Assembly: GCA_963781685.1 (NCBI GenBank)
Contig: CAWAGK010000017.1
Coordinates: forward strand, 108,110 to 172,109
DNA from: an uncultured Actinomycetota bacterium
GTDB lineage: Bacteria; Actinomycetota; Actinomycetes; Mycobacteriales; Mycobacteriaceae
Direction: 5' to 3'
Length of the DNA stretch: 64,000 nt
Part shown: one piece after another, positions 1-64,000 of the stretch
How the letters are laid out: every line of letters starts with the position of its first letter
Numbering within the stretch: position 1 is the stretch's first letter
Translations under genes and position numbers: made by a program
Notes under the pieces: generated by a model
Told to the model about the DNA's origin: nothing
What the model saw: the letters and a program-made list of their open reading frames with translations, nothing else
Database searches by the model: none

Positions 1-486
1 TACGGCACCTTCGTGCTCGGTTCCTTCTACATCATCCCCAGCATTCTTGCGGTGCGGGGCACCGGAATGGACGGCGTTGTGAAGGTGCAGGAATGGCGCG
101 ACCGCATCGACGATAACCCGGCCAACAAGCAGCGGTTCCTCGACTTCGACTCCGACGAGTTCCTCAAGGTGATGCTGCGCTGGCTCAACGCGTTCGTTTC
201 CAAGCCGGGACAGACGATTCCGGGCGTCGAGGACGAAATGTTCGATCGCATAAAGGTCCCCACGTTGATCATTCGTGGCGGCGAGAACGACATGGACCAC
301 CCCAAACGGACGTCGCTGGAAGTCAGCTGCCTGATCAAGGGATCGAAGTTGATCGACCCGCCGTGGCCGGAGGACGCGTGGGAGCGTGCGTCCGAAGAGC
401 GCGCGGCGGGCAAGGTGAAGCACTTCAACATGTTCGACACCTGGGTGAAGGCGGCCCCGGCGATCCTCGAATTCCTAGGGCGCTAA
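1..486 (+). CDS. Alpha/beta hydrolase family protein, 5'-truncated by window edge
   Basis: Frame open from base 1; C-terminal hydrolase-like segment (IKVPTLIIRGGENDMDHP); stop at 484-486. Confidence 0.6.
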   Translation, partial: YGTFVLGSFYIIPSILAVRGTGMDGVVKVQEWRDRIDDNPANKQRFLDFDSDEFLKVMLRWLNAFVSKPGQTIPGVEDEMFDRIKVPTLIIRGGENDMDHPKRTSLEVSCLIKGSKLIDPPWPEDAWERASEERAAGKVKHFNMFDTWVKAAPAILEFLGR

Positions 487-491
487 TGCAT

Positions 492-965
492 TTACCGCGT
501 GTGAATGTGGACCTCGCAGTTGAGCGAGGCCTCCAGGGCTGTGTGGACCCGGCTCTCGGGGATGCGGTCCAGGTCTTCCTCCCGCAGCGTCACGTGGACG
601 ATGTCGTAGCCGTCGTCGCCCGGTGCCCGGATGATGTCGCCGGTGAGCCCGAAGCCCGCCAACACACCGTGCGCGTCGTCGTCGGTTCCCCTGCTGACAA
701 AGGTCACCACACCGGGCAACGCCGTGCCGCCAAAGGCCTTGGTGCACATCTCGATTGCCGTGCGCTTGGCCGTGTCGGCGTCTTCGGCAGCGATGAGCAA
801 TTCCACCTCTCGGCGACTGGTCGGCATCGACGTGAGCTCGCATGCCACTATGTCGACGCCCGCCTCGCCGACGAGCCTAAGGAGGACCACCATGCCCTCT
901 CGTAGCCGCGCATGCGTGAATCGTCCCTCAGGGTCGATGTTGACGCGCACCACGGCAGTCCGCAT
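492..965 (-). CDS. Conserved hypothetical protein (157 aa)
   Basis: Coherent ORF filling the gap, convergent with the hydrolase and divergent from the NuoF-like gene; no recognisable motif. Confidence 0.7.
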   Translation of the reverse strand: MRTAVVRVNIDPEGRFTHARLREGMVVLLRLVGEAGVDIVACELTSMPTSRREVELLIAAEDADTAKRTAIEMCTKAFGGTALPGVVTFVSRGTDDDAHGVLAGFGLTGDIIRAPGDDGYDIVHVTLREEDLDRIPESRVHTALEASLNCEVHIHTR

Positions 966-1002
966 GCGCGAAAGCGTAACTGCAGGGTCGGCGAGCTAGT
1001 TC

Positions 1003-2316
1003 ATGAACACCAGCCAGATGACCACCCAGGCCGGACCGATCACCGTGGCGACCGCGCCGGGCTGCCCGCCGAGGCTGCTGGGCGAGCAGCCCCAAACCCG
1101 CGAGGGCCTCGCGGCGTACCGGGCACGGGGGGGCTATCGGCCACTGACCGACGCCGACGAACTGCTGAGCGAGGTCGAGTCCAGCGGGCTGGTCGGTCGC
1201 GGCGGCGCGGCCTTCCCGCTCGCGGTGAAGTTGCGCACGGTTCGCGATAACGGCAGCCGCGCGGGCGGCACCGTCGCCGTCGCCAACGGCGAAGAGGGAG
1301 AACCGGCTTCGATCAAGGACCGCTGGCTGCTGCGCAACCGCCCGCACCTGGTTCTGGACGGGCTGCGGCTGGCCGCTGTGATGGTGGCCGCCGACAGCGC
1401 CTACGTCTACGTGTCCGACCCCGAATCGGCCCGCAGCGTCGAAGCGGCGCTCGCAGAGCTCGGCTCCGAGCTGCACGGCATCACGGTCGACCTGCTGACG
1501 GTGCAGCCCGGGTACGTGGCCGGCGAGGAGACCGCCGCGGTCCGGGCGATCAACGGCGGCCCGGCCAAGCCGACCGACAAGCCACCACGCCCGTTCGAAG
1601 CCGGCGTCGCCGAACGGCCCACGCTGGTTAGCAACGTCGAAACGCTGGCCAACCTGCCCTTCCTGCAGAGCGAAGGCTCGGCCGCATTCCGCTCCCAGGG
1701 CACCCCGGTGTCGCCGGGCACATTCCTGGCCACCATCACCGGGGCGGGACGACCACCAGTGCTCTACGAACTGCCGCACGGTCTACCGTTCACTGAACTG
1801 CTTGCCCTGCACGGAGTTTCACCGGACCGGGTGCGAGGCGCGCTTATGGGCGGGTACTTCGCGGGCCTGCTCGACCGACGAGTGCTCGAGACATCGCTGG
1901 ATCACGAGACGATGCGCCGGTTCGACAGCGGTCTGGGCTGCGGCGCGGTCTCGGTGATCACCGACGACTGCCCGGTCGCGGTAGCCGCCGCGGTGCTGGC
2001 CTACTTCGACCGTGAAAACGCCGGCCAGTGCGGGTCATGCTTCAACGGGACGGCGGCGATGGCTGCCGCTGCGGGCGCATTGCGCGACGGCGCCGCCACC
2101 GTGGAAGACGTGGAGCGGCTGCGCCGCTGGTCGGTGGTGCTGCGCGGGCGTGGTGCCTGCGCGACCCTGGACGCCGCGACGAACGTCGCGGCAAGCCTGC
2201 TCGCTCAGTTTCCCGACGAGGTCGCCCGCCATCTGGAAGGCGCCTGCCAGAACTGCGGCAACCAACCGTTCCGCGCCGAGCGTCCCTACGAGGTGGAGAG
2301 GGTGACGCAGGCATGA
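1003..2316 (+). CDS. Stand-alone NADH:ubiquinone oxidoreductase subunit F (NuoF/51 kDa)-like flavoprotein
   Basis: GLVGRGGAAFP, NGEEGEPASIKDR, YVAGEETA, PTLVSNVETLAN and QCGSCFNG motifs; no other nuo genes nearby. Confidence 0.9.
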   Translation: MNTSQMTTQAGPITVATAPGCPPRLLGEQPQTREGLAAYRARGGYRPLTDADELLSEVESSGLVGRGGAAFPLAVKLRTVRDNGSRAGGTVAVANGEEGEPASIKDRWLLRNRPHLVLDGLRLAAVMVAADSAYVYVSDPESARSVEAALAELGSELHGITVDLLTVQPGYVAGEETAAVRAINGGPAKPTDKPPRPFEAGVAERPTLVSNVETLANLPFLQSEGSAAFRSQGTPVSPGTFLATITGAGRPPVLYELPHGLPFTELLALHGVSPDRVRGALMGGYFAGLLDRRVLETSLDHETMRRFDSGLGCGAVSVITDDCPVAVAAAVLAYFDRENAGQCGSCFNGTAAMAAAAGALRDGAATVEDVERLRRWSVVLRGRGACATLDAATNVAASLLAQFPDEVARHLEGACQNCGNQPFRAERPYEVERVTQA

Positions 2317-2609
2317 AAATTCGCCTTGACCGCACGGTCTGCGACGGCTTTGGTATTTGCGCTAAACACGCACCCGGCTACTTCTCCCTCGACGACTGGG
2401 GATACGCGTCACTGATCGGTGACGGCACCGTCGCCGAAGCTGACGAGCATGCGGTTATGAACGCACTACTGGACTGCCCGGTGCACGCCATCACCGAGAT
2501 GGGTGAGCCCAAACCCAGCATTCGCCATCCAGAGTTGCGCGACGACGAGGATCCTGCCGCGCACCTCAAAACCGAGGCCAACGAAGCGGAGTGGGGTTTC
2601 ACGCGTTGA
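2313..2609 (+). CDS. Ferredoxin (3Fe-4S/4Fe-4S type) with C-terminal extension
   Basis: ATG at 2313 overlaps NuoF stop (ATGA); MKIRLDRTVCDGFGIC...CPVHAI. Confidence 0.85.
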   Translation: MKIRLDRTVCDGFGICAKHAPGYFSLDDWGYASLIGDGTVAEADEHAVMNALLDCPVHAITEMGEPKPSIRHPELRDDEDPAAHLKTEANEAEWGFTR

Positions 2610-4261
2610 CCGAGAACACCGGACGCCCGCTGCCTCTGATCACCGACGACAATGAATTCTTCTGGCGCTCAGGCGCCGACGGCACACTGCGACTGCAGGG
2701 CTGCGCCGACTGCGACTCCCTCATCCATCCGCCGGCGCCGATCTGCCGCTACTGCCGCTCGCACCGTCTCGAGGTGCGGGCGGTGTCGGGTCGAGCGACC
2801 CTGGCCGGATTCACCATCAATCACCGATTCAGCCTGCCCGGGCTGCCCGCGCCGTACGTCGTCGCCCAGGTCGCGATCGCCGAAGACCCGCGGGTTCGAC
2901 TGACCACCAACATCATTGACTGCGACCCCGAGCAGTTGCAGCTTGGTCAGCAAGTCGAGGTCGTCTTCGAGCAGGTCGAGGACGTCTGGCTGCCGTTGTT
3001 CCGGCCTACCGAAGACACCCGACCCGCCGCGCTGCCGATCGACGAAATCGCCCCGGAGCGCTTCGGTGAATACGTCCGCCCGATGCTCACGCCGGAGAAG
3101 TTCGAAGACAAGGTCGCGCTGACCGGCATCGGCATGTCGGAGATCGGGCGCCGGTTGATGGTGCCGCCACTATCGCTGACGGTAGCCGCGTGCGAAGCCG
3201 CGATCGCCGACGCCGGCCTGACACTCGACGACATCGACGGACTGTCGACCTACCCCGGCGGGGGCAACCTCGGCGGGTTCGGCGAAGGCGGAGTCACCGC
3301 GCTGGAGGCCGCTTTGGGCATCCGGCCGACGTGGCACAACGGCGGCATCGAAACCTTCGGCCCGGGCGGCTCGGTGATCGCGGCGATGCTGGCGATCGCC
3401 GGTGGCCTGGCCCGTCACGTGCTGTGCTTCCGGACGCTTTGGGAAGCGACCTTCAACGAGCAGATGAAGCAGGGCAAGATCGTTCCGTCGATGGGCCGCA
3501 GGGCCGATTGGCTGATGCCGTTCGGTGCCACATCGGCGGCTCACACGTTGGCGCAGAACGCGCAACGCCATTTCCATCGCTACGGGACGACGAAAGAGAC
3601 GCTGGGCTGGATCGCATTGAACCAGCGCGCTAACGCCGAACTCAATCCGTCGGCGGTGTACCGGTCTCCGATGACGATGGACGACTATCTCAACGCGCGG
3701 CCGATCACCACACCGTTCGGGCTCTACGACTGTGACGTCCCCTGCGACGGGGCGATAGCCGTCATCGTCTCGGCCGTCGACGCCGCCCGCGACATGGCCA
3801 AGCCGCCGGTGTTGGTGGAGGCGGTGGGCACGCAGATCATCGAGCGAATCGATTGGGACCAAAGCACATTGACCCACGAGCCGCAGGTGCTCGGCCAATC
3901 CGCGCACCTGTGGTCACGCACCTCGCTGCGGCCCGAGGACGTCGACGTCGCCGAGCTCTACGACGGGTTCACGATGAACTGCCTGTCCTGGATCGAAGCG
4001 CTGGGGTTCTGCCGAATCGGTGAGGCCAAGGAATTCCTGGATGGCGGTAAGAACATCGCCCGAGACGGCCAGCTGCCGCTCAACACACACGGCGGTCAGC
4101 TGTCACACGGCCGAACGCATGGCATGGGTCTGCTGCACGAAGCCGTCAGCCAGTTGCGCGGTGAGGCCGGGCAGCGGCAGGTCGCCGACGCCCGCGTCGG
4201 CGTGGTGAGCAGCGGCGGCCTGACTCCCAGCGGCGTGCTGCTGCTGCGGGCTGACGCATGA
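2606..4261 (+). CDS. DUF35 (Zn-ribbon + OB-fold) fused to SCP-x/Ltp2-like thiolase-fold protein
   Basis: TTG overlaps upstream stop; N-terminal CADC...CRYC plus OB-fold (GQQVEVVFE); C-terminal thiolase fold (CDGAIAVIV, ELYDGFT, LNTHGGQLSHG). Confidence 0.88.
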   Translation: MTENTGRPLPLITDDNEFFWRSGADGTLRLQGCADCDSLIHPPAPICRYCRSHRLEVRAVSGRATLAGFTINHRFSLPGLPAPYVVAQVAIAEDPRVRLTTNIIDCDPEQLQLGQQVEVVFEQVEDVWLPLFRPTEDTRPAALPIDEIAPERFGEYVRPMLTPEKFEDKVALTGIGMSEIGRRLMVPPLSLTVAACEAAIADAGLTLDDIDGLSTYPGGGNLGGFGEGGVTALEAALGIRPTWHNGGIETFGPGGSVIAAMLAIAGGLARHVLCFRTLWEATFNEQMKQGKIVPSMGRRADWLMPFGATSAAHTLAQNAQRHFHRYGTTKETLGWIALNQRANAELNPSAVYRSPMTMDDYLNARPITTPFGLYDCDVPCDGAIAVIVSAVDAARDMAKPPVLVEAVGTQIIERIDWDQSTLTHEPQVLGQSAHLWSRTSLRPEDVDVAELYDGFTMNCLSWIEALGFCRIGEAKEFLDGGKNIARDGQLPLNTHGGQLSHGRTHGMGLLHEAVSQLRGEAGQRQVADARVGVVSSGGLTPSGVLLLRADA

Positions 4262-5148
4262 GGCCGCACCCGCGGGTCGTCATCGTCGACGGCGTGCCGA
4301 TGTCCGCGCTGGTCTGCGAGGCACCCGACCCGCGGGCGGTCATCGTGGCCATCCACGGCGGAGGCACCACCTCAATCTATTTCGACTGTCCGGGGCATCC
4401 CGAATCGTCCTTCCTGCGCACCGGCGCCGCACAGGGCTTCACCGTGATAGCGCTCGACCGCCCCGGCTACGGCAGCTCGGCCCCCTATCCGGAAGCGGTG
4501 GCCCGCCCCGAACAGCGTGTCCAGCTTGCCTATTCGGCTGTCGATCGCATTCTCGGTGAACGACCGCGCGGCGCCGGCGTGTTCTTGATGGGCCATTCCG
4601 GCGGATGCGAATTGACGATGCGGATGGCGGCCGACGAACGCGGTAGCGACCTGCTGGGTATCGAATTGGCCGGAACCGGAAGGCATTACCACCCGGCGGC
4701 CCGCGACATGCTGAAGACGGCAACCCGGGACCGCCGCCCGTCGGGTCTGCGTCAACTGTTGTGGCAGCCGGAAGGGCTGTATCCGCCCGAGGTGCTCAAC
4801 GGGGCAACGGTGTATCCGGGGGCTCCGCCCTACGAGGACCTGATGGTGTCCAACTGGGCCCGTCAGGACTTTCCGGCGCTTGCACCTGCGGTGCGCGTAC
4901 CGGTGCACTTCAGCATCGCCGAGTACGAGAAGGTCTGGCAGAACGACACTTCGGCGATGACTGAGATCGAGGGCACGTTCTCCAGCGTGCCGCGATTCGT
5001 CGTCCATCACCAACCCGACGCCGGACACAACATCAGCCTCGGCCACACCGCCGCGGATTACCACGCGACGGTTCTGGTGTTCGCCGAGGAATGCTTGTCT
5101 GCTCAAAAGCAAGGCACGCGTGAAAGTCCCGACTTGGAGGCCGGTTGA
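4258..5148 (+). CDS. Alpha/beta hydrolase
   Basis: HGGG oxyanion, DRPGYG, GHSGG nucleophile elbow, AGHNI. Confidence 0.85.
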   Translation: MRPHPRVVIVDGVPMSALVCEAPDPRAVIVAIHGGGTTSIYFDCPGHPESSFLRTGAAQGFTVIALDRPGYGSSAPYPEAVARPEQRVQLAYSAVDRILGERPRGAGVFLMGHSGGCELTMRMAADERGSDLLGIELAGTGRHYHPAARDMLKTATRDRRPSGLRQLLWQPEGLYPPEVLNGATVYPGAPPYEDLMVSNWARQDFPALAPAVRVPVHFSIAEYEKVWQNDTSAMTEIEGTFSSVPRFVVHHQPDAGHNISLGHTAADYHATVLVFAEECLSAQKQGTRESPDLEAG

Positions 5149-5966
5149 TGCACGTCGGATTCATTGGCTTGGGCAGTCAGGGCGGCCCGATGGCGGGGCG
5201 GATCGTCGAAGCGGGCTTTCCGACAACGCTGTGGGCGCGCCGGCCGGCGTCACTCGAGCCGTTCGCCGACACCGCGGCCAAGGTCGCCGGGTCACCGGCG
5301 GAACTCGCGGCCAGTAGCGATCTCGTTTGCCTCTGCGTAGTCGGAGACGCCGACGTCGAGGAGATCAGCGGCGGCGAGAACGGAGTGCTGGCCGGACTCA
5401 AGCCGGGCGGCGTGATCGCCATCCACAGCACCGTCCACCCCAAGACCTGCCATGAGCTATCGAAGAAGGCTGGCGCGCAAGGCGTCTCGGTGATCGACGC
5501 GCCGGTGAGCGGTGGCGCTCCGGCGGTGGCGGAACGTCGTCTGCTGGTGATGGTCGGGGGTGACGCCGACGTGGTCGAGCGCTGCCGCCCGGTGTTCGAG
5601 ACCTACGCCAACGCGATAGTGCACCTGGGCGATCTGGGCTCCGGACAAACCACCAAGCTGTTGAACAACCTGCTGTTCACCGCAAACCTGGGAACGGCGG
5701 CCTCCGCCTTGGCGCTCGGCGAGGCACTCGGCGTCCTGCCGGACCGGCTCACCGACGTCATCTCGCGCGGCAGCGGAAACAGCTTCGCGCTCAACGCTCT
5801 TGGCGGTGACACCGGCGGTTTGGACCGCCTCGCCGGTCTTGCCGGAACGCTGCTGCAGAAGGACGTGCGCTTGGTCGCCGACCTGGCCGATGCCGCCGCC
5901 GTCCCCGGCGGGGCTGTGCTCGACACGGCCGACGCCACCCTCACTCTGATGAAACACCCACGGTGA
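5148..5966 (+). CDS. NAD(P)-dependent oxidoreductase (3-hydroxyisobutyrate/6-phosphogluconate dehydrogenase family)
   Basis: GFIGLGSQG Rossmann motif, DAPVSGG, KLLNN. Confidence 0.9.
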   Translation: MHVGFIGLGSQGGPMAGRIVEAGFPTTLWARRPASLEPFADTAAKVAGSPAELAASSDLVCLCVVGDADVEEISGGENGVLAGLKPGGVIAIHSTVHPKTCHELSKKAGAQGVSVIDAPVSGGAPAVAERRLLVMVGGDADVVERCRPVFETYANAIVHLGDLGSGQTTKLLNNLLFTANLGTAASALALGEALGVLPDRLTDVISRGSGNSFALNALGGDTGGLDRLAGLAGTLLQKDVRLVADLADAAAVPGGAVLDTADATLTLMKHPR

Positions 5967-6766
5967 GAATCGGATTCATCGGCGCGGGACGGATGGGACG
6001 TCCCATGGTGGCCCGTCTCGTCGAGGCCGGTCACGACGTCGCGGCCGTGGGCCGCACCGCCGAAAATCGCTCCACTATTGCCCAATTGGGCGCCGACGCG
6101 GTCGCCGACATGGCTGAGGCGACGGTCAATGCGGACGCGGTGGTGATCTGCGTGTTCACCGACGAACAGCTGCGGCAGATCTGTGTGGATGACAGCCTGC
6201 TCGCGACCATGTCGCCGGGCTCAGCCCTGGTGGTGCACACCACGGCAAGTCCGCACACGGTCGAGACCATCGCCGTACGCGCAGCAGACCGCGACATCGA
6301 CGTGGTCGACGCACCGGTCAGCGGAGGCCCGCACAACGCCGCGGCCGGTGCCCTGACGCTGTTCGTCGGTGGCGCAGAGGAGGCGGTGGCCCGAGTGCGC
6401 CCGATGTTGAGCTGCTACGGCGATCCGGTCTTGCACGTCGGGCCGCTGGGTGCGGGGCAAAAGGTGAAGCTGGTCAACAATGCACTGTTCGCAGCTCACA
6501 TCGGATTGCTCTCCGGCTCCGTCGAGCTCGGTGCGCGGCTCGGCCTGCCGGAGTCGACGCTGCTCACCGCCCTTCCACACGGCAGCGCGGCGAGTCGCGT
6601 GCTGGACATCGTCGCCGCGGGCGGATCCGTCGCGTCGTTCATCGACACGGCGGGCGAGTTCGTCAGCAAAGACGTTGCCGTGGCCCGGAGCATCGCCGCC
6701 GAGATGGGCAGTGGCCTGGGCGTGCTCGACAACGCCATCGACGCGGTCATGCCGAGGGTGAGATGA
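5963..6766 (+). CDS. NAD(P)-dependent oxidoreductase (3-hydroxyisobutyrate dehydrogenase family), tandem paralogue
   Basis: GFIGAGRMG, DAPVSGG, KLVNN; GTGA overlap with the previous gene. Confidence 0.9.
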   Translation: MRIGFIGAGRMGRPMVARLVEAGHDVAAVGRTAENRSTIAQLGADAVADMAEATVNADAVVICVFTDEQLRQICVDDSLLATMSPGSALVVHTTASPHTVETIAVRAADRDIDVVDAPVSGGPHNAAAGALTLFVGGAEEAVARVRPMLSCYGDPVLHVGPLGAGQKVKLVNNALFAAHIGLLSGSVELGARLGLPESTLLTALPHGSAASRVLDIVAAGGSVASFIDTAGEFVSKDVAVARSIAAEMGSGLGVLDNAIDAVMPRVR

Positions 6767-6865
6767 GGTCTTTTCGACACGCGATGAACCGTCTACCGTT
6801 AGCGTTACAGTCAAGCATTCCGTCGTAACGGTCTAAGCCGCTCACTGGGCGGTGGGGAGGGTGCA

Positions 6866-8071
6866 ATGACCAAACCAAAGGTCGTCTTTGATCCGTTCTC
6901 CGAGGAGTACTTCACAAATCCGTTCGATATCTACCGACGAATGCGTGAGGACGCACCGCTCTACTACGACGAGAAAGAGGACTTCTACGCGCTGACCCGC
7001 CACGAAGACGTGGCCGGCGCGCTCAAGGACCATGAGACCTTTTCCTCAAGCCGTGGTTGTGACCTGGCGATGGTGCGCAGGGGTATATCCCCCGAGCAGA
7101 AGTCGATTATTTTCATGGACCCGCCGCAGCACCGCCAAATGCGCAGCCTGCTCAACAAGGCCTTCACGCCGCGGGCCATTCAATCGCAGCACGACACAGT
7201 CGTCGAGGTCGTCGACAAATACCTGAGCGCGGCCGACCCCGACGAGTTCGACGTCGTGCAGGACTTCTCCGGGCCGTTCCCCGTTGAAGTCATCACCACG
7301 ATGGCCGGAGTGCCGGAGGAATACCGCCAACAGGTACGGCACTGGATCGACACCAGCCTGCACCGGGAACCGGGACAAATCGAAATCAGCGAAGCCGGCA
7401 TGCAGGCCAACATCGACACCGCGATGTATTACTTCGGGCTGGTGCAGGAACGGCGCGAAAACCCGCAGGACGACATGCTCAGCAAGCTGATCGCCGCCGA
7501 AATCCCCGGCGAGAATGGGCAGACTCGAAAGCTCGACGATATTGAAATATGCGGTTTTGCCACGCTTCTGGGCGGGGCCGGCGCCGAGACCGTCACAAAG
7601 TTGATCGGCAGCGCGGCGGTGCTCTTCGCCCGCAACCCAGACCAATGGGAGAAGCTGAAAGAAGACCGCAGCAAGATCCCCGGCGCCGTCGAAGAATTGT
7701 TGCGCTACGAGGGACCGGTGCAGTACAACGTCCGCTGGACCTTGAAAGAGGCACACACCAGCGGTGGCACGATTCCCGCCGGCAAGCCGGTGTTCTTGAT
7801 GAAGGCCGCGGCGAACCGCGACCCCGACGCCTTCACCAACGCCGACACCTTCGACATCGAGCGCGACCAGACCGAGGCGCAGCACCTCGGTCTGGGGTAC
7901 GGAATTCACAGCTGCCTGGGTGCGGCATTGGCTCGGATGGAAAGCAGGATCGCACTGGAAAAGCTGCTGGACTTCATGCCCCGCTACGAAGTGAATTGGG
8001 AGGGCTGCAAGCGAGTCACCATGCAGAATGTCGCGGGCTGGCTGAACGTACCGGTGAAAGTATTGCGCTAA
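6866..8071 (+). CDS. Cytochrome P450
   Basis: I-helix GGAGAETV, EELLR (ExxR), heme motif GLGYGIHSCLG. Confidence 0.95.
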   Translation: MTKPKVVFDPFSEEYFTNPFDIYRRMREDAPLYYDEKEDFYALTRHEDVAGALKDHETFSSSRGCDLAMVRRGISPEQKSIIFMDPPQHRQMRSLLNKAFTPRAIQSQHDTVVEVVDKYLSAADPDEFDVVQDFSGPFPVEVITTMAGVPEEYRQQVRHWIDTSLHREPGQIEISEAGMQANIDTAMYYFGLVQERRENPQDDMLSKLIAAEIPGENGQTRKLDDIEICGFATLLGGAGAETVTKLIGSAAVLFARNPDQWEKLKEDRSKIPGAVEELLRYEGPVQYNVRWTLKEAHTSGGTIPAGKPVFLMKAAANRDPDAFTNADTFDIERDQTEAQHLGLGYGIHSCLGAALARMESRIALEKLLDFMPRYEVNWEGCKRVTMQNVAGWLNVPVKVLR

Positions 8072-8082
8072 GGGGCCTTTGA

Positions 8083-8280
8083 ATGACGAAGAGGATCGAA
8101 GTCGACTGGGGTCTGTGCGAAAGCAACGGGGTGTGCATGGGGATCATCCCGGAGGTGTTTCGGCTCGAGGATGACGACACACTGACCGTGCTGCAGGACG
8201 AAGTCACGCCGGAGAACGAAGCACAGGTGCTGGATGCGGTCCGGCAGTGCCCGCGGCAGGCCATTTCGATCACCGAATAG
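8083..8280 (+). CDS. Ferredoxin
   Basis: CESNGVC...CPRQAI directly after the P450. Confidence 0.92.
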   Translation: MTKRIEVDWGLCESNGVCMGIIPEVFRLEDDDTLTVLQDEVTPENEAQVLDAVRQCPRQAISITE

Positions 8281-8396
8281 CTATTTCGTCGATCTATTGG
8301 CCCGACGAAAGATGTTGGGCTACATCAGAGAATTCAGATGCTGCTCGGCGAGGCCCATAAAGCGCGTCAACTGCTGGAGTTAGCTTCCCAGCGTAC

Positions 8397-8434
8397 GTGT
8401 CAGACCCATGTGGCATAATCGAATGTATGTTCGA
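8397..8434 (+). promoter_or_regulatory. DNA-damage-type promoter: RecA-NDp/PafBC-like motif plus LexA SOS-like box
   Basis: GTGTCAGAC-N8-CATAAT (8397-8419) resembles tTGTCRgtg-N8-TAnnnT; TCGAATGTATGTTCGA (8419-8434) matches TCGAAC-N4-GTTCGA at 11/12 and overlaps the ATG at 8427. Confidence 0.65.
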
Positions 8435-8640
8435 AGACCGGTCACCGACGGCGTTGGTACAACAGCTGAGGACGGCGTCGCGTGCGGAGAATCAGGCCGC
8501 AGGGCAGCGCTTGGCGGTGATCGGAGAGCTGGATTCGTTGCGCCTGCGTCAGCTCGGTGAGCGTGAAACATGGTGCACCGACACGCAGGAGGCGGTGACT
8601 GCCGAGGTAGCCGCAGCGCTGTCCATTACTCAGGCGCGCT
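8427..8640 (+). pseudogene. N-terminal fragment of REP13E12/DUF222 HNH-endonuclease-family gene
   Basis: MFEDR...ASRAENQAAGQRLAVIGEL...WCTDTQEAVTAEVAAALSITQ is the typical 13E12 N-terminus; similarity stops near 8640. Confidence 0.8.
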
Positions 8641-8966
8641 GCTTTGCATTGCCTTGTCTCCCCTTAGACCCAATCGCGCGGGTAGCGTTCTCGATGTGAT
8701 GCCGAGTAGTCGCATGTTAGCGGCGCAGTCTGACAGCGTGACGAGGTAGTCATGCTGGGAGATCGTCGCGCGCCGGTTGGCCGCCGCCGCCGAGCTGGCC
8801 GAGGTGCGAATGCCGGGCGTGGGGGCCGCAATGCGCGTACCGCTGCACATGCGGGAGGTCTTCCTCGACGAGTCGTGTTCCCCTGGACATTGACCGCTAC
8901 TCACTGCGCATCGACAATTAGCACGATGGGCGGAGGGTCCGCCTGCGGTGATAAAAGGAGTTCCTG

Positions 8967-9392
8967 ATGGCAGGCGCGTTAAGCACACAGTTCGAGAAAA
9001 TCTCCGACAGCGCGAAAACCGCCAACGACAAAATCAAAGCTGCAGGCGATAAGACCAGGGACCAGCTCGACGCCGACGTCGCCAGCGCGAGAGCCAAGGC
9101 GTCCGCAGCTGCCGACCGACTCAGCGAGAAGGCTGACGCCGCCGAAGATAAAGCTTCGTCGCGGTCGCAAGAAGTCCGCCGCAAGTGGGAGGCTCATGTC
9201 GCCGAGGTGAAGGCAAACATCGAGAAGAAGAAAGCCAAACACGACGTGAAGGAGGCCGAGAGGTCCGCCAAGCTGGCTCTGGCTTTCGCGCTCGACGCGA
9301 TTGATTTCGCACAAGCCGCCATCGACGAAGCCGAGTATGCGGCGCTTGATGCTCTGTACGCGCAAGCCGCGGCAGACTCGCGGGTCTCCTGA
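8967..9392 (+). CDS. Hypothetical alanine/lysine-rich helical protein (141 aa)
   Basis: Strong RBS AAGGAG upstream; charged, all-helical composition. Confidence 0.8.
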   Translation: MAGALSTQFEKISDSAKTANDKIKAAGDKTRDQLDADVASARAKASAAADRLSEKADAAEDKASSRSQEVRRKWEAHVAEVKANIEKKKAKHDVKEAERSAKLALAFALDAIDFAQAAIDEAEYAALDALYAQAAADSRVS

Positions 9393-9666
9393 TGTGACTG
9401 GATGCGGGTTCTTTCCGACATCGTCTGGGCGCGGCTCGGCCCTGGTCGGCTCCTAGCACACTTGAGAGGCCGGGCCGCGCCCGTCAAGGCCCGCTGATTC
9501 GGGGAGCACACGTAGAGCACACGCCCGGCCAGCACAGCGCCCGACCAGCATCTCTAAAAGTGTCTTCACCGCGTCAGGTAGCATCATCGCGTCAAAGCAC
9601 TACAGACACAGCGGATCGATAATTGGCACCTAGCCTGCGGCTAACAACGGCACGCAATGTGTACGG

Positions 9667-10164
9667 ATGACAACACCCATCGAGCACCAGTGGCGTGAAA
9701 TCAATTCAGCCGGCGGTCGGTGTCAACGTCGCCGTGTGGCGCAAGTGATTTTTGCCGGGGCTGCGGCCATCGCGATGCTCGCGCTCTTCGACGCCGTACC
9801 GCACGGTACCGGCGAAACCACGGTCGCGTTGGGGTCGGTGCGCCTGGTAGACCAGGCCACTGACTTGCCAGCGCCGCCGGCGCCAGGGGGGCCGCCGCCA
9901 GGGGTGGTGTTGGCGCCGGGGATGACATGGCCGCCGACGTGGCCGCCGGGGGCAGCATTGCCGCAGGGGGCGTCGATGGTGCTGCCCGGCGGGCTGCCGC
10001 TGCCGCCCTTGCCGCCGGGGATGGCGTTGTCGCCGGAGTTGCAACAGGAGATATCGCAGATGTACATGCAGGGCCAGGAGATGTTGGCGGCGGGGCCGCC
10101 GCCGAACGTACCGAATGAGGTCTGCCGGTACAACACGGTCAGGGTCCCCTGTCCTCCCGCTTAG
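9667..10164 (+). CDS. Proline-rich putative membrane-anchored or secreted protein
   Basis: Hydrophobic segment VIFAGAAAIAMLALF followed by a Pro/Gly-rich region and terminal Cys pair (VCRYNTVRVPCPPA). Confidence 0.6.
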   Translation: MTTPIEHQWREINSAGGRCQRRRVAQVIFAGAAAIAMLALFDAVPHGTGETTVALGSVRLVDQATDLPAPPAPGGPPPGVVLAPGMTWPPTWPPGAALPQGASMVLPGGLPLPPLPPGMALSPELQQEISQMYMQGQEMLAAGPPPNVPNEVCRYNTVRVPCPPA

Positions 10165-10206
10165 GCTGTCGGCGCCGAGCGTTGACATCGCAACGACGAT
10201 GGTGGG

Positions 10207-10356
10207 ATGGACCATGACCGGTATCTCCTGCACGAGGTACACGCCGCCAAACTGGCCACCGACCTCACCTTCGGGATCGTTTCCACAGTCCTAATGTGGC
10301 GGCATCGCGTGGTACCGGCACTCGTGATCGCGTTCTTCAAAAGGTTCTTCGCGTAA
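10207..10356 (+). pseudogene. Short, probably truncated membrane-protein ORF (49 aa)
   Basis: MDHDRYLLHEVHAAKLATDLTFGIVSTVLMWRHRVVPALVIAFFKRFFA, read by hand. Confidence 0.35.
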
Positions 10357-10484
10357 TCGCTATCACCGGCTGCACAAGTTGCTTACGGCACGCGAAATGA
10401 GTTTCGCCGAAACCCACCGCTACGGCGACGTGACGGCGAAGAACCAAACCCGCCTTGAGCGTATCCGGCAACTTCACCCGCCGG

Positions 10485-11318
10485 TTACTTCTCCAGCGTG
10501 TACTGGGCGATATCGAGGTAGCCGTCGCGGAACCGCTCCGCACATCCACTCAGGTATCTGTCATAGCGGTTGTAGACTGCTTCACCCTGTAGCGCGATGG
10601 CCTCATCCTTATGTTCCCTCAGCGCCGCCGACCATATATCCAAGGTCTTCACATAGGATGATTGCAGCTGCTGGACGCGGGTGCAGGTGTAGCCGACCTT
10701 AGCGGCATAGTCTGGCACCATATCGAGTGTTGGGAGCCGACAGCCGGGGAAAATCTCATCGAGCATGAACTTGGTGAAGCGTGCCAGCTCGAAGGTCAGT
10801 GGCAAACCCTTTGCGATCATCTCTTTGGCGGTCAAGATGGTGATCGTGTGCAGCAGCATCACTCCGTCAGCCGGCATCGACTTATAGGTGATGTCGAAGA
10901 AGTCGTCATAGCGGTTGAAGTCGAAGTGCTCGAACGCGCCGATCGACACGATCCGGTCAACCTTGCCGTCCCATTCTTCCCAGCCTCGCAACTGGACCGA
11001 CTTCGAGCGCTTGCTCGGGTTCTTGTCGAGAAGGTCTTGAACGTGGGCGAGCTGGTTCTTACTCAGCGTCAGACCGATGACATTGACGTCGTACTTGTCC
11101 AGGGCTCGGTTAATACAGGCACCCCAGCCACAGCCGATATCGAGCAGCGTCATCCCAGGCTCCAGACCCAGCTTGCCGAGCGACAGGTCAATCTTCGCGA
11201 GCTGTGCCTCTTCGAGGGTCATGTCTTCCCGCTCGAAGTACGCACAGCTGTAACTCTGCGTCGGGTCTTGGAACAGCCGGAAGAACTCGTCAGACAGGTC
11301 GTAGTGCGCCTGCGCCAT
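10485..11318 (-). CDS. Mycolic acid cyclopropane synthase / methyltransferase (CmaA/MmaA/UmaA family)
   Basis: QAHYDLSDEFF, YSCAYFER, LLDIGCGWG, DRIVSIGAFEHF, IFPG, final QYTLEK; the true start may be a few codons upstream. Confidence 0.93.
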   Translation of the reverse strand: MAQAHYDLSDEFFRLFQDPTQSYSCAYFEREDMTLEEAQLAKIDLSLGKLGLEPGMTLLDIGCGWGACINRALDKYDVNVIGLTLSKNQLAHVQDLLDKNPSKRSKSVQLRGWEEWDGKVDRIVSIGAFEHFDFNRYDDFFDITYKSMPADGVMLLHTITILTAKEMIAKGLPLTFELARFTKFMLDEIFPGCRLPTLDMVPDYAAKVGYTCTRVQQLQSSYVKTLDIWSAALREHKDEAIALQGEAVYNRYDRYLSGCAERFRDGYLDIAQYTLEK

Positions 11319-11664
11319 CTCAAACTTGGGGATTAGTTTCCTGGAAATTACATCACGCCCTTCGCTCGAACCGTGTAGAGACGCCTGCCCACAAGCTACT
11401 GCGTCACAAGCCTTTATTCAAAAGTTCGGCGACTACCTGGTGCGATGAGCTTCAAGAAGTGAGCCCGAGACCCGGGCCTTTCGCTGAGCCTCGGGGGGTA
11501 TCTCAAACGAGTTACCGTGCCGTCCGGCCGCTGTTCGTCGCGCCATGCACAAGTCCCCGTTGAGGGCGTAGCGCGTCTCCGAGAACATTGCGGAAGTGTA
11601 AGCCGAGGGGCGAGTCGAGTTTCGGTGTCTTGCGAGGTGGCTATTAAAGCGTTCTTTAGCCAGT

Positions 11665-12008
11665 AGGTGCCATCATTTGATAAAGACGTTCTGGGGCTGG
11701 TCTGATCGACAATTGCCCGACGCCACCGTGATCTGGACATCACCGTCGGGGCATACCTATGTGACCACCCCGGGCAGCGCGTTGCTGTTCCCAAGCCTGA
11801 GCGCACCCACCGGCGCGCTAGACCCGGTCCGGATCGGCCTCGCTGCACCGACCGCACCGCGATGGTACCCACACGCCGACGCACCCGCGCGCAAAACCGC
11901 GCGGCACGCATCACCGTCGAACGCCGGCGCAATCAGCGCGTCCGACTGCGTGAACAGCACCGCGAAAAACTGCGGATCATCGCCAACGACGAGCCGCCGC
12001 CTTTCTAA
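11665..12008 (+). pseudogene. C-terminal fragment of REP13E12/DUF222 HNH gene (frameshifted)
   Basis: [45 protein letters not shown], then in another frame [22 protein letters not shown]...NDEPPPF* (TAA 12006-12008). Confidence 0.85.
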
Positions 12009-12023
12009 GAAAGCTGCTGCGGC

Positions 12024-12311
12024 TCAGCCAAATCCGGAGATGATCACCGCGTTGCAGTCCGCGGCGGCTTGGCGCAGCTTCGCTGCGTTCTGGTAGGCCT
12101 CGGACTCATACCACGCGCGGGCCGCATCCACCGACTCGAATTCGAGTAACACGGTCTGGTCGCCATGCCAGCTGCCTTCGACGACTTTGGGTGCGGTGTC
12201 CACCGCGAGGATGTTGACCCCACCCATCGCCGCGCCGGCGGCTCGCCCGTACGCCTTCATGCCTTCCGGATCCTTGATGGCCTCAGTGAGGATGACGTAA
12301 CCCTTCGGCAT
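12024..12311 (-). CDS. DUF1330 domain protein
   Basis: MPKGYVI...VVEGSW...[20 protein letters not shown]; RBS AAAGGAG. Confidence 0.9.
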
Positions 12312-12330
12312 AGTCCACGATCTCCTTTGG

Positions 12331-12519
12331 TCAGCGTTCGGCGATGGCCTGTTCGGGGCAGCAATCGATGGCCTCTTGGGTGGCCGCCTCGAATTCCGTT
12401 GGCACATCGGAATCGATCGCCTCGGCGTAGCCATCGTCGGTCAGGTTGAACACATCCTCACACAGCGTGACGCACACGCCGTGGCCGCGGCAGCGCTGGT
12501 CGTCAACCCAGACTTTCAT
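12331..12519 (-). CDS. Ferredoxin
   Basis: CRGHGVC...CPEQAI; ATG overlaps the P450 stop. Confidence 0.92.
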   Translation of the reverse strand: MKVWVDDQRCRGHGVCVTLCEDVFNLTDDGYAEAIDSDVPTEFEAATQEAIDCCPEQAIAER

Positions 12520-13787
12520 GCCGGCGTGAACTCCAGGTGCAGCTCGGTCAGGCCGCGCAGGATGTAGGTCGGAACATATTGGTAGCGACGATCATTCGCC
12601 GGCCCGTGAACGCGTTCGTTGATCCGGATGTCGGACGTGCGGTCCAGCAGCCGCTCGATGGCCACCCGCGTTTCGGCACGCGCCAATGGCGCACCGGGGC
12701 AGCTGTGAATGCCCCGCCCAAACGAGATGTGCTGGCGGGCATTCTTTCTGGCCGGATCGAATGTGGTGGGGTCTTCGAACCGGCGCGGATCGCGGTTGGC
12801 CGCGGCCTGCACGACCATCACCGTTGTGCCAGCTGGCAAGTCGACTCCGCCGATGTTGACCGGCCTGCGGTTCATCCGGAAATCTCCCTTAACCGGGCTC
12901 TCGATGCGAAGCGACTCTTCGATGAAGTTCGGAATCAGGCTGCGGTCCTTGCGCAACTGCGCCTGGATGTCGGGACGCTCCCCCATGGTCTGCAGCGCGG
13001 CGCCCAGCAGTCGCACGGTGGTTTCCTGACCCGCCGAGAAGACGTTGCTCGCGACGCGCGCGACATCCTCGACATCAGGAGTCGAGCCGTCGGGGTAGGT
13101 GGCGGTCGCGAGGCCGGTCAGCACGTCGTCGCGGGGCTCACGGCGGCGGTCCCGGACATAGTCGGAGAAAAGACCGTAGAGGAATTCCAGCGGGCTGTGC
13201 GCCAGCGATTCCTTGCCGGTGCCCCCGACGCCGCCCCCCGAGTGCTCACGGATGCCTTTGATGAACTTGTCGCGATCTTCCATGGGCACGCCCAGCAGAT
13301 CGGCGATGACCAGCAGCGTGAAGGGACCCGCGAAGCCCTTGATCCATTCGCCTTCGCCAGGAGCCAGGAATCCGTCGAGCACTTGGTCGGCGAGCACCCA
13401 CATGGCGTCCTCGTTCTCCTTGAGGCGCTTCGGGGTGATCAGCCGCATCAGCAGGGAGCGGTGGTTGGTGTGGGTCGGCGGATCAAGTGTGGGCAGCTGG
13501 TCGCTGAACGGCAGCTCGTCGCGATGTTGCTCGATCAGCTCGGTGACGTCGTCACCCTCGAGCGGCACCGGAAAGCCGGGAAACGGACCGGTCACCGAGA
13601 TGCACGACGACCACGTCTCGGCGTCGTTGAGCACGGCGCAGGCCTCGTCCCAACCCGTCACCATCGTGACGTCGTGGTGGCTTTCCCGGGTCACCGGGCA
13701 CTGCTGCCGCAGCGCCTCGTAGTAGGGGTACGGGTCCGCGATGAGCTCGCTGCCGCGGAAGAAGTCCAACTCGGTGAAGTCATTCAC
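12516..13787 (-). CDS. Cytochrome P450 (CYP150-like)
   Basis: FSAGQETT I-helix, EESLR, SFGRGIHSCPG; probable GTG start at 13787 (ORF open to 13805); subfamily from memory only. Confidence 0.93.
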   Translation of the reverse strand: MNDFTELDFFRGSELIADPYPYYEALRQQCPVTRESHHDVTMVTGWDEACAVLNDAETWSSCISVTGPFPGFPVPLEGDDVTELIEQHRDELPFSDQLPTLDPPTHTNHRSLLMRLITPKRLKENEDAMWVLADQVLDGFLAPGEGEWIKGFAGPFTLLVIADLLGVPMEDRDKFIKGIREHSGGGVGGTGKESLAHSPLEFLYGLFSDYVRDRRREPRDDVLTGLATATYPDGSTPDVEDVARVASNVFSAGQETTVRLLGAALQTMGERPDIQAQLRKDRSLIPNFIEESLRIESPVKGDFRMNRRPVNIGGVDLPAGTTVMVVQAAANRDPRRFEDPTTFDPARKNARQHISFGRGIHSCPGAPLARAETRVAIERLLDRTSDIRINERVHGPANDRRYQYVPTYILRGLTELHLEFTPA

Positions 13788-13816
13788 TATCGCGCACCGC
13801 TCCAATCTCGATCTGT

Positions 13817-13831
13817 GAGAATGCGCCTCTC
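13817..13831. promoter_or_regulatory. Putative operator, GAGAAT-N3-ATTCTC family
   Basis: GAGAATGCGCCTCTC (10/12) immediately upstream of the P450. Confidence 0.45.
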
Positions 13832-13896
13832 AGAGATGAGTATTAGGTTTCCACAGAGCAGGCCGCGACGTCAACGCGGCGCGGGAGCCCTGCGAG

Positions 13897-14403
13897 CTAG
13901 CCAGCCGGAATGAGGTCGGCCTCGACAGCTGCGAAGGCCATTACCCTGCTGCGGAACGTCTCGACCAGCCCGATCGAATCCAGCGGCATCGCCGCGGCCG
14001 CCAGGGCCTGCGCCTTGAACGCCTGGGCCGCGGCGCTGAGCCGGTGCTGGACCAGACCCACGCTGTCGTCCAGCTCGGCCGGCCACGTCTCACCCCACAA
14101 GGTGACTTCGGTGGCACCCTGGTCGAGCGCCTGCACGACGCCCTGCCGGACGCGCGAATCGCAGCCGAATAGGTCCGCCGCAGCGGCCAGGGTCTGGGGA
14201 GGCGGCCGGTGCCCCGCCGTTGCCAGTGCGTATTCCAGATCGACGATCTGGGCGCCGAGGATCTGCAGCGGTCGTTCGTCGGGGTGGTCGACGAGCAAGA
14301 CGGTGACGTCCCAGCCGGCCATCGCCCGGTCGAACAGCCAACCGCCGGCGAACTTCACCACATCGGCGACGTCCGCGGCGACCACGTCGAGCCGGTATCT
14401 CAT
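13897..14403 (-). CDS. Conserved hypothetical protein
   Basis: MRYRLDVVAADVADVVKFAGGWLFDRAMAGWDV...; ATG overlaps the TetR stop (ATGA). Confidence 0.75.
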   Translation of the reverse strand: MRYRLDVVAADVADVVKFAGGWLFDRAMAGWDVTVLLVDHPDERPLQILGAQIVDLEYALATAGHRPPPQTLAAAADLFGCDSRVRQGVVQALDQGATEVTLWGETWPAELDDSVGLVQHRLSAAAQAFKAQALAAAAMPLDSIGLVETFRSRVMAFAAVEADLIPAG

Positions 14404-15005
14404 ACCTGGCTCGGTGGTGCCATGTCCCGAGCCAACGATTCCGCGTATTCCTTGAAGACCTCGGTCAGTGGTATCGAGGGATTGATCAACCATGTGGTCT
14501 CCATTCCGGTGATGAAGGCAAGGATCTGCACTGCCTTGACGGTCACATCCATATCCATGCGATACCGGCCGGCCTGCTGACCTCGCCGGACGAGCTCGGT
14601 GATGATGTCGACCGCTCCCTGGTATCTGGCGGCGAGGCGGTCGTGCAGCGGTGCGTCAGGGTCGACGTTCTCCGCCAGCAGGACGGTGAACGTGCCCACC
14701 AGTTCGGGCGACCGATAGAACCGATCGGCGACCGCGGCGATCTCTGCGATCAGATCGCCGGCCCGGTCCGCGTGCGCGTCGTCATCGGCGTCGCGGACGT
14801 CGAGCACGGCGTGTAAAAGGTGTTCCTTGGATTCGAAGTGATGCAGCAGGCCGGCGGGGCTGACACCGGCTTCGCCGGCGATCTGGGCCAGCGTCGTATT
14901 GCGCCACCCGTTGCGGGTCAGCAGTCGCTGCGCGACGGCCAGGATCCGCTGTTTGCGGTCCTCACCCTTGGCGCGCAGCGAGTCATACGGCCGTGTCTCG
15001 GGCAC
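14400..15005 (-). CDS. TetR/AcrR family regulator
   Basis: HTH TTLAQIAGEAGVSPAGLLHHFESKE; GTG at 15005 with AAGGAG RBS. Confidence 0.93.
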   Translation of the reverse strand: MPETRPYDSLRAKGEDRKQRILAVAQRLLTRNGWRNTTLAQIAGEAGVSPAGLLHHFESKEHLLHAVLDVRDADDDAHADRAGDLIAEIAAVADRFYRSPELVGTFTVLLAENVDPDAPLHDRLAARYQGAVDIITELVRRGQQAGRYRMDMDVTVKAVQILAFITGMETTWLINPSIPLTEVFKEYAESLARDMAPPSQV

Positions 15006-15017
15006 CGGACTCCTTCG

Positions 15018-15055
15018 TCCAACCAACCAACTGAACACACAGTAGGTTGGTTGGA
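15018..15055. promoter_or_regulatory. 16-bp inverted repeat, likely TetR operator
   Basis: TCCAACCAACCAACTG-AACACA-CAGTAGGTTGGTTGGA (15/16 match) just upstream of the TetR start. Confidence 0.6.
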
Positions 15056-15086
15056 CGACTGTGACAAGGGTCGCATTTTGGCGCCT

Positions 15087-15123
15087 GGTTACAAACCAAG
15101 CGACTTGGCGATGATCACCTTCA
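15087..15123 (+). repeat. att site copy 1 (displaced 3' end of the acyl-CoA dehydrogenase gene)
   Basis: ACAAACCAAGCGACTTGGCGATGATCACCTTCA (15091-15123) identical to 22702-22734; minus strand encodes KVIIAKSLGL-TAA. Confidence 0.92.
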
Positions 15124-15292
15124 ACATCATCCTGGGCGTTGGTACCCGAAAACTGTGTTGGCTATTCGATAAACCCCCTGCTCAGACTGTTGGGCGCGTT
15201 GATCGCCGGAAGATGCCCGAAATTCTGCTGCGGACGATCTGCGGACGGTCCGGGGCGACGGCGCGGACCCGGCCGCCGATACCGTCCGATGG

Positions 15293-15508
15293 TCATGGCC
15301 GACACCGACACCGACGCGGGCGGTTTCGCCTCAGGAAATCATCGAGGTCTTCCGCTTGGACGAAGGAGCGGCGGCCGATCTTAACGAGCGACAATTCGCC
15401 TCCCTTGACCAGCGCGTAGAACGTGGTGGGGCTGATGCCGCCCAGTTGCTGCCGGGCCTCCTTGAGGTCGCGCAATGCCTTCGCGAGCCGCTCAGCGGCG
15501 TCGCTCAT
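15293..15508 (-). CDS. Excisionase-like helix-turn-helix protein
   Basis: LKEARQQLGGISPTTFYALVKGGELSLVKIGRRSFV is a MerR/Xis-type winged helix; located at the element end. Confidence 0.75.
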   Translation of the reverse strand: MSDAAERLAKALRDLKEARQQLGGISPTTFYALVKGGELSLVKIGRRSFVQAEDLDDFLRRNRPRRCRCRP

Positions 15509-15717
15509 CGCTGCCGTCTCGGTTCATCAGTACGTTGAAACGTGTTGCGATCCAACCATTCCAAGACGTCGCGCCATCGGTACAGCACCCGGCTGCCGCG
15601 CTTAATGAACTTCGGGCCGGTGCCCTTATAGCGATCCTGGGCGAGCGCGGCGGTAGTGGTGTGGAGATACGTGGCGACTTCGGCGGGCGTCGCCAGTGAC
15701 GGTAGTTGATCAGACAT
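15505..15717 (-). CDS. AlpA/HTH_17-like DNA-binding protein
   Basis: LATPAEVATYLHTTTAALAQDRYKGTGPKFIKRGSRVLYRWRDVLEWL; stop overlaps the next ATG. Confidence 0.85.
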   Translation of the reverse strand: MSDQLPSLATPAEVATYLHTTTAALAQDRYKGTGPKFIKRGSRVLYRWRDVLEWLDRNTFQRTDEPRRQR

Positions 15718-15953
15718 GACCGGCGATCGTACCCAGCTCAAGGTCGAGCCCTTGTCAGGATTGAACTCTCCTGATGGGCCTCAGGGGGAGCGTCAAAAGC
15801 CCTCTTAACAGGCATAATTCATCTCTACTGATCACTACAGATATCTGTAACTAAGGCCAAATTGTGGGCAATGTGGGCGGCGCTCAACTACAACCGCATT
15901 GATCCCGAGCGCGAGGTTTGTAGCCCAAGTGGAGCACCTCATGCAGCATGTCG

Positions 15954-16334
15954 TCACCGTGCATTGCCCGGAGCCGCCGGGCTCGTGGGACTCGTTGGGG
16001 TCGTAGGATTCGTTGAGCTCACAGGGCTCTTAGGACTCAGAGGGCTCGTAGGGCTCGTAGGGCTCGTAGGACTCGTGGGCGTGGGACTCGCAAGGCCTGG
16101 GCCTTCGCCACACCAGTCCGCCACATCTTTCGGGTACTGCTCGAGCGGTAGAGGACAACGCTGCCCCGGCGGGAAATTGGCGCCGGCGTTGAGCAGATCG
16201 CAGGGAACATAGACCTGCTTGCCTTTGGGGGTGTTGGTCAAACACTGTGTCGGAGGCTGGGCATGAGCCTGAACAGGGACGATGATCGCCACCGCCACAG
16301 CACCGAGCACCGACACAAGACGGCGACAAGTCAT
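15954..16334 (-). CDS. Putative secreted protein with Ser/Pro/Thr-repeat tail
   Basis: Signal peptide ending AHA|Q, four Cys in the mature part, (SPT)n tail. Confidence 0.7.
15978..16092. repeat. Degenerate 9-bp tandem repeat (about 12 units, GGGCTCGTA consensus)
   Basis: Three perfect GGGCTCGTA units near 16042-16068 with degenerate flanks; encodes the SPT repeats. Confidence 0.85.
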
Positions 16335-16491
16335 GAGAACTCCTCTTGAGGAGTAAATCTAGAGATCCTTCAGGATGCAAATGTCGACGCAGCCGCCACA
16401 CGGCGCATACGCACGAAGGCAGCCAAGGGCACGCGCCTACCACGTTCACCGGGGCGGAGCTTGACGTGGTACGCGGCCAAAGGAGAAAAGC

Positions 16492-16992
16492 GTGAATAGA
16501 GGTCTCGATGAAGTATTCCCGCCGACACCGGAAGTGTGGGCTGAGCTAGCCCAGCACGAGATGGCGGGTGATCACCAGTTCGGCAAGGCTGTCCGGTTCT
16601 TAGAAGAGGGTGGCACCGACCGGAATCTCCTCGCGGAGCGATTGGGCATCAAAGTTGACTATGCCGACTGGCTGCTGAATCACGCCCGGAAGATGAAGCG
16701 CGGGACTATCCGCGTCGTAGTTAGTGAGAAAAACGACGGTCGGGAGACGGCAAGTAACCAGGCTCACCACTACCGCTACGTGTTGGACGACGACCTCACC
16801 CCTGAAACCCGGCACTATGTGGAAGCGGTTATAGCGAAATTCCGAACCGTCAACCCTGACATCCCGATAACGGCGGCGAATGCTCAAGGTGCTCATGACT
16901 CCTACGAGCGAGAAATTAGGTCCGAGCCGGCCCTATGCACCAACCCTGATTGTGAATGGGCCTGGACGCGCCACGGTGGCGAATGCTCGTAA
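16492..16992 (+). CDS. Hypothetical protein with C-terminal Cys/His cluster (CTNPDC-x6-HGGEC)
   Basis: RBS AAAGGAG before the GTG; 166-aa ORF; AT-richer codon usage than the backbone. Confidence 0.75.
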   Translation: MNRGLDEVFPPTPEVWAELAQHEMAGDHQFGKAVRFLEEGGTDRNLLAERLGIKVDYADWLLNHARKMKRGTIRVVVSEKNDGRETASNQAHHYRYVLDDDLTPETRHYVEAVIAKFRTVNPDIPITAANAQGAHDSYEREIRSEPALCTNPDCEWAWTRHGGECS

Positions 16993-17042
16993 CGATTGAC
17001 CTCTAGGATCCAGACTCCCGCCACTGTCTCAACTCGGACCAA

Positions 17043-17345
17043 TCAGCCGACCGCCGCGAGCTGCCGCTGCGCTGCAGCAGCCTGCACTATCCGCTGCGCA
17101 GTCCTGTAGTTGATCCCTGATGCTTTGGCGGCAGCGTTTATTGATGCGCCGGCACGGCATCCTGCCAGCGCTGCGATCACGGTCTCAATGGACTGTGTGG
17201 TCACGCCGGACGCAATCAATTTCGATGCAAGTTCTGCGTCGGCCTGTGCAGCTTCGGCATCAATCGGGTTCTCTTCAGTTTGCGCTGAAGCCTGCGCCGC
17301 GTGTGCCTGGTTGGGTTGTGCCGATGCAGAGGCTGGCACCCGCAC
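17043..17345 (-). pseudogene. C-terminal remnant of a mobile-element membrane/HTH protein (DUF2637-like tail)
   Basis: GASINAAAKASGINYRTAQRIV HTH-like terminus; no credible start. Confidence 0.45.
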
Positions 17346-17424
17346 AGCCTGTTTCCCGGTGCCCGCGCATCAGCCGGGGCCCAGTATGCACCCCGATGCA
17401 CAGCCGATCGGCGCCAGCGGTGCC

Positions 17425-17556
17425 CGCGGCAACTGCAGCGTTCATCTCTTCGAGTTGGGTCTCCCACAGCCGCGTGGAACCCTCGACATCTGCCAGCAGC
17501 AGCGTCGCCATTCCCGTCGGCAAAAACCCGCTCACGCCCAGCTCACTCCAGTCCAC
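17425..17556 (-). pseudogene. 5' fragment of adenylate-cyclase-domain/LuxR regulator (Rv0386/Rv2488c-like family)
   Basis: MDWSELGVSGFLPTGMATLLLADVEGSTRLWETQLEEMNAAVA, after which similarity is lost. Confidence 0.7.
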
Positions 17557-17679
17557 TAGCGGCGTGTCACGCTCATGCTAGCCAGCATCCGGCGCCCTGA
17601 TACCCCGAACGATCAGCGGAAACGCGAATAACGCCGCTTTCCGACGCCGTAGATTTATGGCCGTGACCTGCATCAATGT

Positions 17680-17706
17680 TGGTGCAGCTGCCCGGAATCG
17701 AACCCG
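17680..17706 (-). other. Isolated tmRNA (ssrA)/tRNA-like 3'-end fragment, att-site remnant
   Basis: Minus strand CGGGTTCGATTCCGGGCAGCTGCACCA is T-arm + acceptor 3' strand + CCA; close to the mycobacterial ssrA 3' end as recalled; no 5' part of an RNA gene. Confidence 0.65.
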
Positions 17707-17884
17707 TTGCTGAACAGGGAAAAGGGTTCTGATCTGCGCCCGTGCCCAATACGGACCCAATGAGATAGGCGCGGGGGCGTGGCGAATCGCAACACGAAAC
17801 CGCAGCTCACGCTTCGGTGGTCGCTCTTGATGTCGGCCAACGAATTGCCAGCGCTGTCGCGCCGCCGCGATTACCGTGTGCATC

Positions 17885-18127
17885 ATGTCCTCAGAGGTCC
17901 CTGACACCAAGCCATCAGGCGGCCGCGCCCACCGCATTTCGGTGCGGCACTGGTTGGCCATCATCCTCATCGTCCTGGCGGCGATCTTCATAGTGCAAAA
18001 CACGGTTCGCCATGAGGTTCATTTACTGTGGGCCACCGTCGAGGCAGCGACCTGGCTGGTGCTGAGCGTCATCTTTTTCGTCGGTGTCGTAACGGGCGTG
18101 CTATTGCACCGCCGCCGACGCCGTTGA
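17885..18127 (+). CDS. Small two-TM membrane protein (LapA/DUF1049-like)
   Basis: WLAIILIVLAAIFIVQN...VHLLW...WLVLSVIFFVGVVTGVLL-RRRRR. Confidence 0.8.
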   Translation: MSSEVPDTKPSGGRAHRISVRHWLAIILIVLAAIFIVQNTVRHEVHLLWATVEAATWLVLSVIFFVGVVTGVLLHRRRRR

Positions 18128-18250
18128 CCTCCCGAACCTCATCTCGCCCGCCCTGGCGCGCCGAGGGCGATTTTGGCCCGTCATCCGCGTGGGTTGCGGG
18201 CCGGTTGCATCTCGAGGTCCCAAACTGATCCCACCTAACCGCGCATGCCA

Positions 18251-27476: not shown

Positions 27477-28694
27477 GGGGTAGGCCAACCCGATGGCGCC
27501 CTGCACCCGCAGCGCGTCAATCTCGTTCTGCGATTTGCCGAGTTCCGCGAGCACCGCGTCGGTGTGCTGCCCGAGCCCGGGCACCGCGCCCATGGCGGGC
27601 TGGTAGCCGGAGATGACGGGCGGCGGCAGCAGGGCCGGAATCGACCCGGCCGACGTCTCGACCTGCCGCCACCGGTCCCGGGCCGCCAGCTGCGGGTGCA
27701 CGAGAACTTCGCTTGGCAGGTTGTACCGCGCGTTGCCGATCCCCGCGGCATCCGCTGTCTTCTGCACGTGTTCCAAGTCGTGTGCCGCGCACCAGGCGCC
27801 GATGGCGTCGTCCAAGATGCGCCGGTGAGCACACCGACCGGCGTTGCTGGCGAACCTCGGGTCGTCGGCAAGGTCGTCACGTTGCAGGATTTGACGCGAA
27901 AGTCGTTGCCATTCATTATCATTCGTCGTCCCCAGCACTACGGTCTGGCCGTCGGCGGTACGGTAGGCGCCATACGGCGCCACCGCGGGCGAACTCATTC
28001 CCAAGGGCTGCTGGTCGATTCCGGAATGTTGGGCGAAGGTGAGCGGGTAGCCCATCAGATCGGTCATCGTGTCGAACAAACTGACGGCCACAGTGTTGCC
28101 GTGCTGGCCCGTGGCCGACCCGGCATCGCGTGAATACAGCAGAGCCAAAATCGATATTGCCGAATACAACCCGGTGCTGATGTCCGCCATCGGCGGGCCG
28201 GGCTTGGCCGGTGCGCCGGGATGGCCGGTGACGGCGCAGGCGCCGGATTCGGCTTGCGCGAGCAGGTCGTAGGCACGTTTGTGCGAGAGCGGTCCGCCCG
28301 GGCCGTAGCCGTCGATTTCGACCGCGATCACGTCCGGGTGGCTTTCCGCCAGGTCCGCCGCGGCGATGCCCAATCGGGCGGTGGATCCTGGGGCGAGGTT
28401 GGAAACGAGTACGTCGGCACGGTCGAGAAGGCGACGCAGAATATCCAGCCCAGCTTCGGTTTTCAGGTTGAGGGTGACCGACTCCTTGCCCCGGTTGGCC
28501 CACACGAAGTGCGCGGCAAGCCCGTTGACGACGTCGTCGTAGTGCCGGGCGAAGTCTCCCCCGTTGGGGTTTTCCACTTTGATGACGCGTGCCCCGAAGT
28601 CGGCAAGCACGCGTGTGCACATCGGAGCGGAGACCGCCTGCTCCAGGGCCACCACGGTGACTCCCGTCAGCGGCCCCCCGGTTGCCGACATCAC
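27474..28694 (-). CDS. CoA-transferase family III (CaiB/BaiF)
   Basis: ALEQAVSAPMCTRVLADFGARVIKVE, NRGKES, AYDLLAQAESG. Confidence 0.93.
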   Translation of the reverse strand: MMSATGGPLTGVTVVALEQAVSAPMCTRVLADFGARVIKVENPNGGDFARHYDDVVNGLAAHFVWANRGKESVTLNLKTEAGLDILRRLLDRADVLVSNLAPGSTARLGIAAADLAESHPDVIAVEIDGYGPGGPLSHKRAYDLLAQAESGACAVTGHPGAPAKPGPPMADISTGLYSAISILALLYSRDAGSATGQHGNTVAVSLFDTMTDLMGYPLTFAQHSGIDQQPLGMSSPAVAPYGAYRTADGQTVVLGTTNDNEWQRLSRQILQRDDLADDPRFASNAGRCAHRRILDDAIGAWCAAHDLEHVQKTADAAGIGNARYNLPSEVLVHPQLAARDRWRQVETSAGSIPALLPPPVISGYQPAMGAVPGLGQHTDAVLAELGKSQNEIDALRVQGAIGLAYP

Positions 28695-29452
28695 ATCACC
28701 ATGCCGCCGTCCACCGGCAACACCTGACCGGTGATGTAGGAGGCGGCGTCCGACGCGAGAAAGACGAATGCGCCCGCGACCTCTTCGGGCTCGGCCCAGC
28801 GCTTCAACGGAATTCGAGCCATCATGTTGGCCGCGAATTTCTCGTTGGTACGAATGGTTTCGGTCATACGGGTCGCCGCCAGCGGCGCTAGCGCGTTAAC
28901 CAGAATGTTGTTGCGGGCCATCTCACGGGCCAATGACTTGGTGAATCCGATGATGCTGGCCTTGGCCGCCGAATAGTTCACCTGGCCGAGCGTGCCGGTG
29001 ATACCCGCTGACGAGACGACGTTGATGATGCGGCCAGTGCCATCGGTGGGTAGGAACTTCAGCGCGGCCTGAGCACAGTGAACGGCGCCCATCAGATGGA
29101 TGTCGAGCACCCGCTGGAAGCTTTCGTCGGTGAGATCGGCGAACATCCCCGGTGCCGTGACACCGGCGTTGTTGACCAGAATGTGCAACACACCCTCGGT
29201 GAGCCCGGCGGCGTGGGCGGCCGCAGCGTCCGCGGCTGCACGGTCTCGCACGTCCAGCGGGACACACTCCGCTTTGCCGCCGCTGGAGCAAATGCGTTCG
29301 GCGACAGCAGAAGCGGCGTCGGCATCGACGTCGCTGACGAGCACCGCGGCGCCGGCAGCGGCCAACGCATGTGCGACCGCCGCTCCGATCCCGCTGCCGG
29401 ATCCGGTGACCAATGCCGACCGTCCAGTCAGATCGAACACGGAGCGGCTCAT
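28691..29452 (-). CDS. SDR, FabG-like 3-oxoacyl reductase
   Basis: TGSGSGIG, NNAG, YSAAK, ITGQVLPVDGG. Confidence 0.93.
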   Translation of the reverse strand: MSRSVFDLTGRSALVTGSGSGIGAAVAHALAAAGAAVLVSDVDADAASAVAERICSSGGKAECVPLDVRDRAAADAAAAHAAGLTEGVLHILVNNAGVTAPGMFADLTDESFQRVLDIHLMGAVHCAQAALKFLPTDGTGRIINVVSSAGITGTLGQVNYSAAKASIIGFTKSLAREMARNNILVNALAPLAATRMTETIRTNEKFAANMMARIPLKRWAEPEEVAGAFVFLASDAASYITGQVLPVDGGMVM

Positions 29453-30618
29453 CAATAGCTCCTCGGCAATTTCAGCACGTGCGACCCGAGGAAGTTCAGG
29501 ATCATCTCCTGGCTGACCGGTGCGATCTTCATCAGCCGGGCTTCCCGGAAGTACCGCGACACGTGATACTCCTCGGAATATCCCATGCCGCCGTGGGTTT
29601 GCAGCGCCCGGTCGGCGGCGGCGAAACCGGCGTCGGCGCAGAGGTATTTCGCGGTATTGGCCTCGCGTCCGCAGGGTTTGTCGTTGTCATACAGCCAGGT
29701 AGCTTTGCGCAGTACCAACTCGGCGGCGTCCAGCCGTGCCAGCGAATCGGCCAGCGGGAACTGGATGCCCTGGTTCATGCCGATCGGGCGGTCGAAGACA
29801 TGCCGCTCATTGCCGTACTTGACCGCCTTCTCCAGCGCGACCCGGCCGATGCCCAACGCCTCAGCGGCGATGAGCATCCGTTCCGGGTTCAGCCCGTCGA
29901 GGATATATTGAAAACCCTTGCCTTCCTCACCAACTCGATCTTCGACCGGGATATGCAGGTCGTCGATGAACAACTCGTTGGAGCTGACCGCGTTGCGGCC
30001 CATCTTGCGGATCGGCCGGACATCCACCTTGCTTCGGTCCAGATCGGTCAAAAACAGCGTCATACCGTCGGTCTTCTTGGTGACTTCGGCGTAGGGCTTT
30101 GTCCGGGTGAGCAGCAGAATCTTCTGCGACTCAAGTGCTTTGGAAATCCATACTTTTCGGCCGTTCACGATATAGTGGTCGCCGTCGCGCTTGGCGAAGG
30201 TGGTGATGCGCGAGGTATCGAGGCCTGCACCGGGTTCGGTGACGCCGAAGCACACATGCAGTTCGCCCGTCGCCACCTTCGGCAGCGTGCGGGCCTTCAG
30301 CTCGTCGGAACCGTGTTTGACCACTGGCTGCATGCCGAAGATCGACAGGTGAATGGCGCTGGCGGCGTTCATCGCCCCGCCCGCTTTGGCCACTTCTTCG
30401 GCCAGCAGCGTGGCTTCAGTGATGCCGAGGCCGTGACCCCCGTACTCCTCCGGGAACGTCATGCCGAGCCAGCCGCCGCCGGCGATCGCCTGATAGAACT
30501 CGTGCGGAAACTCGTGGGCCTGATCTTTTTCCATCCAGTAGTGATCGTCGAACTTCGACGCCAGCTCCGCGACCGACTTGCGGATCAGCTCTTGGTCATC
30601 GGTCAGCTCGAAGTTCAT
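29452..30618 (-). CDS. Acyl-CoA dehydrogenase
   Basis: VTEPGAGLD, NGRKVWIS, HGGMGYSEEY; ATG at 30618 (MNFEL). Confidence 0.93.
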   Translation of the reverse strand: MNFELTDDQELIRKSVAELASKFDDHYWMEKDQAHEFPHEFYQAIAGGGWLGMTFPEEYGGHGLGITEATLLAEEVAKAGGAMNAASAIHLSIFGMQPVVKHGSDELKARTLPKVATGELHVCFGVTEPGAGLDTSRITTFAKRDGDHYIVNGRKVWISKALESQKILLLTRTKPYAEVTKKTDGMTLFLTDLDRSKVDVRPIRKMGRNAVSSNELFIDDLHIPVEDRVGEEGKGFQYILDGLNPERMLIAAEALGIGRVALEKAVKYGNERHVFDRPIGMNQGIQFPLADSLARLDAAELVLRKATWLYDNDKPCGREANTAKYLCADAGFAAADRALQTHGGMGYSEEYHVSRYFREARLMKIAPVSQEMILNFLGSHVLKLPRSY

Positions 30619-30666
30619 CCCACCGCCGGCCACTGCTCAATCTCCTTCGATCAGTTCAGTTACCGA

Positions 30667-30774
30667 CTTCCGGTGTCGGCCCGCTGCGCCCCGCTTCGCC
30701 GCGCTTGCAACCGCCACGGGCTTTCGGTGTCGGCCCGCTGCGCCCGGCTTCGCCGCGCTTGCGACCGCCACGTG
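30667..30774. repeat. 54-bp tandem repeat, 2 copies (mycobacterial VNTR/REP-like)
   Basis: CTT(C/T)CGGTGTCGGCCCGCTGCGCCC(C/G)GCTTCGCCGCGCTTGC(A/G)ACCGCCACG(G/T)G at 30667 and 30721. Confidence 0.9.
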
Positions 30775-30797
30775 CGCGCCCGGATTCCGGTGGCGCG

Positions 30798-32096
30798 TCA
30801 GTCCTTGTTGCCGGTCAGTTCTTTCGCGCTGGCGGCGAATTCCGCGAACGACGAACCCGACCTGGCGTCTTTGTGGTGGCTGAGGGCGCGGATCGAAACG
30901 TCGTGGCCCTCAGCGGCCTTGCGTAGCGCGCCCACGCTCGCCTGCGCCGGAGTGATGTGGCTGAACGGGTCGAACGAGTACCAGCGCATCGCGTTCTCAT
31001 GGGACATCTTCTTGATCTCGTCGTCCGGGACGTTGTTGATGGACAACACATCCCACAGCTCTTCGGGCGCGCCCGGCCACATCGAGTCGCTGTGCGGGTA
31101 GTCGGCCTCCCAGCAGATGTTGTCGATGCCGATCATGTTGCGCAACGCCACGCCGACCTTGTCGCTGATGAAGCAAGTCAGGAAGTGCTCGCGGAAGATG
31201 TCGCTGGGCAGCTTGCCCTTGAAGTCCTGATGCGTCCACGTCGAGTGCATCTCGTAGGTCCGGTCTGCCCGCTCCAGGAAATAAGGGATCCAGCCGGTGC
31301 CGCCCTCGGACAGCGCGACCTTGAGATCCGGGTACTCCTTGATTGGCCGCGACCACAGCAGATCCGCGGCGGCCTGCACGATGTTCATCGGCTGCAGGGT
31401 GATCATCACGTCCATCGGTGCATCGGGGGCGGTGATCGCCAGCCGTCCCGATGATCCGATGTGCACGTTCATCACGGTGTTGGTGTCGCACAACGCTTTC
31501 CACAGCGGATTCCAGTATTCGTTGTGGAAGCTCGGGTAGCCCATCGCGGCCGGGTTCTCGGTGAAGGTCAGCGCGTGCACGCCCTTCTTGGCCACCCGTC
31601 GCACCTCTTTGGCGCACTCCTCGGCGTCCCAGATCACGGGTATCGCCATCGGGATGAACCGTGCCGGGTAGGCACCACACCATTCGTCGATGTGCCAGTC
31701 GTTGTAGGCCTGCACCAGTGCTACCGAGAACTCTGGGTCCTCGGTGGCGAACAGGCGTCCGGCGAAACCGGGGAACGACGGGAAGCAGATCGAGGCCAGG
31801 ATGCCCCCGGCATTCATGTCCTTGATCCGCTCGTCGACGTTGTAGCAACCCGGCCGGATCTCGTCGAGGCCCTGCGGCTCGAGCCCGTACTCCTCTTTCG
31901 GGCGGCCGGCCACCGCGTTGAGCGCGACGTTGGGGATCACGGTGTCGCGGAACTGCCAGCAGTCGGAGCCGTCCGCGTTGTGCACCAGCCGCGGCGCGTC
32001 ATCGGCGTACTTCTTGGGCAGGTGGTTCTTAAACATGTCAGGTGGCTCAACGGTGTGGTCGTCGACGCTGATCAAAATCATGTCGTCTTTGTTCAC
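30798..32096 (-). CDS. Amidohydrolase family protein (amidohydro_2 type)
   Basis: ISVDDH, AYNDW, HIGSSG, SEGGTGWIP, WEADYPHSDS. Confidence 0.92.
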   Translation of the reverse strand: MNKDDMILISVDDHTVEPPDMFKNHLPKKYADDAPRLVHNADGSDCWQFRDTVIPNVALNAVAGRPKEEYGLEPQGLDEIRPGCYNVDERIKDMNAGGILASICFPSFPGFAGRLFATEDPEFSVALVQAYNDWHIDEWCGAYPARFIPMAIPVIWDAEECAKEVRRVAKKGVHALTFTENPAAMGYPSFHNEYWNPLWKALCDTNTVMNVHIGSSGRLAITAPDAPMDVMITLQPMNIVQAAADLLWSRPIKEYPDLKVALSEGGTGWIPYFLERADRTYEMHSTWTHQDFKGKLPSDIFREHFLTCFISDKVGVALRNMIGIDNICWEADYPHSDSMWPGAPEELWDVLSINNVPDDEIKKMSHENAMRWYSFDPFSHITPAQASVGALRKAAEGHDVSIRALSHHKDARSGSSFAEFAASAKELTGNKD

Positions 32097-32147
32097 TGGC
32101 CGTTCCTCTCCATCGGGGGTCGTTCGGCGGCCCGTTCGCTCAAATAT

Positions 32148-32331
32148 GAAAATTATCTTCTCTGATCGCGAGAATCAACATCTTCACGCTACCCCTGCCG
32201 GGGTTGGAGTCACGTCGGGGCAGCAGCACAGCTCGCACATGATGATGGCGTTTCCGCAGGTCGAGTGCAAAACATTGACCAATCCGCGAGTTCGTGGAAA
32301 CCTATTGGTCAAATATGAGAATATGATTCTC
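32148..32331. promoter_or_regulatory. Divergent promoter region with two GAGAAT-N3-ATTCTC operators
   Basis: GAAAATTATCTTCTC (32148-32162) and perfect GAGAATATGATTCTC (32317-32331), both preceded by TCAAATAT. Confidence 0.7.
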
Positions 32332-32348
32332 GTAAGTGAGGAGGCAGT

Positions 32349-32885
32349 ATGCGTCTGTCCCCGTTGCCGGCGGACCAGTGGGACGACGCCGCGCGACAGT
32401 CGCTCGCCAGCCTGCTTCCCGAAGACCGCCGGAACGCGGGCGACGCAGGCAACCTGCTGAGCACGCTGGTGCGTCACCCCGATCTGTGTCGCGCATTTCT
32501 CCGGTTCAACGGATATCTGCTGATGAGCTCGACGCTGCCGGCGCGGGAGCGCGAGTTGATCATCCTGCGGGTCGCCCATCGCCGTAGCTGCGCTTACGAA
32601 TGGACTCACCACGTCAAGCTGGGGAAAAAGGCCGGACTCTCCGACGCGGACATCGCGGCGGTGCAGGCCGGTGACCCGACCGACGAATTCGACCGCGCGT
32701 TGCTGAACGCCGTCGACGAACTCGACGAAAAAAGCAACCTGTCGGATCAGACTTGGGCCGCGCTGTCCGAGCGGCTCGATGAGCGGCAACGAATGGACTT
32801 GATCTTCACCATAGGCGGCTACACCGCCCTCGCGATGGGCCTCAACACCTTCGGTGTCGAGGTCGAAGCTGACCGGAGAGACTGA
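32349..32885 (+). CDS. Carboxymuconolactone decarboxylase/AhpD-like protein
   Basis: LPARERELIILRVAHRRSCAYEWTHH. Confidence 0.88.
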   Translation: MRLSPLPADQWDDAARQSLASLLPEDRRNAGDAGNLLSTLVRHPDLCRAFLRFNGYLLMSSTLPARERELIILRVAHRRSCAYEWTHHVKLGKKAGLSDADIAAVQAGDPTDEFDRALLNAVDELDEKSNLSDQTWAALSERLDERQRMDLIFTIGGYTALAMGLNTFGVEVEADRRD

Positions 32886-32902
32886 AAGAAAGAGGTAGTA
32901 CC

Positions 32903-34183
32903 TTGCCGCACTTCCCTAAACCAGCCGCTGGCAGCTGGACGGAAAACTACCCGGAATTGGGCACTGCACCGGTCGATTACACCGACTCCATCGATCCGGC
33001 GTTCTTCGAGGCCGAGCGCAACGCGATCTTCAAGAAGACGTGGCTCAACGTCGGTCGAGTCGAGCGGCTGCCGCGCACCGGCAGCTACTTCACCAAGGAG
33101 CTGCCGTCGGCGGGCCCGGGCATGTCGGTGATCGTCGTCAAGACCAAGGACGGGGCGATCAAGGCGTATCACAACGTCTGCCGTCACCGCGGAAACAAGT
33201 TGGTTTGGAACGACTTTCCGCATGAGGAGACCTCGGGCACCTGCCGGCAGTTCACCTGCAAGTACCACGCGTGGCGCTACAGCCTCGACGGCGACCTGAC
33301 CTTCATCCAGCAGGAGGATGAGTTCTTCGACGTCGACAAGAGCCAATTCGGCCTGGTTCCCGTGCGTTGCGAGTTGTGGGAAGGGTTCATCTTCATCAAC
33401 TTCGACCAACACGCCAAGCCGCTCACCGACTACCTCGGGCCGCTGGCCAAGGGCATCGAGGGCTACCCCTTCCACGAGATGACCGAGACGTACTCCTACC
33501 GTGCTGAGGTCGGCAGCAACTGGAAGCTGTTCATGGACGCCTTCGCGGAGTTCTACCACGCGCCGGTGTTGCACCAGGGGCAGTACACCAAGGAAGAAGC
33601 CGCCAAGATCATGAAATACGGCTTCGAGGCGCTCTACTACGAGATGGCAAGTCCGCACGCGATGATCTCGACTTGGGGCGGTCAGGCGCCGCCCGTGGAC
33701 ATGTCGATGGTGAAGCCGACGGACCAGGTGCTGCGCAGCGGGCTGTTTGGCCCCTGGGACAAGCCGGAAGTTATCGAGAAGCTCACCGAACTGCCGCCGG
33801 GGGTGAACCCGAAGAAGGTGCCGCAGTGGGGGATCGACGAGTGGCACTTCTACCCGAACTTCATGCTGCTGATCTGGGAGCCGGGCTGGTTCCTGACCTA
33901 TCACTACTGGCCGACCGCCGTCGACAAGCACATCTTCGAGTGCACGCTGTATTTCGTTCCGCCGCGCGATGCGCGGGAGCGCTTGGCCCAGGAGCTGGCG
34001 GCGGTGACGTTCAAGGAGTACGCGCTTCAGGATGCGAACACGCTGGAAGCAACCCAGACCATGATCGGCACCAAGGTCGTCACCGACTTCCTGCTATGCG
34101 ATCAGGAGATCATGCTGCGCCATCTGCACAAAGTGACCGGTGACTACGTGAAGGAGTACCAGAACAATGGCGCTACCGTCTGA
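32903..34183 (+). CDS. Rieske non-heme iron oxygenase alpha subunit
   Basis: CRHRG...CKYHAW Rieske ligands; NWK...EFYHAPVLH and QDA iron ligands. Confidence 0.95.
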   Translation: MPHFPKPAAGSWTENYPELGTAPVDYTDSIDPAFFEAERNAIFKKTWLNVGRVERLPRTGSYFTKELPSAGPGMSVIVVKTKDGAIKAYHNVCRHRGNKLVWNDFPHEETSGTCRQFTCKYHAWRYSLDGDLTFIQQEDEFFDVDKSQFGLVPVRCELWEGFIFINFDQHAKPLTDYLGPLAKGIEGYPFHEMTETYSYRAEVGSNWKLFMDAFAEFYHAPVLHQGQYTKEEAAKIMKYGFEALYYEMASPHAMISTWGGQAPPVDMSMVKPTDQVLRSGLFGPWDKPEVIEKLTELPPGVNPKKVPQWGIDEWHFYPNFMLLIWEPGWFLTYHYWPTAVDKHIFECTLYFVPPRDARERLAQELAAVTFKEYALQDANTLEATQTMIGTKVVTDFLLCDQEIMLRHLHKVTGDYVKEYQNNGATV

Positions 34184-34490
34184 ATTCGCTGACCTGGAGC
34201 CCTTTTTGGAGTGGGACCTGGCCACCGAACCCGAGCGCTATGCCAAGCGGCTGGCCTCGTCGATGGCCGAGATGCAGACCTTCTACGACGTCGCGTTCCC
34301 GCGCCTGAACGACGTGATCACCTACTGCGACAAGCACCGCCTAGACGATCTGCCCGAGGACGCGCGGACCCTCATGCACCTGATGCAGTCGCTGATCATG
34401 GTGTCGTTTCCGATTGAAGCGTGGAAGCAGCCGCGCGTCCCCGACAGCGGCGCGGCCTGGGTCGAATTGACCAGGGAGCCGGTGATTTAA
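34167..34490 (+). CDS. Conserved hypothetical protein (107 aa)
   Basis: Overlaps the Rieske gene 3' end; coherent ORF in an operon. Confidence 0.8.
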   Translation: MALPSEFADLEPFLEWDLATEPERYAKRLASSMAEMQTFYDVAFPRLNDVITYCDKHRLDDLPEDARTLMHLMQSLIMVSFPIEAWKQPRVPDSGAAWVELTREPVI

Positions 34491-34493
34491 GCG

Positions 34494-35717
34494 GTGCTGA
34501 CGCTTAAGGCAGCCGGCCTGCTCGACGTCGACGCGGGCGAGATCGTACGGCCGGGCATCCTTCGGATCGAAGAAGATCGGATCGTTGGCGTCGGCGAGGG
34601 CCCGCAGGGCACGGAAAGTGAAGTCATCGACCTCGGGGATTCGATCTTGCTGCCCGGTTTGATGGACATGGAGGTCAACCTGCTGATGGGCGGGCGCGGG
34701 GAGAAGCCCGGGCTGTCCCAGGTCCAGGACGACCCGCCGACCCGGATGTTGCGCGCGGTCGGCAACGCCCGCCGGACGCTGCGTGCGGGGTTCACCACGG
34801 TGCGCAACCTCGGCCTGTTCGTCAAGACCGGCGGCTATCTGCTGGACGTCGCGCTGGGAAAGGCCATCGACGCCGGCTGGATCGACGGCCCGCGCGTGGT
34901 ACCCGCGGGCCATGCGATCACCCCGACCGGCGGGCATCTGGACCCGACCATGTTCGCCGCGTTCGCCCCGCATGTGCTCGACCTGACCGTCGAAGAGGGC
35001 ATCGCCAACGGAATCGACGAGATCCGCAAGGCGGTGCGGTATCAGATCAAGCACGGCGCCGAGCTGATCAAGGTCTGCTGCTCGGGCGGTGTGATGTCGC
35101 TGACCGGCCCGCCTGGCGCGCAACACTATTCGGATGAGGAGCTGCGGGCGATCGTCGACGAGGCGCACCGACGCGGGCTGAGGGTCGCCGCGCACACGCA
35201 TGGCGCCGACGCCGTCAAACACGCGGTCGAAGCTGGCATCGACTGCATCGAGCACGGGTTTCTGATCGACGACGAGGCGATCGCGATGATGGTCGAGCAC
35301 GGCACCTTCCTGGTCTCGACCCGGCGTCTGGCGGAGGGAATGGACGTCTCGCACGCCCCGCCCGAACTGCAGGCCAAGGCCGCCGAGATGTTCCCGAAGT
35401 CGCGGACCTCGATACTGGCCGCCTACGAGGCCGGGGTGAAGATCGCGGTGGGCACCGACGCGCCCGCAATCCCGCATGGCCGCAACGCCGACGAACTTGT
35501 CACCCTGGTCGATTGGGGCCTGCCGCCGCTGGCGGTATTGCGGGCGGCGACGACCACGGCCGCAGACTTGATCAACGCCACCGATCGCGGCCGGCTGGCC
35601 GAGGGACTGCTCGCCGACGTCATCGCCGTCCCCGGAGACCCGTTGTCCGACATCGGCGTTACCCAGAAGGTGGGCTTCGTGATGAAGGGAGGCAAGGTCT
35701 ATGCCAGAACGAATTGA
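34494..35717 (+). CDS. Metal-dependent amidohydrolase (Xaa-Pro dipeptidase-like clade)
   Basis: AGFTTVRN, IKVC, AAHTHG, CIEHG, GTDA; the first motif reads PGLMDMEVN. Confidence 0.9.
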   Translation: MLTLKAAGLLDVDAGEIVRPGILRIEEDRIVGVGEGPQGTESEVIDLGDSILLPGLMDMEVNLLMGGRGEKPGLSQVQDDPPTRMLRAVGNARRTLRAGFTTVRNLGLFVKTGGYLLDVALGKAIDAGWIDGPRVVPAGHAITPTGGHLDPTMFAAFAPHVLDLTVEEGIANGIDEIRKAVRYQIKHGAELIKVCCSGGVMSLTGPPGAQHYSDEELRAIVDEAHRRGLRVAAHTHGADAVKHAVEAGIDCIEHGFLIDDEAIAMMVEHGTFLVSTRRLAEGMDVSHAPPELQAKAAEMFPKSRTSILAAYEAGVKIAVGTDAPAIPHGRNADELVTLVDWGLPPLAVLRAATTTAADLINATDRGRLAEGLLADVIAVPGDPLSDIGVTQKVGFVMKGGKVYARTN

Positions 35718-36120
35718 GGACCTGGTCGAGATCCAGCAGCTACTGGCGCGCTACGCCGTGACCATCACGCAGCAGGACATCGACGGGCTGGTCAAAGTCT
35801 TCACGCCCGACGGCACCTACAGCGCTTTCGGCGAAACCTATTCGCTGGAACGGTTTCCCGTGCTGGTGGACGCCGCGCCCAAGGGATTGTTCATGACGGC
35901 CACCCCGGTAATCGAGCTGGACGGCGACACCGCAACCGGCACCCAACCGCTGTGCTTCATCGACCACGCCAGCCATGACATGCGGATCGGCTATTACAAC
36001 GACACCTATGTGCGGACCGACGACGGCTGGCGGTTGAAAACCCGTGCCATGACGTTTATTCGGCGCAGTGGCGCCCACGACTCGGGCCGTCCGCACGCGA
36101 TAGGACGCCCACCTGCATGA
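35701..36120 (+). CDS. NTF2/SnoaL-like protein
   Basis: IQQLLARYA...VFTPDG...GYYNDTYVRTDDGWR. Confidence 0.88.
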   Translation: MPERIEDLVEIQQLLARYAVTITQQDIDGLVKVFTPDGTYSAFGETYSLERFPVLVDAAPKGLFMTATPVIELDGDTATGTQPLCFIDHASHDMRIGYYNDTYVRTDDGWRLKTRAMTFIRRSGAHDSGRPHAIGRPPA

Positions 36121-37205
36121 AGGTCGACCAGTTCCGTTCGGACCTGCGGGCCTGGCTCGACGAGCACGACCTGACCCCCGGGCCGGACCACTCGCTGGAA
36201 GGCCACATCACGCAACTCGCCCGCGTCCATTCCGCGCTTTATGACGCGGGCTGGATGCGATACGGCTGGCCCGAACATGTCGGCGGATTGGGCGGGCCGG
36301 CAATGCTTCGCGCGATCGTCGGCGAGGAGGTGGTCGGCCGTCGTCTTGCCGAGCCGGGCCCCTATTCGATGGTCGAGGTGCTCGCGCCGACCATGATCGA
36401 TTACGCGCCAGCAGAACTCGCAGCGGAGATGGTACCGCGGCTACTCAGTGGTCGCGAACAGTGGTGTCAAGGCTTTTCCGAGCCCGGCTCCGGCAGCGAC
36501 CTGGCGTCGCTGACCACGCGCGCCGCCCCGCACGGCGACAACTGGATTGTCAACGGGCAGAAGGTCTGGACCAGCTACGCGCAGTATTCGACACGTTGTG
36601 TCCTGCTCACCCGCACCGCACCTGGCTACGATGGCATCACGGCGTTCTTCGTCGACCTGGACACGCCGGGCATCACCATTCGGCCGCTGCGCACAATGCA
36701 CGGAGTCGACGAGTTCTGCGAGGTCTACTTCGACGATGTAGTGATCCCCGCGGCACGCATGCTCGGCCGGCCCGGAGACGGCTGGCGGCTGGCGATGGAT
36801 TTGCTGCCCTACGAGCGCTCCACCTGCTTCTGGCAGCGGATCGCCTACCTCTATGCACGATTCGACGAAGTCATCGCGGAAGCAGCCGACCCCGACGAAT
36901 ACGAGCTCGGCGCAGCCTATATCGCGCTGCACACCCTGCGCTGCCGGTCTCGGGCCACCCAACACCGGCTGGCCGACGGGGAGCCACTCGGGCCGCAGAC
37001 ATCGATTGACAAAGTCTTGCTGGCCACCGCCGAGCAGCGGCTCTACGACACCGTTCGCGACCTGCTGCCCGGCACCATCGAGTTGGACGACACGCCATGG
37101 CGATCCGAGTACCTCTACTCGCGCGCGGCAACCATCTACGGCGGCACTGCGGAGATCCAGCGCAACATCATCGCGCGCCGGCTGTTGGATCTGGGCAAGG
37201 AGTGA
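36117..37205 (+). CDS. Acyl-CoA dehydrogenase (alpha-type subunit)
   Basis: WCQGFSEPGSGSDLASL, NGQKVWTS, TIYGGTAEIQR. Confidence 0.93.
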   Translation: MKVDQFRSDLRAWLDEHDLTPGPDHSLEGHITQLARVHSALYDAGWMRYGWPEHVGGLGGPAMLRAIVGEEVVGRRLAEPGPYSMVEVLAPTMIDYAPAELAAEMVPRLLSGREQWCQGFSEPGSGSDLASLTTRAAPHGDNWIVNGQKVWTSYAQYSTRCVLLTRTAPGYDGITAFFVDLDTPGITIRPLRTMHGVDEFCEVYFDDVVIPAARMLGRPGDGWRLAMDLLPYERSTCFWQRIAYLYARFDEVIAEAADPDEYELGAAYIALHTLRCRSRATQHRLADGEPLGPQTSIDKVLLATAEQRLYDTVRDLLPGTIELDDTPWRSEYLYSRAATIYGGTAEIQRNIIARRLLDLGKE

Positions 37206-37999
37206 GCGTGGATACCGAATCCTTGCACCTGCTGGAAGACGCCTTACAGAAGACCATGAGCGCGGCGTCGGGTCGCGAACTCGATGCGGCCCTGACGGAG
37301 TTGGGCTGGCTCGAAATGCTCGACGAAATGCCGGAAATCGCAATTCCGTTGGTATTTCGGCTGCTCGGCGAGACAGGCGCCCACGCGCCCGTGCTCAACG
37401 ATGTCGTGCTGCGCGCCGCCGGACGCGACGGCGGGGGTACCGTCCCGCTGCCGTACGCGGGTGGCTCGTGGGTCGTTTGGGACCGCGCCGAGCGGGCCGG
37501 CTCGGCGCTGGGCGACGACCTACCGATACATCGGGTATCGCAGGGAGATCCGGTGCCGCTCGCCGCGGGCCGGCACGCGCTCGGCTGGTGGCTAGTCGGC
37601 GCCGGCCGCGCCATGCTGGCGCTGGCGCGCCAACATGCCTTGGACCGTGTGCAATTCGGTAAGCCCGTCGCCTCGTTCCAGGCGATCCGGCATCGGCTGG
37701 CCGAGACGTTGGTCGCTGTCGAGGGCGCGGAGGCGACCCTGGTTGCCGCCGCCGCCGAGCCCGACGACCTGAGCTTTCTGCTCGCCAAGGCTGCGGCCGG
37801 CCAGGCGGCGTTGATCGCCGCGCGGCACTGTCAGCAGGTGCTCGGCGGTATCGGGTTCACCGCGGAGCATGAGTTGCATCGTCATGTGAAGCGTTCGCTG
37901 GTCTTGGATGGAATGCTGGGCAGTGCACGCGAACTCACCCGAGAGGCGGGAGCGACGCTGCGCGCCAAGCGGTTTGCGCCGCGACTGGCTAATCTCTAA
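37202..37999 (+). CDS. Short acyl-CoA dehydrogenase-like protein (beta-type partner)
   Basis: GTG overlaps the upstream stop; retains RVQFGKPVASFQAIRH and QVLGGIGFT, lacks the N-terminal FAD motifs. Confidence 0.88.
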   Translation: MSVDTESLHLLEDALQKTMSAASGRELDAALTELGWLEMLDEMPEIAIPLVFRLLGETGAHAPVLNDVVLRAAGRDGGGTVPLPYAGGSWVVWDRAERAGSALGDDLPIHRVSQGDPVPLAAGRHALGWWLVGAGRAMLALARQHALDRVQFGKPVASFQAIRHRLAETLVAVEGAEATLVAAAAEPDDLSFLLAKAAAGQAALIAARHCQQVLGGIGFTAEHELHRHVKRSLVLDGMLGSARELTREAGATLRAKRFAPRLANL

Positions 38000-38259
38000 T
38001 TCCGCAGCAAGCACCGGACGGCACATCAGTCGCAGGCGTCTTGCGGAAAGGGCAGCTGCGATCTGCCCGCCGCTGAGCGATTGTGGCGATAACACCGACG
38101 GCGGGTGAAGCAACCTAACGGCATGCGAGGAATTCGCTCGGAAGCCGGGAAATCGTTGTATCCCCCGCTTAGCAACGCCTGTGGCCAATGTGACCATCGA
38201 GCGCTTTGACGCCGATTAGCAGGCCGTTATTTCCGTTCCGCTTCCCTGGAGAGCAGCAA

Positions 38260-38296
38260 GAGAATAGTATTCTCGTGGCGAGAAAGTTACAATCTC
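38260..38296. promoter_or_regulatory. GAGAAT-N3-ATTCTC operator(s) upstream of TetR
   Basis: Perfect GAGAATAGTATTCTC (38260-38274) plus degenerate GAAAGTTACAATCTC (38282-38296). Confidence 0.72.
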
Positions 38297-38330
38297 AGAC
38301 ACGTCGTCCCGGCAGGGGGTCTAGCCCACA

Positions 38331-39050
38331 ATGACACGGCGTTCTCCGGTACAGTCCAATCATGTTCTCTCCTCGCGGCAATCACCTGAGCAGCCGGTGA
38401 CCAGCCCAAGCGAAGAGCCTGCCTGGAAGCAGCGTGCTGTCGAGCGGTCGATCAAGACGGCGAAACTGCGGGCAGCGCAGCGCGTCCAACGCTTCCTCGA
38501 CGCGGCCCAGGCCATCATCATCGAGAAGGGCAGCACGGACTTCACCGTGCAAGAGGTCGTCGACCGCTCGCGGCAGTCGCTGCGCAGCTTCTACCTGCAG
38601 TTCGACGGCAAGCACGAACTCCTGCTCGCGCTGTTTGAAGACGCGTTGAGCCGCTCGGCCGACCAGATCCGCGCCGCCACGGCCAACCACTCCGATCCGA
38701 TCGAACGACTGAAGGTCGCTATCGAGTTGCTGTTCGAGGCTTCGCGCCCCGACCCGACGGCCAAGAGGCCACTGTTCACCGACTTTGCTCCGCGGTTGCT
38801 GGTCTCACATCCGGACGAAGTCAAAGTCGCTCATGCACCGCTTGTGAGTTTGCTCACCGAACTGATGGAAGCAGCCGGCGATGCCGGCGAGCTGCGCGCC
38901 GGCATCAACCCGAAGCGGATGGCCGCGATGACGATGTCGACGGTGATGTTCATCGCGCAGTCCAGCGGCGGCTCCGGCGACGCGACCACGCACCCCATTG
39001 CCGCCGACGAGGTGTGGGACTTCTGCTCACGCGGATTCGTCGGCGACTAG
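38331..39050 (+). CDS. TetR/AcrR family regulator
   Basis: FTVQEVVDRSRQSLRSFYLQFDGKHELL; alternative GTG start at 38397. Confidence 0.93.
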   Translation: MTRRSPVQSNHVLSSRQSPEQPVTSPSEEPAWKQRAVERSIKTAKLRAAQRVQRFLDAAQAIIIEKGSTDFTVQEVVDRSRQSLRSFYLQFDGKHELLLALFEDALSRSADQIRAATANHSDPIERLKVAIELLFEASRPDPTAKRPLFTDFAPRLLVSHPDEVKVAHAPLVSLLTELMEAAGDAGELRAGINPKRMAAMTMSTVMFIAQSSGGSGDATTHPIAADEVWDFCSRGFVGD

Positions 39051-39088
39051 CGCGAGAACTGCATTACCCGTAAGCGAGAACCTGAGTC

Positions 39089-39962
39089 GTGCCCGACCTC
39101 TGGACCGATCTGCTGGGTTGTCTGCAGCTGCGCGCCCAGGACGGTGAGCGGTCCGACGCCCAAGACGTCTCGGTGTTCGGAGGGCGCTAACCAACATCTG
39201 AATTACCACCGGTTGTTTGGCGGCCAACTCCTGGCGCAGTTCATCCGTGCCGCGTCCGCGGTCTGTCCCGACAAGGCCGTCAAATCGCTGCACGCCGTCT
39301 TCGCCAAGGAAGGCCGGGCCGACGACCCGGTCCAGTACCAGGTGATGCGGCAGCACGAGGGCCGCTCATTCGCGACCTTGACGATCACCGCCAGCCAACC
39401 GCGAGGTGTGTTGGCCACCAGCTCAGTGAGCATGCACATCGCCGAGGACGGCCCCGCGCACCAGAGCACCGAGGCCGTTCCGGCGCTGTTGGACGAAAAG
39501 TACCGCGCCGAACTGGATCTCATCCCATGGGAGACACGCTGCGCCGATGACCTCAACGCGTCGAGTGCCGGCCCACCGCAACTCGAAGTGTGGATGCGCA
39601 CCCCCGCTGTGGGCGGCGAGCTGGCGCCCGCGCTGGCCGCCTACGCCACCGACCTCACGCTCATCGGAACCGCGCTTCGTCCCCTCGAAGGTTTCAACCA
39701 CCGTGGTAACGGCACCCTGTTCTCCTCGGCGGTCACCTCCCACACCATCTGGTTCCATCAACCATTCCGCACCGATCGCTGGCTACTGCTGCGTCAGCAC
39801 AGTCCGATGCTGGCGCACGGCCGCTGCTTCGGTCGTGGCGACGTCCTCACCGAGGATGGCTCGCTGGTCGCGTCCTACGCGCAAGAGGCGCTGCTGCGCT
39901 TCCGCGACGCCGGCGATCAAGACGTTAGAGCGTTCGCATATCGCACATCACGCGCCCGATGA
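39089..39962 (+). pseudogene. Acyl-CoA thioesterase II (TesB-like), +1 frameshift near 39179
   Basis: GTG 39089 VPDLWTDLLGCL...SVF, extra G, then EGANQHLNYHRLFGGQLLAQ in the next frame; could be a sequencing error. Confidence 0.75.
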
Positions 39963-39975
39963 GAGCTATATTCTC
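39961..39975. promoter_or_regulatory. Putative operator, GAGAAT-N3-ATTCTC family
   Basis: GAGAGCTATATTCTC (10/12) plus half-site GAGAAT at 39983, upstream of the SDR pair. Confidence 0.55.
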
Positions 39976-40170
39976 TGTTCGGGAGAATCATAAGTAGCGA
40001 AAACGGATCCCACGTTGACACCCGCAGGTAGCTGATGACAGAGTTGCCGCAGATGATGGGAGGTCGACCTCAGCAATGCCGCGTTGTCTCCGACGTCCAC
40101 CGTGCGTGGCTGGGAGGCAATGCCGGCGGTTCTCGGTTGAGCCAAACACAAATCAGGAAATGAGGTAACG

Positions 40171-41019
40171 ATGGCGGGTCGAGTCGAAGGCAAGGTCGCG
40201 TTCATCACCGGTGCGGCCCGTGGACAGGGCCGCTCGCACGCGGTGCGGTTGGCGCAGGAGGGCGCCGACATCATTGCGGTCGATATCTGTAAGCCAATCC
40301 GCGACGGCGTTACGGACACCGCGATCCCGGCCTCGACGCCGGAGGACCTGGCCGAGACCGCCGACCTCGTCAAGGGCCACAACCGCCGAATCTTCACCGC
40401 CGAAGTCGATGTGCGCGACTACGACGCCCTGAAGGCTGCGCTGGACAACGGCGTTGAGCAGCTCGGCCGGCTTGACATCATCGTGGCCAACGCGGGTATC
40501 GGCAACGGCGGGGACACTCTGGACAAAACCAGCGAAGAAGACTGGACAGAGATGATCGACATCAACCTGGCCGGGGTGTGGAAGACCGTGAAAGCCGGTG
40601 TGCCGCATCTACTCGCGGGCGGCCAGGGCGGTTCGATCATCCTGACCAGCTCGGTCGGCGGACTCAAGGCCTACCCGCACACCGGCCACTACGTCGCAGC
40701 CAAGCACGGAGTCGTCGGGCTTATGCGTGCATTCGCAGTTGAGTTGGGGCAGCACATGATTCGGGTTAACTCGGTGCACCCCACACACGTCAAGACTCCC
40801 ATGCTGCACAACGAAGGCACCTTCAAGATGTTCCGCCCTGATCTGGAAAATCCCGGACCGGACGACATGGCGCCGATCTGTCAGATGTTCCACACCCTGC
40901 CGATTCCGTGGGTGGAGCCGGTAGACGTCAGCAATGCGGTGCTGTTCTTGGCATCCGATGAGGCGCGCTACGTCACGGGTGTCACCCTCCCGATCGACGC
41001 GGGTGGCTGCCTGAAATAG
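40171..41019 (+). CDS. Mycofactocin-coupled-type SDR oxidoreductase
   Basis: GKVAFITGAARGQGRSHAVRLAQEGADIIAVDIC, YVAAKHG. Confidence 0.92.
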   Translation: MAGRVEGKVAFITGAARGQGRSHAVRLAQEGADIIAVDICKPIRDGVTDTAIPASTPEDLAETADLVKGHNRRIFTAEVDVRDYDALKAALDNGVEQLGRLDIIVANAGIGNGGDTLDKTSEEDWTEMIDINLAGVWKTVKAGVPHLLAGGQGGSIILTSSVGGLKAYPHTGHYVAAKHGVVGLMRAFAVELGQHMIRVNSVHPTHVKTPMLHNEGTFKMFRPDLENPGPDDMAPICQMFHTLPIPWVEPVDVSNAVLFLASDEARYVTGVTLPIDAGGCLK

Positions 41020-41073
41020 CCGGCAAGGGGCCGTCGCCGACCGGGTTGCGACCATGGGTTAACGTCGGGCGGC

Positions 41074-41910
41074 ATGGACCATTTCGAAGGGAAAGCTGCC
41101 GTCGTCACCGGCGGTGCGAGTGGTATCGGGTTCGCCACTGCCACCGAGTTGGCTCGCCGTGGAGCACGTGTTGTGCTCGCCGACGTCGACAAGCCCGGGC
41201 TGGAACGGGCGGTGGCCCACTTGCATGGTCAGGGATTTGACGCGCACGCGGTGATGTGCGACGTCCGACAGCTGGACGAGATGGTTCACCTGGCGGACGA
41301 AGCATTTCGCCTCCTGGGCCAAGTCGACATTGTCTTCAGCAATGCGGGCATTGTGGTCGCAGGCCCGATCGCACAGATGACGCACGAGGACTGGCGTTGG
41401 GTGATCGACATTGATCTGTGGGGCAACATCCATGCCGTCGAGGCGTTCTTGCCGAGGCTGCTCGAGCAAGGTACGGGCGGCCACATCGCCTTCACCGCAT
41501 CGTTTGCCGGGCTGGTGCCCAACGTCGGCCTCGGGGCCTACAGCGTTGCGAAATACGGCGTCGTCAGCCTGGCCGAAACGCTGGCCCGCGAGGTCAAAGA
41601 CCACGGCATCGGTGTGTCGGTGCTGTGCCCGATGGTCGTCGAAACCAAACTGGTCTCCAACTCGGAACGGATCCGCGGCGCCGATTACGGCCTGGAATCA
41701 ACGGCGGTCGTGACGGAGGGGCCGGGGCCGGCTCCTTCCCAGGAGGACACCCTCAGCGTCGATGAGGTCGCCCGTCTCACCGCCGATGCGATTGTGGCCG
41801 ACCGCCTGTACGTGCTGCCACACGGGGCGGCGCGTGCCTCAATTCGCCGCAGGTTCGAGCGGATTGACCACACGTTCGACGATCAGGCCGCCGACGGCTG
41901 GAGTCACTAG
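41074..41910 (+). CDS. SDR oxidoreductase
   Basis: TGGASGIG, SNAG, YSVAK. Confidence 0.92.
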   Translation: MDHFEGKAAVVTGGASGIGFATATELARRGARVVLADVDKPGLERAVAHLHGQGFDAHAVMCDVRQLDEMVHLADEAFRLLGQVDIVFSNAGIVVAGPIAQMTHEDWRWVIDIDLWGNIHAVEAFLPRLLEQGTGGHIAFTASFAGLVPNVGLGAYSVAKYGVVSLAETLAREVKDHGIGVSVLCPMVVETKLVSNSERIRGADYGLESTAVVTEGPGPAPSQEDTLSVDEVARLTADAIVADRLYVLPHGAARASIRRRFERIDHTFDDQAADGWSH

Positions 41911-41917
41911 CTAGCCG

Positions 41918-42542
41918 TCAGCGAGTCGCGGCCTTTCTGGTGCCGCCAGGAGCTCGGCCGATCACGCCCTCGGCTTCCAACTCGGCGATCTCGGCGTCAC
42001 TGAGCCAGGTATTCACCGACCTGCCCGCCGACGAATACCGGTGCGCGGTCCGGTGATCCGCGACCGAGCCCGATGATTCCGCCGGACCATGCTTGCAGCG
42101 TGAACTCGGTCGCCGGCCGATCCCGCCAAGGACCGTCCAGCCCGAACGGGGTGATGGACGTGACGGTCAGGTGCGGATGAGAACGACGCAGCGTGTTGGG
42201 CGTGAATGCCTCGCAGTCGGCCACCGTCGAACCGCGCGACCACACCACCGCGTCGGCAGCGGCCAACAGGTCGTTGACGAACTCGACGTCGTCGGCGATG
42301 GCGGGATCGGCGACGACACTGTGCTTGGAACACGCCAGGAAACCGAATAGGGCGCCGTCACTGCCGGGTTCGATGCGCGCCCCGGATGCCGACCAGCTGC
42401 GCGGCGGATCGCCTTGTGGTGACTCGACTTTGATCAGCTGCGCGCCGCCGTCGGCTAACAGCTTGGTGCAGTAGGCCCCGGCGATGCCGGTGGAGAGTTC
42501 GACGACGGTGTATCCGTGCAGCGGGTAAGTCTCAGGCTGCAC
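41918..42542 (-). pseudogene. CoA-transferase family III with large internal deletion
   Basis: N-terminal 180 aa (ELSTGIAGAYCTKLLADGGA) joined out of frame to a terminal tail LSDAEIAELEAEGVIGRAP...R*. Confidence 0.8.
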
Positions 42543-42613
42543 GGCCTACCCGTTCTTCGCCCGGCCCGACTTACTCAACCGGAAGTCAGGCGGAAACATG
42601 CTCTCAGCCATTT

Positions 42614-43744
42614 TCAGGCGCCAACGGCAATGTTGGCCGACGGACTCGATGTCAGAAGTTCAGGGCCGTCGGCCGTAATCAAAACCGCCTCCCGCCCGAA
42701 CACCGCGCCGACGCCTTCTTGCCAGACGTAGCCGGTAACCGCGAGCACCATGCCCGCCTCCAGCCGCTCGGCGGCAGCGGTCGCCGGTAGATGCTGCGAA
42801 ACAACCGGCGGATCGAATCCGAGGCCCAGACCCCGTGCGATCGGCATCGGCGGCAACTGCTCCCCCGCGGCATGGTAGGCGGCCAGCAGATCGGTACCGG
42901 GCGCACCCGGTTGGCACGCGCCATACAGCCTGTGCCACAGAGCATCCCATCGCCGATACAGATCGACGGCGCCGGCTGCCTCGCCGACGGGCCAGGTGCG
43001 TCCCACCTCACCGGTGTAGCCGCCGTCCAGTACACCGGCGGAGAACGCCACCAAATCGCCGGCCTGAACCCGACCGTCGTCACTGGCCCGTCGCCACGGG
43101 TGATCGCGTGCGGTGACCCACGCGGCATCCTGGGTCGACGGGGTGCTCACCCCGCCGGCTGCCATTGCCTCCAGCAGGATCCCGGCCAGCGTCTTCTCGC
43201 TTACGCCCGGTCGCAGCTCGGCGACCGCGGCGGCCAGGCCGACCTCGGCTACCCGGATGGCCTCGCGCAGCGCCGTCACCTCTTCGGGGGTCTTGATCCG
43301 CCGAGCGGCGCGCATGGCCAGCTCACCGTCGACCAGGTCGGCGTTGGGGAAGGCCATCGGCAGCAGCTGGGCGAACCCCGGCGAAAGCGCATCAGTACCA
43401 ACGCGTTTGGCAGTCGACGCGCCCTGGATTTCCTTCAGCACCGAGATCGTGTTCGTCGGATTCCAGGTGATGCCATACAGGTTCTCGTGCGGGATGTCGT
43501 CGGGAACACCCTCGTCCCAGGTGCTGAGCAGGTGGATCGCCCCGGTCTCCCGGATGACCACGCAGGTCGGTCCGAACGGACGGGTGCCTGCCACCCACAG
43601 CTGGGGCGCACCGGTGACGTAGCGCACGTTGGCCTGCCGCCCAAGAACCAACACGTCGAGGTCGTGCTTCTCCATCTGGGCCAGCGCCCGCTGCCGGCGA
43701 CCGGCGCGCAGCGCGCGGTCGTCGGGCAGAACTTCAGTCGCCAT
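42614..43744 (-). CDS. M24 (Xaa-Pro peptidase/creatinase-fold) protein with degenerate metal site
   Basis: RRIKTPEEV, GDLVAFSAG...GYTGEVGRT, IARGLG instead of GHGIG. Confidence 0.85.
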   Translation of the reverse strand: MATEVLPDDRALRAGRRQRALAQMEKHDLDVLVLGRQANVRYVTGAPQLWVAGTRPFGPTCVVIRETGAIHLLSTWDEGVPDDIPHENLYGITWNPTNTISVLKEIQGASTAKRVGTDALSPGFAQLLPMAFPNADLVDGELAMRAARRIKTPEEVTALREAIRVAEVGLAAAVAELRPGVSEKTLAGILLEAMAAGGVSTPSTQDAAWVTARDHPWRRASDDGRVQAGDLVAFSAGVLDGGYTGEVGRTWPVGEAAGAVDLYRRWDALWHRLYGACQPGAPGTDLLAAYHAAGEQLPPMPIARGLGLGFDPPVVSQHLPATAAAERLEAGMVLAVTGYVWQEGVGAVFGREAVLITADGPELLTSSPSANIAVGA

Positions 43745-43852
43745 CGGCGCTACTCCTCCTCATCGCTTCGCATTGGGTTGCCCGACTCCTCCTCGCCCCG
43801 CTTCGCGGGGTGCATCGTCGTCGGGCGCTGCATCGTCGTCAGCGCGCGCCAT
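43742..43852 (-). repeat. Composite (nested) MIRU-type intergenic repeat
   Basis: GACGACGATGCA occurs twice and GAGGAGGAG twice between the two M24 genes. Confidence 0.7.
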
Positions 43853-45086
43853 ACGGGTGATAGGGGTAGTTGGTCAACGGAATCCAGCCTTCCTCGGTGA
43901 TGACGACAATCTCTTCGCTGCGATAGCCGCCGGTGCCGTCTTCCCACACGACCGGTTCCAGCACCACCACCATTCCTGGCTCGAAAACGAAGTTCTCGTC
44001 GAACTCGTCGCCGAGATCGGTGCCGATCATTGGCATTTCGGCGGCATTGACCCCGATTCCATGCCCCAGATAGAAGTGCGGTAGCCACGGTCGGGTGCCG
44101 CCGTTGGCTTTTGTTGCCGCCCTGCCCAACTCGGCTGCGGTGGCGCCGGCTCGCGTGACGTCGAGCACGGCGTCCATGATTTCCCGCCACTTGTCGAATT
44201 GCGCTTGCTGGCGCGGCGTCGGGTCTTGGCCAACAACCCAGGTGCGGCCGAAATCAGAGCAGTAGCCGGCATAGGTGATGCTGACGTCGGTCCACAGCAC
44301 GTCACCGGCACGCAGTTCACGCTCGGTCGTCAACAGCGGCAACGCCAGATCACCGTGGGTGGTCCAGACACCGTCTTCCTTGCTCGGTGGCATCACCTGC
44401 CAGATCGGCTCCAGCATGCTGGCCATCGCGCCGAGCTCGAAGGCGCGGCGCATGAAGCCGGCCGACAGGTCGATCTGGCGAATCCCGGGTGCCAGCGCGG
44501 CCTGCACATCGACCATCGCTTCGTCGGTGATCCGGCACGCGGTGCGCATACAAGACAGCTCGTCGGGAGTCTTGATGAGCTTGGCCGCCCCGACAATCTG
44601 CGCCGCGTCGGCGGGCCGCCCGGACGGGAAGAGTCGCGCCTGCGCACGGCACATCGCACCGGTGAGTTCGTCCACCGCGAGCACCGCCCCGGACGGGACC
44701 AGATCATCGACCACCCGCGCGAAGCTCTCCACGCCCTCGTCGAACTCCAGATACACCGGGCCGTGCAGGTGGTCGGCCGGCAGCCCCGATTCCGATGCGG
44801 CCCCTTCACGGAACGGCAAGAAAAGGTGCGGATACGGGTCGTCTGCGAGCACCACCGCGACCGGGCGCTCGACGTAAGACAAACCGGCGTCACCCAGTGG
44901 CCAGCTCACCCCGGTGGCGTAGACGACGCTGTTATTTCCAAGCAGGATCAGGGCATCCAGGCCTCGGTCGGCCATCGCCGACCGCAGCCGCGCGCCGGTC
45001 TCGCGACGCATCCGATCGAGATCGGGTGTATCCGGGATGTCGAGCGCCGACGCGGGTGCGGCCAGGAACGAAGTGGGCGAAGTCAT
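43839..45086 (-). CDS. M24 family metallopeptidase
   Basis: WTDVS...YCSDFGRT, LGHGIG, LEP, RSEE: full D/D/H/E/E ligand set. Confidence 0.92.
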   Translation of the reverse strand: MTSPTSFLAAPASALDIPDTPDLDRMRRETGARLRSAMADRGLDALILLGNNSVVYATGVSWPLGDAGLSYVERPVAVVLADDPYPHLFLPFREGAASESGLPADHLHGPVYLEFDEGVESFARVVDDLVPSGAVLAVDELTGAMCRAQARLFPSGRPADAAQIVGAAKLIKTPDELSCMRTACRITDEAMVDVQAALAPGIRQIDLSAGFMRRAFELGAMASMLEPIWQVMPPSKEDGVWTTHGDLALPLLTTERELRAGDVLWTDVSITYAGYCSDFGRTWVVGQDPTPRQQAQFDKWREIMDAVLDVTRAGATAAELGRAATKANGGTRPWLPHFYLGHGIGVNAAEMPMIGTDLGDEFDENFVFEPGMVVVLEPVVWEDGTGGYRSEEIVVITEEGWIPLTNYPYHPYGAR

Positions 45087-45094
45087 TGGGTCCC

Positions 45095-46267
45095 CTACAG
45101 ACCAAGGAATTTGGTGATGTTACCGCTGACGATCTGCGCGGCCGCCTGGGGACCGACCGCATCGACCACCGAGGCCAACGACTTCTCCGAATAACCGAAG
45201 GTGCTTTCGTTGTGCGGGTAGTCGCTGGACCACATCACCTTGTCGACGCCGATCTGGTCGATCAACTTAAGTCCGAGCGGGTCGACCATGAACGATGCGC
45301 TCATGTGGTTGTCCCAGTAGTAGCGCACGTCGTGCTCCAGGGGCCGATTGAACATGTGCTGGTATGACGCAACCAGGTGCTCGGCGTCCTGCAAAGCCCA
45401 AGGCACCCAAGCGATTCCGCCTTCGAACCAGCCGATCCGCAGACTCGGGTGATCGTCGAGGATCCCGGAGAAGAGGTACTTGGCGAATTGTTCGCGGAAT
45501 CCGTCGATGTTGATCATCATGCCGACCACGACGCTGTTGTACTGGCACGGGGTCTTCGGCGGGGTCTCGCCGATGTGGTGGGCCACCGGAAGTCCGGCGG
45601 CTTCGATCTCGTCCCAGACCGGTTTCATCGCGGTGCTGCCGTAGTCGATGATGTTGCCCTCGTCGTCCTTGCCCGGATTCAGCGGCAACAGGAAAGTCCT
45701 GAGCCCCAAAGACTTCAACTCGGCCAGTGTCCGTTTGGTGCCTTCCGGATCCCACCAGTTGATCAGGCCCGCACCGTAGAAGTGGCCGTTGGAACGCTCC
45801 TGCAACTCGGCGATGTACTCGTTGTAGATGCGGAACGCGAGCTCGCGAAGCTGTTTGTCCGGGTAGTGGAACAGCGCCAGGATCGCGTTCGGGAACGCCA
45901 GCTCCTTCTCGACGCCGTCCTCGCGCAGCTCCTGAATCCGGGCCTCGATGTTGGTGCTCGCGGCCCCGGGCAGGTCGTCGTACTGCATCAGCACCGCGCT
46001 GAAGTCGCCCGGCAGGAAGGACTGTCCTTTGCGTCCGACCTGGTAGGCGCCGTCCTCGTACCAGATCCGCGGCGCCTTTTCTTTGAGCTCGTCCGGGAAT
46101 CGTTCGTAGAAGATGTCGGCGGCCAGCGAAATGTGATTGTCCGCAGAGAAAACCACGGTTCCTTCCGGCAGGCCGACGTTGGCGCCGTTGGCGCGACCGT
46201 GTCGATCCTTGGGTGCGCCAAACCCACCGGGCGGGTAGAGCGAGGCGGTGCTTGTTTGAGGCGACAT
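45095..46267 (-). CDS. Amidohydrolase family protein
   Basis: SADNH, IYNEY, HHIGE, FEGGIAW, WSSDYPHNES. Confidence 0.92.
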   Translation of the reverse strand: MSPQTSTASLYPPGGFGAPKDRHGRANGANVGLPEGTVVFSADNHISLAADIFYERFPDELKEKAPRIWYEDGAYQVGRKGQSFLPGDFSAVLMQYDDLPGAASTNIEARIQELREDGVEKELAFPNAILALFHYPDKQLRELAFRIYNEYIAELQERSNGHFYGAGLINWWDPEGTKRTLAELKSLGLRTFLLPLNPGKDDEGNIIDYGSTAMKPVWDEIEAAGLPVAHHIGETPPKTPCQYNSVVVGMMINIDGFREQFAKYLFSGILDDHPSLRIGWFEGGIAWVPWALQDAEHLVASYQHMFNRPLEHDVRYYWDNHMSASFMVDPLGLKLIDQIGVDKVMWSSDYPHNESTFGYSEKSLASVVDAVGPQAAAQIVSGNITKFLGL

Positions 46268-46299
46268 CAATGGCCCTCCAATCGGATCCATGTTCGTTC

Positions 46300-46314
46300 G
46301 AGAGTAGTTATCTC
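46300..46314. promoter_or_regulatory. Putative operator, GAGAAT-N3-ATTCTC family
   Basis: GAGAGTAGTTATCTC (9/12) in the short gap upstream of the amidohydrolase-M24 operon. Confidence 0.45.
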
Positions 46315-46334
46315 GGATCGCTTGGTGAAGGGAT

Positions 46335-47588
46335 TCACCAGGTCACCGGCAGTTCGTAGACGCCGTATGCGAGCCGATCGTGCTTGAGCGGGACGTCCTC
46401 GACCGGCGCGGCCAGTTCCAGCGTCGGGATGCGGCGAAGCAGCGTGTGAAAGACGATCTGCAGCTCGGCACGGGCGAGCTGCTGGCCGACGCACTGGTGC
46501 CTGCCGTAGCCGAACGCGACGTGTTGCCCCGCGCCCGAGCGGTGCAGGTAAAGCCGCTCGGGTTCGGCAAATGCCTTGGCATCCCAGTTCGCCGGCGCCA
46601 GGTCGATGATGATCCCTTCGCCGGCGCGGATGACCTCGCCGGCGATCTCGATGTCGTCGGCGGCGACGCGACGCTGCCCGTTTTGGATGATGGACAGGTA
46701 GCGCAGCAGTTCCTCGACCGCGTTTGCGATGACCTTCGCGTCGTCGGTGTCACGTAGCACCGCCGCTTGTTCGGGGTACTGCAGCAGCGCAAGCACGCCG
46801 AGGCCGATCATGTTGGCGGTGGTTTCATGCCCGGCGATCAGCAGCCCGGTACCCAGCTGCGCGGCCTCCTTGACGCTGAGCTCTCCGGCTTTGACGCGTT
46901 CGGCCAAATCCGACACCGCGTCTGCCGAATCTTCCAGTGGAGCCTCCACCTTCGCTTCGACCAGCTGAGCCAGGTATTTGTTCAGGTTCACCGCACCTTT
47001 GACGGTGTCCTCACCGGTCGCGTAGCGCGCAAGCCCGATATTGGCGTGGTGCTGAAACATCTCGGCGTCCTCATACGGCACGCCCAGCAGCTGGCTGATC
47101 ACCAGCGACGGCACCGGCAGCGCGAGCGACGTGACGATATCCGCCGGCTGCGGTCCCGCCAGCATCGCTTCGATGTGCTCGTCGGTGATCTGCTGGATCG
47201 CCGGCCGCAGGCCTTCTACCCGCTTGAAGGTGAACGGCTTTGACAACATGCGCCGAAACCGGGTGTGCTCCTCGGCGTCCGAGGTGAACACCGATCGGGG
47301 CCGCTTGTGCACGGTCGACAACATGCCTTCGTTCCAATGCGGGAAGCCGGGCCGCCGGTCGTCAACGCTGACGCGGGAATCGGAGAACAGCGTCCGCACT
47401 TCGTCGTAGCCGGTGATCAGCCACGGTGTGCTGCCGTCCCAGATCCTGACCCGGGACAGCGGCCGCGCCGCGCCGAGCTCCATCACCTCGGGCGGCGGGG
47501 CGAACGGGCAGCCGGCCGCTCTTCCCATCGGATATTCCGGAACGTCGGAAACCGTCTCGGTTTCGGTGCCGGTGAGGGTATCGGACAC
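46335..47588 (-). CDS. Cytochrome P450 (CYP105-like)
   Basis: LIAGHETT, EELLR, AFGYGRHQCVG. Confidence 0.95.
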   Translation of the reverse strand: MSDTLTGTETETVSDVPEYPMGRAAGCPFAPPPEVMELGAARPLSRVRIWDGSTPWLITGYDEVRTLFSDSRVSVDDRRPGFPHWNEGMLSTVHKRPRSVFTSDAEEHTRFRRMLSKPFTFKRVEGLRPAIQQITDEHIEAMLAGPQPADIVTSLALPVPSLVISQLLGVPYEDAEMFQHHANIGLARYATGEDTVKGAVNLNKYLAQLVEAKVEAPLEDSADAVSDLAERVKAGELSVKEAAQLGTGLLIAGHETTANMIGLGVLALLQYPEQAAVLRDTDDAKVIANAVEELLRYLSIIQNGQRRVAADDIEIAGEVIRAGEGIIIDLAPANWDAKAFAEPERLYLHRSGAGQHVAFGYGRHQCVGQQLARAELQIVFHTLLRRIPTLELAAPVEDVPLKHDRLAYGVYELPVTW

Positions 47589-47591
47589 TTC

Positions 47592-47786
47592 TCACTCCTC
47601 GATGTGGATGGCCAGTGCGGGGCAACCCGCCGCGGCCTTGCGGGCGTTGTCGGCCTGGTCGGTGGGCGGGTTCTCGTTCAGCAGAATGACGACTCCGTCA
47701 TCGTCGCGCTGGTCGAAGATTTCGGGCGCATGCATCACGCAGTTTCCCGACGATGCGCAGATATCTTGGTCCACAGTCACTTTCAT
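47592..47786 (-). CDS. Ferredoxin
   Basis: MKVTVDQDICASSGNC...CPALAI. Confidence 0.92.
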   Translation of the reverse strand: MKVTVDQDICASSGNCVMHAPEIFDQRDDDGVVILLNENPPTDQADNARKAAAGCPALAIHIEE

Positions 47787-47806
47787 AATTTTACGGCCAA
47801 CCTCTT

Positions 47807-48490
47807 CTACTCGTGCGGGGTGACCGGTGCCAGCCAGAGTCCCACGACCGCGTCGATCAGACCTGTACCGGCGGCCTGCCACGACGAACCCGGCACGGAT
47901 GCGCCTGCGGCCATTGCCCTTTCACGCTCGGCGCAGGTATGCATCAGTAGGTTGCGGGCCATCAGGTTGCGTTCCACCCGAACGTCGATCGGCAACTCGG
48001 GAAGACACCGGTTGATGCCATCTATCACCTGGACCAGCGATTCGGACGTGAGCGCATCCTTGACCACGATGTTGTAGTAGGCCGGATCGGTCATCACTTG
48101 CGCGGCGAAGCGCGCGTACCAGGTGGGGTTGCCGAGCGCTGCGAGGTGATCGGTTAACGGACGTACCAGACACGCGACCCAGCTCCGCATATCGTCGCCG
48201 TCCCCCGATTGCATGGTCTCGGCGACCATGCTTTCCCGTAGCTGCTCGATGGCCACCCGATGCCGCTGCTCGATGGCCCGCACCAAATCCGTTTTGGTGC
48301 CGAAGTGGTAGCCGACCGCGGCATTGTTGCCCTGGCCGGCGGCCTCGCTGACCTGCCGATTCGAGACGGCGAAGACCCCGTGTTCGGCGAACAGCCGTTC
48401 GGCCGCGGTCAGGATCGCCTCCTGGGTGGTGCTGGCCCGGTCGCCGCGTGCGGCCTTCGCGGTGGTCACCTGGCCAGTCAACGCCCCCAT
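47807..48490 (-). CDS. TetR/AcrR family regulator
   Basis: AAERLFAEHG...SNRQVSEAAGQGNNAAVGYHFGTK. Confidence 0.93.
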   Translation of the reverse strand: MGALTGQVTTAKAARGDRASTTQEAILTAAERLFAEHGVFAVSNRQVSEAAGQGNNAAVGYHFGTKTDLVRAIEQRHRVAIEQLRESMVAETMQSGDGDDMRSWVACLVRPLTDHLAALGNPTWYARFAAQVMTDPAYYNIVVKDALTSESLVQVIDGINRCLPELPIDVRVERNLMARNLLMHTCAERERAMAAGASVPGSSWQAAGTGLIDAVVGLWLAPVTPHE

Positions 48491-48495
48491 CGCGA

Positions 48496-48517
48496 TTAAG
48501 TCAAGCGATTGATTTAA
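48496..48517. promoter_or_regulatory. Imperfect palindrome, TetR-type operator copy 1
   Basis: TTAAGTCAAGCGATTGATTTAA (18/22 self-complementary), 21 bp identical to 49370-49390. Confidence 0.7.
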
Positions 48518-49341
48518 TCTTTGTTCTCGCCGCGACGACGGAGCACCTTGCCGGCAACGGTGCCGCCGTCGACCGGCAAGACGGTCCCGGTCACATACCG
48601 GGACCGGTCGCCGGCCAAGTACAGCGCGGCCTCCGCGATGTCCGCGGTTGTGCCCTCTCGCTTCAGCGGCCGGTCGGCTCGCATCTGCTCGCGGATCGCA
48701 TGCTCGAAGCGCGCGAGCTCTGCTTGATCCATCTTCGGGACCAGCCCCTCCGTCGTCGTCGCCAGCAACGGTGTCGGTATGTTGCCGGGCGCGATCGCGT
48801 TGACCCGAACCTCGTAATGCGCCAACTCGATCGCGGCGGACTTGGTGAACATGATGACCGCCGCTTTGGATGCGCGGTAGGTCATCACGCCGCCGCCGGC
48901 CTGGATGCCGCCGATCGACGACATGTTGATGATCGACCCGCCGCCGCTGGTCGCCATCTGCCGGGCCGCATCGCGGGTACCGGCCATCACGCCCAATACG
49001 TTGACCGACATGACCCGCTGAAAGTCGGCGAGGTCGTCGTCAAGGAAGCTCCGGTGCATCCGGCTGGAAACTCCGGCGTTGTTCACCATCACGTCTAACC
49101 CACCGAACGTCTCAACGGCAGCCGCGACCAGCGCACCGACCTGGACGGGGTCGGAGACGTCGGTCAACCGGAAAACTGCGTCGGCGCCCAGCGTGGCGGC
49201 GAGATCTTCACCGCGATCGCGCTCGACGTCGGCGATCACGACCCGCGCGCCCTCCGCCAGAAACTTCTCGACGACGCCGGCACCGATGCCCGATGCGCCG
49301 CCGGTGACGATCGCGACCTTGCCGGTCAGTTCATTGACCAT
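48514..49341 (-). CDS. SDR oxidoreductase
   Basis: TGGASGIG, NNAG, YRASK, VTGTVLPVDGG. Confidence 0.93.
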   Translation of the reverse strand: MVNELTGKVAIVTGGASGIGAGVVEKFLAEGARVVIADVERDRGEDLAATLGADAVFRLTDVSDPVQVGALVAAAVETFGGLDVMVNNAGVSSRMHRSFLDDDLADFQRVMSVNVLGVMAGTRDAARQMATSGGGSIINMSSIGGIQAGGGVMTYRASKAAVIMFTKSAAIELAHYEVRVNAIAPGNIPTPLLATTTEGLVPKMDQAELARFEHAIREQMRADRPLKREGTTADIAEAALYLAGDRSRYVTGTVLPVDGGTVAGKVLRRRGENKD

Positions 49342-49369
49342 GCCGACGAGTTAATCGGCACGACATCGG

Positions 49370-49390
49370 TTAAGTCAAGCGATTGATTTA
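49370..49390. promoter_or_regulatory. TetR-type operator copy 2
   Basis: TTAAGTCAAGCGATTGATTTA upstream of the SDR. Confidence 0.7.
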
Positions 49391-49578
49391 GCTAGAGGTC
49401 GCCGCCCGACTTCGGCGCGGTATTACGTTCGGCTTGGTGACGCAGTTTGTTAACTTCGAATCCTCGCGGCGTGGGCCTAGAGCAGCCACGGTTCGTATGT
49501 TGGCAGGATCTTGTGGTCCGGCCTGAGTTGGTGGCGCAGTGAAATTAGTCATCTCAACGACCGTTCAAAGGAACAATT

Positions 49579-50709
49579 TTGAAACACAACCGATTTGGTG
49601 CTGCACTGGGCGTGTTGGCCACGGGTGCGCTGATGCTGTCCGCGTGTGGAAATAACAACACCGCGAGTCAAGGCGGTGCGACGTCCGGATCGTCTGGTTC
49701 CTCCGGTTCGTCGTCGGCGAATGTGAGTTGCGGTGGAAAGCAGACGCTGAAAGCCAGCGGATCCACCGCCCAGGCGAATGCCATGGCCCGGTTCGTCAAC
49801 GCGTTCGAACAGGCGTGCTCGGGTCAAACCTTGAACTACACCGCGAACGGTTCGGGTGCCGGCATCAATGAATTCGTCGGCAATCAAACTGACTTCGGTG
49901 GCTCGGACGTGCCGCTGAGCGACGAGGAGCACGGCAAAGCGCAACAGCGGTGCGGTTCGCCGGCGTGGGACCTGCCGGTGGTGTTCGGCCCGATCGCGGT
50001 GACCTACAACGTCAGCGGCGTGACGGCACTGAGTCTGGACGGGCCGACAGCGGCGAAAATCTTCAACGGGACCATCAAGACGTGGAACGACCCGGCCATC
50101 ACGGCGCTGAATTCCGGCGCCACCCTGCCCGCACTGCCGATACACGTCGTGTTCCGCAGTGACCAATCGGGAACGACCGACAACTTCCAGCAGTATCTCG
50201 ATACCGCATCGGACGGTGCATGGGGCAAGGGCACCGGGAAGTCGTTCAACGGTGGTGTCGGTGAAGGGGCCAAAGGCAACGACGGCACCTCGGCGGCCAT
50301 CAAGAGCACCCCGGGATCGATCACCTACAACGAATGGTCGTTCGCCCAGGCACAGAAGCTCAACATGGCCAAGATCGTCACTTCGGCGGGTCCCGACCCC
50401 GTGTCGATCAGCGCCGATTCGGTGGGCAAGACCATCGCCGGAGCAAAGGTGAAAGGACAGGGCAACGACCTGACGCTCGACACGGTGTCGTTCTACAAGC
50501 CGACACAGCCGGGCGCGTACCCGATCGTGCTGGCGACGTATGAGGTCGTCTGCTCCAAGTACCCCGACAGCCAGGTCGGCACCGCCGTCAAGGCCTTCCT
50601 GCAGGCCACCATTGGTCCCGGCCAGAACGGATTGGCGGACAACGGATACATTCCCATCCCCGACGCGTTCAAGTCGAGGTTGTCCGCCGCCGTGAATGCC
50701 ATCGCGTGA
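49579..50709 (+). CDS. pstS: Phosphate ABC transporter substrate-binding lipoprotein
   Basis: Lipobox [35 protein letters not shown]. Confidence 0.95.
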
Positions 50710-50724
50710 CCATCTAGGACCATC

Positions 50725-51715
50725 TTGACTGCGACAACGCCTGCGCTGTGCGCTGCGGACAACGCCCCCGCCGAGCGCTGGCGACGGAGCCAAGGCACGG
50801 CGCGGCGACCGACTGTTCGAGTCGGTCGCCGGCGCCGCCGGTTCGACGATCACGATCGCGATCGGTCTGATCGCGATCTTCCTGCTGGTCCAAGCGATCC
50901 CGTCACTGCGCGCTAACCACGCGAATTTCTTCACCAGCGCACAGTTCAATACCACCGACAGCAACAACCTGGCGTTTGGCATCCGTGACCTCTTCATGGT
51001 GACGGTGCTGAGCTCCTTATGGGCCATGGCCTTGGCGGTACCGGTTGCGATCGGGATCGCGGTGTTCCTGACCCAATACGCGCCGGCAAGGCTGTCACGC
51101 CTTTGCGGGGCATTGGTCGATCTGCTCGCCGCAGTGCCGTCGATCGTCTTCGGGTTGTGGGGGATTTTCGTGCTGGCACCGGTGATCGAGCCGATCGAGG
51201 CATTGCTCAACCGAGACCTGGGATGGTTGCCCTTATTCAAGGCCGGCAACGTTTCATTGGCCGGTGCCGGCAATATCTTCACCGCTGGTGTCGTGCTTGC
51301 CGTGATGGTCCTGCCCATCATCACATCGGTATCGCGAGAAGTGTTCCGGCAGACCCCCTCTACTCACATCGAAGCGGCGCAAGCACTGGGCGCGACAAAG
51401 TGGGAGGTGGTGCGGATGACCGTCTTCCCCTACGGTCGTAGCGGTGCCGTCGCCGCTTCGATGCTGGGGTTGGGTCGTGCTCTCGGTGAAACCGTGGCGG
51501 TGCTGATCATCTTGCGAGCGTCCGCGCATGCCGGCAACTGGTCGGTTTTCGATGGCGGCTACACATTCGCATCCAAGATTGCATCTGCAGCAAGCGAATT
51601 CAGCGAGCCACTGCCGACTGGAGCCTACATCGCGGCCGGATTCGTGCTGTTCGTTCTCACGTTCATCGTCAACGCGACCGCCCGCGCGATCGTTGGCACG
51701 GCGGTCAAGACATGA
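50725..51715 (+). pseudogene. pstC: Phosphate ABC permease PstC, frameshifted by a 7-bp tandem duplication
   Basis: TTG 50725; TGCGCTG duplicated at 50742-50755; deleting one copy gives [30 protein letters not shown]... in frame with [13 protein letters not shown] and [11 protein letters not shown]. Confidence 0.85.
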
Positions 51716-52617
51716 GCGCCCCTGCCCTCGACCTGCCGGTCAAAGCTGCCGCGGTTCAGCCGATCAGTATCGGACGACGGATCAAAAACAGCATCGCGGC
51801 ATCGCTTTTCATCTTCTGCTTCGTCATCGCGTTGGTACCGCTGATCTGGCTGCTATGGGTTGTTATCCACAGAGGCTTCTACGCCATCGTGCAGCCCGGG
51901 TGGTGGAGTCACTCACTACGCGGAGTGCTGCCGGAGCAGTTTTCCGGCGGGGTTTACCACGCCCTTTACGGGACTGTGGTGCAGGCTGCGGCGGCGGCTT
52001 TCCTGGCCATCCCACTGGGATTCATGACCGCGGTGTACTTGGCGGAATACCGTTCCAATCGGCTAGCGCGGTTCACCAGCTTCATGGTTGACGTGTTGGC
52101 CGGGCTGCCCTCGATCGTGGCCGCGCTCTTCATCTTCGGCCTGTGGATCGCCACCATGGGATTCGAGCAGAGTGCCTTTGCGGTGTCACTCGCGTTGGTC
52201 TTGCTGATGTTGCCAATCGTGGTGCGGTCGGCTGAGGAGATGCTCAAGCTGGTGCCCGACGACCTGCGGGAAGCCAGCTACGCCTTGGGCATTCCGAAAT
52301 GGAAGACCATCATGCGGATCGTCGTTCCCGTCGCGATGCCGGGCATCATCTCCGGCGTCTTACTGTCGGTCGCGCGTGTGATGGGCGAAACCGCGCCGGT
52401 GCTGGTGCTGGTCGGATATAGCCGCTCGATCAACACCGACATCTTCAAGGGCAACATGGCGTCGCTGCCGCTGTTGATCTACAGCGAACTCAACAATCCC
52501 GAACACGCCGGCTTCCTGCGGGTTTGGGGTGTTGCTCTGACATTGATCATCGTGGTGGCGGTCGTCTACATGCTGGCTGCCGTAGCCAACCGGCTGATCG
52601 CAATCCGTCGGCGCTGA
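51712..52617 (+). CDS. pstA: Phosphate ABC permease PstA
   Basis: [28 protein letters not shown]. Confidence 0.93.
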
Positions 52618-52635
52618 AGCTTGATTGGCCCGTAA

Positions 52636-53448
52636 CTACAGGAATTGCAGCAGCAGCTCGTTGACGGCTGCCGATTGCTCAATCTGCGGGCAGTGACCGG
52701 CCGCCTCGACCACGGCTGACCGTCCCCTGGAAATCTGGTCGGCGATCTCTTTCGCCCAGCCAGGCGGCAGCAATTTGTCGCAGGCGCCCTCGACCACAAG
52801 CGTCGGAACCGAGACGCGCTCGTAGGCCCGTTTGCTCGACGGTGCCGGCGGCGGTGCAGCGCCGGGCCGGCGGAAACGGGCCGCGGCGAGCGCCTCCCAC
52901 GCACCGGGAGCAATGCTGGATTCGTAGCGACGCTGGACGTAGTCGTCGTCGGCGGGATACGACGGATCGTGGAAGAGCGCCTCGACGATCCGGCGCATCG
53001 CCGGCAGGCTCGCGTCGTAGTCGTAGAGCGCCTCCATGTGCTGGTTGCGTTGAATTTCGCCGCCGCCGCATATCGCGACCATGCTGCGCATCGGCAACAC
53101 CGGCGAATCCGACGTGGCATCGGTGAGCAAGTTGATGGCGCCCATCGAATTGCCGACGAAATGCGCGGCGTCGATGCCGAGCTCGTCGCAGAACCGGGCG
53201 ATGTGTCGGATCCGCATCCCCCGGCCATCGTTGAAGTCGATGACTTTCGCGGACTGTCCGAAGCCCAACATGTCGGGCGCCAGCACTCGATGCCGGTCGG
53301 CAAGCGCGGGTATCGTTTGCTCCCAGCCGATTTCGGCGCTCACACCGAATTCGCCGCCGTGCAGCAGGATCACCGGGTCGCCCTGGCCGGCTTCCAGGTA
53401 GCTGGTGACCAGGCCGTCGACGACGAGATCTTTGCGTTGAATCTCCAT
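52636..53448 (-). CDS. Alpha/beta hydrolase
   Basis: LHGGEFG, DMLGFG, GNSMG, AGHCP. Confidence 0.9.
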   Translation of the reverse strand: MEIQRKDLVVDGLVTSYLEAGQGDPVILLHGGEFGVSAEIGWEQTIPALADRHRVLAPDMLGFGQSAKVIDFNDGRGMRIRHIARFCDELGIDAAHFVGNSMGAINLLTDATSDSPVLPMRSMVAICGGGEIQRNQHMEALYDYDASLPAMRRIVEALFHDPSYPADDDYVQRRYESSIAPGAWEALAAARFRRPGAAPPPAPSSKRAYERVSVPTLVVEGACDKLLPPGWAKEIADQISRGRSAVVEAAGHCPQIEQSAAVNELLLQFL

Positions 53449-53455
53449 GGCATCC

Positions 53456-54043
53456 TTAACCGACGACCTGGCCGGGTCCGGATCGCGCGAACGTCAACAA
53501 CTGCGACGCCAACAGATCCAGTTGATTGGTAACGGTCACATCGATCAGTTCGCCTGCCTCGTCCCAGATTTGGTCCGCGGAGTTGATCGCGACGCCGAGC
53601 GGAGTCGGCCAGGCTCGCAACGCATGACCGATGCCGCGGAGCTGGTTGAGTGTTCCCACCGCCGCCTGCCACCCGTAGGCGCAGCTGATGCAGCCCCACG
53701 GTTTGTTGTCGAGGTAGACCCGGGAGTCGGCACGCATGTCTTCGATGTAGTCGAGCGCGTTTTTCACCAGCCCGGAGACGCCGCCGTGGTATCCGGGCGA
53801 GCTGACGAGCACGGCGTCTGCCTCGCGCAGCGCTTCGATCAGCTGAATCGCCTCTCGCGTGCGGGCCGGGTCATGCGGGTTGTACATCGGCAGTTCGATG
53901 TCCCCGCCGCAGTAGAGTTTGGTGCGTCCGCCCTGCCGCTCAACGGCGGCCAAACAGTGGCGCAGGGCTCGTTCGGTGGACGAGTTGGCCCGCAGGGTGC
54001 CGCCGAGGCCGACCACCAGCGGCCCGTCCCCTTCCGTCAGCAT
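53456..54043 (-). CDS. NAD(P)H-dependent FMN reductase
   Basis: GGTLRANSST, SPGYHGGVSGLVKNALDY. Confidence 0.92.
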   Translation of the reverse strand: MLTEGDGPLVVGLGGTLRANSSTERALRHCLAAVERQGGRTKLYCGGDIELPMYNPHDPARTREAIQLIEALREADAVLVSSPGYHGGVSGLVKNALDYIEDMRADSRVYLDNKPWGCISCAYGWQAAVGTLNQLRGIGHALRAWPTPLGVAINSADQIWDEAGELIDVTVTNQLDLLASQLLTFARSGPGQVVG

Positions 54044-54058
54044 CGAACCGTGTCCTCC

Positions 54059-55048
54059 TTACTTGATTGCGATGGGATTCACTGGAGAGCCCACCGCACC
54101 AACGACTCTCAACGGCGGGGCGATGAGCTGAAACTCGTACACACCATCGGCCGCACAATCGGCCGCCAATGCGTTGAGATCCCAGTACTCGCCGAGCATC
54201 AGCCCCATGTCCCGCAGGCACAGCATGTGCATGGGCAAGAACGTTCCCTCAACCCCGGATATCGGATCTTCGACCATGAGGTTATCGGCGGCCACGGCCG
54301 CGACCTCGTGCTCGTGCAGCCAGGAGGCACACCGCCAGTCCAATCCCGAACCGGGTTCGGCGCCGTTGCCGGTCTCCAGAAACCTTGCCCACCAGCCGGT
54401 TCGGATCAAGACAATGTCGCCGCGCCCGACCGTGACACCCTGCGATCGGACGACCTCGTCGAGCTCGTCCGGGGTAATCGGGTTACCGAGCTCGAGAAAA
54501 GTCTCCACACCGCGATGCCGAACGATGTCCAGCAGCACGCCACGCGAGGTAATACCCTTGCCGTCTACCTTGTCGATGCCGCAATGAAATGCACCGAGGC
54601 TCGTCACCGAGCTCGCCGGGAAGCCGTTGTAGAGCTGATCGTCGTAGTAGACGTGGGAGAGCGCATCCCACTGGGTGGCCGCCTGCAACGGCATGATGAT
54701 CATGTCGTCGTTGAAGCGGAGCGGACTGTTCCCGAAGTATTTCCCCAGCTCTTGCGCACCGGGGTTGCGCGCCCACTCCGGCCCATAGCGACCCAACGCG
54801 CTCACATCACCGCCGTCGATGGTCATCACATGGATCGGGTTGTGCCGGAACTTGAATGCGCCCTGCGGACCCGACGACCCGAAGTCCACACCGAGCGGAA
54901 ACACCTTGCCGTGCTTGACCAGACTGGCCGCCTGCGCGACCTTCTCCGCGGTGATGAAGTTGAGCGTGCCCAGTTCGTCGTCGTCGCCCCAGCGTCCCCA
55001 GTTGCAGACGTCGCGCCCGACACGGCGAAAATCGGTCAGGCTTGCCAC
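54059..55048 (-). CDS. Cyclase/kynurenine-formamidase-like metal-dependent hydrolase
   Basis: NWGRWGDDDELGTLN, ATQWDALSH, GDIVLIRTGW, LGEYWDL, GSPVNPIAIK; GTG at 55048. Confidence 0.9.
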   Translation of the reverse strand: MASLTDFRRVGRDVCNWGRWGDDDELGTLNFITAEKVAQAASLVKHGKVFPLGVDFGSSGPQGAFKFRHNPIHVMTIDGGDVSALGRYGPEWARNPGAQELGKYFGNSPLRFNDDMIIMPLQAATQWDALSHVYYDDQLYNGFPASSVTSLGAFHCGIDKVDGKGITSRGVLLDIVRHRGVETFLELGNPITPDELDEVVRSQGVTVGRGDIVLIRTGWWARFLETGNGAEPGSGLDWRCASWLHEHEVAAVAADNLMVEDPISGVEGTFLPMHMLCLRDMGLMLGEYWDLNALAADCAADGVYEFQLIAPPLRVVGAVGSPVNPIAIK

Positions 55049-55866
55049 AGTGCTTGCCCTTCCTCGAGTTCCCGCGCGACCGCGGCGCCGATATTGCCGC
55101 CGTCGACCCACAGGACCTGGCCCGAGATATAGCTGGCGGCTTGGCTATTCAAGAACACCAGGACCGCGGCCTGCTCGGCCGGATCGGCGACCCGGCCCAA
55201 TGGTTTCGGAATGTCATCCAGGTACCCCTGGCCGTAGGCGGCGCGTAGCTGGTCAAGGATCGGTGTTTCGGTGACGCCCGGTCCGGTGCAGTTGATGCGA
55301 ATACCCCGAGCACCGAGCGCAGCGGTATTTCTCATGGTGTAAAGGATGATCGCTTCTTTGGACAACCGGTAGCCCCCGTCGGCCAGCGCATCGGGATGAC
55401 GGTGACACCACTCGATCCCCTCGGACATCGTGCGGGTGTTCAGCAGCCCGCCGACGACCTGCTGATGCTCCCGATACTTAGCGGCCGCGAGCGAGGACAC
55501 ACTCACGATCGACGACCCCGTTGGCATCTTCTCCAACACCGCCTCGGTGACATGCCGGAGGCCGAGGAAGTTGATCGTCACGACGAGCAATGGATCGCCG
55601 ATACCCGAGGAGACGCCGGCGATGTTGAACAGCACGTCGACGTCATGGCCGATCGACGCGACGGCACGGTCGATGGATGCCGGGTCGGTCAAGTCAAGGG
55701 CGTGGAACTCCGCGACATCAACGCTCGGCGGATGCTTGTCCAACCCAACGACGTCGGCGCCGAGTTCGGTGAGCTGCCTGACGACGTGAGCCCCGATCCC
55801 CGACGCGCATCCGGTCACCACCGCACGACGACCGTCGTATCGCCACAGCTCGTCGATTCGTCCCAA
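55036..55866 (-). CDS. SDR (coniferyl-alcohol/3-alpha-hydroxysteroid dehydrogenase-like)
   Basis: TGCASGIG, YRLSK, PGVTETPIL. Confidence 0.88.
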   Translation of the reverse strand: MGRIDELWRYDGRRAVVTGCASGIGAHVVRQLTELGADVVGLDKHPPSVDVAEFHALDLTDPASIDRAVASIGHDVDVLFNIAGVSSGIGDPLLVVTINFLGLRHVTEAVLEKMPTGSSIVSVSSLAAAKYREHQQVVGGLLNTRTMSEGIEWCHRHPDALADGGYRLSKEAIILYTMRNTAALGARGIRINCTGPGVTETPILDQLRAAYGQGYLDDIPKPLGRVADPAEQAAVLVFLNSQAASYISGQVLWVDGGNIGAAVARELEEGQALWQA

Positions 55867-55886
55867 TTGTCAAGCAACTTCCGCTA

Positions 55887-57197
55887 TCACGACTGCTGCT
55901 CTTTCTGCTCCTTGGCGCGCTGCGCCGCCTGGACGCGACCTTCGTTGATTTCCGCCATGGCTTCCGGGATCTCGCTCGCGGTGAACTTGCCTCCGCGGCC
56001 AGTGGGCAGGCCGCCGAAGGAGTACCCCTCGTCGAACTTCGGCGCGGTCGACTCCGGCCGGCGCGCCTCGATCTTCTCGATCACCGGCTCCAGCCGCTTC
56101 TTCTTGTCGGCGACGGCTTTTGCGTCGCGCTCGATGAACTCGGGCAGCACTTCTTTACCCATCAGCTCGATGGATTCCATGGTGCCTTCGTGGCTGCGCG
56201 GGTTGAGCAGCAAGATGATCTCGTCGACGCCGCTGTCCTCGTAACCGCGGAGGAACTCCCGGACGGTAGCCGGCGATCCGATGGCGCCGCGACCGGGTCC
56301 GTAGGCCAGCGTCGGATCCTTCTCGCATTCTTCGAGATAGCGTTTCCAGACTCCGGTCCGTCCGGGCGTGTGGATTCCGGTCATGTAGTAGTGCATGATC
56401 CCAAACGAGAAGAACCCGCCGCCCATCCCGAGGCGTTCGACTGCTTGCTCGTCGGTCTTGGCCACCATCATCGACAGGTCACCGCCGATGGCAAGGATGT
56501 TCGGGTTGATCTGCGGGGTGATCGGGACGCCGGCTTCCTCGAGCTCCTTGTAGTAGCCGTTCACTCGCTCGGTGAGCGGGCCGGGCCCGGTGTAGGCGAA
56601 ACTCAATGCACCGATGCACTTCTGGGCGGCCATCTGCACCGACGCCGGCCGGGTGCAGGCGACCCAGACCGGCGGGTGCGGCTTTTGCAGCGGTTTGGGG
56701 ATGACATTGCGGGCCGGCATTTCGATGTGCTCGCCCTTGAACCCGGTGAACGGCTCCTCGATCATGCACCGGATCGCGACCTCCAGCGCCTCTTCCCACT
56801 GGGCCCGCTTGTCGGCGGGGTCGATGTTGAAGCCGCCCAGCTCGCCGATCGAGGAGGATTCTCCGGTGCCGAACTCGACCCGTCCGTCCGAGATGAGGTC
56901 AAGGGTGGCAATGCGTTCGGCGACCCTGGCGGGATGGTTGACGGCCGGCGGGAGGTGCATGATGCCGAATCCCAGCCGGATGTTCTTGGTCCGCTGGCTG
57001 GCCCCGGCCAGAAACATCTCCGGTGCGGTGGAATGGCAGTACTCCTCCAGGAAGTGGTGCTCGGTCAGCCAGACCGTTGAGAAGCCGGCCTTGTCGGCCG
57101 CCTCGACCTCGTCGAGACAGTCCTTCAGCAGGACGTGCTCGTCCTCCGGTACCCACGGGCGGGGTAGCGCGAATTCGTAGAACAATGAGATTTTCAA
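55887..57197 (-). CDS. LLM-class flavin-dependent oxidoreductase (luciferase-like)
   Basis: WLTEHHF, HPARVAERIATLDLISDGRVEFGTG, HPPVWVA. Confidence 0.92.
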   Translation of the reverse strand: MKISLFYEFALPRPWVPEDEHVLLKDCLDEVEAADKAGFSTVWLTEHHFLEEYCHSTAPEMFLAGASQRTKNIRLGFGIMHLPPAVNHPARVAERIATLDLISDGRVEFGTGESSSIGELGGFNIDPADKRAQWEEALEVAIRCMIEEPFTGFKGEHIEMPARNVIPKPLQKPHPPVWVACTRPASVQMAAQKCIGALSFAYTGPGPLTERVNGYYKELEEAGVPITPQINPNILAIGGDLSMMVAKTDEQAVERLGMGGGFFSFGIMHYYMTGIHTPGRTGVWKRYLEECEKDPTLAYGPGRGAIGSPATVREFLRGYEDSGVDEIILLLNPRSHEGTMESIELMGKEVLPEFIERDAKAVADKKKRLEPVIEKIEARRPESTAPKFDEGYSFGGLPTGRGGKFTASEIPEAMAEINEGRVQAAQRAKEQKEQQS

Positions 57198-58915
57198 CTG
57201 GAACCTCCCGGAACAATTGAGTGAGTTGAGCTTTCACCGACTAGGTGCTTGGCCGCGACGTAGCCGAAGGTCATCGCCGGCCCGATGGTCGCGCCCGCGC
57301 CGGCGTAGCTGCGTCCCATCACCGCCGCCGAGGTGTTACCGACGGCATAGAGGCCGGGGATGACGGTGCCGTCGGTGCGCAGCACCCGGGCGTACTCATC
57401 GGTGCGCAGACCACCCGATGTGCCCAGGTCGCCGAGAACGACCCGAAAGGCGTAATAGGGCGGTTTGCCCAGCGGAGACAGATTGGGGTTGGGCAGAGTG
57501 GGATCTCCGTAGTAATTGTCGTAAACGCTGTCACCCCTGTTGAAGTCGTCGTCATGGCCGCCACGGGCCAGTTCGTTGAAGCGGGTTGCGGTGTCGCGAA
57601 GCTGGCCGGCCGGCACCCCGATCTTGGTGGCGAGCTCATCCCAGCTGTTCGCCGCTTTGACCACGCCCGACTCCAGCCACGCCTTGGGTAGTTTTCGCCC
57701 TGTGGGCACCGGAGCGCCCGGAATCTTCGGCAGCGGAAGATGTCCCGCGACGACATAGCGATTGAAGGACCGATGGTCGGTGATCAGCCAGCACGGAATG
57801 TGGGTGACACCGGATCTCTGCCCCTCGATCATCGCGTGGCCGAAGTCCATGTAGGGAGCCGCCTCGTTGATGAAGCGCTTCCCGTCACCGTTGACGATGA
57901 ACTGCGACGGCATCATCCGCTCGTTGAGCATGAACTGCATTCGGCCATCGGGCCATTGGATGGCCGGGAACCACCAGGCTTCGTCGAGCAGGTCGGTGGC
58001 CGCGCCGACCCGCTGGCCGGCACGGATACCGTCACCGGTGGCAGCGGGATTACCGAAGCTCCAGTCCTGTTCCACGGTCGGCTGATGCTCTTTGCGCCAC
58101 GCCATGTCGTGATCGAATCCGCCGGTCGCCAGGATGACCCCGCGCCTGGCGGAGATCCGCAGCGGGGAACCGTCTTTCACGACGGTCGCACCGGTCACCG
58201 ACCGATCGTCGTCGGTGAGCAGTTCGGTCATCGGCGAGTCCAGCCACAGCGGGATACCGCGGTCTTTCATCGCCAGCCGGAGCCGCGCAGCCAGCGACTG
58301 GCCGATCGCCGCGATTCGATCCCCGAAGACTCGCGCCCTGACCATCCGCCACACCAGCTTCACCAGGACACCCTTGCCGGCCCATGACTGGCGAACCCGG
58401 TAGAACGACCGAAGCTCCTTGGGTCCCAGCCAGATTCCCCGAGGTGCCAAGGCCAAGGGCTGAAGCAGATGTTGTTCCTCCTCCGCCAACGTGCGCAAAT
58501 CGATCGGCGGAACATTGATCGTGCTACCGAGTTCGGAACCGCCCGACAGTTCCGGATAGTAGTCGGCGTAGCCGGGCTTCCACACGAACTCGAACCACGG
58601 GCTGAGTTGTTCGAGGAACTCCATCATCGTCGGCGCCGAGTCGACGTATTGCCGGATGCGCGCATCGCTGACCAAACCGTCGGTGATCCGCCGCAGGTAG
58701 TCGACAACGCCGTCCGGCGACGGCGCGTAGCCGGCCCGGCGCTGCGCGGGAGCACCCGGCACCCAGATGCCACCGCCGGACAGCGCGGTGGAACCGCCGA
58801 AGTGGCTGGACTTTTCGACGACCAGCGTCTCCAGACCGGAGGCGTGGGCAGCCAGAGCGGCCGTCATGCCCCCGCCTCCGGAACCGATCACCAGCACGTC
58901 GACGTGGTGGGTCAT
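57194..58915 (-). CDS. FAD-dependent oxidoreductase, 3-ketosteroid-dehydrogenase (KstD)-like
   Basis: [46 protein letters not shown]; real start at 58915, not the ORF-track 59146. Confidence 0.9.
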
Positions 58916-59850
58916 GTCGGCACCGCCGTTCTGACGGCGAAGCCGGCGATCAGATCGGGAGCCGGCTTGTAGTAGCGCACCCCGGTCTGGTACGGCCCAG
59001 TGGACCCCAGCGCCGCGAAAGCGGCGACCCAGGTGCGGATCTCGTGTGCGGAGTTGCCGCCCTCTTGCGCGATGAACGAGTTCGACCACTTGTCCAGCTC
59101 GTCGAGTTCTCCGCTGTCGAGAATGTCGAGGAATCGCTGATCCCAAGCCGGGTTGAGGGGTTGTAGCTCGCTGGCCCCATCGGCGAAGCTTCTGGCCGCC
59201 TCCATCACCGCGGTCTGCCGGGCCTGCCGTTGTTCGGTCGTCATCGGCCGGCCGTGCACAATTCGTTCCACCACTGCCGGCGTCGCCGTTGCCAGCGTCG
59301 GGACCGGTGGATCATGCGACAGGCCACCGGATCCCACCACCAGGACCCTCTTGTTCAGGGTGGCCAGATAGCTACCGACCGCGGTTCCCAGCGCCCGGCA
59401 ACGATGCAGCGGCCCCAGCGGGGTTGCGACCGAGTTGATGAAGATCGGTATCACTGGGCGCGCCGTCGCGCGACCGAACAGTTTCTCCAATGGCTGAACG
59501 GTGCCGTGGTCGACGTCCATGTTCGCCGATATGGCGACGTCGACGCCGGCCGACAGGACCGCTCTCGCGCAGGCGTCCGCAATGGCTTCGGGAACGTCAA
59601 GCGAGCCTTTGTGTGTGCCGTAATCGCCGATCCCCTGTGCTTCGGTACCGATGCAGAACGGTGGCATCAGCTTGTAGAAGAAGCCGTTGTAGTGATCGGG
59701 GGCGAAGACGACGACGAGCTCCGGGTCGAAGCCCTCGACGAATTCCCTTGCCTGCGTGAGTGCGCCGTCGATGTCATCAAGGAGGTCCTGCGCCGGCCCG
59801 GGCAGATTCAGTAGCGGGCTGTGAGACATACAGCACAGGGCTAGCGGCAC
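58912..59850 (-). CDS. mhpB: Extradiol dioxygenase, MhpB (2,3-dihydroxyphenylpropionate 1,2-dioxygenase) family
   Basis: [36 protein letters not shown]. Confidence 0.9.
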
Positions 59851-61468
59851 GGTTGCCTCCCGGTGTCAGGGTGAGGACGTCGAAGAGCGAGGCACTCAGC
59901 TCGGGTGAGAGCTGAGCGATACAGGCGCCCGCGATGCAACGGTCGGGGCGCAGGAACAGCACGGACTCTTGGTGGGTGTCGAACCAGGCTTTGAGGTCGC
60001 CGCCGCGGTCGCCGACGATCAGGACGTCCGGATCGTCGTGCCCGGTCCAGTGCAGCTGGCTCAGCGGCCGCGCGGCCACGAACTTCGCACCCAGCGCCTT
60101 CCAGTCCGCAAACGCTTCCACGCCCAGGATTTCACGCGGATTGTTGTTCCAGCACAGTACGGCGAACCCCCCGCCCAGGACGTCGTCGAGCAGGACGTTC
60201 TGCTGTTCGCGGGTGTCCACGCGCGGTTGCACGAACAACGTGCCGACCGGCGAGTCGGTACGGCGCGGGTCGGAGTGCACGACGGCCCCCTGCTCGTATC
60301 GCGGCATCGGCTTGAACCGCATCTCCAGCACATACCGCTTGAGCGAGGGAACAATTGACGCCGACCGCACCACCAGGTCGCGAACCGCGGCGACTCGACG
60401 ATTGGTCGGCGAGATGACCCGGCCCACCATCGTCGACAGGTCGATCATCGCGCGGGCATGCTTGCGCCGTTCGATGTCGTAGGTGTCGAGCAACGCATCC
60501 TCGGCGTACCCGGTCACCACCGCCGCAAGCTTCCAACCCAGGTTCGCGGCGTCGCGGATACCGCTGTTGTAGCCCTGGCCCTGCCACACCGGCATCAAGT
60601 GAGCGGCGTCACCCGCGAGCAACAGCCGACCGCGGCGAAACGCCCCGGCGATCCGCGAATGATGGGTGTAAATCCGGTGCCGGATCACCTCGACGCGGTC
60701 CGGGTGGGGGACGAAGTAAGCCAGCATGCGCGCGAGAAAGGCCGGATCTTCGGCCTGCTCGTCGGTCTCGTCGGCGTGAATCATGAACTCGAAGCGGCGA
60801 ATTCCGTGCGCGATCGAGATCGATGCGTAGGGGCGTTGCGGGTCGGCGCCGACCTCGCTGTTGGGATGTCCGAGCGGATCGTTGGCGACGTCGACGACCA
60901 GCCAGCGCGTCGGTGAGGTGGTGCCGTCGAAGGACACGCCCATCAGCCGCCGAGTGGTGCTCCGTCCGCCGTCGCAGCCGACCACGTAACGCGTCCGCAC
61001 GTTCTTCCGCCCAGCGTCGCCGTCGAGTTCGACGGTTACCGCATCGGCGGTTTCGGCGCATGACGTCATGGGACGGTTCCACCACACCTCGACGTGCTCG
61101 AATCTGTCTAAGCCGCTCAGCAACTCGGCATCGACCAGCGGCTGCACGAAACCGTTGCGTTTGGGCCAGCCGAAACACGCGTCGGGCGGCGCCATTTCGG
61201 CAAGCACCCGACGTTTGGCGTCGACGAATCGCAGGATCTGATTGGGCACGGTGTGGGGCAGAATGCGGTCGACCAGACCGATCGCCTGGAAAGTGCGCAG
61301 CGACTCGTCGTCAAGGCCGACACCCCGGGGATAATCGATCAGCGTCGCGCGCTCGTCGACCACCAGGGTGCGTACCCCTTGCAGGCCAAGGATATTGGCC
61401 AGGGTCAAACCGACCGGGCCTGCGCCGACCACCACAACGTCGACGTCTACATCCTGGTTGTCGGCCAC
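59777..61468 (-). CDS. mhpA: FAD monooxygenase, MhpA (3-hydroxyphenylpropionate hydroxylase) family
   Basis: [41 protein letters not shown]. Confidence 0.88.
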
Positions 61469-61470
61469 AG

Positions 61471-62334
61471 TCAGCGCCCCAGCAGGAAGTCGAGATGCAG
61501 GCGATTGAAGGTCTTGGCGTCCTCGTACTGCGGCCAGTGCCCACAACCGGGCATCAGCTCAAACCGCGCGCCCGGGATCATCGACGCGATGCGGCGGCCC
61601 TCGGTGACATCGGCCGTCGGATCGTCGCTGGTCCACAACACCAGGGTGGGCGCGGTGATCGAGCCATACTCGGCCGGGCCCAAGAGGTTTCGGGCCCGAA
61701 TCTCAGGATCCTGCAACGCCATGATGTCGCGCATCGCCGCTACGAAGCCCGGCTGGCGGTACACCCGCTGCCGGCTGGCGACCAGATCGTCGTAGTCCTT
61801 GGACTTGTCGGCCATCAGCCACTTGATCCGCGCCTGCACGGTTTCCCAGGTCGGGTTCTCCGCGGCGGCCATGGACAAGGTGATGATCCGCTGCATCACC
61901 TCGGGATCGGCCTGCGAGCCGCCCGCGGTGTTGAGGACCAGCCGGTCGACCTTGTCGGGATGGTCGACGGCGGCGCGGGCGGCCACCCAACCACCGAGCG
62001 ATTCACCGGACAAGTGGGCGCGCTCGGCGCCGACGGCGTCCAGGACGGCCAGCAGGTGCTCGACATAGTGGCCGATCTCCAACGGATGGCCGGGCTTGTC
62101 GGTGTACCCGTGGCCCACCATGTCGATCGACCACGTCGAGAAGTGCTCCGCGTGGGCCTCCAGATTGCGGACGTACGCCTCGGCGTGGCCACCGGAGCCA
62201 TGCAGCAGGATCAGCGCCGGCTTGGTCGGATCGCCGGCATGCAGGTAGCGGGTTCGCACACCGCCGGCGTCGAGGTAGCCCTGCACAAACGGGACACCCT
62301 GCAGATCACTCCACACGCTCTCGTGCTCGGCCAC
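61471..62334 (-). CDS. Meta-cleavage product hydrolase (MhpC-like alpha/beta hydrolase)
   Basis: [20 protein letters not shown]; upstream of mhpA-mhpB. Confidence 0.85.
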
Positions 62335-62412
62335 CGGTTCCTCTCTTGTTATGGCTCGTGGGCCTCAGGGAAATTTTGTTCTCGTTTTGCGCCAATCGTA
62401 TGTGCTAAAATC

Positions 62413-62426
62413 GCACACTAATGTGC
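62413..62426. promoter_or_regulatory. Palindrome in divergent mhp/IclR promoter, possible IclR operator
   Basis: GCACACTAATGTGC (12/14 self-complementary). Confidence 0.4.
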
Positions 62427-62511
62427 ACTATGTATAGAGCATCACTCTCCGTCGGTTGTCTGTCAAGGGAAGCGCAGGTCGCGTTGGCCGACTGCGGCAA
62501 GGTGTGCTGAC

Positions 62512-63201
62512 ATGCCGGACACCCCGATCACTGCCGCGCCCGGTTCGCAGACGCTGGCCCGAGGGCTCAATGCGCTGCAGCGGGTGGCCGACGCCCCATC
62601 GGGGCTGACCGTGCAGCAGGTCGCCGACGGGGTCGGCGTCCATCGAACGATCGCCTACCGCCTGCTCGCGACGCTTTCCCAATTTCGGTTCATCGCCAAG
62701 GGCGACGACGGGCGCTACCGGCCGGCCGCGGGCCTGGCGGTTCTCGGTGCGTCATTCGATCGCAATGTGCGCCAGCTGAGTCTGCCGACCCTGCGCACCC
62801 TGGCCGACGATCTCGGCACCACGGTGTCGTTGCTCGTCGCCGAGGGCGACCAACAGGTCGCGGTCGCGGTGATCGTCCCGACCCAGGTCGCCTACCAGCT
62901 GGCCTTCCACGAGGGCAGCCGCTACCCGCTGGATCGGGGAGCCGCAGGCATCGCACTGCTGGCGAGCATGTCGCCGCGCCCGGACGAACGCGACCTCGTC
63001 GTCCGCGCCCGCGAGCAGGCGTGGGTGATCACCCACGGCGAGATCGAGCCGAACACCTACGGTCTCGCCGTCCCGGTGCAGCGCCTGCCGCCGTCGCCGC
63101 CGACGTGTATCAACCTGATTTCGCATCGGGAAGACGTGGTGATGCGGGGCAAGGACGCAGTCATCAAGGCAGCCAAGGAATTATCGGCGATCCTGAGCTG
63201 A
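62512..63201 (+). CDS. IclR family regulator
   Basis: SQTLARGL, HRTIAYRLLATL, GAAGIALLA; divergent from the mhp genes. Confidence 0.92.
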   Translation: MPDTPITAAPGSQTLARGLNALQRVADAPSGLTVQQVADGVGVHRTIAYRLLATLSQFRFIAKGDDGRYRPAAGLAVLGASFDRNVRQLSLPTLRTLADDLGTTVSLLVAEGDQQVAVAVIVPTQVAYQLAFHEGSRYPLDRGAAGIALLASMSPRPDERDLVVRAREQAWVITHGEIEPNTYGLAVPVQRLPPSPPTCINLISHREDVVMRGKDAVIKAAKELSAILS

Positions 63202-63225
63202 TCCGGGCAGGAAGGAAACGAGTTT

Positions 63226-64000
63226 ATGCCGTCTTGGGACCACGAAGTCGACGTCGTCGTACTCGGCAGCGGCGGCGCCGCGCTCACCGCCGCATTGACC
63301 GCGGCCGCCAACGGCGCTTCGGTGGCGGTCTACGAGAAAGCCGCGACTGTCGGTGGCACCACGGCGGTTTCGGGCGGCGTGGTGTGGATCCCCGCGCATA
63401 ATCGCTCGCCCGACGGGGAATTGACGGTAGAGGACGCGCTGCGGTATCTCGACGCGCAGTCGTTCGGCTCGATGGATGAGGCACTGGTCGACACGTTTGT
63501 GCGAACCGGACCGACGATGCTCGATTTCGTCGAGGCGCACAGCAGTCTACGCTTCGAAATCGCCAACGGTTTCCCGGATTACAAGCCGGAGCTGCCGGGC
63601 GGTCGCCCGGCCGGCGGTCGATCGCTGACCGCTGCCCCGTTCGACCTCGCCCGCTTGGGTGACTGGCGGGATCGGATCACGTCATTTCCCGCGGACTGGT
63701 CCAACGTCGGTTTCGACGCCGAAACCCGGGCGAGGCTGCACGCGGCGGTCGATGAGAGCACCAGCGACCTGTGTGTGGCAGGCACTGCGCTAATTGCCGG
63801 GCTGCTCAAGGGATTACTGGATTCCGGCGTGACGCCCGCGACGAACGCCCGGGCCGAGGAGCTTATCGCCGACGACGGCGAGATCGTCGGCGTCCGGGTC
63901 AGCCGCGCCGGCCGGGAACTGGCCGTGCGTGCGCGTCACGGTGTCATCCTGGGCACCGGCGGCTTCGAATGGGATCCCTCGTTGGTCAACACTTTTCTGC
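63226..64000 (+). CDS. FAD-dependent oxidoreductase (KstD-like), 3'-truncated by window edge
   Basis: MPSWDHEVDVVVLGSGGAALTAA, GGTTAVSGGVVW, GVILGTGGFE. Confidence 0.9.
   Translation, partial: MPSWDHEVDVVVLGSGGAALTAALTAAANGASVAVYEKAATVGGTTAVSGGVVWIPAHNRSPDGELTVEDALRYLDAQSFGSMDEALVDTFVRTGPTMLDFVEAHSSLRFEIANGFPDYKPELPGGRPAGGRSLTAAPFDLARLGDWRDRITSFPADWSNVGFDAETRARLHAAVDESTSDLCVAGTALIAGLLKGLLDSGVTPATNARAEELIADDGEIVGVRVSRAGRELAVRARHGVILGTGGFEWDPSLVNTFL

What the first reader, a model, noticed from the sequence alone, without database searches (positions are those of the whole stretch)
1003..2609. Stand-alone NuoF-like flavoprotein coupled to a ferredoxin: candidate non-canonical electron supply for P450/Rieske enzymes
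Seen: a full-length NuoF homologue with no other nuo genes, translationally coupled (ATGA) to a ferredoxin. The cluster motif reads ENAGQCGSC, where canonical NuoF has ESCGxCxPC, so one Cys ligand is replaced by Ala. The window has three P450s and a Rieske oxygenase but no classical ferredoxin reductase. Inference: this pair oxidises NAD(P)H and feeds electrons to the local oxygenases, possibly via a 3Fe-4S or otherwise altered cluster.
Basis: partly seen in the sequence, partly recalled or inferred. Interest (0 to 1): 0.58.

Follow-up and report, generated by a model that had tools for sequence, protein, structure and literature searches.

The report
NuoF-type reductase for amidohydrolase-fold oxygenase
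A stand-alone relative of the NADH-binding subunit of respiratory complex I, always paired with a tiny three-cysteine ferredoxin, most likely supplies electrons to a recently described kind of two-metal oxygenase encoded just left of the window, not mainly to the nearby P450s; no paper I could search describes this type of oxygenase reductase.

Summary
ORF 1003-2316 (437 aa) is a full-length NuoF homologue without nuo neighbours. Its stop overlaps (ATGA) the start of a 98-aa ferredoxin, and its cluster motif reads ENAGQCGSC, with Ala where NuoF has the first Cys.

The Ala motif marks a large NuoF-like subfamily that is nearly always followed by, or fused to, a three-Cys Fer4_15 ferredoxin. A tree splits this subfamily in two. 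One clade sits beside MsrQ-like membrane proteins. The other sits beside Rieske oxygenases or small Rieske ferredoxins, and the window's protein belongs to it.

The conserved partner lies just left of the window: an AibH1H2-like pair of "amidohydrolases" (ARO dinuclear oxygenase) plus a small Rieske ferredoxin.
- It is present in every locus with enough flank (70/70, 71/71, 74/74).
- It occurs in the same 31 of 300 sampled Mycobacteriales genomes as the NuoF-like gene (own genome aside).

The P450 block is often displaced, sometimes absent, and missing outside Mycobacterium. Each P450 also has its own ferredoxin.

Most likely chain: NAD(P)H, FMN, three-Cys cluster, ferredoxin, Rieske ferredoxin, oxygenase. 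Nothing is shown biochemically.

The scan reached similar readings on other DNA. I found no paper proposing this function.

The parts
1..486 (+). 3' part of an alpha/beta-hydrolase gene (288 aa in full). It is the last gene of the upstream unit ARO alpha' - ARO alpha - small Rieske ferredoxin - hydrolase. The first three genes lie left of the window, at L083 8912-10000, 10060-11187 and 11189-11602 (window coordinate = L083 coordinate minus 12000).
   Evidence: Pfam and tblastn on L013 and L083. Present in 77/77 loci with enough flank.
492..965 (-). Conserved 157-aa protein of unknown function on the opposite strand, with a tandem ACT-like fold. It belongs to the conserved gene set in all four genera.
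   Evidence: No Pfam or NCBIfam match. Present in 77/79 loci. AF2 mean pLDDT 90.5. Weak Foldseek matches to ACT-domain pairs of aspartate kinase (E about 1e-3, TM about 0.3).
1003..2316 (+). NuoF-like flavoprotein (437 aa): FMN/NAD(P)H-binding domain plus a C-terminal Fe-S domain with a three-Cys site (Ala340, Cys343, Cys346, Cys386).
2313..2609 (+). 98-aa single-cluster ferredoxin with motif CDGFGIC...CP (CXXFXXC(X)nCP, three Cys). ATGA-coupled to the NuoF-like gene. Counterpart of M. marinum Fdx6 by motif, length and synteny.
2591..8280 (+). Co-directional, tightly packed downstream genes: DUF35-thiolase fusion (2591-4261), alpha/beta hydrolase (4258-5148), two HIBADH-like dehydrogenases (5145-5966, 5963-6766), a P450 (6866-8071) and that P450's own CXXNXXC ferredoxin (8083-8280). 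These are possible secondary clients, not the conserved partner.
   Evidence: Variable linkage across loci.

Best explanation
The NuoF-like protein and its coupled ferredoxin form the NAD(P)H-oxidising reductase arm of a multicomponent monooxygenase. The oxygenase is an AibH1H2-like pair of amidohydrolase-fold proteins (an ARO, amidohydrolase-related dinuclear oxygenase). Its electron shuttle is a small Rieske ferredoxin. All three are encoded just left of the window.

Inferred path: NAD(P)H gives a hydride to FMN in the NuoF-like protein. Single electrons pass through its three-Cys cluster to the three-Cys (probably [3Fe-4S]) ferredoxin. They then go to the Rieske ferredoxin and on to the dinuclear (Fe2 or Mn/Fe) site of the catalytic ARO subunit.

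The pair takes the place of AibF, the FMN/[2Fe-2S] reductase of the Rhodococcus Aib hydroxylase. Shown here: sequence features, synteny, phyletic co-occurrence and clade structure. Inferred: cofactor content, direction and order of electron transfer, the nucleotide used and the substrate.
For: 1. NuoF-like fold with FMN/NADH motifs at least 97% conserved in 91 family members: GRGGAxFP, ANGEEGEP, AGEETA, DKPPRP, NVETLA.
2. Ala340 is invariant. Cys343, 346 and 386 are invariant in 91 relatives. Ala is also found in 118 of 141 aligned cluster representatives at 36-55% identity.
3. The ferredoxin follows the gene in 79/80 mycobacterial loci, in all five metagenome look-ups that reached past the gene's end (a sixth contig ended there) and in 16/17 Ala-type loci of a phylum-wide sample, but in 0/3 canonical-type loci. 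Natural Fer4_15::NuoF-like fusions exist.
4. The tree separates canonical NuoF from the Ala-type. The Ala-type splits into an oxygenase-linked clade (support 99/98; Rieske oxygenase, Rieske ferredoxin, ARO; includes the window) and a clade linked to MsrQ-like (Ferric_reduct) membrane proteins (97/95).
5. Upstream genes are present in every locus with enough flank: Amido1 70/70, Amido2 71/71, Rieske 74/74. The same order is found in three other genera. In one of them the Rieske gene is followed directly by the NuoF-like gene and the ferredoxin.
6. In one sample of 300 Mycobacteriales genomes (own genome aside), the NuoF-like orthologue and the Amido2 orthologue occur in the same 31 genomes, 2-3 kb apart.
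7. Amido1 and Amido2 best match solved AROs: 8SM7, AibH2 (6M1W_B, E 6e-53), SfbO (8SM6) and PtmU3. Amido2 has the N-terminal D-x-H and DYPHWTF. Amido1 is degenerate, like the non-catalytic AibH1. The Rieske protein has C-x-H...C-x-x-H.
8. Published ARO systems use a small Rieske ferredoxin plus a reductase (PMC7782822, PMC10811679, PMC13154177).
Against: - No biochemistry exists for any member.
- In Mycobacterium an antisense gene (492-965) separates the ARO-Rieske-hydrolase unit from the NuoF-like gene, so they are probably separate transcripts here. The NuoF-like gene and ferredoxin are instead packed with the thiolase-to-P450 genes.
- Two ferredoxins in series (three-Cys ferredoxin, then Rieske) is unusual. 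The small ferredoxin may be a subunit of the reductase rather than a shuttle.
- Amido2 breaks the published ARO signature D-x-P-H-x-D/E. It has Thr at the last position, invariant in 82 orthologues.
- The genome has two more Rieske-ARO triads with no reductase nearby, so the pair may not be dedicated to one oxygenase.
Confidence: 0.65

Rival explanations
1. The pair is a dedicated reductase arm for the neighbouring P450s (CYP190-like at 6866-8071 and CYP150-like at 12516-13805). This is what the first reader proposed. It also follows from the proximity-based pairing of M. marinum Fdx6 with CYP190A3.
For: - In this genome the NuoF-like gene, the ferredoxin and four further genes overlap by 4-19 bases. 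The P450 follows 100 bp later on the same strand.
- The P450 lies within 10 kb downstream in 54 of 62 loci.
- No classical reductase is in the window.
- Child et al. 2018 list Fdx6 beside CYP190A3.
Against: - Each P450 has its own ferredoxin next to it, one of them ATGA-coupled.
- The block directly follows the ferredoxin in only 26 of 62 loci. It is pushed 0.8-4.8 kb away in 30 and absent in 5.
- It is absent from all 7 loci of other genera or Mycolicibacterium G029, which still keep the NuoF-like gene, the ferredoxin and the ARO-Rieske genes.
- No member of the oxygenase-linked clade was seen with a P450 as its only neighbour.
Confidence: 0.2
2. The pair is a shared hub reductase. One NuoF-like/ferredoxin pair per genome serves several oxygenase systems in trans: the three Rieske-ARO triads, the P450 ferredoxins and perhaps the Rieske oxygenase.
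For: - Only one Ala-type NuoF-like gene is in the genome.
- There are three Rieske-Amido1-Amido2 triads. Two of them (contigs C9 and C6) have no reductase within 6 kb.
- The window holds two more genes with the full ARO signature and three P450/ferredoxin pairs.
Against: - The genome holds about 30 Pyr_redox_2 proteins, several around 400-420 aa, that could be ordinary ferredoxin reductases.
- Tight synteny with one particular ARO-Rieske set argues for a preferred partner.
Confidence: 0.3
3. The protein is a decayed or non-redox NuoF paralogue, or it works in a different process such as transmembrane electron export, like its MsrQ-linked sister clade.
For: - One cluster ligand is lost.
- The protein scores below every NuoF family cut-off.
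- The sister clade is tied to MsrQ-like (Ferric_reduct) membrane proteins (PMC8238504).
Against: - No Ferric_reduct gene is at this locus.
- The remaining three Cys and the FMN/NADH motifs are invariant over 40-97% identity.
- The gene is intact in 23 of 24 sampled Mycobacterium genomes.
Confidence: 0.05

Closest known systems
AibH1H2 / AibG / AibF, the 2-aminoisobutyrate monooxygenase of Rhodococcus wratislaviensis (PMC7782822, PMC10401708; PDB 6M1W, 8FUL-8FUO), and the wider ARO superfamily (PMC10811679, PMC13154177)
   Same: - Two adjacent PF04909 subunits, one with the metal ligands and one degenerate.
- A small Rieske ferredoxin is encoded next to them.
- An FMN-dependent reductase is presumed.
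- Amido2 matches AibH2 at E 6e-53.
   Different: - AibF is a 322-aa FMN/[2Fe-2S] reductase. Here the reductase genes are a 437-aa NuoF-like protein plus a separate three-Cys ferredoxin.
- The catalytic subunit has DYPHWT where the published signature requires D or E at the last position.
- The substrate is unknown.
NuoF / Nqo1 / 51-kDa subunit of respiratory complex I, and the related HydB, HoxF, FdsB and NfnB
   Same: Same fold and same FMN/NADH-binding motifs. Alignable over about 380 residues (32-35% identity).
   Different: - No NuoE or NuoG partner.
- Not in a nuo operon.
- Below all curated NuoF cut-offs.
- The first Cys of the N3 motif is Ala throughout the subfamily.
- Obligately paired with a small ferredoxin.
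NuoF-like proteins in MsrQ-like gene clusters (Meheust et al. 2021, eLife, PMC8238504)
   Same: Same Ala-type subfamily with the same downstream ferredoxin. Likewise inferred to take electrons from NAD(P)H.
   Different: It is the sister clade. It is linked or fused to a Ferric_reduct membrane domain rather than to oxygenases.
M. marinum Fdx6 (Mmar_4730) and the CXX?XXC(X)nCP [3Fe-4S] ferredoxins of Child et al. 2018 (PMC6237146)
   Same: - Same motif (CXXFXXC) and same length (97 versus 98 aa).
- Same gene order around it: metal-dependent hydrolases, Rieske, hydrolase, NuoF-like, Fdx6, thiolase, CYP190A3, Fdx7, Fdx8, CYP150A5.
   Different: That paper pairs Fdx6 with CYP190A3 by proximity and gives Mmar_4729 no role. 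Equivalence with the window's genes rests on motif and synteny, not on a sequence comparison made here.
Three-component Rieske oxygenase chains with a [3Fe-4S] ferredoxin and a glutathione-reductase-type reductase (type V in the Kweon et al. 2008 scheme; from my own knowledge)
   Same: The order is NAD(P)H reductase, then a small three-Cys ferredoxin, then a Rieske centre. Relatives of the window's protein sit in Rieske oxygenase operons.
   Different: The reductase has a NuoF fold with FMN and Fe-S, not an FAD glutathione-reductase fold.

Membership tests
NuoF (complex I subunit F, TIGR01959) | Scores above the curated family cut-off | tested here: not met
   214.5 bits against a cut-off of 558.65. 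The genome's real NuoF scores 644.7.
NuoF (complex I subunit F, TIGR01959) | Encoded in a nuo operon next to NuoE and NuoG | tested here: not met
   Neighbours are a hydrolase, an unknown protein, a ferredoxin and a thiolase. nuoD-E-F-G lie on contig C3.
NuoF (complex I subunit F, TIGR01959) | FMN/NADH-binding domain with the conserved motifs | tested here: met
   PF01512 E 2.8e-31. The motifs are conserved in 91 relatives.
NuoF (complex I subunit F, TIGR01959) | Four-Cys N3 site, CxxCxxC...C | tested here: not met
   The first Cys is Ala340, invariant in 91/91. The other conserved Cys (323, 415/418) also occur in canonical mycobacterial NuoF, so they are not substitutes.
Ala-type NuoF-like / Fer4_15 pair (unnamed subfamily) | Motif E/Q-[SN]-A-[GR]-Q-C-G-x-C | tested here: met
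   ENAGQCGSC here. Ala in 118 of 141 aligned representatives.
Ala-type NuoF-like / Fer4_15 pair (unnamed subfamily) | A three-Cys ferredoxin immediately downstream or fused | tested here: met
   ATGA overlap here. 79/80 loci, 5/5 look-ups that reached past the gene's end, 16/17 phylum-sample loci, and fusions.
Ala-type NuoF-like / Fer4_15 pair (unnamed subfamily) | Falls in the oxygenase-linked clade | tested here: met
   Clade support 99/98 on a 37-row maximum-likelihood tree.
ARO multicomponent monooxygenase (AibH1H2/AibG/AibF type) | PF04909 subunit with N-terminal D-x-H | tested here: met
   Amido2 has DSDVH, conserved in orthologues.
ARO multicomponent monooxygenase (AibH1H2/AibG/AibF type) | C-terminal D-x-P-H-x-D/E | tested here: not met
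   Amido2 has DYPHWT. The Thr is invariant in 82 orthologues. The solved AROs shown in the alignments have D at this position.
ARO multicomponent monooxygenase (AibH1H2/AibG/AibF type) | Small Rieske ferredoxin (C-x-H...C-x-x-H) encoded next to it | tested here: met
   137-aa protein, PF00355 E 4.2e-13. CPH...CPWH conserved in 84-85 orthologues.
ARO multicomponent monooxygenase (AibH1H2/AibG/AibF type) | AibF-type FMN/[2Fe-2S] reductase | tested here: not met
   No such gene in the conserved block. The NuoF-like gene and the ferredoxin occupy that place.
ARO multicomponent monooxygenase (AibH1H2/AibG/AibF type) | O2-dependent hydroxylation by a dinuclear Fe2 or Mn/Fe site | not testable with these tools
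   Needs protein chemistry.
Class I P450 redox chain | FAD ferredoxin reductase of the Pyr_redox_2 type | tested here: not met
   No full-length match in the window. About 30 elsewhere in the genome.
Class I P450 redox chain | Ferredoxin encoded next to the P450 it serves | tested here: inconclusive
   The NuoF-coupled ferredoxin ends 4.3 kb upstream of the nearest P450, and that P450 has its own ferredoxin 11 bp downstream.

The most novel reading that the evidence does not exclude
Ala-type NuoF-like flavoproteins with their obligate three-Cys ferredoxin are an undescribed class of NAD(P)H-dependent reductase for oxygenases: Rieske oxygenases, Rieske-ferredoxin/ARO systems and, per an earlier scan note, a heme oxygenase. 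They use a three-Cys version of the complex I N3 site, either [3Fe-4S] or Cys3-X [4Fe-4S]. In Mycobacterium one such pair may serve as the common electron source for several ARO triads and P450 ferredoxins.
Probability: 0.5. Interest if true: 0.75.

Novelty: new variant of a known kind. Interest (0 to 1): 0.62.

Why it matters
- Multicomponent oxygenases are classed by their electron-transfer chains. To my knowledge those classes hold only FNR/PDR-type and glutathione-reductase-type reductases. A complex I-type flavoprotein in this role would add a class.
- AROs are a newly recognised and mostly misannotated oxygenase superfamily. Their native reductases are unknown apart from AibF. This locus names a candidate reductase.
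- The gene was found in 23 of 24 sampled Mycobacterium genomes, and its M. marinum counterpart genes (Mmar_4724-4730) are already named in the literature. That makes reconstitution directly testable.
- Many mycobacterial P450s lack a known reductase. If the pair also reduces P450 ferredoxins, it would help explain how they get electrons.
- A natural three-Cys variant of the N3 site is also of interest for Fe-S chemistry.

Tried and rejected
- Fourth cluster ligand: I looked for a compensating Cys. Cys323 and Cys415 are invariant and Cys418 nearly so. The genome's own canonical NuoF, M. smegmatis NuoF and HydB have Cys at the equivalent places, so I dropped them as substitutes. No model coordinates were available to measure distances.
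- AibF-like reductase: I checked whether the 322-323-aa genes beside the two paralogous ARO triads were AibF-like. They are Abhydrolase_3 esterases.
- Unknown 157-aa protein: the fold search gave only weak ACT-domain matches. The Atlas look-up gave only unnamed actinobacterial clusters.
- Literature: no paper in the library holds NuoF, Rieske, ferredoxin reductase and oxygenase together. The 21 papers with 'NuoF-like' concern hydrogenases, Nfn, Rnf or MsrQ-like systems. Only Child et al. 2018 mentions the M. marinum locus tags.
- Gene calling: my own GC3-based gene caller failed on many diverse loci. I replaced it with tblastn using typed queries.
- Not done: I did not fold the NuoF-like protein, because the sequence match to solved NuoF and HydB chains already covers its length.
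Full report
**1. Observation**

The window is 64% G+C mycobacterial DNA. It corresponds to contig C17, bases 108110-172109, of a 6.16-Mb genome.

ORF 1003-2316 (+) gives a 437-aa protein.
- It matches Pfam Complex1_51K (residues 58-219) and NADH_4Fe-4S (327-410).
- It aligns over residues 35-417 with solved NuoF-type chains: T. maritima HydB at E 1.2e-52 and M. smegmatis NuoF at E 4.2e-50.
- Its stop overlaps, as ATGA at 2313-2316, the start of a 98-aa Fer4_15 ferredoxin.

Residues 338-346 read ENAGQCGSC. They align with ESCGKC(V/T)PC of HydB, M. smegmatis NuoF and the genome's own NuoF. The first cluster ligand is therefore Ala.

This is not the respiratory NuoF.
- It scores 214.5 bits on TIGR01959, against a cut-off of 558.65.
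- A nuoD-E-F-G set lies on contig C3, and its NuoF scores 644.7 bits.

- There are three P450s and one Rieske oxygenase alpha subunit.
- There are four small three-Cys ferredoxins.
- There is no full-length Pyr_redox_2 reductase in the window, though the genome has about 30 elsewhere.

**2. The Ala motif marks a subfamily, always with a ferredoxin**

Among 91 relatives taken from fetched loci, Ala340, Cys343, Cys346 and Cys386 are invariant. So are the FMN/NADH motifs.

A search of 1.84 billion cluster representatives gave 1101 proteins at E 1e-30 or better. I aligned the best 150, less one of 1859 aa, with the query (36-55% identity for the full-length ones). Position 340 is Ala in 118 of the 141 rows without a gap there and Cys in 8.

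Cys323 and Cys415 are also invariant. Canonical mycobacterial NuoF and HydB carry Cys at the same places, so they do not look like replacements for the lost ligand. The site has three Cys, and its cluster type is open.

The ferredoxin partner is close to universal.
- It follows the gene in 79 of 80 mycobacterial loci.
- It follows the gene, with overlapping stop and start, in all five metagenome look-ups that reached past the gene's end, at 39-55% identity. A sixth contig ended at the gene.
- In an evenly drawn phylum sample it follows 16 of 17 Ala-type genes and 0 of 3 canonical-type genes.
- Some proteins are natural Fer4_15::NuoF-like fusions.

All these ferredoxins have three Cys, in C-x-x-[F/Y/H]-x-x-C...C-P. 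This is the motif class that Child et al. 2018 showed to bind [3Fe-4S] in the members they examined (PMC6237146).

**3. Two clades with different partners**

A maximum-likelihood tree of 37 sequences separates canonical NuoF (support 100/100). It splits the Ala-type into two clades.
- One clade (97/95) sits next to, or is fused to, a Ferric_reduct (MsrQ-like) membrane domain. Meheust et al. 2021 noted this link and read it as NAD(P)H-driven transmembrane electron transfer (PMC8238504).
- The other clade (99/98) holds the window's protein. Every member with readable context is next to a Rieske oxygenase, a small Rieske ferredoxin or a Rieske ferredoxin plus an amidohydrolase pair.

**4. What lies beside the window's gene**

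I fetched the genome upstream (L083) and related loci. The conserved order is:
- two Amidohydro_2 genes (Amido1 and Amido2),
- a 137-aa Rieske protein,
- an alpha/beta hydrolase, whose 3' end is window 1-486,
- a 157-aa unknown protein on the opposite strand (492-965),
- the NuoF-like gene and then the ferredoxin.

In loci with enough flank the upstream genes are always there: Amido1 70/70, Amido2 71/71, Rieske 74/74, hydrolase 77/77, unknown protein 77/79.

The same set occurs in Mycolicibacterium and in two further genera of the order. In one of these the Rieske gene is followed directly by the NuoF-like gene and the ferredoxin.

I searched one sample of 300 Mycobacteriales genomes (own genome aside) with both proteins. 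The NuoF-like orthologue and the Amido2 orthologue are in the same 31 genomes: 23 of 24 Mycobacterium, 1 of 3 Mycolicibacterium, and 4 of 7 and 2 of 32 in two other genera. They lie 2-3 kb apart.

**5. The 'amidohydrolases' are ARO-type oxygenase subunits**

Both best match solved amidohydrolase-related dinuclear oxygenases: 8SM7, AibH2 (6M1W chain B, E 6e-53 for Amido2), SfbO (8SM6) and PtmU3.
- AibH1H2 is the Mn/Fe hydroxylase of 2-aminoisobutyrate. It works with the Rieske ferredoxin AibG and the FMN reductase AibF (PMC7782822, PMC10401708).
- The ARO family was widened precisely through its link to small Rieske ferredoxins (PMC10811679).
- The published signature is an N-terminal D-x-H plus a C-terminal D-x-P-H-x-D/E (PMC13154177).

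Amido2 has DSDVH and DYPHWTF. All is in place except Thr at the last signature position, and this Thr is invariant in 82 orthologues. The aromatic residue after it fits the class that pairs with Rieske ferredoxins (PMC13154177).

Amido1 lacks both motifs, as expected for an AibH1-like non-catalytic subunit. The Rieske protein keeps CPH...CPWH.

No AibF-like gene is in the block. The NuoF-like gene and the ferredoxin are the only candidate entry point for NAD(P)H.

**6. The P450 link is weaker**

In this genome the NuoF-like gene, the ferredoxin, a DUF35-thiolase fusion, a hydrolase and two dehydrogenases overlap by 4-19 bases. A P450 follows after 100 bp. That supports co-transcription here.

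Three observations weigh against a dedicated P450 role.
- Each of the three P450s has its own ferredoxin next to it: 8083-8280 (CXXN), 12331-12519 (CXXH, ATGA-coupled) and 47592-47786 (CXXS).
- Among 62 loci with at least 9.5 kb downstream, the thiolase-to-P450 block follows directly in only 26. It is 0.8-4.8 kb away in 30, and neither its thiolase nor its P450 is found in 5.
- The block is absent from all 7 loci of the other genera and Mycolicibacterium G029.

The locus matches, gene for gene, the M. marinum region described in the supplement of Child et al. 2018: Mmar_4724/4725 'metal-dependent hydrolases', 4726 Rieske, 4727 hydrolase, 4729 'similar to NADH dehydrogenase I chain F', 4730 Fdx6 (CXXF, 97 aa), CYP190A3, Fdx7, Fdx8 and CYP150A5. 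There Fdx6 was paired with CYP190A3 by proximity only, and Mmar_4729 was given no role. I infer the equivalence from motif, length and gene order, not from a sequence comparison.

**7. Mechanism, with what is shown and what is inferred**

Shown here: fold and motif conservation, the obligate ferredoxin partner, clade-specific partners, and synteny and phyletic co-occurrence with the ARO-Rieske genes.

Inferred:
- NAD(P)H reduces FMN.
- Electrons leave one at a time through the three-Cys cluster to the three-Cys ferredoxin.
- They pass to the Rieske ferredoxin and then to the dinuclear site of Amido2.

The small ferredoxin may equally be a bound subunit of the reductase, as the fusions suggest. 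The nucleotide used, the cluster type and the substrate are unknown.

The genome holds two more Rieske-Amido1-Amido2 triads with no reductase nearby. The window holds two more genes with the full ARO signature. The pair may therefore serve several systems.

**8. Novelty**

In the searchable library, no paper links a NuoF-type protein with Rieske or ARO oxygenases. The ARO papers name no reductase other than AibF. The library is incomplete, so an earlier description cannot be excluded.

Earlier notes of this scan reached similar readings on other genomes. These were a Mycobacterium ARO with a NuoF-like reductase, a Rieske dioxygenase operon and a heme oxygenase operon. I consulted them after reaching my own reading, and they are not independent evidence.

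I class the finding as a new variant of a known kind: a multicomponent oxygenase with a reductase of a type I could not find described.

Noticed in passing
window 30798-32096 (-) and 45095-46291 (-): Two more PF04909 genes carry the full published ARO signature (DDH with DYPHSD; DNH with DYPHNE). The second lies directly downstream of a ferredoxin (47592-47786) and a P450 (46335-47588) on the same strand, which suggests a ferredoxin shared by a P450 and an ARO.
   Followed up: partly
own genome: L150 (G000:C9:102900-116100) and L151 (G000:C6:111300-124500): Two paralogous Rieske-Amido1-Amido2 triads (42-51% identity to the main set). Each lies beside a divergent P450, an Abhydrolase_3 esterase and a zinc alcohol dehydrogenase. 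No reductase lies within about 6 kb.
   Followed up: partly
window 492-965 (-): A conserved 157-aa protein without family matches. The AF2 model is confident (mean pLDDT 90.5) and shows two beta-alpha-beta-beta-alpha-beta units. The only weak matches are to ACT-domain pairs of aspartate kinase. It may be a ligand-binding regulator of the module.
   Followed up: partly
L131-L145, L090, L091, L100; proteins P0206, P0217: The sister clade has the order Ferric_reduct (MsrQ-like), NuoF-like, ferredoxin. It was found in 15 of the 17 Ala-type loci of the Actinomycetota sample and also occurs as Ferric_reduct::NuoF-like fusions.
   Followed up: partly
protein P0232 (1859 aa): A NuoF-like module sits at residues 1421-1799 of a very long protein. 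Its first 1400 residues have no Pfam match at E 1e-4.
   Followed up: no
window 12331-12519 (-) and 12516-13805 (-): The CYP150-like P450 and its CXXHXXC ferredoxin are also coupled by an ATGA overlap.
   Followed up: no
window 34167-34490 (+): A 107-aa ORF with no Pfam match overlaps the end of the Rieske oxygenase alpha gene (32903-34183). It may be one of the small helical partners of Rieske oxygenases reported in earlier scan notes.
   Followed up: no
L004 12195-21299 and L011 12108-21266: In species that lack the thiolase-to-P450 block, the ferredoxin is followed by an open frame of more than 3000 aa, which I did not annotate.
   Followed up: no

Follow-up and report, generated by a model that had tools for sequence, protein, structure and literature searches.

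How did the two ends of a 13E12 (DUF222-HNH) gene come to be separated by about 3 kb of DNA with unrelated genes while keeping their order and strand? The question is raised by a 64-kb stretch of DNA (the window), in which no 13E12 copy was found besides these two fragments. The window comes from a contig of a metagenome-assembled genome (MAG). A first-pass annotation had described the split gene and the genes inside it (helical protein, Pro-rich protein, membrane ORF fragment and cyclopropane synthase); both ends were matched to the DUF222-HNH family, and the intervening genes proved to be as described. The region is laid out as follows.

8083–8280, plus strand: 4Fe-4S ferredoxin gene (65 aa; Pfam Fer4_15), left flank, the last backbone gene before the variable site
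8397–8634, plus strand: truncated 13E12/DUF222 5′ end, comprising an upstream conserved region (8397–8426) and the first 69–70 codons (DUF222 match; alignment to six full genes)
8635–8782, no strand assigned: 148 bp of filler separating the 13E12 break from the block that follows, without a match in any fetched locus or run
8783–9529, plus strand: block with the 141-aa helical protein gene (8967–9392), seen on contigs of four other soil metagenomes
9607–10171, plus strand: block with the 165-aa Pro-rich protein gene (9667–10164), matched in locus L126
10186–10356, plus strand: 3′ fragment of a membrane-like ORF (translation ending VSTVLMWRHRVVPALVIAFFKRFFA and a stop), running into the first candidate recombination site
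10334–10385, plus strand: site copy 1, an inter-cassette type of site (AAAAGGTTCTTCGCGTAATCGCTAT as left arm, CACC as core and a right arm beginning GGCTGCACAAG; nhmmer E 7e-5)
10368–10442, minus strand: end of a lipJ-like lipase/adenylate-cyclase cassette, with its final codons and conserved 3′ flank (nhmmer E 2e-19)
10437–11546, minus strand: block replacing the cyclase interior, with a cyclopropane mycolic acid synthase family gene (10485–11318; NF040660)
11547–11631, minus strand: start of the same cyclase cassette, with its 5′ leader and first ~14 codons (beginning MFSETRYALNGDL; ATG at 11588; alignments)
11632–11690, plus strand: site copy 2, at the cassette/13E12 junction (AAAGCGTTCTTTAGCCAGTAGGTGC, CATCAT, TTGATAAAGACGTTCTGG; nhmmer E 2.5e-8)
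11671–12008, plus strand: displaced 13E12 C-terminal fragment ending in EPPPF and a stop (tail similarity), with a 1-nt deletion near 11831
12024–12311, minus strand: DUF1330 gene (Pfam DUF1330, E 4e-27; synteny), right flank, the first backbone gene past the variable site

The N-terminal fragment (8427–8634, 69–70 residues) matches positions 2–53 of Pfam DUF222 (PF02720) above the cut-off (E 4.8e-7); over 8397–8699 the domain scores 29.8 bits against a cut-off of 24.4, with only its first sixth covered. In an alignment with six full-length 13E12-type genes, the fragment shows 72–76% nucleotide identity to their 5′ ends; the aligned part takes in a conserved upstream stretch from about 8397 (TGTCAGACCC to CATAATCGAATGTATGTTCGA) and ends at 8634–8637. 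At the other end, similarity begins exactly at the terminal His-His codons, and the conserved C-terminal tail (KTFWGW...EPPPF) is present, with 60–92% identity to hundreds of DUF222-HNH proteins at their C-terminal ends and 952 database proteins matching at E ≤ 1e-5. The HNH motif (C..C..DH...N..LC..HH) lies at residues 317–359 in the full relative L058; PF01844 gave no match in the window fragments, which keep only the terminal HH. Compared with its closest relative, L003, the C-terminal fragment is 97.7% identical over the first 129 nt and has the same flank, but lacks 1 nt in a GGG run near 11831, a frameshift that could also be a long-read homopolymer error. With ~280 central codons missing and this frameshift, the uninterrupted frame of ~460–490 codons is absent, and the 13E12 gene of the window is a remnant. 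We consider it rather likely that both fragments derive from one gene.

Comparison with relatives places the split gene at a variable position. The ferredoxin gene directly adjoins the DUF1330 gene, leaving an empty site of 4–47 bp, in 43 of 72 related genomes, and the remaining 29 carry variable inserts there. The window cargo was found in none of 80 related genome loci and is not syntenic backbone, in line with the earlier proposal. The intact allele or empty site that the first-pass annotation had suggested looking for in relatives was found in both forms: besides the empty sites, L068 carries an uninterrupted 13E12 gene at the same chromosomal locus, reading ..NLKALCRH and then HH.. without a break. 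At this locus in L053 and L034, by comparison, the orthologous 13E12 3′ end is cut exactly at CATCAC. From CATCAC rightwards these orphans are 96% and 92% identical to L068, respectively; leftwards they are unrelated, so that occupied and unoccupied versions of one site can be compared directly. L068, L058 and L025 each have one resident 13E12 gene here. The interval between the two convergent backbone genes would appear to be a hypervariable spot formerly occupied by a 13E12 gene.

The break point recurs well beyond this locus. Among related loci we found 71 copies (58 distinct) of a ~52-nt site overlapping the His-His codons, with the consensus TnAAGTGTTCTTnnGCnAnTCGnTGC CAnCAn CTnnnnAAnnCnTTCnGG and an information content of 1.1 bit per position within the site vs 0.15–0.19 in the flanks. 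Two diverged copies lie in the window (10334–10385 and 11632–11690; E-values from nhmmer over the whole window), and the earlier statement that no flanking repeat is visible has to be corrected; a generic repeat finder misses both. Copy 1 has the layout of sites between tandem cassettes in L104, L129, L132 and L113. The copy 2 junction is shared with at least 19 diverged orphan fragments, and in run X1 another sequence follows beyond position 11672. Together the two copies bracket the lipJ-like cyclase cassette with its replaced interior. Across loci, one upstream flank is joined to up to five different downstream flanks and the reverse is also true, and the joint falls on an identical nucleotide of the site for unrelated genes, whichever their orientation. 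All four combinations of arms occur: the full gene; a cassette following the 5′ part of the gene (L093, L133, L147); two cassettes in succession (window 10334, L104, L129, L132); and the gene tail following a cassette (the orphans). The boundary of the C-terminal fragment has, as far as its sequence indicates, the features of a site-specific att-type junction, and the earlier proposal that 13E12 serves as a landing pad is supported at this locus.

The inserted units are single genes of 0.5–1.5 kb, stacked into arrays. In L171 a cyclase remnant is followed by glyoxalase, SRPBCC and alpha/beta hydrolase genes and then by the 13E12 tail; single-gene cassette arrays are also present in L132/L136, L104, L149 and L148, and the SRPBCC cassette was found behind three different neighbours. 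Genes at this junction encode a cyclase, nitroreductase, glyoxalase, SRPBCC protein, hydrolase and regulator, and in the window a mycolic-acid-modifying methyltransferase. Such arrays are recurrent in soil mycobacteria and apparently undescribed so far. The pattern was not found in the viral contigs, phage records and plasmids searched, and no circular or excised cassette form was seen.

Within the window, the cargo is a mosaic, as judged from its matches, of at least four blocks that have separate relatives and circulate separately. The helical-protein block matches contigs from the four other soil metagenomes at 95–100% over 8783–9511/9529, after which they diverge on both sides; family searches with the protein gave nothing beyond a weak apolipoprotein-like match. 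The sole match found for the block encoding the Pro-rich protein, which is probably secreted, was L126 10057–10546 (77% nucleotide identity), near one 13E12 gene and two cyclase genes. The membrane-like ORF fragment had no match in family searches. The product of 10485–11318 belongs to the cyclopropane mycolic acid synthase family (NCBIfam NF040660, 460.8 bits, cut-off 390; predicted Pfam CMAS domain, E 2.4e-106), with assignment to family level only. A 99.4% identical copy of its block is present in L165 and 95–99% copies in four runs, all with other flanks, and orthologues at 84–87% identity have a STAS-CMAS-MMPL home context.

Both borders of the synthase block lie in one cyclase gene. On one side, more than 12 loci match 10368–10442 at 85–93% identity immediately past their cyclase stop codon, and a run X2 contig passes at 10442 into an intact cyclase. 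On the other, 11547 onward aligns with L003, L034, L053, L082 and about 90 cyclase loci, and run X6 contigs have intact cyclase before 11550. About 14 N-terminal and about 12 C-terminal codons of the cyclase remain. Since both cyclase ends are present, the synthase gene therefore replaced the interior of a pre-existing cassette. The cyclase is LipJ-like in architecture only; an intact relative in L082 scores 374 on NF058673, below the cut-off of 800.

Based on these findings, we propose, with a probability of roughly 0.6, that the window holds what decay has left of a series of single-gene cassettes, each taken up at the His-His codons of the 13E12 HNH motif. A specific site for recombination, covering the final His-His codons in this motif of the 13E12 gene, would be the point at which single-gene cassettes insert. 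Each cassette would consist of a ~30-nt conserved left arm (AAGTGTTCTTnnGCCAGTCGGTGC), a CAYCAY core and a right arm resembling the start of the 13E12 tail. Insertion would push the original 3′ end downstream as an orphan fragment, and repeated insertion would yield an array. The window would then read, from left to right, as the platform gene's first 70 codons, a partly degraded cargo mosaic, an inter-cassette site, the cyclase cassette, the junction site and a decaying tail. In the order of events that we infer, the cyclase reading frame was later overwritten by the cyclopropane-synthase gene (10437–11546), and the central 280 codons of 13E12, along with the first junction, may have been lost in a later deletion ending at 8634. 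Of the breakpoints, whose mapping against an intact 13E12 gene had been proposed earlier, the right one falls at the recurrent His-His junction; the left one, at 8634–8637, has no counterpart in other loci. The left break looks like a secondary deletion, and a later deletion best explains the missing middle of the gene.

A variant of this explanation, which does not contradict a site-specific mechanism, invokes two 13E12 units. The N-terminal fragment would come from a complete gene upstream of the cyclase and the C-terminal fragment would be an older orphan of another copy, with a deletion or replacement running from codon 71 to the cyclase. L082 has this arrangement at the same locus (full 13E12 gene, inverted cyclase, junction, orphan), and in L087, L162, L127 and L159, as in L082, a full 13E12 gene lies directly beside a cyclase; such loci fit the cassette explanation only if, as we infer, cassettes can carry a replacement tail. 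We nevertheless hold the two-unit origin to be rather doubtful: the window cyclase has a cassette-type 3′ flank after an inter-cassette site (10334–10442), the 10–25 bp gap to the 13E12 stop codon typical of L082-type loci is absent, and three relatives have a single resident 13E12 gene at the locus.

The ~52-nt repeats could instead be a regulatory or ‘REP-like’ element, or degenerate HNH copies, with arrays built by tandem duplication and unequal homologous crossover. Both arms do resemble the 13E12 HNH region, the leaderless cyclase starts 45–85 bp downstream of the repeat, which would suit a regulatory role, no recombinase was seen, and folding of six sites as single-stranded DNA revealed no special fold (z-scores −0.21 to +0.98). 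This origin is unlikely, however, given that unrelated genes in both orientations meet at the same nucleotide, that the same flanks have up to five partners, that the occupied/unoccupied pair breaks exactly at CATCAC, and that the site also abuts a phage-like element without cyclase.

The first-pass annotation had favored a single replacement of the gene middle with the fragments as recombination arms, that is, a one-step exchange of the central ~840 bp of an intact 13E12 gene for a 3-kb foreign segment. The collinear, same-strand fragments agree with it, and in M. tuberculosis 13E12 copies have been documented to undergo homologous recombination (PMC13157036). Yet the right edge of the window-specific DNA lies at codon ~14 of the cyclase gene (~11546) rather than in 13E12; in L003, L034 and L053 the C-terminal fragment, with that same junction and the cyclase start, is older than the cargo; the mosaic cargo has a recombination site inside it, as well as the two ends of an earlier cassette; the break at 8634 stands alone; and homologous exchange between 13E12 copies would yield chimeric intact genes, not truncated ones. 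We therefore regard a one-step exchange as improbable.

It is less probable still that the cargo is a degraded phiRv1-like prophage or satellite integrated in 13E12. phiRv1 does integrate into REP13E12 (Bibb & Hatfull 2002, as related in PMC3986857 and PMC10654092), and in L174–L178 the same junction abuts a capsid-bearing (HK97-capsid) phiRv1-like remnant without cyclase. These are the only loci with phage structural genes (major head, scaffold-like and HTH proteins) in the inserted DNA; such genes are absent from the window, none of whose cargo ORFs matches a PHROG family, and the cargo comprises metabolic and secreted-protein genes with chromosomal relatives. An assembly chimera of misjoined repeats is likewise very improbable: the contig is MAG-derived, junctions 8634 and 11546 lack independent read support and the public runs examined leave 8334–8735, most of 9540–10343 and 11684–11951 uncovered, but the stretch from 11547 to beyond 12600 is confirmed by L003, which stems from a different sample, a run X1 contig extends from the site through the cyclase 3′ end into the synthase start (10344–10466), and each piece fits the pattern of many independent loci.

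For the cassette explanation, the enzyme would most likely be a phiRv1-family large serine integrase acting in trans, or alternatively the 13E12 protein itself. Domain, family and PHROG searches detected no integrase or transposase in the window, as noted earlier, and no recombinase gene was seen beside any array examined with annotated neighbors. As in phiRv1 attachment, the junction lies inside a REP13E12 gene, and both types of hybrid junction were found together with donor-type and target-type sites; no large serine recombinase or directionality factor was found in the window cargo or annotated arrays. To judge from the phiRv1 arm sequences, the phiRv1 core presumably sits on the His-His codons. 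The published 12-bp common core, GGTTGGCCGTGG (PMC3986857), is absent at all junctions, the best match being its reverse complement against TCGGTGCCATCA (7/12). The phiRv1 link drawn earlier is apt with respect to the att-type junction and the capsid-bearing remnant.

13E12/DUF222-HNH genes are among the most abundant unexplained mycobacterial repeats (19 DUF222 genes in M. tuberculosis; PMC13157036) and have so far been known only as phiRv1 attachment targets and inversion substrates. Reuse of the same point to stack small integrase-less cassettes would be a concrete, testable route of gene gain. The cassette model would also explain the many ~110-aa ‘hypothetical’ 13E12 tail fragments in databases, which in annotation are better read as junction scars than as decayed paralogues, and the 52-nt site model can be used to scan any mycobacterial genome. 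More tentatively, DUF222-HNH genes may be platforms of an integron-like mycobacterial gene capture, in which insertion at His-His of single-gene cassettes with a ~52-nt double-stranded site at their borders re-caps the tail and displaces the old one, catalyzed by phiRv1-family serine integrases in trans or by SOS-induced 13E12 protein. If so, cassette arrays record capture history, and catalysis by either enzyme would give the large orphan 13E12 family a function.

To our knowledge, classical integrons are not expected in mycobacteria. The arrays are reminiscent of them in their mostly single-gene cassettes, the short conserved site between these, the one platform gene and the cassettes common to different arrays; moreover, SOS/LexA induction, known for intI, applies to the 13E12 family in M. 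tuberculosis as well (PMC3381160, PMC13157036). Unlike integrons, they have no tyrosine recombinase (no IntI gene in the window or annotated loci), their direct ~52-nt repeats form no attC hairpin (z of folding about 0), cassettes attach within the coding sequence of the platform, cassette genes point either way, and the cyclase, at least, comes with a start region of its own. phiRv1 (large serine integrase Rv1586c, M. tuberculosis) shares the 13E12 target, the partial fragments left on both sides of the split gene and the precise junctions, whereas the units here carry no integrase, excisionase or phage genes and stack into arrays. Orphan C-terminal modules of Rhs/CDI systems likewise show a full-length gene, cargo and then a 5′-truncated copy of the C-terminus at a fixed junction motif, and accumulate and decay. 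The displaced 13E12 tail, however, is conserved across the family rather than a variable toxin, there is no immunity gene logic, and the cargo is cyclase, glyoxalase, SRPBCC protein, hydrolase and methyltransferase. Finally, as in islands that replace the 3′ end of their target (a tRNA or gene end), the right arm of the cassette imitates the beginning of the 13E12 tail, and loci of the L082 type once more have a complete platform gene after insertion, presumably by restoration; unlike in such islands, most internal copies here are reduced to 24–60 nt.

The window lies in a Mycobacterium-type metagenome-assembled contig. ORF listing, translation and Pfam searches confirmed the first-pass annotation's description of a collinear start and tail of a 13E12 (DUF222-HNH) gene with foreign genes between them:

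8427-8634, 13E12/DUF222 N-fragment, first ~70 residues (PF02720 positions 2-53, E 4.8e-7)
Between the fragments, helical protein, 141 aa
Between the fragments, Pro-rich protein, 165 aa
Between the fragments, membrane-like ORF, end portion only
Between the fragments, minus strand, cyclopropane mycolic acid synthase family methyltransferase (NF040660 score 460.8, cut-off 390)
11671-12008, 13E12 C-fragment, whose start coincides exactly with the HNH motif's terminal His-His, ending EPPPF plus stop

A conserved stretch precedes the N-fragment ORF, from ~8397, and no further 13E12 copies were found elsewhere in the window. Compared with its closest relative, the C-fragment lacks 1 nt in a GGG run near 11831; either a genuine frameshift or a homopolymer error could account for this. 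A query fusing the two fragments returned 952 relatives, in which the matches to the second part were all C-termini of DUF222-HNH proteins; it was discarded as a route to the closest intact paralogue because mostly C-terminal matches were returned, and short N+C proteins were ruled out as the source of an apparent 81% coverage, for which alignment extension was responsible. For the 13E12 protein, the PDB yielded no relative. The initial impression that no integrase or transposase is visible was borne out, a recombinase being absent, and none of the window's cargo ORFs matched a phage protein family.

With the neighbouring P450 as query, species-representative genomes yielded 80 syntenic loci. 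The gap between the backbone genes for ferredoxin (8083-8280) and DUF1330 (12024-12311) measures 4-47 bp, an empty site, in 43 of the 72 loci with both flanks visible, and the remaining 29 hold 0.1-4.6 kb of widely differing DNA; the window's cargo is present in none of the syntenic loci. Because relatives show empty or otherwise filled sites, the interval is a hotspot and its cargo in the window does not belong to the backbone, so that the proposed foreign nature of this cargo held. Relatives thus supply both an empty site and an intact allele, an uninterrupted 13E12 gene lying at the window's own locus in L068 (L-numbers denote loci fetched from related genomes or contigs). Other occupants are an intact 462-aa 13E12 gene alone (L058), 13E12 accompanied by an IS or by further genes (L025, L049, L067), members of two additional DUF222 gene subfamilies (L011, L054), and permease, phosphoesterase, dehydrogenase and secreted-protein genes. 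Three DUF222(-HNH) subfamilies share one intergenic site in different lineages (L011, 11765-13270; L054, 11806-13480; L058, 11806-13511), which points to mobility of whole DUF222 genes themselves, with a preference for this spot; the L058 unit, from conserved upstream box to stop codon, is ~1420 bp. The hotspot is bracketed by two convergent pairs of P450 and small ferredoxin genes (6866-8280, 401 and 65 aa; 12331-13805, 429 and 62 aa), an arrangement kept across ~70 Mycobacterium species. The longest DUF1330 ORF (12024-12434, 136 aa) has a basic Pro/Arg-rich N-terminal extension, which is probably untranslated, as gene callers and relatives take the 95-aa form.

In many short database proteins, likeness to 13E12 begins at one identical residue, upstream of which the common peptide LKCSSASRCHH replaces NLKCLCRLHH. 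A ~30-nt DNA motif lies directly before CAYCAY in the window, L002, L003, L004 and others, with unrelated sequence further upstream. Its profile detected 71 sites (58 distinct) among the fetched loci. The conserved site spans ~52 nt, TnAAGTGTTCTTnnGCnAnTCGnTGC CAnCAn CTnnnnAAnnCnTTCnGG, and carries 1.1 bit per position versus 0.15-0.19 in the flanks; these cluster into 45 upstream and 41 downstream groups, with a single flank paired with at most five partners. The clearest single comparison sets L068 against the orphans (displaced 13E12 tails) of L053 and L034, which share 96% and 92% identity with it rightwards from CATCAC and are unalignable leftwards. In such alignments, the boundary of the C-fragment is a precise junction that recurs. 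Two degenerate junction patterns found no match in viral contigs, nor did the junction plus tail in plasmids. The sites are unlike integron attC because they show no special single-strand fold, and a mere cyclase promoter was rejected, as the motif also occurs beside unrelated genes and a phage-like remnant.

The arms of the site occur in all four combinations. Full genes read ..AAGTGCCTGTGCCGCCTTCATCAT directly followed by TTGATCAAGACGTTCTGG (kind 1), and orphans carry the conserved left arm ahead of the full gene's right side (kind 2). In L093, L133 and L147, the N-terminal and middle parts of 13E12 run up to ..CRFH and then into GTGCACAAGCG.. (kind 3), the conserved 3' flank of a lipJ-like lipase/adenylate-cyclase gene (the cyclase); between tandem cassettes, this same flank adjoins the conserved left arm (kind 4). 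L133 is a simple case, a single cyclase cassette having been inserted at the His-His codons. Several loci have arrays in which the site lies between successive single genes:

L171: cyclase remnant, glyoxalase, SRPBCC, alpha/beta hydrolase, then 13E12 tail
L104: SRPBCC and a PAS-ANTAR regulator among its members
L132/L136: three cyclases
L149, L148: further arrays of this type

A phosphoesterase gene ending ..NDMYAPPMNAFWK directly precedes several cyclase arrays in metagenome contigs (L132, 1-1224; L136, 2-1639; L104, 1-756) and, in L075 and L015, also occupies the ferredoxin/DUF1330 hotspot; these arrays may therefore lie at the same chromosomal hotspot.

In the window, the site profile matched only at 11632-11676 (E 2.5e-8) and 10334-10367 (E 7e-5), and a profile of the cyclase 3' flank only at 10371-10425 (E 2e-19); a generic repeat finder missed both diverged sites. 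The left end of a cassette, comprising the cyclase 3' flank and last codons, occupies 10368-10442. Window-specific DNA has its right edge at ~11546, cyclase codon ~14 (MFSETRYALNGDL..), an edge common to L003, L034, L053, L082 and ~90 other cyclase loci. A ~1.5-kb cyclase cassette has therefore kept its two ends, and the synthase block (10437-11546) has taken the place of its interior. A contig from public metagenome run X1 covers 10344-10466 and independently supports the linkage from site through cyclase end to synthase start; in other runs, the sequence passes into intact cyclase at 10442, and likewise before 11550. For the break at 8634, neither a parallel nor a nearby site exists; a later deletion to this point probably removed the platform middle (the platform being the 13E12 gene that takes the insertion) together with the first junction. 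Within the cyclase remnant (11589-11600), TACACT stands six bases before ATG with no Shine-Dalgarno, as is typical of leaderless mycobacterial transcripts; the cyclase start region is conserved in ~90 cyclase loci.

Another MAG carries the synthase block at 99.4% identity and four soil metagenomes carry it at 95-99%, with other flanks each time, and a conserved STAS-CMAS-MMPL context surrounds orthologues of the synthase that are 84-87% identical. Since the block circulates in at least three sequence contexts (L165; runs X1, X2, X5, X6) and keeps similar end points (10437-10479 and 11546) in them, it behaves as a discrete mobile unit itself. G+C at 10400-11600 is 56-58%, versus 65-70% in adjoining backbone, which fits recent acquisition. 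The helical-protein block (8783-9529) occurs elsewhere with differing flanks and the Pro-rich block (9607-10171) matches L126 solely; the cargo outside the synthase block is likewise modular. A tblastx comparison of the cargo with all fetched loci gave only the noise of GC-rich DNA. The idea of 13E12 as a landing pad stands, and that of a one-step replacement of the gene's middle does not, given the right edge within the cyclase, the retention of both cassette ends and the modular cargo.

Whether one or two source genes supplied the fragments was weighed against L082, where the same locus houses an orphan and a cyclase besides a full 13E12 gene, and where 16 bp separate the cyclase and 13E12 stops. 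The nearest-paralogue identity ranks of the N- and C-fragments are compatible with either origin. The window, unlike L082, has a cassette-type flank with an inter-cassette site before it, and L068, L058 and L025 hold a single resident 13E12 gene here; we therefore favor the two fragments as the ends of one platform gene, with a probability of about 60%. L082-type loci suggest that cassettes may bring a replacement tail, re-capping the platform, in which case short right arms would be worn-down replacement tails.

Passages of PMC3986857 and PMC10654092 citing Bibb & Hatfull 2002 state that phiRv1 integrates into REP13E12 via a serine integrase; PMC3986857 gives 1,779,267 and 1,788,525 as the two phiRv1 junctions in H37Rv. 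In L174-L178, the junction directly follows a remnant with HK97-type major head, scaffold-like and HTH proteins, and this capsid remnant at the same junction ties the site to phiRv1-like elements. This capsid family recurs widely on contigs of ~11 kb; many public-run contigs with the L177 element's capsid (proteins P0243-P0356) measure 10.6-11.5 kb, the size of phiRv1, and may be complete, possibly excised, satellite-like elements of Mycolicibacterium, Gordonia and Nocardia. Capsid-element DNA gave no match to phage records, and the 33-kb context of L178 proved a mere remnant, with integrase and 13E12 5' part absent. The phiRv1 attP arm, if it reads ..CTGCTGAAGAACATTCC, would resemble the left arm of the site. 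No integrase was found beside any array, and the published 12-bp phiRv1 core (PMC3986857) gave only chance matches in GC-rich genes across all loci and is not conserved at the junctions, which weakens the phiRv1 link. Alternatively, the 13E12 protein may itself be the recombining enzyme: it has an HNH domain, is always at the head of the array and, in the portion of PMC13157036 that cites PMC3381160, is described as SOS/LexA-induced in M. tuberculosis. Arrays of this sort were not found described in the searchable literature; as cassette arrays at the 13E12 His-His codons, they are a variant of the known phiRv1/REP13E12 integration theme.

Orphans are themselves interrupted in L082 and L159 by a Ddn-like nitroreductase cassette of ~600 bp (deazaflavin-dependent nitroreductase-like, TIGR00026 family, ending ..IPVFRLKPR), which lies inside orphan 13E12 tails as follows:

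L082: 5537-6175
L159: ~2170-2850
L155: ~2650-2700

This insertion follows ..LPDGTVI, a second insertion point separate from the His-His site.

Follow-up and report, generated by a model that had tools for sequence, protein, structure and literature searches.

Is the inverted repeat GAGAAT-N3-ATTCTC, which recurs in the 64,000-nt stretch of DNA analysed here (the window), a genuine operator, and if so, which protein reads it? A first-pass annotation had reported perfect copies at 32317 and 38260 and had argued that such recurrence is unlikely to be accidental. Our motif scan of the window recovered both perfect copies (32317-32331 and 38260-38274), and 100 shuffles of the window contained none. 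With up to two mismatches allowed there were six matches against 1.28 expected, those beyond the perfect pair lying at 13817, 32148, 39961 and 5965; the last sits inside a gene and is probably a chance match. The argument from rarity also held genome-wide, since the 6.16-Mb genome carries seven perfect and five one-mismatch palindromes, against about 0.06 perfect copies estimated from base composition, and composition-matched alternative half-sites in the same 6-3-6 layout gave no copy in 58 of 59 cases and one copy in the other. Five of the seven perfect copies fall inside 109 kb of contig C17, around the window (p ~2e-5), and, after correction for ORFs called with over-long 5' ends, all seven are promoter-proximal. 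An origin of the copies by chance, or as relics of some mobile element or small repeat, fits the appearance of those at 46300 and 5965, but not the genomic count, nor a reversed control pattern with zero copies in all but one of ~280 genomes scanned, nor the dissimilarity of the copies' flanking sequences and the conservation of their positions in orthologous promoters across genera. For the five sites accepted below this explanation is already refuted, and we give it negligible weight. The palindrome is non-random, promoter-located and conserved in position across species and genera.

The five accepted window sites (Table 1) are all intergenic, each ahead of a gene start, and the genes concerned are the P450-ferredoxin, amidohydrolase_2-ACAD-SDR-CoA transferase and CMD-Rieske operons, the TetR gene and the SDR pair (ACAD, acyl-CoA dehydrogenase; SDR, short-chain dehydrogenase; CMD, carboxymuconolactone decarboxylase family). 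Comparison with orthologous promoters, a check named in the first-pass annotation, revealed conserved sites ahead of the TetR, P450, CMD and SDR-pair orthologues.

Table 1. Features of the window, with positions counted from its first letter
Feature	Position	Strand	Sequence, context or evidence
Cytochrome P450 and overlapping 62-aa 3Fe-4S-type ferredoxin	12331..13805	-	PF00067
Weak putative operator	13817..13831	.	GAGAATGCGCCTCTC; 12 bp ahead of annotated minus-strand P450 start
Second weak palindrome-like element	13838..13852	.	Reverse complement GGAAACCTAATACTC; 21 bp from the 13817 site
Amidohydrolase_2, ACAD, SDR, CoA-transferase III, enoyl-CoA hydratase operon	26615..32096	-	Pfam
Weak putative operator	32148..32162	.	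GAAAATTATCTTCTC; score 17.5; 52 bp ahead of minus-strand amidohydrolase_2 start
Perfect putative operator	32317..32331	.	GAGAATATGATTCTC; end 18 bp ahead of CMD start codon
CMD, Rieske oxygenase alpha subunit, 107-aa orphan, amidohydrolase_1, SnoaL-like protein, ACAD pair operon	32349..37999	+	Pfam; ORFs tightly packed or overlapping
Putative operator O1, perfect palindrome	38260..38274	.	GAGAATAGTATTCTC; begins 71 bp ahead of TetR ATG
O2, weak second palindrome	38280..38296	+	GAGAAAGTTACAATCTC; 20-22 bp from O1, centre to centre
TetR-A, TetR-family regulator, 239 aa, proposed palindrome reader	38331..39050	+	PF00440; TetR fold model
Acyl-CoA thioesterase II-like gene	39144..39962	+	Pfam 4HBT_3C, Acyl_CoA_thio, 4HBT_3; directly 3' of TetR gene
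Weak putative operator	39961..39975	.	GAGAGCTATATTCTC; 2 mismatches; ~200 bp ahead of SDR pair
Two SDR oxidoreductase genes, the first a mycofactocin-coupled SDR	40171..41910	+	Pfam; TIGR03971
Rejected match	46300..46314	.	GAGAGTAGTTATCTC; 9/12 match, matrix score 8.9
Very weak candidate site	62369..62383	.	GGAAATTTTGTTCTC; score 9.3; between alpha/beta hydrolase gene (-) and IclR regulator gene (+)

The near copies at 13817, 32148 and 39961, each with two mismatches, are real as well, because in other species the orthologous promoters have a site in the equivalent place, and in many cases a stronger one. Of 21 P450 promoters from orthologues sharing at least 67% identity, 13 retain the 13817 site at -25 to -31; it is stronger in more distant orthologues (scores 15-23) and perfect in two other species (G024 and G034). 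As for the second element, at 13838, GGAAATNNAATACTC occurs at -46 to -52 in nine orthologous promoters. The ferredoxin encoded beside the P450 is the ORF at 12331-12519, which has a Cys motif. At the position equivalent to 32148, three to four close relatives have GAAAATTA[GT]CTTCTC, and the ACAD-SDR-CoA transferase orthologues of G034 have a perfect site ahead of them. On the other side of this divergent region, the perfect site at 32317 has a -10-like centre, TATGAT, and the CMD orthologue has a site at -32 to -59 in eight of the 11 loci that hold the gene, as well as in G034. A site downstream of TetR, or of TetR-thioesterase, is found in nearly all of 80 orthologous loci and is often perfect; the thioesterase gene, probably co-transcribed with the TetR gene, is present in part of them, namely where this second site lies at ~+1640 and not at ~+770. 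The SDR pair that follows matches TIGR03971 (393.6 bits, cut-off 300) and PRK05876 (524 bits, cut-off 338).

The first-pass annotation had counted six sites ahead of operons; the sixth, at 46300, has three mismatches and is not counted here. It falls in a 44-bp gap between same-strand P450 (46335-47588) and amidohydrolase_2 (45095-46291) genes and at 21 of 24 homologous loci the corresponding gap lacks it; of the other three, two carry it (the locus of the window itself and that of a near-identical relative) and one has a different weak match. The copy is probably due to chance and, since it is rejected, membership of the amidohydrolase-M24 operon in the regulon is unsupported. The very weak candidate at 62369 was not in the first-pass list; in G024 the corresponding gap contains GAGAATCAGATTCTC, a perfect site.

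The promoter of the TetR gene, whose product we call TetR-A, shows the pattern expected of self-regulation: O1 is present as GAGAATA[G/C]TATTCTC at the same position (~71 bp before the start codon) in all 80 Mycobacterium species loci, and the palindrome lies upstream of the TetR-A orthologue in 17 of 20 loci from eight other genera, the other three having no detectable site upstream. The best form of the operator is GAGAATA-N-TATTCTC. O2 contains the -10-like hexamer TACAAT, and no other block upstream of TetR is as well conserved among 80 distinct sequences; in the TetR promoters of other genera a weak site again lies at an offset of 19-22 bp, with its sequence changed. We infer that O2 acts either as a -10 element or as a second operator. 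The motif as a whole might likewise be mainly a promoter element, namely a palindromic -10 (TA-N-TAT core) for a particular sigma factor, or else an activator site. Its core (TAGTAT, TACTAT or TATGAT) fits TANNNT, the mycobacterial -10 pattern, and many sites lie 19-30 bp ahead of start codons. However, the outer GAGAAT/ATTCTC dyad is the conserved part and the centre is variable, which is the signature of a dimeric helix-turn-helix protein and not of a sigma factor; moreover, the TetR promoter has its separate conserved TACAAT 3' of the site, and TetR-family proteins are nearly always repressors. A simple two-hexamer promoter scan yielded nothing for or against the promoter-element reading, which we regard as very improbable.

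TetR-A itself has the features expected of a TetR-family regulator. Residues 56-101 match PF00440 (30.9 bits, cut-off 24), giving a single TetR_N domain, the N-terminal TetR-type helix-turn-helix, and the AlphaFold model (10 helices, mean pLDDT 77) has an all-helical two-domain TetR fold; Foldseek returned 243 PDB matches at E <= 0.001, and the best 50 of the 243 are all TetR-family regulators. Residues 29-110 are 83-95% identical in 19 of the 20 loci from the eight other genera (one distant paralogue, 62%), with the recognition-helix core SLRSFYL identical in all 20, so that the DNA-binding part is nearly invariant across genera, like the half-site. Ahead of the domain is a conserved N-terminal extension of ~50 residues, in which residues 31-50 form a conserved basic extension of helix 1.

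We then related regulator and palindrome across 251 genomes of the family, representing 34 genera. At least one perfect site was present in 55 of 56 TetR-A carriers and at least two in 51 (mean 5.1), whereas 180 of the 195 genomes without TetR-A had no perfect site and only one had two. This split persists inside genera that have both states. Among the species named in the searched collections, M. marinum, M. kansasii, M. gordonae, M. szulgai, M. asiaticum and others have TetR-A; in the M. tuberculosis genome (G507, recognised by 16 IS6110 primer matches) searches found neither TetR-A nor the palindrome. One carrier, G191, has no perfect site. Such co-occurrence is also expected if TetR-A merely belongs to an island under another protein's control.

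Could the palindrome then be a real operator with a different reader, such as TetR-B of a second island, the IclR gene at 62512 or an unlinked factor, with TetR-A merely regulated? Co-occurrence does not separate a regulator from a co-inherited island gene, and the assembly of G029 has seven perfect sites and TetR-B with TetR-A not found, but that assembly is incomplete (91%). TetR-B lies inside a site-bearing island and has a similar recognition helix (LSTRAFYRHF, compared with QSLRSFYLQF in TetR-A); however, 15 of the 30 genomes of the genus that have the motif lack it (it is present in 15 of 36 genus genomes), and its own promoter has no conserved site, even a weak upstream site being found in only two of 21 TetR-B loci. 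The IclR promoter region of G024 holds a perfect site, but the IclR-side site of the present genome is degenerate. Furthermore, no other gene has a fixed-position site in every orthologue across nine genera. We consider a different reader unlikely. The two other TetR genes of the window, at 14400-15038 and 47807-48490, were rejected as readers, neither having a palindrome site.

The palindrome is a real, deeply conserved DNA switch, most likely with the adjacent TetR-A as its reader, and we are fairly confident that GAGAAT-N3-ATTCTC serves as the operator through which a repressor, TetR-A, rules its own gene and a catabolic regulon. TetR-A binding, repression rather than activation, promoter overlap and the nature of inducer and substrate are what we infer here. 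Each palindrome would be bound by one TetR-A dimer. The sites lie 19-70 bp ahead of start codons, on or beside -10-like hexamers, so that RNA polymerase would be kept out by a repressor bound there. TetR-A would repress its own gene via the strong O1 and the weaker O2, two helical turns apart, together with a dozen or more promoters belonging to one catabolic regulon, and would be released by a pathway intermediate, most likely an acyl-CoA thioester. The first-pass proposal that the TetR at 38331 regulates itself and one uncharacterised catabolic regulon is thus supported by every computational test run.

How far does this regulon reach? An extent of more than 32 kb had been suggested, but the regulon is much larger: on contig C17 the first site lies ~36 kb ahead of the window and the last 8 kb beyond its end, and a further island lies on contig C4. 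The predicted regulon comprises at least 12 promoter regions, including this second island and, in the present genome, an mce lipid-transporter operon; within the DNA covered, the mce link is found in only six of 29 orthologous loci (that of this genome and those of five relatives). Sites also precede orthologous operons in G024 and G034. According to Pfam, products of site-bearing operons include P450s with ferredoxin, Rieske oxygenases with a phthalate-dioxygenase-type reductase and several amidohydrolase_2 enzymes; further products are paired ACADs, SDRs (one mycofactocin-coupled), enoyl-CoA hydratases, CoA transferases and CoA ligases, and in relatives a MeaB-type GTPase operon is included. 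The switch most likely unites a large uncharacterised, lipid- or terpenoid-like breakdown island of non-tuberculous mycobacteria in one regulon.

We found no description of a GAGAAT-N3-ATTCTC switch, which is itself of an ordinary, KstR-like kind. KstR (Rv3574) and KstR2 (Rv3557c) of Mycobacterium and Rhodococcus are, as predicted for TetR-A, self-regulated TetR repressors with a short palindrome before many lipid- or steroid-type catabolic operons; P450s, a Rieske oxygenase with reductase, paired ACADs, hydratases, CoA ligases and an mce transporter are common to their regulons and that of TetR-A, as are an acyl-CoA intermediate as likely effector and very high conservation of the regulator sequence. 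TetR-A is nevertheless not a KstR or KstR2 orthologue, because M. tuberculosis, which encodes both, gives a best hit of only 28% identity (E = 4e-6). The KstR and KstR2 boxes, TnnAACnnGTTnnA and AnCAAGnnCTTGnT, differ from the proposed TetR-A operator; the TetR-A system, unlike KstR/KstR2, is absent from M. tuberculosis, and its regulon, unlike that of KstR, has many amidohydrolase_2, CMD and mycofactocin-coupled SDR genes, with the MeaB-type GTPase operon in relatives.

More tentatively, TetR-A and its GAGAATA-N-TATTCTC box might form a third KstR-like master switch of the Mycobacteriaceae, spread over nine genera and lost by M. tuberculosis. The pathway under its control would be an undescribed one whose substrate, bulky and hydrophobic, enters some species through an orphan Mce transporter; its steps would be oxygenation by Rieske and P450 enzymes, alcohol oxidation dependent on mycofactocin, amidohydrolase_2 reactions and, in relatives, a carbon rearrangement of the B12-mutase type. 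The operator would double as a -10 element, and the unchanging basic N-terminal helix extension would read its AT-rich centre.

Should TetR-A prove to be the reader, dozens of 'hypothetical' catabolic genes in environmental and opportunistic mycobacteria would fall into one functional unit under a single regulator and its 15-bp box. Through the box, the substrate of the pathway and of the orphan Mce transporter also becomes easier to find, and loss of regulator and box in M. tuberculosis marks the pathway as part of an environmental lifestyle that the tubercle bacillus gave up.

Bacillus FadR (YsiA), Thermus FadR and M. tuberculosis FasR, which control CoA-dependent lipid metabolism, are among the best sequence and fold neighbours of TetR-A, a hint at an acyl-CoA effector; the FadR structures align with TM 0.5-0.67 and 13-20% identity, a likeness generic for the TetR fold. 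Against the NCBIfam FadR/FasR models TetR-A scores below cut-off (NF053878, 26.3 bits, cut-off 200; NF053731, 29.1, cut-off 330), and it differs from these proteins in its operator and its N-terminal extension. Mce3R (Rv1963c), which represses the mce3 operon and lipid genes next to it, is likewise of TetR type and tied to an mce operon and beta-oxidation-like genes. PMC4482099 describes Mce3R as a protein of ~400 aa with two TetR modules and complex binding sites that are not simple palindromes, in contrast to the one module and simple 15-bp dyad of TetR-A. A basic N-terminal extension and paired O1 and O2 sites also resemble, by analogy only, what is seen in QacR and SimR. In SimR, an arm contacts the operator; residues 31-50 of TetR-A could touch the AT-rich operator centre in similar fashion, and the O1-O2 pair, at 22 bp, could bind two dimers.

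Copies of the palindrome GAGAAT-N3-ATTCTC are strongly enriched in the source genome, a Mycobacterium of 6.16 Mb and 64% G+C with a PE-PPE gene. Seven perfect and five one-mismatch copies are present genome-wide, against ~0.06 perfect copies estimated from base composition. As a control the half-site letters were permuted within the same 6-3-6 dyad: of all 60 orderings, 58 were absent, one occurred once and GAGAAT occurred seven times. Five of the seven perfect copies fall within 109 kb of contig C17 (p ~2e-5), a stretch that includes the window at C17:108110-172109. Both perfect copies reported in the window (32317 and 38260) are present, with zero copies in window shuffles, and at up to two mismatches the window has six matches versus 1.28 expected; given this expectation, a match within a gene at 5965 was taken as chance. 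In the matrix built from the best sites the outer hexamers are conserved, A and T are favoured next to the hexamers and the flanks are uninformative, the best form being GAGAATA-N-TATTCTC.

The first-pass annotation had read six such sites as the regulon of an autoregulating TetR-family protein encoded at 38331, here called TetR-A. Indeed, the self-regulation signature is borne out by the sequence: in all 80 species loci, collected by protein similarity to TetR-A, a site starts 70-79 bp ahead of the TetR-A ATG, as a perfect dyad in 79 and usually in the form GAGAATA[G/C]TATTCTC. Across eight other genera of the family, 17/20 orthologues (58-79% identical) have the upstream dyad, usually with a second dyad downstream. 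Orthologues with species names include those of M. marinum and of Mycolicibacterium species. Over the DNA-binding part of TetR-A (residues 29-110), identity is 83-95% for 19 of these 20 other-genus loci and 62% for the remaining one, a distant paralogue. All 20 keep the recognition-helix core SLRSFYL. Such conservation of the DNA-binding part matches the constancy of the half-site. TetR-A is the only regulator with such a sequence signature of putative self-regulation, and the two other TetR genes of the window had no site nearby in the matrix scan.

Regulator and site also occur together across 251 genomes from 34 genera. The 56 genomes with TetR-A carry a mean of 5.1 perfect sites (at least one in 55 and at least two in 51), whereas 180 of the 195 without TetR-A have none, 14 have one and a single genome has two; the split is also seen inside genera having both kinds of genome. 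The M. tuberculosis genome, recognised in the collection by 16 IS6110 primer matches, has neither a TetR-A orthologue nor a site even at one mismatch, an absence that probably accounts for the lack of this system in work on M. tuberculosis regulators. The one clear exception within the genus sample is a relative (G029) whose assembly, 91% complete, contains seven perfect sites (loci L182-L185) but lacks TetR-A. It does have TetR-B, a TetR protein with a recognition helix similar to the one in TetR-A, and this prompted us to consider TetR-B as the general reader. TetR-B was rejected because it occurs in only 15 of 36 genus genomes and has no conserved promoter site, even a weak site being found upstream in only 2/21 TetR-B loci.

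The weak copies suggested at 13817, 32148 and 39961 held up as well; all were found at two mismatches or fewer and have counterparts in relatives. Orthologous P450 promoters have a counterpart of the 13817 site at -25 to -31 in 13/21 relatives; it is stronger in more distant relatives and perfect in G024 and G034, the complete genomes of two other species. The 32148 site is retained as GAAAATTA[GT]CTTCTC in close relatives. A counterpart of 39961 follows the TetR gene in nearly all of the 80 species loci, often as a perfect copy, at about +770 (after TetR) or about +1640 (after TetR-thioesterase). The sixth site, at 46300, was rejected as an operator: it has three mismatches and a low score, the gap in which it falls is 44 bp long and separates two same-strand genes, and 21/24 homologous loci lack it in that gap. 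The earlier gene labels were correct, including the P450-ferredoxin pair, in which the ferredoxin ORF overlaps the P450 stop codon. The two sites of the divergent region between the amidohydrolase and carboxymuconolactone decarboxylase family (CMD) genes share a 5' flank on the same strand, 169 bp apart, which is unexpected for a symmetric operator and may reflect duplication or an extended asymmetric contact.

The strongest conserved block of the TetR-A promoter runs from its perfect palindrome, O1, through GAGAAAGTTACAATCTC, a weak dyad with an internal TACAAT at a distance of 20-22 bp from O1. In other genera a weak site recurs at the same offset with altered sequence. This arrangement suggests that two dimers could bind on one DNA face and cover the promoter from -35 to -10. 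Other promoters have the operator centre 19-30 bp ahead of the start codon, and the centres TAGTAT, TACTAT and TATGAT fit the mycobacterial -10 pattern. We infer these -10 assignments, since an E. coli-type promoter scan gave no match in either of two promoter regions. Given such -10-like centres so close to the start codon, a dimer bound to the operator would occlude RNA polymerase.

The proposal that the regulon exceeds 32 kb was right, but the extent given was too small: hits run over 71-181 kb of C17, with further hits on contig C4 (see table). Sites apparently within genes actually precede the true starts of over-extended ORFs, and perfect sites stand before the same operons in G024 and G034. 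G024 also has sites at two other places. One, a perfect copy, precedes the operon of a MeaB-type GTPase (acyl-CoA mutase chaperone family), whose gene lies ~3 kb past the window; its upstream region in the source genome has no site scoring at least 12, which illustrates how sites turn over in this regulon. The other, also perfect, is in the gap that separates an alpha/beta hydrolase gene from the gene of an IclR regulator, where the window has a degenerate palindrome; an FAD-binding (KstD-type family) oxidoreductase gene follows the IclR gene.

Sites and genes of the putative TetR-A regulon. Plain numbers are window positions; C17 and C4 are contigs; regulon hits on C17 are sites before genes with matrix score >=16; ACAD, acyl-CoA dehydrogenase; SDR, short-chain dehydrogenase.
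Feature	Position	Matrix score	Remark
Ferredoxin ORF	12331-12519		62 aa
P450-promoter site	13817	12
PE-PPE domain gene	25177-26595
Weak site	32148	17.5
Shared flank TCAAATAT	32142-32149, 32311-32318
O1	38260-38274		perfect
TetR-A gene	38331-39050		N-terminal extension 38331-38480
Weak site	39961	13.6
First SDR after TetR operon	40171-41019
Rejected site	46300	8.9
Degenerate palindrome	62369-62383
Site-preceded genes	C17, 71-181 kb		amidohydrolase_2 + two acyl-CoA synthetases
			Mce-associated-type membrane protein
			CoA-transferase then full mce operon, divergent from SDR
			ACAD pair
			another amidohydrolase_2
			operons of the window
			acyl-CoA ligase divergent from phthalate-dioxygenase-type reductase
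mce operon	C17:86567-97440		10-21 kb before window
Operator-like sites	C17:97559, C17:97727		divergent gap CoA-transferase/SDR
MeaB-type GTPase gene	C17:175207-176286
Further hit	C4:345 kb		before phosphotransferase-SDR-ACAD operon
Second island	C4:832661-848904		sites at 834830, 838741, 846600; contains TetR-B
Second-island hits	C4, 834-847 kb		before hydratase-ACAD, hydratase, SDR-Rieske
TetR-B gene	C4:835681-836337

The mce operon is complete, with two MlaE permeases and six Mce proteins, and comes after a family III CoA-transferase gene. The same arrangement is seen in five relatives; in 23/29 orthologous loci the CoA-transferase is inside a longer operon with its promoter beyond the compared stretch, and the link of the mce operon to the regulon is only partly confirmed.

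In an AlphaFold model of TetR-A (pLDDT 77), residues 1-27 form a disordered tail and residues 31-66 a long helix 1, whose N-terminal basic part may add DNA contacts. The protein has an N-terminal extension of ~50 residues. The basic, helical stretch 29-56 does not vary among 45 homologues, which TetR-family proteins seldom show. A PDB sequence search gave no close relative (best E-value 4e-7). By sequence and fold TetR-A has generic TetR-family neighbours; two acyl-CoA sensors, FadR and FasR, rank with the best of them. Because CoA-dependent enzymes also dominate the regulon and the TetR operon includes an acyl-CoA thioesterase, an acyl-CoA inducer would be the most likely effector. TetR-A fails the curated models of both FadR and FasR and is unlike Mce3R. 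The KstR and KstR2 regulons work in the same way, but the present system is a member of neither, since M. tuberculosis has no TetR-A orthologue and the box is different. Full-text literature searches gave no published description of box or regulator; a survey of mycobacterial TetRs covered only divergently oriented ones and prints its motifs as images (PMC4482099). The mechanism is not new; what is gained is a regulon already defined and a way into an orphan pathway.

The genes of the regulon suggest that a bulky hydrophobic acid is broken down oxidatively via CoA esters. They encode Mce uptake proteins, P450-ferredoxin, a Rieske oxygenase with its reductase, paired ACADs, hydratases, thiolase, CoA transferases and CoA ligases; amidohydrolase_2, CMD and SnoaL-like proteins are also present, as is a mycofactocin-coupled SDR. 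The latter, first after the TetR operon, scores 393.6 bits with TIGR03971 (cut-off 300), which ties the regulon to mycofactocin redox metabolism. Downstream of the 32148 site, an apparent single beta-oxidation operon (hydratase, thiolase, ACAD) contains the PE-PPE domain gene in opposite orientation.
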